Below, piece by piece: positions 1 through 64,000 of a DNA stretch of 64,000 nucleotides (positions are counted from its first letter, which is position 1; the number at the start of each line of letters is the position of its first letter). Origin of the DNA: Mobula hypostoma (Eukaryota); contig NC_086107.1 of NCBI RefSeq assembly GCF_963921235.1, forward strand, positions 98,582,001-98,646,000, written 5' to 3'. The notes beneath the pieces are model-generated. The model ran no database searches, was not told the DNA's origin, and saw nothing but the letters and a program-made list of their open reading frames with translations. The position numbers and the translations under genes are program-made.

Positions 1-125
1 TCAGTTGCAGGAACGATGCTGGAATCTCTATTAAAGTATTTGAGCAGAAATAACATGGAATTAAAAGGAAAATCACATTTGTCTGCTCAGCTGGAGTTAT
101 GGAGTAGATAAAGGGAAAACAGTTG

Positions 126-1013
126 TCCATTCCATTCGTCCCCCCCATCCCTCCCCACTGATCTCCCTCCTGGCACTTACCCGTGTAAGCGGAACAAGTG
201 CTACACATGCCCTTACACTTCCTCCCTTACCACCATTCAGGGCCCCAGACAGTCCTTCCAGGTGAGGCGACACTTCACCTGTGAGTCGGCTGGGGTGATA
301 TACTGCGTCCGGTGCTCCTGATGTGGCCTTCTATATATTGGCGAGACCCGACGCAGACTGGGAGACTGCTTTGCTGAACACCTACGCTCTGTCCACCAGA
401 GAAAGCAGGATCTCCCAGTGGCCACACATTTTAATTCCACATCCCATTCCCATTCTGACATGTCCTCTACTGTAAAGATGAAGCCACACTCAGGTTGGAG
501 GAACAACACTTTATATTCCGTCTGGGTAGCCTCCAACCTGATGGCATGAACATTGACTTCTCTAACTTCCGCTAATGCCCCACCTCCCCCTCGTACCCCA
601 TCCGTTATTTATTTTTATGCACACATTCTTTCTCTCACTCTCCTTTTTCTCTCTCTGTCCCTCTGAATATACCCCTTGCCCATCCTCTGGTTCCCCCCCC
701 CCACCTCCTTGTCTTTCTTCCCGGACCTCCTGTCCCATGATCCTCTCGTATCCCCTTTTGCCAATCACCTGTCCAGCTCTTGGCTCCATCCCTCCCCCTC
801 CTGTCTTCTCCTATCATTTTGGATCTCCTCCTCCCCCTCCCACTTTCAAATCTCTTACTAACTCTTCCTTCAGTTAGTCCTGACGAAGGGTCTCGGCCTG
901 AAACGTCGACTGTACCTCTTCCTAGAAATGCTGCCTGGCCTGCTGCGTTCACCAGCAACTTTGATGTGTGTTGCTTGAATTTCCAGCATCTGCAGAGTTC
1001 CTGTTGTTTGTGT
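126..1013 (+). mobile_element. 5'-truncated Penelope-like element (Neptune-type): GIY-YIG endonuclease end plus 3' UTR/pLTR
   Basis: Encodes the Cys linker CKRNKCYTC and RHFTCESAGVIYCVRCS..LYIGETRRRL, with stop at 573-575. Flanked by direct repeat AACAGTTG (118-125, 1014-1021). Confidence 0.9.
875..912 (+). ncRNA. Minimal type I hammerhead ribozyme motif in PLE pLTR
   Basis: TAGTC-CTGACGA-AGGGTCTCGGCCT-GAAA-CGTC-GACTG: CUGANGA at 880-886, GAAA at 900-903, GUC at 905-907, stem I TAGTC/GACTG. Confidence 0.8.
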
Positions 1014-1582
1014 AACAGTTGACACAGTGTGTTAGATTTTCAGAAAGTTTTCAATAAGATGTCACAAGGGGATGGTTAGCAAATTTAGATCACTTGTGGA
1101 GACCTGGATTGGCAATTGGTTGTGGACAGAAAACAGAGTAGGAATAAACAGATGCTGCTCAGGCCGTGGGATCGTCACTGGTGGGATACTACAGTGGTCA
1201 GCGCTGGGGCCCCAGTTACTCTCTTTCTTTCTTTTTAAATCTTTTTATTGAGTAAGTATACAAAAAAGGTAAGCCATATAAACATTAATACAATGTTAAA
1301 GTATAATAAAATTCCAAAAGATAACAATACCAAAAAGAAAATACTACAAACAATGTAATTTAAGCATAAGAAACCAAGATAACATAATAGTATACTAAAT
1401 TTTATATATATCAATGGAAAAAAAAAGAAAAAAAAACCCCAAAAAAAAAACCCACCGTGCAACTAACTAAAAGCAAAGCAAAGCAATGGGCTAACTTGAA
1501 ACCAAACAGAGTTAAACTTAAAATCACGTCCTCAATCCCGACCTCCATTAAAACAGTGAAGAAAAAACAAGAAGGGTAAATA

Positions 1583-4500
1583 TTACATTAAATGAAAATA
1601 TCGAATAAAAGGTCCCCAAATCTGTTCAAATTTAAATGAAGAATCATAAAGGTTACTTCTAATTTTCTCCAGATTCAAACATAAAATCGTCTGAGAAAAC
1701 CAAAAAAAGGTAGTTGGAGCATTAAGCTCTTTCCAATGTTGTAAAATACATCTTTTCGCCATTAAAGTAAGAAATGCAATCATTCTACGGGCTGAAGGGG
1801 AAAGATTACTAGAAATTTTAGGTAGTCCAAAGATAGCAGTAATAGGGTGAGGAGAGATATCTATATTTAATACCTTAGAAATAATATTGAAAATATCTCT
1901 CCAAAAAGTTTCCAAAGTAGGGCAAGACCAAAACATATGAGTTAAAGAGGCTATCTGCCCCGAACATCTATCACAGAAAGGATTAATATGCGAGTAAAAA
2001 CGCGCTAACTTATCTTTGGACATATGTGCTCTATGAACCACTTTAAATTGAATTAGGGAATGTTTAGCACAAATAGAGGAAGTATTAACTAATTGTAAAA
2101 TCTGCCCCCAATCATCCACAGAAATGGTAAGCTCCAATTCCTGTTCCCAATCTACCCTAATCTTATCAAATGGAGCTTTCCTAAGTTTCATAATAATATT
2201 ATAAATCATAGCCGATGCACCTTTCTGACATGGATTAAGGTTAATTATCGAATCTAAAATATATATAGGAGGAAGCATTGGAAAGGAAGTAAGTATAGTA
2301 CTTAGGAAATTTCTAACTTGTAAATATCTAAAAAAATGTATTCTTGATAAGTTATATTTATTAGATAATTGTTCAAAAGACATAAGGGAACCATCTAAAA
2401 ATAAATCCAAAAACCGTAAAATACCCTTAGTCTTCCAAGTTTGAAAAGCGCGATCCGTAAAAGAGGGAGGAAAAAATATGTTACCTAAAATAGGAATCGC
2501 TAACCCGAATTGATTAAGATCAAAAAATTTTCTGAATTGAAACCAAATGCGCAAAGCATATTTAACTATCGGGTTAGAGACCTGCTTAAGACGTTTCGAA
2601 TCAAAAGGAAGAGAGGAACCTAAAATAGAACCAAGTGTATAACCCTGAACAGATTGTAATTCCAATGCTACCCATTTAGGAATAAATAGTATATCCCGGT
2701 CAAGTAACCAAAATTTCATATGTCGAATATTAATAGCCCAATAATAAAATCTAAAGTTAGGTAATGCTAAACCTCCATCTCTCTTAGCTTTCTGTAAATG
2801 TATTTTACCCAGTCTCGGATTCTTGTTCTGCCAAATAAATGAAGAAATTTTAGAGTCAACTTTATCAAAAAAAGATTTAGGAATGAAAATTGGTAATGCC
2901 TGAAACACATATAAAAATTTTGGCAAAAAAAACATCTTAACTGCATTAATACGACCAATCAAAGTTAAATATAAGGGAAACCATTTAGATGAAAGTTGAG
3001 TAATATGGTCTATTAATGGTAAAAAGTTAGTCTTAAATAAATCTTTATGTTTACAAGTAATTTTAATCCCAAGATATGAAAAGTAATTATTAATCAATTT
3101 AAATGGAAATTTATAATATAAGGGAAGATGTTTATTAATCGGAAAAAGTTCACTCTTACTAAGATTTAATTTATAACCTGAGAAAAGACCAAATTGTGCT
3201 AATAACTCTAAAACAGCAGGAATGGATCTCTCAGGATTAGAAATATATAAAAGTAAATCATCAGCATAGAGTGATAATTTATGGGACTTTAATCCCCGAG
3301 TTATCCCAGTAATATTTAAAGATTCTCGAATAGCAATTGCAAGAGGTTCTAATGCAATATCAAATAATAGGGGACTAAGAGGACAGCCTTGTCGAGTACC
3401 ACGAAAGAGAGGAAAAAAAGGTGAGTTTAAGGAGTTAGTACGAACCGAGGCTACAGGGGAGTAATATAACAGTTTAATCCAGGATATAAATTTCAAGCTA
3501 AAATTAAACATTTCAAGCACCTTAAATAAATAAGGCCATTCTACTCTATCAAAAGCTTTCTCGGCATCTAAAGAAATAACACACTCAGGAACATTTTGTG
3601 AGGGAGTATAAACGATATTTAACAATGTACGAATATTATAAAAAGAGTAACGACCTTTAATAAAACCCGTTTGGTCTTCCGAAATAATAGAAGGAAGTAC
3701 TTTTTCTAGTCTATTTGCTAATAACTTAGAAAAAACTTTAGAATCAACATTTAATAAAGATATTGGTCTATAAGATGCACATTGAGCAGGGTCTTTATCC
3801 TTCTTTAGTATTAAAGAAATTGATGCTCTATTAAAAGATTCCGGAAGTTTACCAAGTTTCAAAGAAGCCTCAAAAACCTTATAGAGCCAAGGAATCAATA
3901 AAGAAGCAAAACATTTATAAAATTCAACGGTAAACCCATCAGGGCCAGGAGCTTTCCCCAGATTCATAGAAAAAATAACATTCTTAATCTCATCCATTGT
4001 AATGGAAGTATCTAATAAAGAAGACATATCCTGTGAAATCAGAGGGAAGTCTAACTTATCTAAAAAATCATTCATATATTTAGAATCTCGAGGAGACTCT
4101 GATTGGTATAAAGAAGAATAAAAATCACAAAAGGTTTGATTAATCCCCACATGATCCAATATCAATCGATCATTTTGGTTATAAATCTGATTGATTTGAG
4201 ATTTAACATAATTAGATTTCAATTGATTAGCCAGCAGCTTGCCAATTTTATCACTGTGAACATAAAAATCACTTCTTGTTTTCTTTAATTGGTTTACAAT
4301 CGAGGACGAGAGTAGTAAACTGTGTTCCATTTGAAGTTCAGTTCTTTGTTTGTATAGCTCCTCAGAAGGAGCCATAACATATTTCTTATCAATTTCTTTA
4401 ATCTTGTCCACAATTACCATCTCCTCCTGCTTCTGTTTCTTCCTCAAAGCAACGGAATACGAAATAATCTGACCCCGAATATAGGCTTTAAAAGTGTCCC

Positions 4501-5359
4501 AAAGAGTGTTAACCGAAATATCTTCTGTATGGTTAATTGTAAAAAAAAGCTCAATCTGTTCATTCATAAAATTAACAAAGTCCGAGTCCTGAAGCAACAG
4601 CGAATTAAAACGCCATTGTCTATTGTTTGGTATATTGGCCATAATTTTAATAGAAAGCTTAAGTGGAGCATGATCCGAAATGGTTATAGAATCATAATCA
4701 CATTTAATCACTGAAGGAATGAGACGAGAATCAATGAAAAAATAATCAATTCTTGAATAGGAATGATGAACATGTGAAAAGAAGGAAAAATCTTTTTCCT
4801 GAGGATGCAGAAAACGCCAAATGTCCGTCGACCCAGAATCAGAAAGGAAAAAATTAATCAAATTTGCAGATTTATTAGGTAAAGTCCGTAAAGGAGCCGA
4901 ACGGTCCAAAGCTGGAGATAAACGGGTATTAAGATCTCCGCCCCAAATCAATGAAAACTCGTTCAAATTCGGAAACTGATCAAACAATGATTTATAAAAT
5001 TCCGGACAATCCATATTAGGAGCATAAACATTAACCAAAACTACTTTTTTATTAAATAATAAACCACTAACCAATAAAAATCTACCATTCGGATCAGAGA
5101 TAATATCCTGTTGTATAAAAGTAACTGAGGAGTCTATAAAAATAGAGACGCCTCGAATCTTAGCATTGGAGTTCGAATGAAATTGTTGTCCCTTCCAAAA
5201 TTTGAAAAAACGTAGTCTGTCCCCCCTCCGTACATGGGTCTCTTGTAAAAATAAAATTTGTGCTTTAAGTCTCCGGAACACTTTAAAAACTTTTTTCCTT
5301 TTAATAGGATGATTAAGACCATTAGTATTCCAGGAGACAAAATAAATAATAGACTCCAT
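1583..5359 (-). CDS. L1 ORF2p (APE endonuclease, reverse transcriptase, C-terminal CCHC motif), about 1258 aa from ATG 5359
   Basis: Uninterrupted ORF with SWNTNGL, FLQETH, NVYAPN, GGDLN, SRIDY, SDHAP (EN); KAPGPDG, YRPISLLN, LDAEKAFD, GTRQGCPLSP, LYADD, YLGI (RT); CDRC..HMFWSC. Confidence 0.95.
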   Translation of the reverse strand: MESIIYFVSWNTNGLNHPIKRKKVFKVFRRLKAQILFLQETHVRRGDRLRFFKFWKGQQFHSNSNAKIRGVSIFIDSSVTFIQQDIISDPNGRFLLVSGLLFNKKVVLVNVYAPNMDCPEFYKSLFDQFPNLNEFSLIWGGDLNTRLSPALDRSAPLRTLPNKSANLINFFLSDSGSTDIWRFLHPQEKDFSFFSHVHHSYSRIDYFFIDSRLIPSVIKCDYDSITISDHAPLKLSIKIMANIPNNRQWRFNSLLLQDSDFVNFMNEQIELFFTINHTEDISVNTLWDTFKAYIRGQIISYSVALRKKQKQEEMVIVDKIKEIDKKYVMAPSEELYKQRTELQMEHSLLLSSSIVNQLKKTRSDFYVHSDKIGKLLANQLKSNYVKSQINQIYNQNDRLILDHVGINQTFCDFYSSLYQSESPRDSKYMNDFLDKLDFPLISQDMSSLLDTSITMDEIKNVIFSMNLGKAPGPDGFTVEFYKCFASLLIPWLYKVFEASLKLGKLPESFNRASISLILKKDKDPAQCASYRPISLLNVDSKVFSKLLANRLEKVLPSIISEDQTGFIKGRYSFYNIRTLLNIVYTPSQNVPECVISLDAEKAFDRVEWPYLFKVLEMFNFSLKFISWIKLLYYSPVASVRTNSLNSPFFPLFRGTRQGCPLSPLLFDIALEPLAIAIRESLNITGITRGLKSHKLSLYADDLLLYISNPERSIPAVLELLAQFGLFSGYKLNLSKSELFPINKHLPLYYKFPFKLINNYFSYLGIKITCKHKDLFKTNFLPLIDHITQLSSKWFPLYLTLIGRINAVKMFFLPKFLYVFQALPIFIPKSFFDKVDSKISSFIWQNKNPRLGKIHLQKAKRDGGLALPNFRFYYWAINIRHMKFWLLDRDILFIPKWVALELQSVQGYTLGSILGSSLPFDSKRLKQVSNPIVKYALRIWFQFRKFFDLNQFGLAIPILGNIFFPPSFTDRAFQTWKTKGILRFLDLFLDGSLMSFEQLSNKYNLSRIHFFRYLQVRNFLSTILTSFPMLPPIYILDSIINLNPCQKGASAMIYNIIMKLRKAPFDKIRVDWEQELELTISVDDWGQILQLVNTSSICAKHSLIQFKVVHRAHMSKDKLARFYSHINPFCDRCSGQIASLTHMFWSCPTLETFWRDIFNIISKVLNIDISPHPITAIFGLPKISSNLSPSARRMIAFLTLMAKRCILQHWKELNAPTTFFWFSQTILCLNLEKIRSNLYDSSFKFEQIWGPFIRYFHLM

Positions 5360-6080
5360 AAATCCTAAAGTCAACCCATAACAAGGAGGATTGACAATAG
5401 GCGCGACCCACAGACCCGGAGAGGAAACAGAACATACAAAAGATACCGGGGAAAAGGACGTAACCAATACTTCAATAATGTATATAGCCCAAAGAGAAAC
5501 AAACTAAAACGTGAAGCCCCTCCCACCACCCCCCACCCCAGGACCCCAAGGCGAAATCTAAAGCAGACCCGCCAGAAAGAAGCAAGCGCTAAAACTACCC
5601 CCATGACTTCCGGTATACGCTCCCTAAAAAAAAGGTATAAATATGAAAAGGATCAGCTAATTGTAAAACAGTAAAAAAAATAAGTAAAAAAAAGTTAGCT
5701 CAATTAAAATACACACAGAACAGAACAAAAGCCGGAAAGTATATATTAAAAAAAAACCACAATAAACCTCAAACTCATGAATAGACACAGCAACAAAAAA
5801 AATAGGATTATTAACATAAAATGATTATAAAAAGCAAAACAGAATAAAATTTAAAAAAAACTACAAAATTTAAGGCCGCACAGGAAATACGTAAGATGAC
5901 AAAAGGGAAGTAACCACCCAGAATCCCCTGGGAAAAGAAAGAAATGACGCAGTTAAAAAGAAAGTTTAGCAGCCATATTAAGAAATCAAAAGTAAACTTT
6001 TCTGCCCAAATAGGGCACAGAAAAGTTAAAACCAACCAATTCACAGCCTCCGATCAACGGAGATAATTAAAAAAAGGCAA

Positions 6081-6959
6081 TTAAGATGTTGAAGATGAAA
6101 GTTGATCCAGATAACTCTGGGCATCCGATGGAGAATCAAAAAAACGAAGGGCTCCATCTGACATGCGAATCCTTAGACGTGCAGGGTACAGCAGCGCTGG
6201 TCTTAAATCCATCTTATAGAATTCCGACATCACGGATCTGTAACGAACCCGTTGGTCCCAAATTGGTTTACTGAAATCTTCCACGAATCGGAACTTAAGA
6301 TCCGAAAAATCAATGAAACCTTTAGATCGAGCGAATCGAAACAGTCTCTCCTTGTCTTGAAAGTAATGAAAACGTAAGATAACATGCCTAGGTCTATCTG
6401 ACCTAGACGAGTATGATGGGATTCTGTGAACACGATCCAGTAGCGGTGGTTGGTCAAGAAATACAGTAGGGAATTCATCTTTTAAACGTTGGGAGAAATA
6501 TTTCATAGGGTTAGCTTCCACGGCTTCCCTGACGCCAATCATTCGTAAATTCTGCCGTCGCATTCTAGATTCCAAGTCAGAGTTTTTAAAAGTCAAAAAG
6601 TCAAGTTTCTTCTTCATTACATTAATTGTTTCTTCGACTTTCCCCATCTTAAGCTCACTTTGTTGCGCGGATTTTTGAAGACCAGATATAGCCGACTGAT
6701 GTTCCGCAATACATGTTTGCATCTTATCAATTAAGTCGGCAATTTTCTGGAACTTAGTTGAGATTTCCATATGAATCAGGTCTTTAACAGAGCCCATAAT
6801 TTCTGTACGAATCATCTCCCTAACAGAGGTTGAAATTTCCCTCTGAATTAACTCCGATATAGCTTCCAAAGTCACCGGTGATTCAGTCGGAGGGAGATCC
6901 GTAGCTTTCGGTTTAACCGGAGGTTTACCATCCTTGCCGTCTTTCCCGTTCTTAGACAT
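6081..6959 (-). CDS. L1 ORF1p (coiled coil, RRM, CTD)
   Basis: Open ORF with a heptad region, then DLESRMRRQNLRMIGV, LDRVHRI, PRHVILRF, FVEDFS and LLYPARLRI, typical of fish L1 ORF1. Alternative upstream ATG at 6977. Confidence 0.9.
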   Translation of the reverse strand: MSKNGKDGKDGKPPVKPKATDLPPTESPVTLEAISELIQREISTSVREMIRTEIMGSVKDLIHMEISTKFQKIADLIDKMQTCIAEHQSAISGLQKSAQQSELKMGKVEETINVMKKKLDFLTFKNSDLESRMRRQNLRMIGVREAVEANPMKYFSQRLKDEFPTVFLDQPPLLDRVHRIPSYSSRSDRPRHVILRFHYFQDKERLFRFARSKGFIDFSDLKFRFVEDFSKPIWDQRVRYRSVMSEFYKMDLRPALLYPARLRIRMSDGALRFFDSPSDAQSYLDQLSSSTS

Positions 6960-7147
6960 AGCCGATCTCAGTATCATCCAATTGTCAGAGAATTCAGTTT
7001 AATTCAAAGTATTGTAAAAATTGATGCCTTAATAGTTAATTAAAGTATAGCTGACCATAGAGAGAAAAAACTCAGAGGTAATGGAGCGAGTCAAGAACGC
7101 GACTTCACTCCATGAGCGCTACCGGAAGTCTCTGTTACTCTCATATA

Positions 7148-7214
7148 CAGTACTGTGCAAACGTCTCAGGCACCTCACCTATATATATGTGCCTAAGACG
7201 TTTGCACAGTGCTG
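7148..7214. mobile_element. 67-bp palindromic Tc1/mariner-type MITE
   Basis: CAGTACTGTGCAAACGTCTCAGGCAC...GTGCCTAAGACGTTTGCACAGTGCTG inverted arms with TA on both sides (7146-7147, 7215-7216). Confidence 0.85.
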
Positions 7215-8479
7215 TACATCAACCATTTAGCTAAAGGGACCAAATCTCACATTTCCAAGCTACAAAACTAGGTGGGACAGGGAGAGGGGATGTATCAAGC
7301 TGAATGAGTGGTCAAGCACAAGTGGTGAAAAGTTATTAACTTTGAAACAAAACTGGACAGTTAAGTATGTTTTGATAAGATAATATTAAAAGGACCTGTG
7401 TGTCCTTGTACACAGTGTTGAGAGCCAACATGCAGGTGTAGAAGATGATCAAGAAGGGAAATGGCCATTATCACGAGGGCTTGAGGACAAGGATAGGGAT
7501 ATCTTATTGCAATTATATCTGGCCTCGATGAGACATTGTATTCTGTACAAATTTGGTCTGCTTACCTTTAATGAGGATATGCTTGCTGCACAGGCAGTGC
7601 AGCAAGTACTCAGTAGACTGAATCCTGAGATGGTGGGTTTCCTCTGTGAAGAGAGGTTCTCTAGCGTTTAGAAGAAAGCAAAGTGATCTCATTGAAGCAA
7701 TGGAGCTTGAGAAGCAGGATGCAGGGAGGATGTTTCCCATGGCTGAGAACTGAAGAACCAGGGGTTATGGGCTCAGAATAACGGTAGACCAATTAGCAGT
7801 CAGGTGAGATGTTTCTTCAGTCTAAGACTGGAGAATTTTTGGCATTCATTCCTCTGGAGGGCTTTGAAGGCTCAGTCACCAAGTTCATTCAGAGCAGGGA
7901 TTGATCGATTTCAGGATATTAAGGGAATAGAGGCATTAATTGATCAAGATATCACTGCTATTCCCAACATTAGTCACCTTCTGACATTCTCAGTGTATTT
8001 TTCATTTCTCACTTGACACAGAAATAGGAAGATTTCTCTCACCACCACTGGTCAAACTGACATTCACATTGACTTTGAGATTGGGCTGCATGGTGGCACA
8101 GCAAGTTGCTGCTGCTACCTCACAGTAACAGGCCCCAGCTTTGATCCAGACCTCAGGCGCTGACTGTGGAATTGGCATGTTCTGCATTTGGGGTTACTTA
8201 CAGTGGCTATTCAATCTATCAGCACACCTTTGAGATATGGCTGGGAATGGAGCATCCAGAGAAAGCCCACGTGATCACAGAACATGCAAATTCCACTCAC
8301 ACCATGAAAAGTCAATTTTGAACACAGGTTCTACAGCTCTGTCCACTATTCCACTCCACTGCCCTACTTGTGAGATTACCTGACTTCCTCTGTATTCCAA
8401 TTTGCAAATTTCCTCATGACTCCCCTCTTTCCTCCTTGGTCCTTACCCTAAACCAATGCTTTCTTGTTTAGACACTTGT

Positions 8480-11300
8480 GCCTTGAGGAAAAGGTTCTCG
8501 CACTCTATGCCCCTCTCTATTCTCACTTCTGTTCATGCACAGGTTATCTCAAATAGTTCCCACCCCATCCCTTAGCCTCCTCCAATCCAAGATGAACAGA
8601 CCCAGCTGATGCAGCCTCTCCCCACAAGTAAAACACTTCATCTCATGTTATGTCATGAGAGATCTCCTCTGCACCCTCTCCAATGCAACGACACACTGTA
8701 TTTCCTGTAGTGGCAACCAGAAGTGCACACAGTTTGCCAAATGTGGCCAAAGAATAGTTATATAAAGCTGTATTATGATCTTCATGTTCTTGTATTGTTT
8801 GCCCTGGCTATTGAAAGCTGAAGTGGGATCCTAAGATATATGCACTGAGGTCTGTTTGTTCTTCAGTGTCCCCGACCATTCACTGTGTATGTTCTACCTT
8901 TATTGGTCCTCCCAAAATGCATCACTTTACAATTACTCGGATTAAATTCAACCTGCCATTACTCTGCCCAATTTAGAGTCATAGAAAAGTACTGCACAGG
9001 AACAGGTCCTTCAGCCCATCTAGTCCATGCCAAAACTATTTAAACTGCCTACTCTCATCAACCTGCACTGGGACCATAGCCCTCCATACCCCTACATTTC
9101 CAAACTTCACTTAAGCATTGAAATGAAGCTTGTATGCACCACTTGTGCTGGCAGCTCATTCCACACTCTCACCACCCTCTGAGAGAAGAGGCTTCCCCTC
9201 ATGTTCCCCTTAAACTTTACACCTTTCACCCTTAACCCATAACCTCTGGTTGTTGTCCCACCTGGCCTCAGTGGAAAAAGCCTGTTTTGCATTTACCCTA
9301 TACCCCTCTTAATTTTGTGTATCTCTATCAAATCTCTCAATCTTCTACATTCCAAGGAATAATGTCCTAATATATTCAATCTTTCAACCTTATTTACATC
9401 TTTCCCATAGGTTGGTGACCAAAGCTGCTCACAATACTCCAAACTACGCCTCACCGACAGCTTATACAACTTCCACGTGACATCCCATCTCCTGTACTCA
9501 ATACATTGATTTATGAAGGCCAATATGCCAAAAGCTTTCTTTATAACCCTATCCACCTGTGACATCACTTTCAATGAATTATGGACCTGTATTCCCAGAT
9601 CCCTTTGTTCTACCACACTCCTCAGTGCCCTACCTGCTCACTGCGCAAGACCTACCCTGGTTGGTCCTACTGAAGTGCAAACTCACATTGCTAACTCATC
9701 GATATAACTTGCAGCCTAAGACTACTCTCCTCATTATCGACATTGACTGCAAACTTACTGACATACATTAACAAAATTATGTGAGTATCTTTGATTAATC
9801 ATTGTATTTCCAATTGTACCTTAAACCTGTCTCTACCATTGACATCAGACTGGCTGTTCTGTATTTACATAGGTTACCCCACCTTATGTTCTTGTATAAA
9901 GTTAATGCATATGCTCTCCTCCAGTTTTCTGGCACCACCTATGGTCAACCGAGAGTTTAAATTCCATCACGGTATTTGCTGACTTAGCCTCCCACAGCAA
10001 CCTAGTCAGGATTTATTCACCTATAACTCCACTAAGCCACGTTTAATAACATTCTAGAGTTACACTGGACTAATTCATCAAGTTGTCAAACTACAATGGC
10101 CTCTCTACAGTGAATATGGATGAAGAATACCAATTCAAAATCTCATCTACTTCCCTTAATTCCGTTCACAGATTCATCCTGAATGGACTTTATCTTTGTC
10201 ATTAATGTACTTATATAAAAATGTTTTGGAGTTTTCCTTAGCCTGGTCCTTCAAATATTCTGTGCCCCTTCTGTGCCCTCCTAATGTTTTGTCAGTTTCC
10301 TAAACTTTTTACACTCTTGAAAGACCTCATATTTCCAGTTCCTGTACCTGCCATATGCCTCATTTCCTTCCTTTATCCAACCATTGATATCCAAGTTCCT
10401 TGGACTTGCTGTCCTTACTTTTCTTCTTTATGGGAACACATTGGTCCTGAACTCTCACTTTTTCATGTTTAAATCACTCCCACATGTTGAATTTACCTTT
10501 GAGTATTTGCTCCCAGTCCAGATTACCAGGTCCTATCTAATGATGTTGATCCCTGCAAGATCAATATTAGCCCGCCATTCATAGCATATGTCCTGGCCTT
10601 GTAATCCTTCCAAGATGCATCACCTCACATTTTCCAGATTCATTTCCATCTGCCATTTCTCTGCCCAAATTACTAACTTGCCAATTTAGATTCTGTGGTC
10701 ACAGGCTAGCTTCCTAATTACAAACTTTTATCTGTGAATTTGCTAATCATTCCTCATACATTGACATCCATGTTTGTTAATGTATATAACATAGGAAGTA
10801 TCCAAGCACAGGTACTTTCCAATCACAAAACCAAACCTCCTCCGCCACCCTTTGCCTTCTATCACCAAGCCAGTTTAAAATTCAATTCACCAAATTCCCT
10901 TGGATCTAATTTGATTTTGGACCAATCTCCTGTGTGGTGTTTTGTCAAGTTCTTGAATGATGTCCCTGTAGCCTACATCAACCACCATATGCCCTCCACT
11001 CTATTGAGCAGTTGTGCTCTTTCTGCTTACTATGTCAGTCTCATAACTTCATCATCTTTAATTCAGACACATCCTCGGGCTGTGTTCCAAAAAAAAACAC
11101 TTCAGATTACCTTATGTTTCCTCATAACTAAAATTGCCCAACCTGGTAATATCCTTAAATATCCTATCCATGCTCCAATAAGTAATAAATTTCCTGTAAG
11201 ATAGATGTAACTATCAGCATTGTGCTAGCTGTAGAAACAAGAGTTTATTTAATGTGACCACCTTGCCTTTATTGTCTTGTCTTAACCAATAAGACAGATA
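8480..11300 (-). mobile_element. Cluster of degenerate CR1-type LINE fragments
   Basis: Minus-strand peptides QRDLGIQVHNSLKV..KAFGILAFI..LEYCEQLWSP and TRGYGLRVKG..FSQRVVRVWNELP at 9107-9616. Older CR1-like pieces either side; boundaries approximate. Confidence 0.65.
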
Positions 11301-11310
11301 TTCCTTAAGC

Positions 11311-11475
11311 AACACACACAAAATGCTAGAGGAACTCAGCAGGTCAGGCCGATCTATGGAAAAGAGTAAACAGTCGACATTTCGGGCTGGGAGCCTTCTT
11401 CGGGATTCTGAGTTCCTCCAGCATTTTGTGTGTGTTGCTTTGGATTTCCAGCATCTGCAGATTTTCTTGTGTTTG
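11311..11475. mobile_element. 165-bp fold-back PLE-derived insertion (inverted pLTR part with degenerate hammerhead plus direct 3' tail)
   Basis: GCAACACACACAAAATGCTAGAGGAACTCAG pairs with CTGAGTTCCTCCAGCATTTTGTGTGTGTTGC. Flanked by AGATATTCCTTAAGC at 11296-11310 and 11476-11490. Confidence 0.85.
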
Positions 11476-13189
11476 AGATATTCCTTAAGCTGCCTGACCA
11501 CCTTATCTACTTGCCCTATCTTCAGTTGATATGCAGTCCAAAATCCTCTAAATTTGTCCATATTCCACCACTTACTGCTGTCCTTCACCCCATTTTCCCT
11601 CCCCAAAGGTTTCATGCTTCTCTGGATTGTAAACAGAAGATCATACTTTAGAAACTTAATAGAAAATTTTGTGTAGGTAAAAAGGAAGGTTGATGACAGG
11701 AGAGCTTTTGACATTGTCAAGCACCTTGCTAAAATCCGTGTAGACGAAGTCCTTCATAGCAGATCAATCAGGAAGGTTAAAACTCGGGCTTGCAGAGTAA
11801 GTGGCAGATTGCATTGTAAATTGGCCCAGTGGGGGAAAGCAAGGGTTATGGGGAATTTTAGTGTTTGCAAGGTTCTGTTCTAAATCCCTAGCGTTGCACA
11901 GTATCCGTGCAAGTGATTTGGATTTTAATGTTTAAAGTCAACAGGCAATCCACTGGAGGAACTCGGTGGGTTGAGCAGCATCTCTGGGAGAAAAGGAATT
12001 ATCGATGTCCAGGTTGAAGCCCTGCATTAGGACTGAGTGTGGAGAGTGTAGATGGCCAGTATAAACAGTGATAAGACAGGATTCTGAGGTGATCGGTGGA
12101 CTGAGGAGGGGTGAGAGATGACAAGGCAGGTAGTGTCGGGAAGAAGAAGGGGATGGAGTTGGGAGGGAGGGAGGGAGGGCGAAGTTTGTAGACAGCTGCT
12201 GAAGGGAGATAAACGTGGTTTACCAGTGCTAGAACCTGATAAATGGATGGATCATCTGCAGGCAGGAGGGATTCATTTTAATTTGGCATCATGCTCAGCA
12301 TTAACATCATGGGCCGAAGGGCCTGTTCCTGTTCTGTACTCTTCTACAATGTGTACCGTGAAGGGGGGAGGTGAATGGCCAATGGAACCAGATGGGGGAG
12401 TAGGTGGGTGAACTGTGCGTATAGTGGATGGATGGAACCATTTGCGACTGACAGGAGGGAAGGTGTTGTTGCTCAGAGGGCGATGAACCTCCGAATCGCT
12501 CTGCCCCAGAAAGTGAATCAATATCCAGGCATCTGGATATTGTGGGAATCAGGGAATGTGAGGTTGGAACAAGAAAATGGTGCTGATCTCCCTGTTCCCA
12601 GGTATCTTACATCTGAATGCTCTGTCCTCTATCACTTTGTCCTTGGGTACTGTGCGTCTGTGAGCATTCCAACTATCTCCATGTGATTCTTGACTCCTGG
12701 TAATTCCACAATCTCCCCACAGCTCCACCAAGCCAACCCCGAGGTCTGGTGGTTAGGGCAGTCTCGCAGTATCTCCATTCTGAAACCCTATCTCTGGACC
12801 CTGTGACTGGTAATCCAATTCCTGGCTTTTCTGTCTGTACCAGAGTCAGCCATGTCAGCAAATGGCTACCTGCCCTCAGAAATAGCCTGTGCCAAAGTCT
12901 GGATGGTAATTTTAAACATGAAGTAGTGAGAGTTCAGGGCCAATGTGTTCCCATAAAGAAGAGCAAGGACAGCAAGTCCAAGGAACTTGGATATCAATGG
13001 TTGGATAAAGGAAGGAAATGAGGCATATGGCAGGTACAGAGAGCTGGAAATGTGAGGTCTTTCACAGAAACAATGCTCGTGATGATTCATGGATCATTTG
13101 GCCTTCTTGTCCAGGAGATGCAATTTCTGGAACATCTAGAATACAATGACACCTATCTCAGATTTGTAATTATTGACTGCACTCACAAC

Positions 13190-14915
13190 ACGCTGGAGGA
13201 ACCCAGCAGGTCGGGCAGCATCAGTGGAAAAGATCGGTCAACGTTTCGGGCCGGAACCCTTTGTCAGGACTGAAGAGGGAGGGGGCAGAGGCCCTATAAA
13301 GAAGGTGGGGGGGAGGGTGGGAAGGAGAAGGCTGGGAGGTTCCAGGTGAAAAACCAGTAAGGGGAAAGATAAAGGGGTGGGGGAGGGGAAGCAGGGAGGT
13401 GATGGGCAGGAAAGGTGAAGAAGGAATAGGGGAAAGCACAGTGGGTAGTAGAAGGAGGCAGAACCATGAGGGAGGTAGTAGGCAGCTGGGGGAGGGGGCA
13501 GAGTGAAATAGGGATAGGGGAAGGGAGGGGGAGGGAATTACCGGAAGTTGGAGAATTCTATGTTCATACCAAGGGGCTGGAGACTACCTAGACAGTATAT
13601 GAGGTGTTGCTCCTCCAACCTGAGTTTAGCCTCATCATGGCAGTAGAGGAGGCCATGTATGGACATATCTGAATGGGAGTGGGAAGCAGAGTTGAAGTGG
13701 GTGGCTACTGGGAGATCCTGTCTGTTTTGGCAGATGGAGTGGAGGTGCTCGACGAAGCGGTCCCCCAATCTGCGTCGGGTTTCACCGATGTAGAGGAGGA
13801 CGCACCAGGAGCACCGGATGCAATAGATGACCCCAACAGACTCACAAGTGAAGTGTTGCCTCACCTGGAAGTACTGTTTGGGGCCCTGAATGGTGGCAAG
13901 AGAGGAGGTGTAGGGACAGGTGTAGCACTTGCGCTTACAGGGATAAGTGCCAGGTGGGAGATCCGTAGGGAGGCACCAATCCCTGCGGAAGGCGGAGAGG
14001 GGCGGAGAGGGAAAGATGTGCTTAGTGGTGGGGTCCTGTTGAAGGTGGCGGAAGTTGCGAGGATAATGTGCTGGATCCGGAGGCTGGTGGGGTGGTAGGT
14101 GAGGACAAGGGGAACTCTGTCCCTGTTGTGGTGGCGGGAGGATGGGGTGAGAGCCGAAGTGCGGGAAATGGAGGAGATGCGGGTGAGGGCATCATTGATG
14201 ATGGTAGAAGGGAAACCACCATCCTTAAAGAAAGAGGACAGTTGAGATGTCCTGGAATGGAAAGCCTCAACCTCGGAGCAGATGCGGCGGAGACGGAGGA
14301 ACTGGGAATAGGGAATGGCATTTTTGCATGTGACGGGGTGGGAAGAGGTATAGTTGAGGTAGTTATGAGAGTCAGTGGGATTGTAGAAGATGTCAGTGGA
14401 CAGTCTGTCTCCAGAGATGGAGATCGAGAAAGGGGAGAGAAGTGTCTGAGATAGACCAAGTGAATTTGAGGGCTGGGTGGAACTTAGAAGCAAAGTCGAT
14501 GAAATTGACAAGCTCAGCGTGGGTGCAGGAAGCAGCACCAATGTAGTCGTCAATGTACCGAAGGAAAAGTTGGGGAGCAGTACCAGAATAGGTTTGGAGC
14601 ACAGACTGTTCCACATAACCAACGAAGAGGCAGGCATAGCTGGGGCCCATGCGAGTTCCCATAGCTACACCCTTGGTCTGAAGAAAGTGGGAAGAGCCAA
14701 AACAGAAGTTATTGAGTGTGAGAACCAGTTCCGCCAACCGGAGGAGGGTAGTGGTGGTGGGGAACTGGTGAGGTCTATTATCCAGGAAGTGCGGAGGGCT
14801 TTGAGGCCTTCTTCATGGGGAATGGAGGTGTATAGGGATTGGACATCCATAGTGAAAATGAAGCGGTTGGGAGCGGGGAACTGGAAGTTATTGAAGAGGT
14901 GGAGGGCATGGGATG
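13190..14915 (-). mobile_element. 5'-truncated Neptune-type PLE (RT C-terminal half, GIY-YIG, 3' UTR); frameshifted
   Basis: FTMDVQSLYTSIPH, GVAMGTRMGPSYACLFVG, FLRYIDD, FTCESVGVIYCIRC..YIGETRRRLGDRF. Hammerhead-like motif at 13235-13272 with core CTGACAA (mutated). Confidence 0.9.
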
Positions 14916-14959
14916 TATGCTGGAAGTTTTGCCTCCAGTACCACAACTCCATACAAGCT

Positions 14960-15582
14960 CATCCCCAAACTCCTAGACCTTGGACTCAACACCCCGCTCT
15001 GCAACTGGATCATGACTTGCTGAATGTCAAACCCAGGTGTTTGGTTAGTCCTGCAGTTGAGGCCCAAAGGTCAATACCCTGTGATCGGCGCGTCCTGGGG
15101 GGTCGATACCCCGAGGTCAGCAAAGTCCAGAGTTTGGCCTTTCTGGAGGTAGAAAGCCCAAAAGAGTGATGTCTGAAGTCGGTGAGTCCGGAGGTAGAAG
15201 ACAAGTCCAGGCCAAAGACTTGGAGTTTGGAGGTTTGAAGTCTGAAGACTGCAGGTCTGGGTGTCCAGACCAAAGACTGGAGGTTGGAGTCCCAATATCT
15301 GTGAGATTGAGAGACCAGGGTCAAGGACTGGAGGTGCAGAGGCAGATTGTCTTGAGGTTGGACGCTTGTGTGTGTAAGGGGATGAGAGGGTGGGAAAGGG
15401 GTCTGTTTTGTCGTTGTTTGGTTTCATTCTGTTGTGCTAAACATTGTGAGCATACTATGTTGGTGCCATATTGTGTGGTGACACTTGCAGGCTGCCCCTC
15501 CCGCACTTCCCCAGGCATGTTGGTTGTTAACGCAAGCAACACATTTCACTGTTTCGATGTGCGTAAATAGATCTGAATCTGA
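14960..15582 (+). repeat. SINE-like/non-autonomous retroelement with internal short tandem units and (ATCTGA)n-like tail
   Basis: Repeated GGAGGT..AGTC(C/T) units; ends TAAATAGATCTGAATCTGA. Confidence 0.45.
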
Positions 15583-16275
15583 CCAACAGACCAAAGTCAG
15601 CCAGGACAGGCAGCACCACCTCCACCAGGATTACCCTCAACACTGGTGTTCCACCAGGCTGAATCCGCAGCCCTTTAATTTACTACACAGGCACTTATGA
15701 CTGTGAGGCCAGGCTCCATCCACAAAGTTGCAGGTGACACCACCATAATGGACTGCTTGTCAAAGAGCAACATGATGGAGTAAAGGAAGGAAGGGGAGAT
15801 CCTAGTGGCACGATGTCAAGATAACAGTCTGTCCCTCAAAACAAAAGAGCTGGTCATTGACATTAGGAAGTGGGGCAAAGTACATGCCCTTGTCTATATC
15901 AGTGGTGCTGAGGTAGAAATGCTTGTGAGCTTCTCCCTATGGCCAGGAGACCACACCAGTGCCTCTACTTCAAAGGTTAGAGAATGTATACAGTATACAA
16001 CCTGAAATTCTTACTCTTCACAGACATCCACGAAACAGAAGAAAACCCCTGAAGAATGAATGACAGGAAAGCATTAGAACCCCCCCCCCAAAGCTCCCTC
16101 CCACGCACAAGCAGCAGCAAAGCATCAACCCTCCCACCCCTGCCTCCCCACCACTCGCCATGCAAGTATTAGCAGAGCCCCCAAAGAGACCATGATCTGG
16201 AACCCATAAACAAAACACTTCTCGACGTGCTCTCTCTCTCAAAGGGCTGAGGAACCTTGGCATGTCTCTGATGGT
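15583..16275 (+). mobile_element. Rex1/Babar-type LINE RT fragment interrupted by a SINE-like insert (about 15975-16240)
   Basis: ITLNTGVPPG and KTKELVIDIRK motifs. The insert resembles 58680-58930. Confidence 0.6.
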
Positions 16276-16837
16276 CCTCACCAGGAGCAGGTTTAAAGTG
16301 AGAAGACTTTCCTGGAACTTAATAACCTGATTAGTGTAAAATGGATAAGTTCCCCAGGTTGTGCAAGGATTTATAGCTACTAACATTTATGCAGCTCACT
16401 TCACATTAAACAATCTCCCTCAGGCATTCCTTGAGTAAATCACACGAAACTTGACACTGAGCCAAAGGGGGAGCCATTGGGAGAGAGTAAAATATAACAA
16501 GAAGTTTAGTTTGAACTCTTGCAACATTTAAGAAGCATCTCGATCAGAACTTGAAATGCCATGGAATTTACAGTATGGATCTAGTGGAGGTAAACGGGAT
16601 TAGTATACAAGGGTACTGGATGGTTGACATGGACGTAATGGGCCTAACAACACCTGTTTCTGTGCCCTATGACTGTTCAGGCTGGTTGAGGAACATCCAT
16701 CTCCCACTCCACTCTGACCTATGGTCTCCTGCACTGTTAGAGCAGGGCCCAGTGCCAGCTCGAGGAACGGCAACTCATCTTCCATCTGTGCAGGTCGCTG
16801 CCTTCCAGAATTCAATGTCACATTCTCCAAGCAAATC

Positions 16838-17615
16838 GGCAAATGCTGGAGATCCAAAGCAACACCCTCACAAAACGTTGGAGAAACTTAGCAGGTCAGG
16901 CAGCACCTATGGAAAATGGTCAACAGTTGAGGTTTTGGGTTGAGACTCTTCTTCATGACTGGAAAGGAGGAGGAGGTCAGAGTAAGAAGATGGGGGGGGA
17001 GGAGAGGACGAAGTACAAGCTGGTAGGTGAGGGGGTGAAACCAAGAGAGGGGGAAGGGTGAACTAAAGAGCTGGGAAGTAGATTGGTGAAAGAGATAAAA
17101 GGCTGGAGGAGGGAGAATCTGATAGGAGAGGATAGAAGGCCATGGAAGAAAGGGAAGGCAGAGGGCACCAGAAGGAGATGATGGGCAGGCAAGGGGATAA
17201 GGTGTGAGAGGAAACAGGAATGGGGAATGGTGAAGGAGAGGAGGAAGCATTTACTGGGAATTCGAGAAATCGATGTTCATGCCATCAGGTTGGAGGCTAC
17301 CCAGACGGAATATAAGGTGTTGCTCCTCCAACCTGAGAGTGGCCTCGTCACGACAGTGGAGGAAGCCGTGGATAAACATAGCTGAATATGAATGGGAAGT
17401 AGGATTAAAATGGGTGGACACTGGGAGATCCCACTTTTTCTCACAGAGTGTAGGTGCTCAATGGAGCGGTCTCCCAGTCTACGCTGGATCTCGCCAATGT
17501 ACAGGAGGCCACACTGAGAGCACCGGATAGAACTAACCCCATCAGACTTGCAGGTTACCTGGAAGGACTGAATAGCAATGAGGGAGGAGGTGTAGGGGTG
17601 GGTGTAGCACTTGTG
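16838..17615 (-). mobile_element. Older PLE 3' fragment (GIY-YIG plus 3' UTR with decayed hammerhead)
   Basis: IRCSQCGLLYIGEIQRRLGDR; 3' UTR homologous to the other PLE copies. Confidence 0.8.
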
Positions 17616-19949
17616 GACATTCCACTGACTCATGCTCCCTGTCTGCATCACAATTGCCCATTTGTGCTGGAGGTCAATCATCTGTGAGGTTGGCTGAGGT
17701 TTTTTCCTCTCCATTAGCACTCGCTGGTCAAACATCGGTCACCTTCTAATTGACCCCATTAACAACCTATTCTGGCCTCGCCTCGCCCTGAGATTGACAT
17801 TCCCATTATCTTCCCCAGCTCCCCACCTTCTTTGCAATTTAACTCACTGCTTCTTCCCTTGTTCCCTCCCCCTGAAACAATGGCATTAACTCTGAACATG
17901 AAACTCAATGGGGTGATTGATTTTCTATGTTGTCAGCAATAAGGAATGTGAAATGTTTTGCAGCGGGACTGGAGGCAGTGGTGCCTGCAGCGTTGGCAGA
18001 GAGCAGATCATCAGCCCTTGGCCAACGTTTTCATGTAAGTGATGTCCTGGAGACCTTGTCTGCATGAGGTACAGAGTTGGTGGTGTGTAGGAATCTTGCG
18101 CGATGTGGAGGGCTGGATCGTGGAAGGATTCCATACACAAGTAAGTACATTTGTGAAGGATCTGGGAATTAAGGGCTGTGAGGGAGCCAGCACAGAAAAG
18201 CAGATAAGACCTTGGGTAGATGATTCATGATATTGAATGGTGGAGCAGGCTTAACAAGACACTGTGTGACTTGGAAGGGGACCTGTGGGTAAATATGTTC
18301 CCACTACACCTGCTGACGTTGTCCTCCTTGGTAGTAAACATACATTTAGCAGATTCTGTCAGAAGTGGTACAATGTCTGTGTGGTTTGTAAATGTTGGTT
18401 GGATGTCAGCGTATCGACAAGAATAGAGTCAGTGCAATGGGAAGTGCACAAGGTGAGCTCCAAGAGCGGAAGTTAGGAGAAAGTTTAAGATGAGAGTCGG
18501 AGGGGGTCTCTACTGGAAGGAGGAGAGTGAGGGGAGCAGCTGAAGGAGGTAACTAATCTCAGTCCAAGGACTGAAAAAAACTCCACAAGCTCTGTTCACT
18601 ACCTGGAGCTAAGTCGCAGTTATCTTTGCCTGTCAGAATGACTTCAGAAGATGAACAATTTTGGCAGATGATAAGATCTAACAGCAACTAAGCCTGATCT
18701 GATGATGAACGATGACACAGGTCACTGCCATAAAGCAGCTCGCTCCGTATTTTGGATGAAGGAAGCTGAGGTAGGCGCGGCATTTGGGCAAATGATTTTG
18801 GTGGCTTTAATGGGGCCACCAATGCCAAAGCTGGAGGTGAGATTGTGATTGCTCTGAGCAAGAACTGCGGAAATGTAAAACCAAAGACCAAATGGTTACT
18901 AACATCTCATTCCCATTTAGGTCATTGACTGAACATGTGAACTTGCTCACGGGCCTGAGATGAGACTATGGGTGTGAGATGCTGCAACCTTTTGCACTAC
19001 ATCTTGCAATCTGATCATTCAGAATAGAAGTTTTAGAGGCTGCTCTCTGCCTCTGCCCCATCCCCCTGTATATAGCTGATCAGCTGAAGGCAGAGTAACC
19101 CCATTTGAGTTCTAGATTTTGCAGATCTTTCTCTGGAGATGCAGTTTGTTGCCTTGCAGGGGCAGGCAATCAACCTGCAGGCTGGCCAGCATGGATAATG
19201 TTTAAGGATTTTCAGAATAGTTCCTCATGTGTGGCTCAGATTTATAAGTATTTTAATAGATCAGTGTTTCATCTGTCTCAAATACAGCATTAGCCAAGAA
19301 TCATATGGCGAACCAGAACGTGTTGCATTGTCAGAAGGTGGTCTTAACAAGTTGAGGCACTGCTTCAGTGACTGTGGTTTGTACATATTGTACATTGAGT
19401 CCTGTGTGAGGGGAAAAGTGTTTTCCTGCACTTTCTCTGAAGGTTTTAGGATCACACCTACTCCCTGCCTGTGAATCCACACAGATGTCAGTCCATAACG
19501 TGAATGAAGCCCACTGAGCTTTCTAACCAGTTGAGATGCGCCTCTTTTTTTTCTCCCCCAAAGGATTCAGAAGCAACTGCCAATCACGGTCAGTAAATGG
19601 CAGCCTGGACGGCAATGTCCAGATCCTGAAAGCTCTAGCAACTGAAACACAGCCAGTGCCGCTCCCTGCCGTATCAAAGCAGCCTGGGTAGACATCAGCC
19701 ACAATGAGGCATTATAATCATAATTCCTGAAGGTCAACACAGCCATTCCAGTCTTGCAGTCTGTGTCTCCAACACAACCATGAATTGTTTTTCTATGAAT
19801 AATCAGCCTTCAAAATATTAACCATTCAAGTCTCTATTGTGTGCTTGTTGTGACTTGCACAGCAAGCAATTCTTAATGGATAACCAGACAATCCAAAGCA
19901 GAGAAGCTCCAACAATGGTTACTCCCACACATTGTCCTGGTTTCCTCAT

Positions 19950-20370
19950 ATTTCTCACGTATTTCCTGGCATTTAGGGCAGCAATTAAGCTCCTCCATCT
20001 CGGACGGTGTTCAGGGCTTCCTTCATGTTGTAAGTCGCTTCCCCTCAGTTTTCACGACTGTCAGTCATACAAGTCCTGGGTGGAGACTCAGGGATACTGT
20101 TGCACTCAGATGTAGAAGGAATCTCCATTGCTGTTTCCATAACGATTTAGTTTCAGCGGACGGGGTTGTTAGCGCTGAGCTGAACCCCCAAACCTGGAGG
20201 ACTGGTGGACCACTCTTAGTCTGGCCTCTACCCTTTGACCTGTTTGGCATGGGTGACCCTACCAAGAGCCAAAGCGTAAAGCCCTGACTCCAAGCCGGCA
20301 TAGCCCTCCGGGTCATTGAGGCATGACAGGCCTCCAAACCATGACAAGGTTGTGGTCCTTCTGGAGGATT
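19950..20370 (-). mobile_element. RTE-clade-derived non-autonomous element (5' UTR-like)
   Basis: Minus strand begins CCTTGTCATGG..GCCTCAATGACC..GCTATGCC..GGTAGGGTCACCCATGCCAAACAGGTC, resembling RTE/BovB/Rex3 5' ends as recalled. Confidence 0.5.
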
Positions 20371-21106
20371 TCTTAGTAAATCTCCTTAAAAAGCTGCACC
20401 TTTCAGAAGTTTGATATAAAGTTTCACAAACAATCTTCTACCTCATCACTGCTGATCTGTAGCCAACACTTCAGAAGTAGTCATTTTCTCTTTCCAGTGG
20501 AATATCACAAATATCAAAGCCATTGGCTTTTGTCCTTACCAGAAGTTCAATTCCTAGTCTCCCGTTTAATTTCTCCCCTTTTAAACTGCCATTGGACTCC
20601 TTTCCCCCTGCCCAGTCCTGCACATTGGCTTAGACTGAATGAGTCTCTCTGCAAGCAATGTCATGTTTTTTTTTAATTTTACACCTTACCCATCACCATG
20701 AACTTCCTCTTCCACGGCACCACCAATTTCCAATATGAACTTGGCTGTTGATGAACTCCTCATCCAAGCTTTTACCATTCCTAGACACTCCTGGCCAGCT
20801 TCCTATTTCTCGTTATCTATCCAGACTCTTCTGTTCATTGATCTAGTTCCACCAAGGCCTCCAATTTTAAATTGTCACCTTTATCTCTGCTCCCTCACTC
20901 CTGCCAGAACATCTATTGTTATTTGTAATCACCCAAGGTTATGAGCTGCACAAACACCAATGGTAGCTAGTTCTTCATCAATTTTACATTCTGGAATAAC
21001 AGGCCTTTTGGCCCATTATGTCCATGTACCCTTCTATACCGATCCCATTTACCACCACTCAGTCCATACACTTCCATGCCGTGGCAGTTCAAATTCTCAT
21101 CAAGAT

Positions 21107-21418
21107 TAAAGGCATCTGTTAGTCTTGCGAGACCATGGATCTGCGCCTGGAAAGTCTTCACTCTCCAGGGCGCAGGCCTGGGCAAGGTTGTATGGAAGAC
21201 CAGCAGTTGACCATGCTGCAAGTCTCCCCTCTCCACAACACCAATGTTGTCCAAGGGAGGGGGATTAGGACCCATACAACTTGGCACCAGTGTCATCGCA
21301 GAGCAATGTGTGATTAAGTGCCTTGCTCAAGGACACAACACGTTCCCTCGGCTGGGGCTCGAACTCACGACCTTCAGGTCGCTAGTCCAATGCCTTAACC
21401 ACTTGGCCATGTGCCCAC
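21107..21418 (-). mobile_element. tRNA-derived SINE with CORE-like central domain, inserted in a CR1 3' tail
   Basis: A box TGGCCAAGTGG, B box GTTCGAGCC, GTGTCCTTGAGCAAGGCACTTAA. TSD ATCAAGAT at 21099-21106 and 21419-21426. Confidence 0.8.
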
Positions 21419-21754
21419 ATCAAGATAGATACTTCTTAAATGTTGCAAGAGAACCTGCCTGTACCTTCCCTTCAAACCAAGCCTTTTGTTATATTTTGCT
21501 CACTCCTCCAGCTCCTCCTTTGGCTGGATGTCAGTTTTTGTGCAAATTAACGTGAAAGCAATGCCTTAGGATGATGGTTAAATACACAGAATAAGGGTAT
21601 TCTGTGCAATTAAACTGTCACATGCTAATCTAGTAACAGGAAAGTAATTTCACTGAAAACCTGTTCTCATATCACAGAACAGACATACAGGAATTACAGA
21701 CTCTAATTCTATTAATTTACCAGCCCTGTCACTGTAAAGTTGACAGCGATATGG

Positions 21755-22558
21755 AGCAAGTATCATTTGGAGTATCGTGTTCAGTTCTGGTCCCTTCATT
21801 ATGCAAGATGTGGAAGCTTTAGAGAGGGTGCATAGGAGATTTACCTGGACGCAGCCTGGATTAGCAAGCACGTTTTATGAGGAAAGGTTGAGCGAGCTAG
21901 GGCTTTACCCTTTGGAGCAAAGGAGGACAAGAAGTAACTTTAATAGAATTGGACCAGGAGGCAACACAGTAGCGTAGTGGCTGGCACAACGCTTTACGGT
22001 ACCAGTGACCCAGGTTCAATTCCCACAGCAGCCTGGAAGGAGCTTGGATGCTCTCCCTCTGACTGCGTCTGTTGGTTTCCTCCGGGTCCTCCCACAATCC
22101 GAAGATGTACCAGTCGGTAGGTTGACGGGTCATTTTATATGGTCCCAGTTAAATCGGGAGGCTAGACTTAAATCGGGGGTTGCTGTATGGAGCACCACAG
22201 AAGGCCAGGGTAAATAAATAAATAAGATGACCAGAGGCATGGAGAGAGTGGACACCCAACGCCACCTTTCCAAGACAGAAATGACCAACAGGAGAGGGCA
22301 TATTTTTAAGGTAATTGGAGGAAGGAAAAAGGGATTGGTTATTTTACACAGAGAGTGGTAAGTGTGTGGAACGCGCAGCCTGGTGGTAGAGGCAGATATA
22401 TTGCAGGCATTTAAGAGACTCTTCGATAGGCACATGGATAAAAGAAAAATGGAGAGCTATATGGGAGGGAAGCATTAGGTTGATCTCGGAGTAGGTTAAG
22501 AAGATGGCACAATATTGTGGGCAGAAGGACGTGTATTGCGCTACACTGTTCTATGTTA
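21755..22558 (+). mobile_element. CR1 3' fragment containing a tRNA-SINE (about 21955-22225)
   Basis: QDVEALERVHRRFT motif and CR1 3' tail. SINE with TAGCGTAGTGG A box, GGTTCAATTCC B box and (TAAA)n tail. Confidence 0.65.
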
Positions 22559-22954
22559 AACAATGGAAGAAGGCTCCCTATAGTTGCATGGGGCTGTTGA
22601 TCTAGGCACTTTAGTTGAACTTAGTTCTCTCTGTCTTACACGTGCTCACTTTTCACTGCTGCCAAAAGGTAGGAGGTACAGGAGCCTCAGGTCCCACACC
22701 ACCAGCTTCAAGCAGTTATTAGCCTACAACCATCAGGCTCCTCAACTGGCGTAGATAACTTCAATCACCACTACTTTGAATTGATCCTATGACCTATAGA
22801 CTCACCTTCAAGGACTCTTCAGAACTTGCGTTCTCAGTAATTTTTTATTTGCACAGTTTCTCTTTGTTTGCCGGTCGTAGTTAATCCATTTTTCATAAAC
22901 TTTGTTGTTGATTTTCTTGCAAATGCCTGCCAGAAAATGAATTTCAAGGTACAT

Positions 22955-23445
22955 AATGAAGTGGCCACTGAGTATATGTTCAAGGTCTTCTGCTACTGGA
23001 GCCTATTCACTTTAAGGTTCAATGTGTTGTGTATTCAGAGATGCTCTTCTGCACACCACTGCTTTAATGTATGGTTATTTAAGTTACTGTCGCCTTCCTG
23101 TTGGGTTGAACCAGTCTGGCTGTTCTCATTAACAAGGCATTTTTTGCTCACAGAACTGATGTCCACTAGATGTTTTATTCTCTGTGAACTTTAGAGGCTG
23201 TTGTGTGTGAAAATCCCTGAAGATCAGCAGTTTCTGAGATACTGAAACCAGCCCATCTGGCACCAATAATCATTTCACAGTCAAAGTCACTTAGATTACA
23301 GACCCCCCCCTCCCCCCATTCTGATGTTTGGTCTGAACAACAGCTGAACCTCTTGACCATGTCTGCATGCTTTGATACACGATTGGCAGATTAAATATTT
23401 GCACTGACGAGCAGGTGTACCTAATAGAGTGGCCACTGCGTGTAA
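22955..23445. mobile_element. Non-autonomous Tc1-like DNA element
   Basis: TIR-like GTACCTAATAGAGTGGCCACTGCGTGTA at the right end. Minus strand encodes LSDFDCEMIIGARWAGFSISETADL, a Tc1 HTH N-terminus. Confidence 0.6.
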
Positions 23446-23448
23446 ATG

Positions 23449-23662
23449 AAGAAGAAGAAGAAAGCCCTTAACTCCGAGTGGAGTCATTGGGATGCCGTCA
23501 TGATGGCGATATTTTTAGCAAGCTTTCTTATTTTTATGAGGCCTAGTTGCTAGCTCGACGCTCAACCCAGCACGGATGGAAAGTGTGCAAGGGAGCCGGC
23601 TGGATTCGAACTCGGGAGCCTTCACTCCAAAGTCCAGCACTGATGCCACTACACCAGCAGCC
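23449..23662 (-). mobile_element. tRNA-derived SINE with (TTC)n tail
   Basis: Minus strand A box TGGTGTAGTGG, B box GAGTTCGAATCC; (GAA)n at 23448-23461 on plus. Confidence 0.75.
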
Positions 23663-24539
23663 AGTGCGAGTGTATATGTACTTTAATAATAAGTTTACTT
23701 TGAACTTTGAGATTGCCAATACGAGGGTGTGGTGAGGCGACAGATGGGAAAAGTGAAGTGAAGCTCCTTCAACTATGATGGGGAAATCGTGTTGCCAGAA
23801 GGAGAATATGGGAGGCAGGATATGAGAAGTTCCCTGTGGGACTTGGTGGGGTTATACAAGATGTCAGTGGCAATCTGACTCCTGAGATGGACGCAGTGAG
23901 ATCCAGAAAAGTTTCCGAGATGGTCCAGATGAGTGAGAGGACAAAGGTAATGACTTGATGATTTCTGCGGGTCGATGTTGGAGAGGCTTTACTGTGCTGG
24001 TGGAGGTTGGGGGTTGATGTTGTGTCCGAACAGGCTCAGAACAGGAACAGCTCCGTGTAACTAACCAAAAGGCTACCCCCCCCCCCCGTTTGATCTACGG
24101 AAGGTGGAGGGAATAAAAACAGATGCTCCACAACTACTTGCAGATCCGCAAACTACTTCCAGCTTTTTTGGGAACTTTTGCCGCTAAATTCCAGCATCTG
24201 CAGTCTATTCCGTCTTCGTGTTTCTTCAACGGTGGTTCCTCTCGACTACATTTGCCTTAGTGGTCACACTTCTCTCCTCACTCCCAACCCCGCACCGACG
24301 TAAGGATAGTTTCCTTGGTAAACCCTGCATAGCACCAACCACCACATTCGGTGGAGTTTCGGCCACTTCCAAAATGGAGAGAGCACCAGGCACGCCTTTC
24401 AGCAATTCCCTGTTTCTCCCTTCAGTCGTCCCTAACATTCACGCTCCTTCTCCAGAAACCACAGGAGATGAAGAACTTGTCCTCTGAACCTTTCTCCCCC
24501 CGCCCCCCACCTTCCCAGTATTCAGGGCCTCAAACAGAA

Positions 24540-25440
24540 CGAAGCAGTGTTTCGTTGGCAGTTTAAAAATACCGTTTGCTGCATTGCATCTGATGTTCGC
24601 GATGCGCTCTCTGTACGGGAGAAACTACATACACAACGGCGACCGCTTCTCAGTTGCCTGTCGCTTTAATTTTGCACCCCACTCCTTCTCTGACCTCTGT
24701 GTTCACTCTGCAACACGGCTGGGTCGATCACTCAGCCCACAAGGAAGTGGCGGTTCTCGGGACGAGCATATTGCTTATTAAGTGGACGCACTCCAGTTGC
24801 CTTGTCTTCCCTGTTTGGTACTAGGAGATACTGCCTGCAAGGTTATTGTCGCCTGCTCGCTCCACAGCCGCCATCAGAGCCGCTGAACAGCGCCGGCATC
24901 GCCTGCCCGTCTCCCGGCGCCCGGCGCGGTTGCCAGAGGGGAGGACTGTGCAGCCGGAGGGAGAGCTGTCTGGGGTCCTGCCGCTGGCCAGGGGCGGCGG
25001 GGCGGCGGTGCGGCAGGGGAGCGGGCCCTTTAAGGGGCGGAGGTCTCTCTCTCGCTCGCGCCCTCCCTCCGCACCCGGCTGGGCGGGGAGCTGCGGCCCG
25101 ATTCAGCGAGAGGCGGCGCCGGTAGAGGCTGCGGACCGGCACCGGGGACTGGAGCGGGCACGGAGCCGGGCCGGAGTGGGCCGGCGGCAGCGGGCGATGG
25201 GTGAGTGATCGAGCGAAGGCGTTGCCGCGGATTCCCGAGCCGGCGTCCTCCTCCACCCCGGCCCCTGCATCAGCACGTCCCGGGCCTAGGACCATCCACC
25301 TCGGTAGGGGCGACCAGGCCGGCCCACCCTTCCTCCCCGAACCGCCCCTCTTCCCTCTTCCCTCTTCCCACTTCCCACTTCCCCGCACCGAGATGGTCAT
25401 CCCGCCCGAGTACCAGCCATGAGGTCAAAGGTCCGACAAC
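24540..25440 (+). promoter_or_regulatory. CpG island / probable host-gene promoter
   Basis: Very high GC and CpG content against a CpG-poor background; GC boxes (GGGGCGG), TTTAAG near 25028, ETS-like AGGAAGT near 24742. Confidence 0.75.
25197..25200 (+). CDS. Probable first coding exon end of an unidentified host gene (ATG plus 1 nt, phase-1 intron)
   Basis: GGGCG-ATG-G|GTGAGT: strong Kozak context (G at -3 and +4) directly followed by a consensus splice donor inside the CpG island. No downstream exon identified. Confidence 0.55.
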
Positions 25441-25476
25441 CTCCCCTTTCCCTCTCCGGCCACAGGCTAACAATAT

Positions 25477-27560
25477 CCCCTCACCGTCCCTCTTCACCCC
25501 TCACCGTCCCTCTTCACCCTCACCTCCCCTCTTCACCCATCACCGCCCCTCTTCACCCCTCACCTCCCCTCTTCACCCCTCACCGTCCCTCTTCACCCCT
25601 CACCGTCCCTCTTCGCCCCTCACCGTCCCTCTTCGCCCCTCACCGTCCCTCTTCGCCACTCACCGTCCCTCTTCGCCCCTCACCGTCCCTCTTCGCCCCT
25701 CACCGTCCCTCTTCGCCCCTCACCGTCCCTCTTCGCCCCTCACCGTCCCTCTTCGCCCCTCACCTCCCCTCTTCGCCCCTCACCTCCCCTCTTCGCCCCT
25801 CACCTCCCCTCTTCGCCCCTCACCTCCCCTCTTCGCCCCTCACCTCCCCTCTTCGCCCCTCACCTCCCCTCTTCGCCCCTCACCTCCCCTCTTCGCCCCT
25901 CACCTCCCCTCTTCGCCCCTCACCTCCCCTCTTCGCCCCTCACCTCCCCTCTTCGCCCCTCACCTCCCCTCTTCGCCCCTCACCTCCCCTTCACCTCCCC
26001 TCTTCACCCCTCACCGTCCCTCTTCACCCCTCACCGTCCCTCTTCACCCCTCACCGTCCCTCTTCACCCCTCACCGTCCCTCTTCACCCCTCACCGTCCC
26101 TCTTCACCCCTCACCGTCCCTCTTCACCCCTCACCGCCCCTCTTCACCCCTCACCTCTCCTCTTCGCCTCTCTTCACCCCTCACCTCACCTCTCCTCCCC
26201 TCACCTCACCTCTCCTCACCTCACCTCTCCTCTTCACCCTCACCTCCCCTCTTCACCCTCACCTCCCCTCTTCACCCTCACCTCCCCTCTTCACCCTCAC
26301 CACCCTCACCTCCCCTCTTCTCACCCCTCACCGCCCCTCTTCTCACCCCTCACCGCCCCTCTTCTCACCCCTCACCGCCCCTCTTCTCACCCCTCACCGC
26401 CCCTCTTCTCACCCCTCACCGCCCCTCTTCTCACCCCTCACCGCCCCTCTTCTCACCCCTCACCGCCCCTCTTCACCCCTCACCTCCCCGCTTCACCCTC
26501 TTCACCCCTCACCTCCCCGCTTCACCCTCTTCACCCTCACCTCCACTCTTCTCACCCCTCACCTCCCCTCTTCTCACCCCTCACCTCCCCTCTTCTCACA
26601 CCTCACCTCACCTCCCTTCTCTTCTCCCCTCTTCTCTTCTCCCCACCCTCACCTCCCCTCTTCACCCTCACCTCCCCTCTTCACCCTCACCTCCCCTCTT
26701 CACCCTCACCTCCCCTCTTCACCCTCACCTCCCCTCTTCACCCACCCTCACCTCACCTCCCCTCTTCACCTTCCCCTCCCCTCTTCACCTTCCCCTCCCC
26801 TCTTCACCTTCCCCTCCCCTCTTCACCTTCCCCTCCCCTCTTCACCTTCCCCTCCCCTCTTCACCTTCCCCTCCCCTCTTCACCTTCCCCTCCCCTCCTC
26901 CCCCTCCTCCTCCTCCCCCTCCTCCTCCTCCCCCTCCTCCTCCTCCCCCTCTCCTCCTCCCCCTCTCCTCCTCCCCCTCTCCTCCTCCCCCTCTCCTCCT
27001 CCCCCTCCCCTCCTCCCCCTCCCCTCCTCCCCCTCCCCCCCTCCCCTCCTCCCCCTCCCCCCCTCCCCTCCTCCCCCTCCCCCCCTCCCCTCCTCCCCCT
27101 CCTCCCCCTCCTCCCCCTCCCCCTCCTCCCCCTCCTCCCCCTCCTCCCCCTCCCCTCCTCCCCCTCCCCTCTTCCCCCTCCCCTCTTCCCCCTCCCCTCT
27201 TCCCCCTCCCCTCTTCCCCCTCCCCTCTTCCCCCTCCCCTCTTCCCCCTCCCCTCTTCCCCCTCCCCTCTTCCCCCTCCCCTCTTCCCCCCTCCCCTCTT
27301 CCCCCTCCCCTCTTCCCCCTCCCCTCTTCCCCCTCCCCTCTTCCCCCTCCCCTCTTCCCCCCTGGCCCCTTCCCCTCTCCCCCCACCTCTACTCCCCTCC
27401 TCCCTCCCCCCTCTACTCCCCTCCTCCCTCCCCCCTACTCCCCTCCTTCCTCCCCCTCCCTCCTCCCCCTCCCTCCTCCCCCTCCCTCCCCACTTCTACT
27501 CCTCTCCTCCCCCCCTCCCCCCCTCACCACTTCTCTCCTCCACCCAACCACCACACCTTC
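25477..27560. repeat. 2.1-kb polypyrimidine minisatellite / low-complexity array
   Basis: 20-mers CACCGTCCCTCTTCGCCCCT and CACCTCCCCTCTTCGCCCCT, grading into about 22-, 19- and 14-bp units and then almost pure C/T. Confidence 0.97.
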
Positions 27561-28149
27561 CCTAATTCATCTGCCTCTCTTTGTACGTTTGTCGCTCGTG
27601 CCGAGGTGGCCAAACTGTACCTGGAGACTCTCCCTTGGTGATTACAGCCAATTTCAACATCTCACCCACCCTACACGGTCCAATTGTTAGATATTTCCTG
27701 ATTTTATTCCCATGGCTATTGCCCTTACTCCTAGAATGAGTTGCTGTGTTTAGGAATGCTCCTTGTGCCTGGTGTGAATGCTCTCAGCTTGCTCGGTGAG
27801 TAAAAGGTGTGTTTGGTGCAAGTGTGTGTACTGGGCGTTGTGCTCCAGTTCTGGAGAGATGCAGTTCCCAGATTTTGGGCTAAGACTCTGCGATTCTTGG
27901 GCCTGCCCTATACCAATAAGAAAAAGCCAATCTATTGACCATAGAGTGACAGGTGAATACTAATCTCTATCTAAAGCCAGCTCTCATCAGTAATTACCCA
28001 AGTGCTTGGAAGCCGTAGTTATATTTGGCTGGAGAGGTGGATGAATCTTATTAATCTAAGCAATGTTCTCTCACGTTTGGAAAAGGTGATTGCTAACTTA
28101 CCTTGGAAGGGCAAGGCCTGATGAAGTGATAGGTGAAACTTAATACAGG

Positions 28150-28500
28150 ATCGCTTGTCATGTGCCGTGTCATATCGTATGACGTGGACGATTATGGTCT
28201 TTTCTACAACTGTGATTGTTCTTGGCAAATTTTTCTGCAGAAGTGGTTTGCCTTCTGGGCAGTGTGTTTACAAGATGGGTGACCCCAGCCATTATCAATA
28301 CTCTTCAGAGATTGTCTGCCGGGCATTAAACAGGATTTGTGTTATGCACCACCTGCTCCTTTGGCTTCATGTGACCCTAATTGGGGAGGGGGGGGCCTAA
28401 GCAGATGCTTTACCCTACACAAGGGTGACCTGCAGGCTAGCGGAGGGAAGGAGCACCTTACATCTCCTTTGGAAGAGACCTATCTCCACCCTCTTGCCCT
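28150..28500. repeat. SINE-like interspersed repeat (RTE-related)
   Basis: TTCTTGGCAAATTTTTCTGCAGAAGTGGTTTGCC resembles BovB/Sauria-type sequence as recalled. Confidence 0.45.
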
Positions 28501-29595
28501 AATACAGGATTAAGAGGGAACTGATGCATTTTGGAAGTAACTCCAGTCAGCTGAGCCACAGATATCAGGGGTATTGTAAGCTGTACTTTCATTCTGTTTG
28601 GTTCTGTTTGTGAAACAAGTAATTCATGTGCAACTTTTTACAAAGTCAGTAATTAGACCTTTGCTGGAGTTGTGTCCATGTCGGGCCACTGCACTTCAGA
28701 AAGGTTGCCAAGCCATTGGGCTGGATGCCTAGGTGGCTTACTGCAGTGAAAACAGGTATATGGGTAGTTGGGGAACAGCTTGGGGGCCCCCTGAAAAAAC
28801 ACTGGGCATCATCCTGCTCCGAGCACCCAGGGGCCCCAGGACAATCAATGGGACATTGTTCTGCTCCGAGTATCCATCTGCTCATAGAATAGGTGGACGA
28901 GAGCAGTTATCCTGCAATAATGCCGCTAGTCCTTGTCAGAGTGGAGATAGCCAGGGGGAAATTTAAGAGTGGTTTTCAAAGTCCTGGAGTATTTTGAAAG
29001 ACTAAGCAAGAAACTGCTTCCAGTACCTAGAAGAAATGGTGACGAGAGGACAGAGATTTAAAGTCATTGACAAAAAGACAAGAAGGTAACGGGAATATTT
29101 TTAAACAGACCAGGTTATAATGTTCTTGGAATTTGTAAATGTGTGAATTCATCTATATGTGTATATAATAGGAAGTTGTTGGAAAGAGAAATTTGCAAGG
29201 TAGACATGAGATTCTGCAGACGCAGGAAATCTTGGGCAGAACGCACAAATTCCAGAGAATCTTTGCAGGTCAGGCTGCATCAAAGGAGGGGCATAAACAA
29301 TGGATGTTTCGGGCTGAAACCCATCGTTGGGACTGCTCCATTCTTTTCAGGGCTTCATCAGATCTGTCCCCTTCCTTTCCAGTCCTGAGAATTAGTTTCT
29401 CATTTTCATATGTACCAGCTGCAAGTGAAAAAATTTGTTTGACGTGCAAGGGCTGCCGAGGTTGAATGCTCTCCTTTGGGTGACAGTCAGTCATATGTGA
29501 GAAGGCAAGTTTTAATACTTTCCATAGGTTTGTTGAACAACCTGGGGCCTGTTTTAAATACAAGAGCCAGAACACAGGAAAGAAATAACCTAGTG

Positions 29596-31096
29596 CAAGG
29601 GTGGGAACCTTTTTTGAGAGGGCCCGCCCAAAGTGGCAATAATCTAAAACAATTCTCTTGAATGCTGTAGTAATTCTGAGTAGAGATTATCATTGGTTAG
29701 TGAATTAGCAACAATAATTATGGACTTTTTAAAGGGAAAAGTATGGGTCTTGTCTTATTTATGTGTATTCACTGTTTTACTATGAATAAAAGTACAAAAG
29801 AGATTGAAATAAATGAGGCATTTTCAAAAACTTCAAAAATTATTAATATTTTAAAAAGACAATTGAAAAATAACATCATTTCTAAATAGTATTGTACTTC
29901 ACATAAGGGAGTCTAGGACCAGAGGACACAGCCTCGGAAAAGAAGGATGTCCTTTTAGAACAGAGATGAGGAGGAATTTCTTTAGCCAGAGGATGGTGAA
30001 TCTGTAAAATTCATTGCACAGATGGCTGTGGAGGCAAAGTCATTGGGTATATTTAAAGCAGAGGTTGTATGATCCTGATTAGTAAGGGTTTGTCAATGGT
30101 TACAGGGAAAAGGCAGGAAAAATGGGGTTGAGAGGGATAGTAAATCAGCCATGATTGAATGGGAGAGCAGACTCAATGGGCCAAATGGCCTGATCCTACT
30201 CCTGTGTCTTGCGTATTACAAAATAAAAATTGTGAATATGAAATTAAGCTTTTCACATTAATAAAAGATCGAGAAAATAAAAATATACATTGAGAACATT
30301 AAGCCAACTTAAACACATTAAACTAATTAAAAGAAAAACACAGGAATCCAAAATGTGGGTCTAACTTTCAATTTACTTTCAGTGGGTTGTGGTCTGCGGT
30401 AGTGTGATGACATATGGAATTCTCCTTGTTTATAACCCCTAATGAATTACTTAAACAAGAATGCTTAATCAACCAATATAGTTACAAGGTTACTCAAACA
30501 TTACTAAAGTATTAAATGCACAACAGACATGTTCTCAGTGAGGCTTTTATTGTGTATTGACAATGACAAATAATTTATAGCTGGCTTGTATTTGGTTGTT
30601 TTGAGAGCTATGCACATAGAAGTTGTTTCATCATTAAGTCTACTCCTGTAATTAGACTTGACCAAGTTCATCACGGGGGACAACTTGCGTGAATATTCAT
30701 GGTGGTGTTAAACTACATGTATTTATCGTCATGATCCAGAGTTCACTCACAAACAGCAAGAAAAACACATAAGCAGAGCGAAGCCAAGGGCAACTGGTCC
30801 AACTGTTTACTAACCGAGTATGTACTGATGTGTACACCAGGTCTGTGTGAATTCCAAAACGTATCATCCGATGTGAGGTGTTCTCGTAACCTTTTATCTG
30901 ACACCAAGCTGGCGTGAGAACTTTCCTGTGAAAACGTTTCACTGTTCTTGGGTCCTAAAAATAATTTCCTGCCTCATTTGGCATCAAAGATAATCACTAT
31001 GCAGCTTCTTTTTTATTACGGTGCGTTTTAAAGAATCGAGTGGTGGCACTGCATGCTAACGCAAGTTCTGCACGTGCCACAGGTTCGCCACCCCTG
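29596..31096 (-). mobile_element. Internally deleted hAT (Charlie/SPIN-like) transposon with nested CR1 3' fragment (about 29910-30220)
   Basis: Ends CAAGGGTGGGAACCT and AGGTTCGCCACCCCTG. Minus strand near 30560-30680 encodes MNLVKSNYRSRLNDE..CIALKTTKYKP, like the hAT dimerisation domain. Confidence 0.7.
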
Positions 31097-31099
31097 GTA

Positions 31100-32560
31100 G
31101 TGACATGGTATGACAACAACCGTGTCTTCAGTCTCAACAAAGGAGCTGGTCATTGACTTCAGACAGCGTGCAGGGAGGGGTGGGGAGTGCAGTCCACATG
31201 GTCTTGTCAACATCAGCAGTATTGGGATTGAGAACTTCAGCTTCCAAGATATGAGCATCATCAGTAGCCTTTCCTGGTCCAACCACGTTGATGTTGCGGC
31301 CGAGAAAGCTCACCAATGCCTCTACTTCCTCAGGAGGTATGCCCCTGTTTGATCCTTGTCATATTTTAATCGATGTGCATTGGAAAGCATTGTCTGGATG
31401 CATAACTGCTTAGTATGACAACTGTTCAGCACGTGACCGTAAGAAACGTCAGAGTTGTGGACGCAGTTTAGCACATCGCAGAAACTAGCCTCCCCTCTAT
31501 AGACTCCGTCTATAGCTTTTTTGGTTGGCTTTCATTGAACTTTAAAAGCTTCCCAATCATCTGACTTCCCACTCACTTTTGCTACCTTATATGCCCTTTC
31601 CTTGGCTTTTATGGAGTCCTTAACTTCCCTTGTCATCCACAGTTGCCTACCCCTGCCATTTGAGAACTCCTGTGGGACATGTCTAATCTGCGCCTTGTGA
31701 ACTATTCCCAGAATTTTCAGCCATCTCTACTCTACTGTCATTCCTGCCAGTATCCCCCTCCAGTTCACCTGGGCAAGCTCCTCTGTCATGCCTCTGTAAT
31801 TCCCTTTATTCCATTGCAATAATGATACATGTGACTTGCGCTTCTCCCTCCCAAACTGCAGTATAATTCAATCCTATTATGATCACTTCCTTCTGAGGGT
31901 TCCTTTACGTTGAGCTCCCTAATAAGATCTGGGTTATTGCACAAAACCCAATCTAACATAGTTTTCCCTTAGTAGACTCGAGCATAAACTGCTCTAAAAA
32001 GCCATCTCATAGACATTCAACAAATTCCCTCTCTTGTGATCCGGCACCAACCTGGTATGAGTTTAAACCACTCCCAACAGTTCTAGTAAATCTGCCCACA
32101 AGAATATTGGTCCCCCCTTGGATTCAAGTCCAACCCATCCCTTTTATACAGGTCCCACCTGCCCCCACTCCAATTCTTCAGCCAAGCCACCTCATTCTGC
32201 TCCTGTCCTCACTGTTGCGTAGCACAGGCAGCAATGCCGAGATTACTACCCTTGAGGTCCTGCTTCTCAGCTTCCCTCCTAACTCCCTGTATTCTGTTTG
32301 CGGACGACCTTCTCGGGCTGCTCACCCTCCCTTTTCAGGATATCGTGGACGCTTTCAAAAACATTGCAGACCCTGGCACCTGGCAGGCAAACTACCATTT
32401 GTGTTTCTTCCTAGTGCCCATGGAATTGCCTATCTGCACCCCCCCCCAACAACTATAGAATCCCCTATTACTGCTGCCATTCTCTTCGGTTCCCTGCCCT
32501 TCTGAGCCACAGGGCCGGGCTCAGTGCCAGAGGTAAGTCCCCCTTCCCCCAGCAGTGCTC
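31100..32560. mobile_element. Rex1 fragment (31100-31515, plus) followed by CR1 fragments (minus)
   Basis: STKELVIDFR..LSWSNHVD..KAHQCLYFLRR; CR1 EN/RT-like sequence follows. Confidence 0.6.
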
Positions 32561-35500
32561 AGGATGGAGTCTGAGAGTGTTGTCTGGAAGGTGAGGATTA
32601 GAGTCAGTAGCTGAGGAGTAAAGGTCTTTGCAAACCAATCTTTCAATACCTAATTTCCCTTTCTTGTCCAAGAGCTGTATGTGCATCTCCCCGGCAACCC
32701 CATCCTCACCTTCCCTTGGCTCTTGACTTTGGGTCCTTAATGGGTGTCTGGGTTTGTGTCTCATCAATAGAGCAGATCCTGATATAATAGACATCACCCC
32801 CGTTGCTGCCACCTGAATGGGTCCACATTCTGTTTGGTCCAGTGGATTGCTATACCATTCTAGTCTATCAAGGCAAAGCAGCTTCTTTTCCTGCTTTAGA
32901 ATCTCCTCCAAGTTTGACTTGGGTTTTTTTAAGTTCCTCTGATTTCTTTTACTGCTGCTTTGGCGATTTTTGCCCTTTTTATTCCATGCTCTAGAACTCT
33001 TGGAATCATGAAATTCTACGGCAAGGAAGGAGGCCATTCGTTGTGTCTATGCCAGTCTTCTTTCAGAGCCAGCCTGCTCTCTGCAGCCTAGCGCATTTTT
33101 CTGCACTACACCTTTCTGCAATTTCCTTTAACACCAAAACAGAATCTCCCTTTAGCATCTGCAGACACTGCAATACAGATTTCAGCTTTTCATGTTTCAT
33201 CAGAGTTTTTCTTTATTTCATCGTTAGTTGTCTTCCCTTTTATTTGTTTTTAAACTCTAGTCCTCAATTGTTTCACCAATGGGTATGGCCTCCCATTAAG
33301 GCAGATATATTTAGGAGCATTTAAGAGACTCTTAGATGAGCACATGGATGACAGAAAATTGGAAGGCTTTATAGGATGGAAAGGTTCGATTGATCCTAGA
33401 GCAGGTTGAAAGGTTAGCACAACATTGTGGACCAAAGGGCCTGTATTGTGTTGTGATGTTTTACCCTCTGTTTACACTACCCATTGTTTTATTACTTTGT
33501 CAATTTTCCATAGGACATAAGAGCAGAATTAGGCCATTCAGCCCATCAGCCCCATTCTCCGTCTTCTCCCTGTAACCTTTGATGTCCCTGACTAATCAAG
33601 AACCTGTCAACCTCCCCTTTAAATATACCCAGTGTCTTGGCCACCACAGCTGTTTTATGACAACGAATTCCACAGATTCACTTTGGCTAAGGAAATTCCT
33701 CATCTCTGTTCCAAATGGACGTGCTCTATACTGAGGTTGTGCCCTCTGGTCAAAGACTCCCTCGCTATAGGAAATGTCCACCCTATCTAGGCCTCAGAGA
33801 TCATTATGATAGCAGCCCACCGAAAGGCCCCGAGCTTTTTTTTTCAAACCTTCTGTTGCCTTAGCCAAACAAGCAACTCCTCACGATGATTGCAGCCTGC
33901 CAGTCTTCTCCCCTTAGTCTTTTCAAAGAAAGAAGTCCTAGCCTCTAATCTCTTGTAAATGCGATTCCTTGCCCTAGCTGTTTTCCTCACAAATCTTCCC
34001 TAGTTCCTCTAATGCCTTCACGTCATTCAGTCACAGTTGTACATGGAACTTCAGCTGAGGCAGAGCTAGTTCAGCACAACTTCTGTGCTTTTATCTCTGA
34101 CGTTAATGATAAATCCCAGAATTATGCATTCCTCTTTCTAAACCTTTTCTGACACTTCCATGTACCCCGAGTTACCTGCATCCCTTGTACAGCGGCTTCC
34201 TGCCTTCACTATTTCCTTTCTGCATTCCTCCCACCAAAATGCATCGCCTCACATTACTTGGCATTAAACTGTATCTGCCACGTGCCTGCCCGTTCCACCA
34301 GCCTGCGAATATCTTATTGCAGTTTATCACTATCCGTTTCACAGTTCACAATACGTTGTTCAACGCAGGACAATACACCTCAGTACAGGCCCTTCGGCCC
34401 ACAATGTTGTGCCAACTTTTAACCGACTCCAAGATCAATCCAGTGCTTCCCGCCCACAAAGCCCTCCATTTTTAACGAGCAAACATTAACTTTATTTTTT
34501 CACACGTACATCAAATCATCCAGAGAAATGCGTTGTTTGTATTAAGAACCAACATAGTCCGAGGATGTGCTGGGGGCAGCCCACACGTATGCCATGTTTC
34601 CGGTGCCTACATAGCATACACAACTTAACCAACCCTAATCTTTACGTCTTTGGAATGTAAGAGGGAGCTGAAGTACCCGAAGGGAACCCACTCCTTACAG
34701 ACAGCAGTAGGAATTCAACCTGGAAATGCTGATGCTAAAATGTATTATGTTAACTGCTATGCTACGTTGCCACCCGGATTTTTTTTAAATTCACGTGCCT
34801 TTGTAAGAGTCTCTTAATTGCCCCCAATGTATCTGCCCCCTCCCTCCACCCTTGGCAGTGCTTTCCATGCACATACCATTCTCTGTGTGTAAAAAAAAGC
34901 TCTAATATCCCACCCCCCACCCCCTGTATTTTCCTCCAATTAACTTAAAGTTATGCTTTCTCATACTTGCCATTTCCGCCCTGGGGAAAAATAGTTGTCA
35001 GATGTCCACTCTAATATGCCTCTTATTGTCTTATAATGAGGAGGTTGTAAGGAAAGGTTAAATAGTCTGGGATTGATCTTAATGGAGTTATTAAAATAAA
35101 TTGGAAAAAGCAATTTGACAAATCTCTGTCCCCCTCCCCCTCAAAAGAAACATCCACTACAACATTCCATCTCATGTTCTCAATATTTATTACTTAACTA
35201 TTTACGTTTTTTTTTCTTTTTGCATTTGCACAGTTTTTGTCTTCTGCACTCTGGTTGGGCAATCTTTTACTGATTCTGATATCGTTATTATTCTATATGT
35301 TTATTGAGTATGCCCACAAGAAAATGAATCTCAGGATTGTATATGGTGACATATACAGTATGTACTTTAATATATTTAGTTTGAACATTATAGTTCTTCA
35401 GCCAACTTTATAAGCATGCTATCAGCTCATCAGTTTAGCTCAGAACCTTGTTAAGTTACACCTTGTCAAAAGCATTGGAAGTCCATCTACACCACATTGA

Positions 35501-36349
35501 ATGTATTGCCCTTGTCCATTGGCTACCTCATCAAAAAAATAGGCAAATTGGTTCAACACGATTTTCCCTAAACAATTAAGTACTGGTTTTTGTCTTAATT
35601 AATCAGTTTTGCTCCAGGTGTCTGTTAATCCTGTTTTTAATCAGTATTTTCCAACAGCGTTCCCCATCCTGAGGTTAAAATGACTGGCCTGTATTTGCTG
35701 GGGTTATCCTTACTTCCCTCCTGAACACCCCAGAGCTCTTCCCCACCCCCTCCCCTCCCTCACACCTCATTCCCATATCTAAACACCATCAAAAGATTAT
35801 GGTTGGTGCCCTATTCTATGATTTCCATTCTACCTCCTTCAGCACCTTAGAGTTGATCCTATCCCGTTCTGTTGCCCAGTACACCAAACTTTTCTCCATG
35901 GGATCAATTTTTTAAAAAATGTATCCAGTGTCTCCAAAAGTAGTGGCGTTGGGTTGTTTTCCTGACCAAACTCTGTAACGGGTGGTCTATCGTAGGGATC
36001 GGTGCTGGGATCTTTGCTTGCCATGTGTACGTGTCTATAGTATGATACGTTCGCTGATGGTATGAACATAGGTGAAATTGTAGACACTGAGAAAGATTGG
36101 CTCAATATACAGAGGAACATTGAACATTGCAGCACAGGAATGGGTCCACAGTGTCTGCAGTGAGCATGATGCTAGATTCACACTCAACCACAGAAACTGG
36201 CTTTCCAATTAATTAGGTTGATGATTCTTTTTAGCTAACATCAATTTTATGATGTTGTGATCACTATTTCCTGAATGATTTCCTGATGAAAGTTGGTGCA
36301 CTTGACCCAGCTCTTTCCCAGAACTAGCTCCAGCAATGCCTCCTTCTTC

Positions 36350-36711
36350 ACCATTCCCCATTCCCTGTTTCTCCTCTCTTACCTTATGTCCCTACCTGCT
36401 CACCACATCCCTCTGGTGTTCCTCCCCCTTCTCTTTCTTCCATGGTCTTGTGTCCGTTCCTATCAGATTCCCCATTCTCCAGCACTTTATCTCTTTTGCC
36501 AATTGACTTCCCAGGTCTTTACTTCACCCCTCTCTTGCACATGTTCTACTTCTTTCTCCTCTTCCCCCGCCCCCCCCCCCGCACCTTACTCTTCCTTCTC
36601 TTCCTTTCCAGCCCTAATGAAGGGCCTCGGCCGGAAATGTCGACTGTTTACACTTCCTTAGATGTTGCCTGGCCTGCTGAGTTCCTCCAGCATTGTGTGT
36701 GTCTGTGTGTG
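36350..36711 (+). mobile_element. PLE 3' UTR fragment with degenerate hammerhead (CTAATGA..GAAATGTC)
   Basis: Homologous to the 3' end of 126-1013. TGCCTCCTTC duplicated at 36337-36346 and 36712-36721. Confidence 0.75.
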
Positions 36712-37979
36712 TGCCTCCTTCCTTCAACAGGAATATATTTCTGGACACAGAAATAATATCAATATTGTCTCAGCTTACATAATGTAATTAAACCCCCCAT
36801 TTTATAGCCACTCTAGATTTTGCATTTCCTTGTACAAACATAACTTGTTTAGTGACCTGTAAAAACACACCCAGCTGTGTTAGTGTTTCTGTTACTTCTA
36901 GACTTAAACATGTCTCCAGCACAGTAATATTCTGCCGAATCGACATTGCTAACTCATTGTACGCTGTCCTTCCTGGATAATTTGTATCCACAAGTATCAA
37001 ATATCCAGTCCATCCGCTTTTTGAGGAAGAGAATGATGACATTATGTTCCCATGTGGTTGTCTTATTCCATAGTTGGCAAACATCTGCACGTTCACATAT
37101 GTCTGTAGTAATTAGTTTTGTTTTCAGTTCATTTCTTCCCTTCATTCTTAACATTTCTAAGTCAGAAATCTTCAGATTGTTTGTTCAAAGTTCAGAGTAA
37201 AATTTATTATCAGAGTACATACATGTCACCACACACAACCCTGGGATTCTTTTTCCTGTGGGCATACCCAGCAAATCTACAGAACAGTAACTGTAAACAG
37301 GATCAATGAAGGAGCCAGTAGAGTGCAGAAGACAACAAACTGTGAGGATATGAATCAATAATGAAAACACGAAATAACAGGATAAAGAGTCCTTAAAGTG
37401 AGATCTTTGGTTGTGGGAGCATCTCAATAGATGAGTATAGTTATCCTCTTTTGTTCCAAGAGCCTGTTGATTGAGAGGTGGTAACTGTTCTTGAACCTGG
37501 TCTGTGTCTTAAGGCACTTGTACCTTGTACCTGATGGCAGCAGTGAAAAGAGAGCATGGCCAGGGTGATGAGGAACTTTGGGTGCTGCTTTTCTACGACA
37601 ACGTTTGATGTAGAATGGCACCCTACTTGACAAATAACAGATATCACCACCGGAGTGGCCGCTGCGAGCTGCGTCGCGCCGCCATCTTCTCCTCCCACCA
37701 GGGAGAAGTTTATGAATAAAGAAACAAAAGTTGCTCCAATTCTTTGACAGTGTGTATGTGGCCTGGTTACACAATAATACTATTAATAAAAATGCTGGAG
37801 ACGGGAGTTAAGGTTCATGTTTCTTTACTGGCAGAAACCGAACTTGGCACACACCTACAGATCAATACGCGCCTAATACCGCATGCTCAATATGCACCTA
37901 ATAGTGCATCCAACAACGTGTTACTACAACGTAAAGTAGTCCCTTATTAGGGAGGCTATACGTTACAGACAGCAAATAA

Positions 37980-38340
37980 AAAAAACATGCACAAAGAAAA
38001 CAATGAAGATGGAAGATGTTCGCAACTAGATAAAGTTCTTGTAAAGTTGTTTAAGCTCCATATCAGTGAAGGTGTAGACTGTCAGGAGAGATAGTGAAGG
38101 AACAAGCAAAATTATTTCACGAAGAATTAGGACTGGATTATGAGTATGATTGCGATAAAGGGTGGCTTCAGTGTTTCAAGCTGCGACTTGGCGTGAAATT
38201 TCATGCAGTGTGTGGTGGAAAACGGCCAGCAGACAAGGAAGTAGCTGCAGGGTTTGTTGATGAATTTGCTAAGTTAGTTGCTGATTGAAAATGTAGGTTC
38301 CGAGCAGGTCTACAAGGTAGACAAAACTGCCTTATGTTGC
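37980..38340 (+). mobile_element. Tigger/pogo-type transposase relic (CENP-B HTH and start of DDE)
   Basis: LDKVLVKLF..KEQAKLFHEELGL..KGWLQCFKLRLGV..CGGKRPAD..EQVYKVDKTAL, with frameshifts. Confidence 0.7.
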
Positions 38341-38966
38341 CCTATTAACCTAACCACCTGTGATTCAGCAAAATCACGATCCAACCCCAATTCCGGACTT
38401 GTGGTGGTCTACCTGTGATTTGTTACGCCTGCAGACAAAACAACAACTTTCACGACATCTGCCTGTGGCAGTAAATCTGATTCTGAAAATGCATAGCAAT
38501 CCTTAGCAAAGAATGTGTTCTGTCTGGTGAGGTGTGATATCACTGATGGGTTGTGAAGTCATAATAATGGACTGATGTCAGAATGAATACTTTACCTCAC
38601 GGTAACCAGCTATGATTGGTATCTTGTTTGAACGTTAGCTTCTATGCAGACTGGACCTCAGCAATTCCCATGGTTATTTTGTATGTACTATATTCTCCAC
38701 TGCGCTGGATGGATACTGCGGAGCTATGAGGTATTTTCCCTAAATCGATGTGTTTTTCAGTATTCGGGGGTTATATGAGGGGTACTGGGGTTAGAAGATT
38801 GCCATGGGAGTAGTTGTAGATACCCTATTCCTCAGAGACTTTTGGGCTTTCGAGCCAGCTGAAGGCTTCCATATTGTCTGTTCAGTATTAGTCACAGATT
38901 AAGTTAGAGTTTATAACCAACATCATGGAATTGTAATTGTCAATGATTTGACAGTCTTCAAATTAC

Positions 38967-39205
38967 TTTATTGCTTTCACCAATCGACTTTCCAGCTCTT
39001 AACTTCACCCCTCCCCCTCCCAGATTCACCTATCACCTACTGCCTTGTACCTCCTCCTCTTCCCCCCCTCCATCTTCTTACTCTGACTTCTCAATTTTTT
39101 TTAACCTGTTCTGATGAAGGGTCTCGTCTTGAAATGTCGACTGTTAACTCTTTTCCATAGATGCTGCCTGGCCTGCTGAGTTCTTCCAGCATAATGTGTG
39201 TATTA
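38967..39205 (+). mobile_element. PLE 3' fragment with hammerhead core (CTGATGA 39111-39117, GAAA 39131-39134, GTC)
   Basis: Homology to the other pLTR copies; flanked by a diverged direct repeat of about 90 bp. Confidence 0.75.
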
Positions 39206-40529
39206 CCTCTGTATTGTCTGTTCAATATTAGTCACAGACGAGCTGTTGGAGCTTATACCAACATCGTGGAATTGTAACTGATTTTGGCTGTCTTCAAAGT
39301 ACAGTACAATTACCTCCACTGGTCTCTCTGACTGCAGCTTCCAAACTCATCCAAGCAGGACAAAGGGCATCATTACGTGCTGGCTCCAGGTCAAATAAGC
39401 ATTGCATGTGACTTGGGAAAACCTTGTCTCTATAAAAATAGTGGAATCTTCTACCCAGCAGCACTGTGGGAGTACCAGAAGCGAAAGGACTTTTGTGGTT
39501 CTAACAGGTTGCTCACCACCACAATCACGAGGGCATGAGCATACCTGGGTTCTCCTCTTCTGATAATAAATACACCAAAAGAAAATTCAGCCTTGATGCT
39601 ATGGGCAGTGAAAGAAAGTGGTGAGATTGAAAACTTTGAGCAAAGCATACACCAGCATTGTAAAAAGACATGAGAACATAGAAGGAACTAGATCTAGCTT
39701 TTCTAAAAGTTCTGATTGTAAAAAAATGTTCTCATTCTGAAGTATTGTTCTGCAATTTGTGATGAAAATTAGGTTAGTGAAGCAACACACACACACACAC
39801 AATGCTGGAGGAAGTCAGCAGGCCAGGCAGTATCTATGGAAAAGAGTACAGTCGATGTTTGTGATGAGGTTAGTGACGCACTATCGGGGAGTGAATCAGA
39901 TAAATATGATTGGAAGTGGTAGAAATGTTGGTTAGATTGCATTTGACCCTGCCTTGCAGAACCTACCAGAACCACTGGAGCTGCCAGAGGGCCTTTTCCT
40001 TGTTTAAATGTCTCTGATCAGAGAGATTTAGTAATATCTGAAAAGATTTTAGATTTGTCAACATTTGTTTTAAAGAATAGCTTTAGTAATGGATTTTAAT
40101 ATGACAATTATTAATTAGACTAAGTATTTTGAGCCTGTTAACTGTGATGGCGTTCAACTATCCCATTCAAATGAGTAGGATCTCTCTCACAAGACATCTA
40201 ATTATGGCTGGCTTCGAGCTGATGGGCAGTTTTCAGTCCAGTTAAGAGGTGAAGGGAAGGCTAAAGGTTCAAGATGGTTTGTTGCCGTGTCTCAGTACAC
40301 GAGTGTAAAGGAGAACAAAATCATCGTTTCTCTGGATCGGATGCAGCATAAAAAACACAATAAATATAAAAGCAATCCTATAAACAGAATGTACAAGTAA
40401 TTGTTGGGTCAGACTTTGTAAGATTATCTTGTAAGCACATGTTTGCATATACTGTATGTAAGGCGCTGCTAGGTGCAGGAGTATCTGAACTTCAGATGAC
40501 TGACAGGCAGGAAATGACAAAGTAAGCAA

Positions 40530-41463
40530 CACACATCAAAGTTGCTGGTGAAAGCAGCAGGCCAGGCAGCATCTGTAGGAAGAGGTGCAGTCGACGTTTC
40601 AGGCCGAGACCCTTCATCGGGACTAACTGAAGGAAGAGTGAGTAAGGGATTTGAAAGTTGGAGGGGGAGGGGGAGATCCAAAATGATAGGAGAAGACAGG
40701 AGGGGGAGAGATGGAGCCAAGAGCTGGACAGCTGATAGGCAAAAGGGATACGAGAGGATCATGGGACAGGAGGTCCGGGAAGAAAGACAAGGGGGGGGGG
40801 ACCCAGAGGATGGGCAAGAGGTATATTCAGAGGGACAGAGAGAGAAAAAGGAGAGTGAGAGAAAGAATGTGTGCATAAAAATGAGTAACAGATGGGGTAC
40901 GAGGGGGAGGTGGGGCCTTAGCGGAAGTTAGAGAAGTCAATGTTCATGCCATCAGGTTGGAGGCTACCCAGACGGAATATGAGGTGTTGTTCCTCCAACC
41001 CGAGTGTGGCTTCATCTTTACAGTAGAGGAGGCCGTGGACAGACATGTCAGAATGGGAATGGGATGTGGAATCAAAATGTGTGGCCATTGGGAGATCCCG
41101 CCCCCTCTGGCGGACAGAGCACAGATGCCCAGCAAAGCGGTCTCCCAGTCTGCGTCGGGTCTCGCCAATATATAAAAGGCCACATCGGGAGCACCGGACG
41201 CAGTATATCACCCCAGTCGACTCACAGGTGAAGTGTTGCCTCACCTGGAAGGACTGTTTGGGGCCCTGAATGGTGGTAAGGGAGGAAGTGTAAGGGCATG
41301 TGTAGCACTTGTTCCGCTTACACGGATAAGTGCCAGGAGGGAGATCAGTGGGGAGGGATGGGGGGGACGAATGGACAAGGGAGTTGCGTAGGGAGCGATC
41401 CCTGCGGAATGCAGAGAGAGGGGGGCAGGGAAAGATGTGCTTAGTGGTGGGATCCCGTTGGAG
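40530..41463 (-). mobile_element. 5'-truncated Neptune-type PLE (GIY-YIG plus 3' UTR)
   Basis: ORF 40918-41244 FTCESTGVIYCVRCSRCGLLYIGETRRRL. TSD GACAAAGTAAGCAA at 40516-40529 and 41464-41477. Hammerhead core mutated to CCGATGA. Confidence 0.92.
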
Positions 41464-42379
41464 GACAAAGTAAGCAAGTGACTCTTGGTAAAAGTGTATT
41501 TCCGAGTTGGCAGCAGGACAACGACTTTCCCAGTGTTGGTATGAGAAGGGAGTTTAAGTGTAAAGCAGCGGTGCGTGGCGGGACCATAGATCGGAATGCT
41601 GGTGTGGGATGTGTACATGGGTGGAGCTGGTGACAAGCCTGATGAAGTGGAGGAATGTTCAGACGAGGAGTGCCTTTGTTTTCCCTGCCAAACCTGGAAC
41701 GGACTTTCCTGGCTTGTTTACCTGGGACGCCCCACAGGCGAACTCATTCTCATCACTTAAAGCCCTCCGCCAACACTGGCATTCTTGACCCAAACAAAGC
41801 GACCAAGGTCTCACCAGGCGCCTCTTCCTCTGGCCTAGGGGGAGTGCTGGTGCAAACCTGCTCACGGAAACAGGTGGCATATGCATCAAGAGCAAGGTTC
41901 CAAGTGAAACTTATTATCAGACTACATACAGGTCACCACATACAAGCCTGAGATTGTTTTTCTGTGGGCATACTCCGCGAACTTTACAACTCCTCCCTTG
42001 GAGGGTGAGACACCCTGAGCCAATAGGCTGGTCCTGGACTTATTTCCTGGCATAATTTACATATTACTATTTAATTATTTATGGTTTTATATTGCTATAT
42101 TTATACTCTACTCTTGGTTGGTGCAACTGTAATGAAAACTAATTTCCCTCAGGATCAATAAAGTATGACTATGACTAAATCTATAGAACAGTAACTGTGA
42201 ACATCTGGAACTATAAGCTGTAAACAAAGTGTGCAAATGCAGATATAAATAAATTGCAATAAATAATGAGCATGAAATAACAAGATAAGAATCCTTAAAC
42301 GAGTGTAGCTATCCCCTCTTGTTCAAGGCCCTGATGGTTGAGAGGTAATAACTGTTCTTGAACCTGGTGGTGCACGTCC

Positions 42380-43280
42380 TGGTGGGACTCTCAGATCACT
42401 TAACTTTAATGTTAATTCTAGCATACGAACCAGTGATCAAATGGGTCAGACCAGTTCTAAAAGTGGTGAAAACCTGGCCTGAGGGAGCAATCTTTGCACT
42501 GCAGGACTGCTTTGATGATACCAACTGGAGAATGTTCAGGGAGATTGCTACCTATGGCAACCAAGCTAAGATGGAGGAATAGGTGGATTCTGTGACCGGC
42601 TGCATCGAGAAGTGCACTGAGAATGTTAGTGTTACGAAATGCAGCTGGGTGTTGGCAGATCAGAAGCCGTGGCTTACTGCAGAGGTCCGTACCAGGATTT
42701 GTGATGCTGCCCTTAGGTTAGGAGTTCCCACAGCTCTCGTGAAGCAAGAACTGTGCTTTCTTGTTCCGTCAGGAGGGTGAAATGGGAGCATTATCAGAGA
42801 ATTTACAGCCACTTCTGCGAAACACGGGACGCATCTGGCAGGGAATTCGGAGGATTACAGGCTACAAGTCTGCCCTGTGTATCAGTAACCAGGACGCTTC
42901 ACTCCCTGAGAGGCTGAATGTCTTCTACACCCGGTTTGATGTCCAGAACAAAGTGCTGGTCAGGAAGGCACCCCTCACCCCCCAGTGGAGCAGACCCTTT
43001 CTCTGGCTGAAACTGAGGTGAGGAAGACCCTGACCAGAGTCAACCCACGCAAAGCTATGGAGCCCGATAATATACCATGTCAAATTCTGAAAGATTGTGC
43101 AGCCAAGTTGACGGATATATTCAACATCTCTCTGGTACAGTCCATTGTCCCCTCAGTTCTCAAGTGGCAACCATCATTCCAGTGCCAAAGAAAGTGACAG
43201 TGACCTGCCAAAGTGACTGCCGTCCGGTGGCATTAGCACCAACCATTGTGAAATGCTTTGAGCGGTTGGTCATGGAGAGC
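42380..43280 (+). mobile_element. Rex1/Babar LINE fragment (EN end to RT start)
   Basis: GLSDH, LQDCFDDTNW, QKPWLT, VNPRKAMEPDNIP, DCRPVALAPTIVKCFERLV, with frameshifts. Confidence 0.8.
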
Positions 43281-43342
43281 GTTAGATGCGATTCTATAGA
43301 CAAGTAGTACATACCTAGCTTTTCTTTCTCTCTCCCCCCCCC

Positions 43343-43517
43343 AAAGAAAGGGAGATGTGGTAGTTAAAGGGTTAATCCTGTGCTGCTCAGGTAGCTGCTC
43401 CCACATGGGAGGAGTTCACATATTGTACAAGCAGTGTTATCAATAAAGTCCAGTTGATTGTCCTCAAGGCTGGTGTCCCGGTGTGTTCTGCACTATCCCT
43501 CCATATCGAACACACCA
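43343..43517 (+). mobile_element. Possible polypurine tract plus short 3' LTR of an LTR retrotransposon
   Basis: AAAGAAAGGGAGA directly before TGTGGT (43356); AATAAA at 43442-43447; ends ACACCA (43517). Confidence 0.45.
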
Positions 43518-45599
43518 TTTTGTGTTCCCTTTCCAACGGTGTTATAACTTGGAATGCATGTTTCCCCAGCACACCTGTTGGTAGTTCCTGCTTTTAAATC
43601 ATGCATATTTTCTGTATAATCTGAGACTTGCTTGGGATTGTCTAGGCTTATGCAGAACCATAATTGAATTTATTGGTGAGGACTGTTTGCGTGAAGGATG
43701 CCTGGGTGAAAGCCAGCTGTCTGAACCTGTCTAGTGCAACCCCTAATGTTAAAATACAAATAGTTCGAAGAGGAATTTTCAAACATTTGCAGGTTTGCCA
43801 CTTCTGGTAATTTAACTTTATCCTACGCCAGCACCTAGCCTAGTTCTCCAAAGTTAAGGTACTCTTCTGAGTGGGACACAGTTGTTTGCACAGTACTGTA
43901 GTAATTTTATGTATTGCACTGTACTGTTGCCACAAAAATAATCTGAAATTTGACACTTGTCAGGTCAGCATTTTTTGGAGAGGAAAACACCAATAAGTCA
44001 AGTTTATTGTTGTTAACTATATACATATATATAACATACATAATCATGTAGTGTATATAGAAACAAGACAATGTTTCTTTCAACCAGGGTGTAAAGCACA
44101 TAACACAATAACTTATGAAGATAAGGATAAAATCTACAGGTGAATGACATATAAATAACAAACTAAAGTGCATTAATATTAAAAATTGCAGGGTACAGAA
44201 CAGGTTAACCAGTGACACTTCGAATACGATGTGGCAGGGAGTTCAGAAGCCTAGTGGCCTGAGGGAAGAAACTGTTTCTCATCCTGACTGTTAGTATCGG
44301 AGTCTCCTGCCTGATGGTAGAAGGTCAAACAGGATGCTGGACGGGTGGGTGGGATCTTTGATAATACCAAGGGCCCTGTGTACGCAGTGTTCCTGATAAG
44401 TGTCCTAATGGATGGTGGGGAGCTGCCTATGATCCTCTCAGCTGTTCTCACAGCCCTTTGTAGGGACTTCCACTCCAAAGCGTCAAAGCTGGCTAGGCCC
44501 CCGGATATCTGTAATTGGATGTTCGTATTTGTTTGTGGTGATCTTGATCTACTTGCCACATTCCTGCTGATAAACATCCTCTCACAATTTAAAGTATTAT
44601 CACCTCTATGAGATTAAGTACCAAATATTCCGGTTCTTTTCAGCTTCAAACACACTTTTTCCAGTTCTGCTCACTGACCCAAACATTTCCTGCTTCTGGC
44701 TCTACCAATTGCTAAACCTCCTGAGCATTTGTATTTCATATTTCTTGTGTCGTTGGAACTGCACACACTCAGGCAAGCGGGGGACATTCCACTAACGAGG
44801 GAGGGAGACAGAGAGAGGGGTAGCTTCTGCCACAGCGGGGTTGTGCGGTGTTTGGCATGGGTAACTCGTGGAACATCTTAGTGTTTCAGATGTGTTCACT
44901 TATGTTGAATGTTAGCAGCTCTGTGTTGTGTTGTTCATGTCTTCTTGTATGCAGGAATGAACTGCCTCTATCAGAATCGGGTTTAATATCACTGGCATGT
45001 GTCATGATATTTGTTAACTTTGTGGCAACAGTACAATGCAATACAGGATAACAGAAAAAAAACTGAATTACTGCAAGTATGTATTTTTTTAAGTAGTTAA
45101 ATAATTAGTGCAAAAAATAGGAATAAAAAGTAAGGTAGTGTTCAGGAGTTCAATGTCTATTTAGAAATGGGATGGCAGAAAGGAAGAAGTTGTTCCTGAA
45201 TTGTTGAGTGTGTGCCTTCAGGCTCCTGTACCTCCTTCCTGATGGTAGCAATGAGAAGAGGGCATGTCCTGGGTGATGGGGGTCCTTAATGATGGACGCC
45301 ACCTTCTTGAGGCATTGCTCCTTGAAGATGTCCTGGATACTACAGTAGCTAGTGCTCCTGATGGAGTTAAATACGTTTACAGCTCTCTGCAGGTTGCTTC
45401 AATCCTTTGCAGTAGCCAACACCCCCTTCCTCAATACAGAATGTGCTGCAGCCAGTTAGAATGCTCTCCATGGTACGTCTGTAGAACTTTGTAGAGCGTT
45501 TTTGGTGATGCACTCAATCTCCTGAAACTCCTAATGAAATATAGCCGCTGCCCTGCCTTTGTAGCTGCATTGATATCGGCAATCTTTCAAACGGGACTG

Positions 45600-46288
45600 G
45601 AGGAGGAGGAGGAGAAGATGGCGGCGCGACGCAGCGCGTGTGGCCACTTCGGTGGTGATGTCTGTTATTTGTCAAGTAGGGGACCGTGCACAATTCTGAT
45701 TTGATGGAGACAGACGTGAGAGTACGGAGGAACATCTGGAGAAACTTCTGAAATGCCCGCTTCGCTGCCACTGTTACTGTGTGGTCCGGAATCTCCGGAG
45801 GAGAAGGCCCCGAATCCTCAGCTTTGGGTGTTTCAGCGGCCGGGGCTAGGTCGAAGGCGCTCGGCAGAGGATGGCGCTCGGGAGGCTGTATTGGAGGGGC
45901 TGTTGGAGGCTCAAAGTTTTTGGATGGACGGACTCAGTATCAGCTGTGGTTGGCTGCTTCCAAGGCATCGGCAGTTGACGGTGCCTGGAGGTTTATGGCA
46001 GGGAGTTTCTCCCTTTTGCCACCTGCTATCGGGGACTCGGGAGTCGATTGACTCGGGACTTTGAGACTTTTTTTTACCGTGCCATGGTCTGTTCTTTATC
46101 AAATTATGGTATTGTTTTGCACTGCTGTAACTATATGTTCTAATTATGTGGTTCTGTCAGCGTTAGTCTTTGGTTTGACCTGTTTTTCTGTGCTATCACT
46201 CTGGAGGAACATTGTATCATTTCTTAATACATGCATGCATTTCTAAATGACAATAAACGAGGACTGAGTGTTCTCATAATTTAATCTT
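45600..46288 (+). repeat. CpG-rich non-autonomous retroelement/SINE-like repeat; 5' part also inverted at about 37621-37696
   Basis: AAGATGGCGGCGCGACGCAGC..GGTGGTGATGTCTGTTATTTGTCAAGTAGGG occurs at both places; AATAAA and TAATCT-like tail. Confidence 0.65.
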
Positions 46289-47280
46289 AAAAAATTGTGG
46301 AATCGAAAGCAAATGTCTTCATCTTCAATGATGGAGAGAACTTCTCTGCTGCATGATGAGGGAATAAACTTTTTGGAAATGTACAACTTTAAAGTGGTGG
46401 TAGTGTGAGGGTTCAGTTATCCCAGTGTTTATTGAACCAACCACAGACTAAAGAGTGTAAAATAAGAGGCTTTATAAGAATATGCCTTCAGGGGAATTAC
46501 CCAGATTGCTACATTCCCAAAAAAAAATAGACTTTGTTGGGTCTGTTTTTAGGGATATTTTGTAGGACAAAGTGGACAAGTTTCACTGGGAAGTTGATTG
46601 AGAATTGTTAGGTTTACGTCAGTAATGCAAAGAGTCCCAAGAGAAATCCCAGAGTAAAATTTCTGAATCAGAGTAGAGCTAACTTCACTGAAGTGAGGAA
46701 GTATCTGGGCAGGATTTTGTAGGACCGAACTTGTATGGTCATGGTTATAGAGAAAGCTGTCCAGTACTGATTGGTACATTCCCACGAGGGACAGGGGTAT
46801 GAGAACCAACTGCAGAATTCCCTGAACGACCAAAGAGGCGCAGGGTCGACAGTGAATGTTGCGTCCCTGATGCGCAACCCAGAGCAGCACTATACAGAGT
46901 TGCTGTGCCGCCGGCTCCCTCTCTCCACACGGCTGATAAGTCCAAAGAAATTTGATGTTGGCTTGCAGACGCTGCCGAGCTCGGTGAACACTGCAACATC
47001 AAACGCCTCAACCCGAGCTACGACCACCCAGTCCAAAGAAATAGCAGAGAAATGATACAGTTTGGCCCTGGCAGCATTGCTGGAGTTGCCAGTCAGCATT
47101 GAACTCAACATGGGACTGCTTAGGGACTCCCAGCTCCGGATTTTTCCCTTGGGGTTTACTCCCGAAGCCTTCTCCACGAGGGGGTATAGCCACAAAATCA
47201 GAGACTTCCTTCACCTAGATGAGCTGCCAACCACAAGCCCCATCTGCCCGAAGCGACTGGTTTTAAAGCGCCAGTAACCC

Positions 47281-49759
47281 TGTAAGCGTAAGTTTGCTGG
47301 ATCAAATAGCGACAGCACAAAAAGATCGTTACTTATCTTTTCACCCGTTTATTTCTTCGAGCTGAGTCGGCGAGTGAACTTGGACCCGACATCAGGGAAA
47401 GAATCGTTCTCATCTCCCCAGCGGTTCTACAAGTTCACTGCCTGATGTCAGAATTGTCAGAAGTTATAAGGCCACCGATACAAAAGAACAATCAGTTTGA
47501 TGAGCATTCCAGCCGAGGCAATGGATTATTGATACAAAGAACAATCAGTTTGATAGACACTCCAGCCACCTTAATTAAAGAAAGGAGTGTCCTACCTGGT
47601 TTGCTGGAGCCCCAATTATAAATATAAGAACATACATCAAATTTATGCTTTAATTAAGAAAGGAAAGTTCTGTCTAATTTCCATCAGGTACTGCCTTTTG
47701 TCAAAATCAAAAGGTGTGAAAAGCCCAGAGGCATCTTCTGCGGATCTGGGCAAATTTTAACCTTCATCTTGCTCCAAAGAAAGCAGCTGTGAGACATTAT
47801 TCAAACACACTGCAGTCACAGACATAGTACTTAATCCATTGTTTACAGGAATTTGAGAATCCCCCATTTCCTTAAACTTTATCATTCCCTCAAACTTTAT
47901 CATTTCCTTCTTTTTATCATTACATGATAACTTTTCAGAACAGATTGTCGCTTCTACAACATGATACAAAACATACCCAACATGCTCCCCGCTCTACCTG
48001 CGACAGAAAAGTGTTAACGTGGGGGCCTCTGGAAACAGGGGCAGGTCCCCTTAGGGTCATTAAAATCATCATTAACCAATACATTTTTCAGTCCTTATCA
48101 GTTCTGCCAGTAACGTGTTTACAGTCCGTTCGATGCATCCACTGGAGCTGCCCTTCCACCTTCACTGCAGTAGGTGTTGTCAGTAGCACTTGGTACGAGC
48201 CTTTCCACCTCGGTTCCAACTTCTTACGATCCCAGTTCTTAATCAGGACAAAATCTGCAGGCTCGATGGTGGGGTAGTCACCCTTGGGCTGGGTGTTGTC
48301 CTTTCGATTGGTCTGTTGTACCTGTGAATGCAAACTTTGGAGAGTTTTAGTTAACTTGCATCAATATTTTCCCATCCCCTCCCCTAAGAACCAGTTCCCA
48401 TCTCCTCCCCTATGCATGTCCATCCTTTCAGGAAGGAGAGGTCGGGTCAGTTCCAACCCCCATGGGGTTCGCATGGGCTTCCCGTAGATAATCTCGGTGG
48501 GGGATAACCCAGTTTTAACTGAGGGTGTGATCCTCATGTAGAACAAGGCCAAGGGTAGAACCTTTAACCAGGTCAGTCCAGTCTCCTGGGTAAGTTTGGT
48601 CAACTTATCTTTTAAGATACCATTGGCTCGTTCAACTATACCAGCTGCCTTTGGGTGGTGGGTGCAGTGGAACTGTTGTTTTATAGCCAATTCCCTGCAG
48701 ATTTCCTCATTTATTTTGGCTACAAAGTGCGGTTCATTGTCTGAGCTTATCATTTCCGGGAGTCCATAACGGGGAATTACTTCTCTTAATATTTTTACAA
48801 CAGTATTATCTTTAGTGGGTATAGCCTCTATCTATCTATCTGCTAAATACATCTACTATTACCAAGCCAATATTTACAACAATGTACTCTAAGTAGTTCT
48901 ATAAAACCAAGTTGTAAACAAGAAAAAGGTCCACCAGGCAAGAGGGTAGTTCCAGAAACACAAGGCGTTCCCTTTTACATGCTGTGGCTCGCTTTTCAAC
49001 TGCTGCCTGGAAATCAGGGCGCCACCGCCACCAAGATATTAACCATTCCCTCCTTGACCAAATGTGTACAATTATTTACATAATCTATCAAGATAGCTAA
49101 AAACACAGAGAGAACACAAACCTGTCCCACAGGGGTCACGGCACTAAATGTAAACATAAGTTTGCTGGATCAAATAACGACAGCACAAAAAGATCGTTAC
49201 TTTTCACCCGTTTATTTCTTCGAGCTCAGCCGGCGAGTGAACTTGGACCCGACATCAGGGAGATGACCTTTCTTATCTCCCCGGAGGTTGTACAAGTTCA
49301 CTGCCCGATGTCAGAATTGTCAGAAGTTATAAGGCCACCGATACAAAAACAATCAATTTGATAAGCATTCCAGGCAAGTCAGTGGACTATTGATACAAAG
49401 AACAATCAGTTTGATAGACACTCCAGCCACCTTAATTAAAGAAAGAAGTGTCCTACCTGGTTTGTTGGAGCCACAACTTAATTATAAATATAAGAACATA
49501 CATCAGATTTATGCTTTAATTAAGAAAGGAATGTTCTGTCTAATTTCCATCAGGTACTGCCTTTTGTCAAAATCAAAAGGTGTGAAAAGCCCAGAGACAT
49601 CGATGTGGATCTGGGCAAATTTTAACCTTCATCTTGCTCCAAAGAAAGCAGCTGTGAGACATTATTCAAACACACTGCAGTCACAGACATAGTCAGGACT
49701 TAATCCATTGTTTATAGGAATCTGAGAATACCCCATTTCCTTAAACTTTATCATTCCCT
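47281..49759 (-). mobile_element. Internally deleted endogenous retrovirus (gamma/epsilon-like): LTR-PBS-integrase-env stub-PPT-LTR
   Basis: About 610-bp direct repeats at 47281-~47892 and 49149-~49759 with TATAA and AATAAA on minus. PBS-like TAGTGCCGTGACC at 49134-49146. Purine tract AAAAAGAAGGAAA near 47903-47915. Confidence 0.9.
48088..49130 (-). pseudogene. pol: Retroviral integrase, disrupted
   Basis: LVIVDVFS, REVIPRYGLPEMISSDNEPHF, HPKAAGIVERANGILK, LPLALFYMR..GLSPTEIIYG, LEPRWKGSYQVLLTTPTAVKV; stops and frameshifts present. Confidence 0.9.
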
Positions 49760-50780
49760 TCTCCTGTCAGTAGAAATGGTTCTGCCGGGCTTAGTAGCTA
49801 AGCCACCATGAAGGCCAGGAGCTGGACTTGGTTGTCAGAGACTATTGGAGGTGCACACCATTGGGAGCATTTAATCGGTAGTGGGAGCTCCTCCCCATTA
49901 CCACCTCCGACTATGACAATCTTGAGGAACCCATTAAAGAAGAAAATGCGTATCGCATATCAAACGATCAAATGACCGAAATCAAAAGGGATAGGCGGAA
50001 TGCTAAATACAATTGAAGTCAGAAGTTTACATACACCTTAGCCAAATACATTTAAACTCAGTTTTTCACAATTCCTGATATTTAATCCTAGAAAACATTC
50101 CCTGTCTTAGGTCAGTTAGGATCACTACTTTGTTTTAAGAATGTGAAATGTCAGAATAATAGTAGAGAGAATGATTTATTTCAGCTTTTATTTCTTTCAT
50201 CACTTTCCCAGTGGGTCAGAAGCTTACGTACACTTTGTTAGTATTTGGTAGCATTGCCTTTAAATTGTTTAACTTGGTTCAAATGTTTTGGGTAGCCTTC
50301 CACAAGCTTCTCACAGTAACTTGCTGGAATTTTGTTCCATTCCTCCAGATAGAACTGGTGTAACTGAGTCAGGTTTGTAGGCCTCCTTGCTCGCACACGC
50401 TTTTTCAGTTCTGCCCACAAATTTCTATCGGGTTGAGGTCAGAAAATGATGTCAAGTCTGGTTCATCCTTGGGAGCAATTTCCAAACACCTGAAGGTACC
50501 ACGTTCATCTGTACAAACAATAGTACGCAAGTATAAACACCATGGGACCACGCAGCTGTCATGCCGCTTAGGAAGGAGACACATTCTGTCTCCTAGAGAT
50601 GAACGTATATTGGCATGAAAAGTGCAAATCAATCCCAGAACAACAGCAAAGGACCTTGTGAAGATGCTGGAGGAAACAGGTAGACAAGTATCTATATGCA
50701 CAGTAAAACGAGTCCTATATCGACATAACCTGAAAGGCTGCTCAGCAAGGAAGAAGCCACTGCTCCAAAACCGCCATTAA

Positions 50781-54180
<3,400 letters not shown>

Positions 54181-54579
54181 TCAGTTACACCAGTTCTGTC
54201 TGGAGGAATGGAACAAAAGTCCAGCAACTTACTGTGAGAAGCTTGTGGAAGGCCTCCCAAAACATTTGACCCAAGTTAAACAATTTAAAGGCAATGCTAC
54301 CAAATACTAGCAAAATGTATGTAAACTTCTGACCCACTGGGAAAGTGATGAAAGAAATAAAAGCTGAAATAAATCATTCTCTCTACCATTATTCTGACAT
54401 TTCACATTCTTAAAAAAAAGTGGTGATCCTAACTGACCTAAAACAGGGAATGTTTTCTAGGATTAAGTGTCAGGAATTGTGAAAAACTGAGATTAAATGT
54501 ATATGGTTAAGGTGTATGTGTACAAAGTTTCATGGTGCCAACGTCTTTGGAAGGGCAAGTAGCCAAGACGGAAGTAGAG

Positions 54580-54845
54580 ATCGCTGGCGTAGGTGCAACA
54601 GCGTAACGCTATCACAGTGCCAATGAGGGTTCAAATCCCGGCACAGTCCGTAAGGAGTTGGCCCATTCTCCCTGTGACCGAGTGGTTTCCTCTGTGGGCT
54701 TTGGTTACTGTTGGTGACTTATGTGTCGTGCTGTGTTTGTGCTGGAAGGGTGGTGACACTAGTGGCTGGCCCAACACCCACTTAGTTTTGACTTGATGCA
54801 AACAAAGCATTTCACTGTATGCTTTGATTAAATATTTAATCTTTA
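54580..54845 (+). mobile_element. Degenerate tRNA-derived (V-type) SINE
   Basis: B box GGGTTCAAATCCC, then GTAAGGAGTT..TTCTCCCTGTGACC..GGTTTCCTC. Confidence 0.55.
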
Positions 54846-55859
54846 TCTCTTTCAAAATATCTGAAAAGTTTAAGTGTTTGAGGTGATCACCTAGGCTGTG
54901 TCCTGGGTTACTGTGGGAAGTGTTGGTTGCCATAAACATAAATACGCTGGTCAGAAGGGGGTGAAAGGACATGCCAGGTTGCCCAGAACGAGTTATCTTA
55001 ACCTATGTTATAGTGCAGCTTTTTTAAATATGTGGAATCATTTTTTTTAAAGGCTCATGGTCGACTCCAGACCATTTCTGCAGCTGAGGCGTTGAGAAAG
55101 GTTGAAGTCAGCGAGGACGAGCCGTCTTGGGGTCGTCTGCCTGACCGGTCCTCCCCTCTCCCCTCCTCCTGGCTAGCTGCTGACCGGGGAAGGTGCAGGA
55201 GTCTTGGGGCCCACATTGCAGGGATCGACCCGGAGAGGCTGCGGACTCGTTTGGGGGGGGGGGGGGGTCATGTCGCATTTGTTCCCGGACTGTGATTTTT
55301 GGCTGCTTTTGGGCAGTGTAGTCGGGGCGGACGATGCGGTCTGGGGCGCTTCAGCCAACAATGCTTTGCCCTGCGGACTGCAGTGGGCTAGCGGCGCGAC
55401 GCCGAGCTGAACCGAACCGAACATTGCCGGCCTCCTGCGTTCGATATCCGCGTCGCTCGCTTGCTTGCTTTTTGCCGATTGCGCAATTTGTTCTGCGTTG
55501 TTCGGTGTTCGTGTTCCGTGGCGGTTCTTCGTTTCGTGGCTGGGGCGGTGTGGGGACAAAATTCAGAACTGTAAACTGTATAGCTACTTTTATAATAGAG
55601 GTACTTTGAATAAATGAGCTCTCCAAGTTTACTACACGGGCTTGTTTAAAGGCGCTGTGTTTGATATTTTTGTTGATAAGGTAACAAAAGGTTGGTGGTG
55701 AACATGGGCGTTACGTGTATGGATTATCGGGAAGTGTTTGATGAACCTGAGTTATAGGGAAAAGTGAAATATGTTCGGACTTTCACTGGAGCACGGGAGA
55801 ATGATGGGGGCGGGGGATTATAAAAACATGGCTAAGAAATTGGCGCAATAGTTCTATTT

Positions 55860-58460
55860 AATGTCAGAGAAATGTAGGCAGCGATGAGCCAGTTGAAGTT
55901 AACCCCTGTGATTTTCTAACCTTTCGAGAACCTTGCGAGGGTCCTGAGGCTCCTGTATCACCTTCCTGACGGCAGCAGCGAGAAGAGAGCGTCCCCGTGA
56001 TGGTGGGGGGGGGGGCTGATAATTGATGCCGCCTTCCTGTGACAAAGCTCCGTTTCAATGTGATCAACGGTGCGGAGGGCTTTGCCCGTGATGGACTGGG
56101 CCACGCCCGTTACTTTTTATTGGCTTTTCTGTACAAGGGCATTGGTGTTTCCATGCCAGGCTGTGGTGCAACCGGGCACTATACCCTCCATCACACACCT
56201 ATAGAAGTCTGTCATGGTGTTAGGTGTCACGTCGAATCTTCGCAGAAAGGAGAGGCACTGCCATGTTTTCTTTGTAATTGCATTGATGTGCTGGAGCCAG
56301 GACAGATCTTCTGAGATGTTAACACTGAGGAATTTACATGTACTACCCTCTGCACCTCTGATCTCCCGATCATGGACCTCTGATTTCCCCCTCCTGAACT
56401 CAATAATCATCCCCTTGGTCTTGCTGACATTGAGTGAGGGGTCACTGTTATAGCACCACTCAGCCAGATTTTCACTCTCCCTCCTAAAGTAAAATTTACT
56501 TTTGGAAGTTTCCAGTACTACCCCGAGATTCATTTTCTTCCAGGCACTTACAGGAAAATATAAAGAAATGCAATACAATTTATGAAAAAAATATATAAAG
56601 AGGGACAGCCAATGTACAAAAGAAGAATTGTGCAAATAAAAAAAGAATATATTACTGAGAACATGACTTGTAACAATGCCTTGAGAGTAAGTTGGTAGGT
56701 TGGGTTGAGGTGAGTGAAGTTATCCACACCGCTTCAGGGGCCTGATGGTTGTAGGGTAATTACTGTTCCTGATCCTGGTGGTGTTTGGACCCAGGTCTTC
56801 GGTACCTCCTGCTGATGGTAGTAGCAAGAAGAGAGCATGACATTGATGTGGGGAGGGGGTCCTTGATGATGGATTCTGGTCTCTTATGGCAGTAGGCCAT
56901 GTAAATGTGCTCAGTGGTAGGGAGGACTTTGCCTAGGCTGATTCCACCACTTTTTGAGGACTTTTCTGTTCCTGGGCATTGGTGTTTCCAAACCATGCTG
57001 TGATACAACCATCTATAGTTGTTTGAGGGCTCCTCTGACTTTTTTCTGTCTTCTCCAATAAAATTGAGATAAGTCACTCCAGCAGTCCGAGGTACGCACC
57101 TGCTTTAAGTAGGCTTCAATCATACCGGTGCCCAAGAAGAGTGTGATGACCTGCCTCCATGACTGTCATCCAGTAGAACTTGCATTCACTGTGATGAATT
57201 GCTTTGAGAGGTTGCTCATGAAGGAGTGACTTGGATTCAATCCAATTTGCCTCCTGTCACAGCTCAAGAGCAGATGCCATTTCATTGGCTCTTCACTTAT
57301 CCATGGAATATCGGGTCAGTGAAGATGCATACATTGGGAAACACTTCATTGACTACAGCTCAGCACTAAACAGTATTATTCCCTCAAAATGTATCGGTAA
57401 GCTCCAAGACCTAGGCGTCGGTACCTCCTTGTGCATCTGGACCCTTGGTTTCCTCACTTGCGGATCCCAGTTGGTACAGATTAGTAGCAGCATCTCTTCA
57501 AAAATGACCATTGGCACAAGTCTGTGTGCTTAGACCCCGGCTCTGCTTGCTTTACACTTTTAACTGTGAGGCTAGGTACAGCTCCAGCGCTGTATTTTAA
57601 GTTTGCTGGTGTTACTATTGTTGCCCGACTCAAAGGTGGTGGTGATGTGGCATATAGGAGGGAGATTGAAAATCTGCGCTGAGTGTTGCCAAAACAACAC
57701 TCCCTCCCCCATAGTCAGCAAAACCTAAGAACTGATTATTAACTACAGGAGGAAGAAATTGCAGGTCCCTAAGCCAATGCTCACTGGGCGATCAGAGATG
57801 GAGAGGGTGAGTAACTTTTAATTTCTGGGTGTTATCAAATAAATGGATCTTTCTGGGACCAGCATGTAAATGCCGTTTCAAAGAACTTCTACATTTTAGA
57901 AGTTTGTGCAGATTTGACATCTAAGTCTTTGATGGACTTCTGTAGATGCACGGTAGAGAGTGGTTGCAACACCAATTCCCCAAAATGGAAAAGCCTGCAA
58001 GAAGTGATGGATACAGCCCAGTTCATCGCAGGAAAAGCCCTCCCTACTATTCAGCACGCCTACAAAGAGCACTGCCGCGAGGAAACATCCATGATCAGGG
58101 GGCCCTCACCATCCAGGCTATGCTCTCTTCTCAGTCCTGCCATTGGGAAGGAGGTAAGGAAGGAACCTTGGCTCCCACACCACCAGGATCAGGAGCAGTA
58201 GCTTCACTCACCACAACCCTGAACTGATCATTGAACCCAACCTGTGCATCACTTTCAAGGAGTCTACAACTCATGTTCTCAGTATTCTGTATTTGTTTAT
58301 TTATTATTACCTTTTTCTTTATTTGTTTGCACAGTTTGTCAACCTCTGTATTGATCCCATTGTACTTCGTTCTACGGTGAATATCTGCAAGAAAATAAAT
58401 GTCAGGGTAGTATTGGGTGACATATACATACTTTGATAGTAAATTTACTGTGAACTTTGG
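55860..58460. mobile_element. Cluster of Rex1/Babar LINE fragments in both orientations
   Basis: LNVSKTKGMIIEFRR..LSWLQHI..CLSFLRR (minus); DSIQFA..DAISLALH..FIDYSSALNSIIP (plus). Confidence 0.75.
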
Positions 58461-59439
58461 AAAACACTGGATTTTTGTTAACTTCAGAGCTTTACATTCC
58501 CCAATGACAAAAAAAGTGGATGTCAGGTCAATAAACCAATATTCTTCATAGTCTCTTTTCTACAATCAATCCCCTGAAACCGGACTGCCCTTTTAAAGGT
58601 AGTGTACTTCTTCCTGCCACTGAAGATGGAAGGGAAATAAATTCAAACTGCATAAGCAAGCAGTGAAACTAAATAAATAGCTTCAATTAATATCAGAGAA
58701 TGTGTACAATATACAACCTGAAATCCTTGTTCTTCACAGACATCCTCAAAACAGAAGAGTACTCCAAAGAATGGCAGTAAAAATGTTAGAACTCCAATGC
58801 CCTCTCTACTCCCCCCCCATGCAGCAGAGCAACGACTCAACCCCTCCCCACTTATTTCACCCTCCACCTCCCCCAAGCAAAACCCCCGAGACCATGATCT
58901 GCAGAGCAACAAAAATCTAATCGTTCACCCGATAGTTGACGTACTCTCTCCCCCACCCCCTGATAACGGGACAGAGGTATCCCCTTTCACAGCGAGAGGA
59001 GAGACCAACGACCAAAAACAAAAACCGCACACGATTGCCTAACGTATTAGACTTGGCAACTCCTGTGAACGTGACCTGCAGCGCATGTGATTCTCCCCGC
59101 TGCACTGTACAGTGGTGGACAGGACACCAGAGCAACTGGGATGCCGGGGAAAACTCACTGGGGATGGAGAGGAAGGACATATTTGCAAATTAGAGACAGA
59201 TTCGTGACAGCTGCCAACTATGCAGGAAAACAAAAATGGAGAGAATTATGCAGCTTCTGTGGGTGCGGCAGAGCTTTGTAGAGACTGATGTGTTTGAACT
59301 GAACAGGGGACGGCCACAGCTGTGCCATTAAACTTGTGCGCAAGGTAGAAAGCGGTTCATGACTAACTTAAACGGAAACGGTAAGCAAGTTGTGAATAGC
59401 GTTTGGGGTTGGAACAGAGGTGTGATTTAAACCCTTGCT

Positions 59440-59625
59440 GGAGGCTCTGTTTACTAGGATCTTTCCGTGCCGGGCCTGCGGCGGATTGTGGAGACTCCCG
59501 AGTGAAGCGCGACGCGAACCAAGCCGCGACAGCTGCGGGCGGCTGGACGAAAACGGGGACTGGCGAGGTGGGCAAGGTTGGGCTGAGCTGCCTAAAAGGG
59601 AGGGAGGAGGAGGGCTGTAAGTACT
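59440..59625 (+). promoter_or_regulatory. Small CpG-rich patch, possible alternative promoter or first exon
   Basis: Dense CpGs in apparently non-repeat sequence; candidate donors GAG|GTGGGC (59568) and GCT|GTAAGT (59617). Confidence 0.35.
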
Positions 59626-60546
59626 GAACTGGATTGAGGATGATAGTGTCGATATTTAAAGGTCCAGTTTTCAGTAAGGTTAGCAAGCTCTGTAACTAGT
59701 TCAGAGGGAATTGATATAATACTCCAGCGGCCCGAAGCTCTGTAGTTTTCATCTTGTCAGTTTTAATTCTTGATAAATATTTATTTCTGGCCCCCATAAT
59801 TCTTAATTCTCATTCTACAGTAAATGTTGGGGTTTCTACTTGCATTTTACTGATGCCCTGGGGGGGAAAAATTTTTCCTCCACGCAAGATCTTGGCCAGC
59901 ATCTCTGCCCCCTGCTGCTTAGCCGGCACTCGGTGACATCCCTCCTGTCCCCGTTTTGTGGGAATCTCTCCCGTGCACACTGCGCTCTTGTTGTGGGGTT
60001 GACTTTCCCCCCCGGGGTGTCTGGTCACACTGAATGAATTGGAAGAGTAGCGAGCGATGTAACTCAAGGATGGTGAGAGAGATCTGGTGAAAGAAGGCAT
60101 TGTGCATTTCAAGGCTGTCAGTTCGACTGGGAAGCCAATAGTCATTGGAGGCTGTAGGGGAACAAAGGCCATCTTGTTTTGCGTGAAAATGAAAGCTTTC
60201 CAGTTCTCTGCTAGTTAGTTAGCCATTGTTTGCCGGTACACTGGGACCCCTTGATGACCCTTAAGATCAGAATGCTGGTTCACAGGCTAGCCTCTGGAAG
60301 GTGGACGGACTGAGCTGCATGGTGCCCAGTCCGTTTCTCGATCGGAGCTGTAATTCCGCCAGCGTCAAGGATGGCTTTTGCATCCGCTGCGGTTTTGTGT
60401 GTTCTGAGGGTAGGCGGCCGGAATGGGAGCTGTAAACCATTCCACAGTTCCGCAGGTGAGGTGGCGCACTCCGCCCTCACAGTGTTGAGCTGTAGAAAGG
60501 TACAGTTGTACAAAGGAAGGTTCGAGAAACAACATAGACATAACAG

Positions 60547-60758
60547 CGCAGACACGAGGAAATGTGCAGATGCTGGAAATTCAAGCAACACGCACACAAA
60601 ATGCTGGTGAACGCAGCAGGCCAGGCAGAGGTACAGTCGACGTTTGGGGCCGAGACTCCGTCCTGACGAAGGGTCCCGGCCCGAAACGTCGACTGTACTT
60701 CTTCCTATAGATGCTGCCTGGCCTGCTGCGTTCACCAGCATTTTTTTGTGTGTGTTGC
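60547..60758. mobile_element. About 210-bp fold-back PLE-derived insertion with an intact hammerhead core at its centre
   Basis: Two head-to-head pLTR arms; CTGACGA 60663-60669, GAAA 60683-60686, GTC 60688-60690. Imperfect flanking repeat CATAGACATAA (60533) and CATAGCCATAA (60758). Confidence 0.88.
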
Positions 60759-61049
60759 ATAGCCATAAAAGGCTGGTTAATCGGCGTTGCTAACATTGAC
60801 TAGATGTAATAGTCCATAGGAGAGGAAGAGCTATCTCCTGCACAACCCAACTTGGTGACTGGGCAATTGTTACTTGCTTAAGAATGGTTCTTGGCTTATT
60901 ATTCTCATCTGACAAGAATCAGAATCTGGTTTAATATCACTGTGTCCCGTGGAGTTTGTTAACTTTGCGGCAGCAGTGTAATGCAGTCCGTAATAAATAG
61001 GAAAAAACTGAATTAGAGTGTATATGTATGTTTATAAATGTGTGTGTAG

Positions 61050-63395
61050 GGGATCACGGGTTTGCGCCTCTGGTGGACTGGGTTAAGCAGCATCTGCCGT
61101 GACTGGAGTCCAATGCGGGAGTGACAGTCCTTGTCACACTGTGTACAGCAGGACACTGAGGCAGCTCTGACTTCTTGGGCAGCTTGGGCACGGAGCTTTC
61201 TGCGGGCTCTCTTTTCCCCTGCTTGCTGCATCAGAGTGGTCTTATACCTCAAGAGACCCTTCTTCACCTCCTGCTTCGGGGCACACCTGTCTGAGGCGAG
61301 CGACTGCCACGTGTTGGTGCTAATACCAAGGGCCTTGAGTTCGCGCTTGCAGGTGACCTTGTAGCACAGCTGGGGTCTTCCTGGTGGCGTCTTTCCAGAC
61401 TCCAGCCCCCCAAAGAGAAGCTCCTTCGGTATGCGTCCATTTGCCAGGCGCAAGACGTGGCCTGGCCTGCGTGTGCGCCTCTGTTTGAGGAAGGTGAACA
61501 TGGAGGTGGTGCCCGCTCTCTCAAGCACTGTGTTGTTGGTAACCTTGTCTTCCCAGGTGATGCCAAGTATGTGTCTGAGGCAGCGCTGAGTCGCTGCTCT
61601 TGTTTTGTGTGCAGGGTCCAAGTTTTGCTGGCATAGAGCAAAGTGCTCAGCACACAGGCTGTGTACACCTGGACTTCAGTGTTCATGGTGAGTCTGTTGC
61701 TGGCCCAGACTCTCTCAGTCAACCTTGAGAAGGTTGTGGCTGCTTTTCCAAAGCGCTTGTTGATCTTGCTTTTGAGTGACTGGCTATCTGAGATCTTGGA
61801 GCCCAGGTATGTGAATTTGTGGACAACCCCCAGCTCATAGTCGACAATGTTAATAGATGGCTTGTCGTCAACAACTTGCCCCATCGCTTATGTCTTCAGC
61901 CTGATAGTCAGGACGAACTCTCTGCAGGCTTCCGCAAAGCGGGTCATGAGACCTTGTAGCTGTGAGTTGTGACTGTGTCATCGGCAAACAGGAAGTCTCT
62001 GAGGAGCCTATCTGCACTTTGGTCCTCACTCTGAGTCTTGACAATCTGAAGAGATTTCCTTCTGATCTTGAACGAAGACAAATGCCCTCAGTGGCCTTCC
62101 CAAAGACGGACTTGAGCAATACTGCAGAGAAGATGCCGAACAGCATCGGAGCGAAGACACACCCCTGAGGATGTTGAGGGACTCTGATGTGGAGCAGTCG
62201 AACACTATGGTCCCCTTCACGTCCTTATGAAACGACCTGATGATGCTGAGTAAGATTGGGGGGCAACCGAAGAGAGATGCCGCAATAATTGTTACAGTCG
62301 GTCCTGCCACCCTTGTTCTTGTAGAGAGTGGCAATGTTTGCATCCCTCATGTATTGGGGCATGCCACCTTCTCTCCAACACTGGCAGAGAATTTGATGCA
62401 GCTCTGGGATGAGGGTGCCCTTGGCACATTTGAGAACCCCAGGAGGGATGCCATCTTTTACTGGTGCTTCCCCAGTAAAAAGTGCTTCCGGTGCCTCGCT
62501 GAGTTCCTTCTGTGTGGGGTCTGCATCAAGTTCGATCATGGTGGGTAGAGGTTCAAAGGTGTTCAGAGCTTTTTCTGCAACAACAGTCTCTCTGGCATAC
62601 AGCTCCAAGTAATGTTCTACCCGGCGTTCCATCTGCCATGTTCTGTCCTTGATTTCCTCTCCTGTTAATGACTTTTGAGGGGCAGTCTCCCCACTAATGG
62701 ACCAATGGCTTGCTTGATTCCGTCATACATTCCTCTGAGGTTGCCAGTGTCAGCAGTTTCCTGGAGCCAGTAGTCATTGGCACACCGCCTGACAGTCTGT
62801 TGAACTTTGTTCCAGGTAGACTGGAGCACTTGCAGGTTTGTCTCACTAGGAGAGGACTTGTACGCTGTCAGTGTATTTCTCTTCTGCTCAGTCAGAGGCG
62901 CTTCAGAGTGGGCCTCAAACCAGTCAGCAGACTTGACTGTCTCTTCTCCGGTGGATATCGTAGTGTTGTAGATGGTGTCCCGCAGGTTTTCCCATCTCTT
63001 GCTGACACTGGCGTCGGGAGAGCCAGGCAGAGCTTCCCCCAGGGCTTGCACAGACTCGGCTATCTTTACAGGATCACAAGTATTGCTGGTGTCAATGCGT
63101 GGCCTCCCCTCCCTTCCGGAATGATGAAAGCTTCTTGGCTGAAGTTCTATCTTGCTGCACTGAAGGGAGTGGTCAGTGTCGCAGTCTGCTCTCTGGCAAC
63201 TACAAGTCACCTTGACAGTCTAAAGACTGCTGCGTCTGGTGAGTATGAGATCAAGTTGGTGCCAATGTTTGGACCTTGGATTTCTCTTTGGGTTGAAGCT
63301 TAGTGTTGAAGAAGGTGTTAGTGATACAGAGATCAGGTTGGAGTTCAAGGGGGCACCAGTCATTTTCATTCATCTTTCCAGTTCCAAACGGTCCC
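61050..63395 (-). mobile_element. Degenerate RTE-clade LINE ORF (EN end, RT, C-terminal zinc motif)
   Basis: DCDTDHSL, LYKNKGGRTDCNNYCGISL, FTYLGS, LSTLLYASKTWTL, CLRHILGITWEDKV, RIPKELLFG, CTQCDKDCHSRIGL. Confidence 0.88.
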
Positions 63396-64000
63396 AAATG
63401 TATATGTATGTGTGTGTGTGTGTGTGTTAAATTAACTAAGTAGTGAGGTAGTGTTCATGGGTTCAATGTCCATTCAGAAACTTGATGGCAGAATGGTAGA
63501 AGCTGTTCCTGAATTATTGTGTGTGCGCCTTCAGGCTTCTGTACCTCCTTCCTGATGGTAACAATGGGAAGAGGGCATGTCCTGGGTGGTGGGGGCCCTT
63601 AATGACGGACCTTTTTGAGGCACAGCTCCTTGAAGATGTCATGGGTACTACAGAGGCCAGTACCCATGATGGAACTGACTAATTTTACAACTCTTGCAGC
63701 TTGCTTTGATCCTGTGCAGTAGCACCCCCCCCCCCCCATACCAGCCAGTGATGCAGCCAGTCAGAATGCTCTCCACGACTGGTTGGCATCCATCTGTCTC
63801 GAAGGACAATGGGTGATGATGATCATCACAAGCCTGGGCAGAAGGTATGGAGATCCTGAGATGTCCAGTTGCCAAGACCCCTCTCTCGGCCTCACCAGTG
63901 TAGTCCAAAGGAAACCTTGTGAAGCAATTTGTTTGGCTTGGCTACGGGAGCTGCTGGAAGGATGTTCGATGATGTCCAGCCGCCTTAGGGGCTCCACTCC

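Follow-up and report, generated by a model that had tools for sequence, protein, structure and literature searches.

Minimal type-I hammerhead motifs in the terminal repeats of likely Neptune-type Penelope-like retroelements in a cartilaginous fish

Cervera and de la Peña (2014, PMC4209133) found minimal hammerheads of the kind considered here in Xena, Poseidon and Neptune elements, with hosts that include fishes, the coelacanth (about 4,000) and Xenopus (about 9,000); in the portions of its Table S1 and Fig. S3 consulted, none of the species is a cartilaginous fish. In the parts of the same study drawn on here, dimers and trimers cut weakly and monomers do not cut. For an Anolis element, the sections we cite of Frangieh et al. 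(2024, PMC11167929) report that cleavage needs the element's own protein, that ribozyme mutants still insert and that RNA-seq ends are absent at the site. The role of the hammerhead for Penelope-like elements is described as still open (PMC8557442), and a genome with many young copies is good material for questions about it.

A sequence-only reading of the DNA studied here had proposed a dispersed hammerhead family and a hammerhead search to check it. Such a search succeeded by descriptor: a relaxed type-I minimal-hammerhead descriptor matched four sites (880+, 39111+, 51396− and 60663+) in the 64-kb window, the whole stretch of DNA analysed, compared with a mean of 0.017 matches (maximum 1) in 60 dinucleotide shuffles, and its strict form without loop 3 had no match in 60 shuffles. 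It failed with Rfam models, which found no hammerhead family over the whole window (E ≤ 5) or in two copies searched singly (E ≤ 10). An nhmmer profile recovered 14 copies or fragments in the window at E ≤ 0.002, of which nine were its seeds and five were not, while the reversed window gave E ≥ 0.7. With descriptor and profile matches far above their controls, we rejected a chance origin of the motif. Separately, we rejected microRNA-like Rfam matches at 60620-60710, which reflect a fold-back insertion. The features of the window are as follows.

128..1013, plus strand: young 5'-truncated Penelope-like copy with linker end, GIY-YIG, pyrimidine-rich terminal repeat and hammerhead; stop at about 573-575; 3' end with an extra 36-nt tail; target duplication 118-127 / 1014-1023
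875..912, plus strand: minimal hammerhead, intact core; 5-bp stem I, 4-bp stem II (G10.1-U11.1 wobble), ACGU palindrome
after C907, plus strand: predicted cut of 875-912, at the C17 position
11307..11475, both strands: second fold-back insertion; decayed hammerhead 11371-11408 (U4>C) in the minus arm, plus arm 11408-11475 without hammerhead; 15-bp target duplication
11946..12056, minus strand: strongly decayed copy, four core changes
13235..13272, minus strand: hammerhead of a more distant subfamily, G8>A; ends a copy that reaches to at least 14916 and is 76% identical to the long copy
16924..16961, minus strand: decayed copy, C3>A and G12>A; ends the fragment 16830-17614
24700..25206, plus strand: CpG island and candidate first exon ending ATG-G/GTGAGT, with the site at 25197-25206
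29242..29335, minus strand: decayed copy, two core changes
36609..36646, plus strand: older copy, core broken by G5>A
39106..39143, plus strand: older copy that keeps all core letters; each helix has a U-U mismatch, hammerhead fold +1.5 kcal/mol
39785..39866, minus strand: short insertion with the element match beginning some 7 nt 5' of the cut site; flanked by the target duplication 39771-39784 / 39867-39880
40588..40625, minus strand: young copy, core broken by U4>C; part of a truncated element at about 40524-41464 with target duplication
51302..54180, minus strand: longest Penelope-like copy, 5'-truncated and spread over several reading frames, within the right inverted repeat of a Tc1-like element; 12-bp target duplication 51290-51301 / 54181-54192
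51364..51401, minus strand: minimal hammerhead, intact core, same sequence as 875-912
60544..60757, both strands: head-to-head fold-back insertion with minus arm 60549-60656, which bears the 3' half of a second hammerhead, and plus arm 60658-60757; 11-bp target duplication 60533-60543 / 60758-60768; predicted to form a long hairpin that buries the 60660 hammerhead
60658..60695, plus strand: minimal hammerhead, intact core, G10.1-C11.1; the inversion junction leaves a 3-bp stem I
after C60690, plus strand: predicted cut of 60658-60695, at the C17 position

All ten places at which the motif had been reported hold it, and the two cytidines previously proposed as cut sites, C907 and C60690, do occupy position 17. 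The four copies called intact, at 875-912(+), 39106-39143(+), 51364-51401(−) and 60658-60695(+), all retain the CUGANGA / GAAA / UH core, although the 39111 copy lacks the stem II and GAAAC attributed to it (it reads GTCTT-GAAAT). Six further copies had been listed as degenerate and without a strand; the motif is present in each, on the minus strand in five and on the plus strand only at 36610. That list was short by four pieces: 11946-12056(−), 39790-39860(−), 60588-60667(−) and 11408-11475(+). The last two are inverted partners.

Across 11 scored copies, C3 U4 G5 A6 N7 G8 A9, G12 A13 A14, A15.1-U16.1 and H17 are unchanged in four. Helices I and II have 5 + 4 pairs in 875 and 51364 and 3 + 4 in 60660; helix cells were paired in 88.9% of cases in register and in 12.7-55.6% when slid. 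The extra base between 9 and 10.1 is an A in nine of nine aligned sequences. A palindromic ACGU at 15.1-16.1 replaces helix III, without loop 3, in 875, 51364 and 60660, which bears out the earlier description of a stem III reduced to almost nothing. By its sequence, the motif is a real minimal type-I hammerhead of Penelope-like elements, of the kind already described.

Every copy of the motif sits in a Penelope-like retroelement, inside its 3' terminal repeat. The motif follows the ORF stop by about 300 nt and precedes the element 3' ends by 65-100 nt. The element is ordered as reverse transcriptase (RT), CX4CxxC linker and C-terminal GIY-YIG endonuclease. On the long copy we found, in order, an RT with SKGLTF (53810-53793), DKGG (53465-53454, the DKG motif) and YIDD (52743-52732), the linker CKWNKCYTC (52085-52059) and a GIY-YIG region (51977-51933) with CCHH; Pfam RVT_1 and GIY-YIG gave weak matches, below cut-off. 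The closest protein relatives are from Chiloscyllium punctatum (74% and 69%), and viral contigs had no match by protein or by pattern. A CX2-5CxxC linker before the endonuclease is common to Neptune and Nematis and absent from Poseidon in the text consulted of PMC8557442, and among 120 listed relatives a similar cysteine pattern (2-6 spacing) occurs in 53 of the 55 with the endonuclease pattern. No Nematis is mentioned among elements of 35 species in the available portion of a recent preprint (bioRxiv 10.64898/2026.07.22.740005). The Penelope 3'-end origin proposed previously is upheld, the motif being in the terminal repeat of an element with a C-terminal endonuclease that is likely Neptune-type; an indirect link, by sequence, runs through a metagenome locus (L016) to a coral Neptune hammerhead.

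The copies are separate insertions, mostly 5'-truncated, and two are head-to-head fold-backs; target duplications of 10-16 bp flank all six insertions tested. Two 3' ends occur, at 973 and 1010 (36 nt apart), matching an optional 30-40-bp tail. Within the window we found no tandem copy, in which a full ORF would lie between two direct terminal repeats, and the long copy is short of about 200 N-terminal residues present in full-length relatives. The missing tandem layout is a property of the copies in the window, not of the family.

For comparison we used 22 endonuclease-anchored metagenome loci. Descriptor matches occurred in five, all six matches being on the sense strand; several of the 17 loci without a match are short or decayed. 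In L011 two identical motifs flank the ORFs, and L016 has the same 38-nt layout as the window motif, with two compensatory changes in stem I. These are the only two-sided pair changes, and none occurs among the window copies. Covariation in nine sequences was not above shuffles (its level was reached by 73/500 and 95/500), and RNAalifold on 11 window copies recovered stem II only, without a two-sided change.

The sequence-only reading had made conservation of the core over its flanks a test of the motif. In nine copies, which are related and were partly picked by the motif, majority agreement was 96/108 cells in the core compared with 180/234 at other hammerhead positions (Fisher p = 0.012) and 418/540 downstream (p = 0.006). 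The excess is there, but a downstream block (927-950, 190/216) matches the core in conservation. Such a block would also suit a motif that no longer cuts in this lineage and persists for a structural or protein-binding role beside the point where reverse transcription begins, or that simply rides along with the conserved 3' end. The young subfamily may point the same way, as its C7 is predicted to let GACG and CGUC form an inactive hairpin. The literature sections at hand add that insertion in vitro is unaffected by ribozyme mutants (PMC11167929) and that Naiad elements thrive without the motif (PMC8557442). However, catalytic letters and helix layout are common to the fish family and the coral-type element while loop and stem I differ, and the Anolis motif, in the excerpts cited, cuts with protein and shows C3G/G8C rescue (PMC11167929). 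We consider loss of cutting improbable.

Contigs were mapped onto a 970-nt reference. Matches came from one DNA run (233,086 contigs) and from two runs presumed to be RNA (20,339 and 13,737), figures that are not copy numbers. X9 and X17 are no more than presumed to be RNA and consist of contigs, which cannot show RNA ends; the raw-read run X21 covered two of 30 bins and was uninformative. Among the 20 rows listed (2,714 further), loose ends piled at both edges of stem I (876 and 913) and at 973 and 1009-1010, with no pile at 907/908. Depth in the presumed RNA runs rose at 923-988; we did not read this as cleavage, since 494-559 was raised too and depth should not be equated with expression. 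Position 899 was C in about a third of the depth, and one variant fell within 875-912 among the 40 rows listed of 116, which is no test of conservation.

The edge of stem I is also where a terminal-repeat intron could end, with the stem I 5' strand doubling as its 3' splice site so that splicing would switch the ribozyme. A pyrimidine run and CAG precede or form that strand in 875, 13235, 16923 and 36610, rough acceptor scores are 4.2 (875) and 9.5 (36610), and in Drosophila virilis Penelope the intron end maps to the helix I 5' end, according to the part of PMC4209133 cited. Yet the entire repeat is pyrimidine-rich, and the CAG is needed in any case to pair with the 3' strand. The 15 joints listed (640 further) include no GT..AG joint that stops at 873-878, the 562 to 876 joint has TA..TT ends and occurs in DNA as well, and no donor at the ORF end is common to the subfamilies. 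A splicing switch is therefore unlikely, if slightly less so than loss of cutting.

Even in the best copy, nearest-neighbour folding spoke against the active form, which came to −7.0 kcal/mol as a monomer (best fold −11.0) and to −11.5 kcal/mol as a dimer (best fold −30.3), and hammerhead stems had P ≤ 0.03 in 181 nt of context. The earlier proposal was that plus-strand copies beyond 25200 would lie in a host intron and could cut pre-mRNA when paired; we considered pairing in cis or in trans, perhaps aided by the element's protein. Two plus-strand copies beyond the candidate first exon do retain all core letters, the family is very abundant by matched contigs, and tandem retrozymes are under-represented in Xenopus introns in the portion cited of bioRxiv 10.64898/2026.07.22.740005. 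The putative host gene, however, is indicated by the CpG island and the ATG-G/GTGAGT site, and a rough splice-site scan with general site frequencies gave three, then 28, candidates, of which none was recognised by eye as a second exon and several fall in repeats. None of the three sense copies is both intact and free: 36610 has a broken core, 39111 broken helices, and 60660 with its inverted partner is predicted to fold back at −151 kcal/mol, with hammerhead stem probabilities of 0.0. About 580 nt downstream of 39111 lies an antisense copy with which it could form a duplex of −116 kcal/mol, and a 39111 + 60660 double hammerhead came to −0.4 kcal/mol against −20.7 for the best fold. Pairing with antisense copies in that putative intron is predicted at −116 to −183 kcal/mol, compared with −29 for the sense partner. 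The proposal of paired intronic copies thus finds little support in this window, and we regard it as very unlikely. The broader form, in which intact intronic sense copies are trans-activated by element RNA or protein and cut nascent host transcripts, is just as hard to credit; if true, a transposon ribozyme would be a genome-wide brake on long genes, with an orientation bias in introns.

Probably, then, the motif is the terminal-repeat (pseudo-LTR) hammerhead of a Neptune-type Penelope-like retrotransposon, internal to the element, dependent on a dimer or on protein, and spread as passive cargo. The cut site is spanned by 13 of the 14 copies, which therefore probably derive from uncut RNA. 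Selection would keep the motif in those rare tandem source elements that are active; there, either a pair of repeats or the protein of the element itself may fold it into the cutting form and so process part of the element RNA. For the copies that insert, the template would be uncut RNA with priming downstream of the ribozyme, and every 3' fragment would therefore carry the motif. Once inserted, copies would decay neutrally and remain largely inert in host transcripts.

Compared with the systems in PMC4209133, as far as the sections cited extend, the window motif has the same type-I layout and matches the published consensus (CUGANGAH, an extra base before helix II, G10.1-C11.1 and a palindromic 15.1-16.1). 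Shared as well are GAAA-C-G-U-C without loop 3, a short helix I, the place in the terminal repeat and mostly solitary dispersed copies with inverted pairs close together. It differs in its short helix II (4 bp) and in the G10.1-U11.1 of many young copies. Every part of the Acropora digitifera Neptune hammerhead (Table S1 and Fig. S3 there) equals the window motif in length, with other stem I pairs and another loop II. L016 was picked up through its endonuclease (best segment 46% identical), and across the whole stretch bounded by stem I its motif is the same as that coral hammerhead in every letter. The motif follows the ORF stop by about 75 nt in L016, compared with about 300 in the window.

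The Anolis Poseidon element PAc, in the passages cited of PMC11167929, likewise has two 3' ends a few tens of bases apart, downstream of the hammerhead, and copies derived from uncut RNA; unlike the window element, it belongs to the Poseidon clade and is without the cysteine linker. The ORF of PAc starts inside the hammerhead. Non-LTR retrozymes (Li et al. 2026, bioRxiv 10.64898/2026.07.22.740005), present in one cartilaginous fish, carry type-I hammerheads related to Penelope terminal repeats. They are described in the available text as tandem arrays with a hammerhead in each unit, whereas the window copies are dispersed, and we rejected a retrozyme identity since no motif-bearing tandem array was among the 10 tandem-repeat rows of the window. 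The locus is thus an ordinary extension of a known motif to a cartilaginous-fish family, likely of Neptune type, which may be catalogued in Repbase or Dfam.

We found the recurrent hammerhead motif of the sequence-only reading at all ten of the places where it had been reported. As RNA, it corresponds to a 38-nt type-I hammerhead. A 5-nt stem I strand, CUGANGA and one additional A lead into stem II (4 bp, closed by a 4-nt loop), after which come GAAA, C-G-U-C and the 3′ strand that completes stem I; A15.1-C-G-U16.1 forms a loopless palindrome. C907 and C60690 are, as proposed, the predicted cut sites of the copies at 875 and 60660. A hammerhead descriptor identified four sites in the window (880+, 39111+, 51396− and 60663+) against 0.017 on average across 60 shuffles, and a profile built from nine copies gave 14 matches at E ≤ 0.002, five of them non-seed (best E in the reversed window used as control, 0.7). 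The Rfam hammerhead models, a check suggested by the earlier reading, did not match the motif. Core changes were present in 7 of 11 scored copies; at 39111 the core letters are intact, but each of the two helices contains a U-U mismatch. This copy is flanked by a ~95-bp duplication (38872–38966/39212–39302, 80% alike), which far exceeds the other target duplications. At 29364–29391 (+), a short terminal-repeat piece (weak match, E 2.8), arranged head to head relative to the 29302 copy, ends within the hammerhead core.

An ORF ends ~300 nt upstream of the motif, and the intervening sequence is pyrimidine-rich. The coding region of the long copy (51302–54180, −) is spread over several frames and is ~200 N-terminal residues short of full-length relatives. 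A search with its reverse transcriptase (RT) piece returned 1,603 relatives. Among the 120 listed, the two top-ranking ones are from Chiloscyllium punctatum (74% and 69%), which makes a cartilaginous-fish host probable. An endonuclease at the C terminus, preceded by a CX2-5CxxC linker, indicates Neptune or Nematis (PMC8557442), and L016, one of 22 related metagenome loci found through their endonuclease, bears the hammerhead printed for a Neptune-labelled Acropora digitifera element (supplement of PMC4209133). Because of the linker and C-terminal endonuclease and the L016 match, the carrier is likely a Neptune-type Penelope-like element.

Among the nine window copies, which are interrelated and were partly picked by the motif itself, majority agreement was 96/108 cells in the core, 180/234 at other hammerhead positions (core excess, p = 0.012) and 418/540 at downstream positions (p = 0.006). 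The excess of core over flank conservation sought by the sequence-only reading is seen against these cells. A 24-nt block at 927–950 and equivalents, located downstream of the hammerhead and short of the 3′ ends, reaches the same level of conservation as the core (190/216 cells) and is a candidate site at which the element's protein may bind. Given the relatedness and selection of the copies and this equally conserved block, the comparison lends modest support to conservation of the ribozyme. Loose contig ends cluster where stem I begins and ends, at 876 (three contig sets) and 913 (DNA set), as would be expected of older subfamilies with a common hammerhead but different flanks. Descriptor matches occur in 5/22 related loci, always in sense orientation. 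In another locus (L011:268–5470), two ORFs (352 and 836 codons) are flanked by a pair of identical hammerheads that lie 5.2 kb from each other and have a long stem II, a tandem layout absent from the window. Stem I of L016 has two compensatory changes, and shuffles get as many in 95/500 trials.

Target duplications of 10–16 bp (one mismatch allowed) were present at 6/6 insertions tested. The long copy is inserted in a Tc1/mariner-like element (50029–54519) with long inverted repeats and a DDE_3 frame at 50781–51653; the copy occupies the right repeat, and the other repeat represents the empty site. Two insertions (11307–11475 and 60544–60757) are head-to-head fold-backs within a single target duplication, a pattern described for Penelope-like elements (PMC3846280, PMC8557442). 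The 3′ ends fall at ~973 or ~1010 (positions as in the first copy, 128–1013, +, 5′-truncated), both in the window and in aligned contigs. The cut site has sequence on both sides in 13/14 profile matches, and the remaining match begins ~40 nt past it. None of the 14 begins exactly at the cut site, the closest (39785–39866) beginning ~7 nt before it, and no loose end at 907/908 was among the 20 rows listed for contigs aligned to the element (2,714 further rows). Because copies run through the cut site and none begins there, they derive from RNA that was uncut at this site, or cut and then rejoined. As a side idea, stem I could overlap a splice acceptor, an arrangement described for D. virilis; the pyrimidine run and CAG fit an acceptor, but no junction into stem I was among 15 joints listed of 655.

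Other elements in the window were as follows:
1230–7130 (−), L1-like element, apparently full-length, ending in an A-rich tail and possibly flanked by a 9-bp target duplication
6081–6998 (−), L1-like ORF1, open
1583–5503 (−), L1-like ORF2, open over 1,306 codons between stops, encoding endonuclease, RT and zinc-binding domains
47281–49759, LTR element remnant, two ~610-bp direct repeats (92% alike) around an integrase-like fragment (48361–48831, −)
A 77-nt palindrome (7143–7219) lies just past the L1 5′ end. Fragments resembling another non-LTR retroelement occur in several frames at 61013–63219 (−), where a Pfam scan of two frames gave no match.

The sequence-only reading also envisaged that sense-strand intronic copies past 25200 pair and cut a host pre-mRNA. 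A CpG island (~24700–25400) with ATG-G|GTGAGT at 25197–25206 suggests a candidate plus-strand first exon; no later exon was identified in the window. Directly after this candidate exon is a ~2-kb C/T-rich tandem repeat of 20- and 14-nt units (25477–27520). Assuming that the gene covers the rest of the window, three copies are sense (36610, 39111 and 60660). Two observations favour cutting: presumed RNA runs contain the hammerhead-carrying family at very high abundance, and a preprint reports under-representation of tandem retrozymes in Xenopus introns (bioRxiv 10.64898/2026.07.22.740005). However, the 36610 core is broken (G5>A), and 39111, with its broken helices, has an antisense copy ~580 nt downstream (predicted duplex, −116 kcal/mol). 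The 60660 copy is intact, yet is predicted to be buried in a hairpin with its inverted partner (−151 kcal/mol, both hammerhead stems at probability 0.0), without which the predicted stem II probability is 0.83–0.92. Pairing 39111 with 60660, 21.5 kb away, yields a predicted double hammerhead of −0.4 kcal/mol, and the other intact copies fall outside this role (875 upstream of the CpG island, 51364 antisense). Cutting of a host transcript is thus very improbable, and long double-stranded RNA is the likelier product of such an intron.

In predicted folding, which leaves out core tertiary contacts, the best copy forms an extended hairpin at −11.0 versus −7.0 kcal/mol for the hammerhead, and its dimer a double hammerhead at −11.5 versus −30.3 kcal/mol for the best fold, in agreement with low activity of the predicted ribozyme. 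We consider it quite probable that the putative ribozyme, if active at all, would act with the help of protein on transcripts of tandem source elements, and that it enters the genome as cargo, since reverse transcription would begin just downstream of the motif.

The motif is a further case of a minimal hammerhead kind described in 2014. That description includes fish Neptune elements, and dispersed copies number in the thousands in coelacanth and Xenopus (PMC4209133); no cartilaginous fish is among the species compared from its supplement. Published monomers do not cut and dimers cut weakly (PMC4209133). The Anolis hammerhead requires the protein of its element for cleavage and is dispensable for insertion in vitro, with unprocessed RNA as the main template, and the two 3′ ends found here resemble the two reverse-transcription starts giving the tail of that element (PMC11167929).
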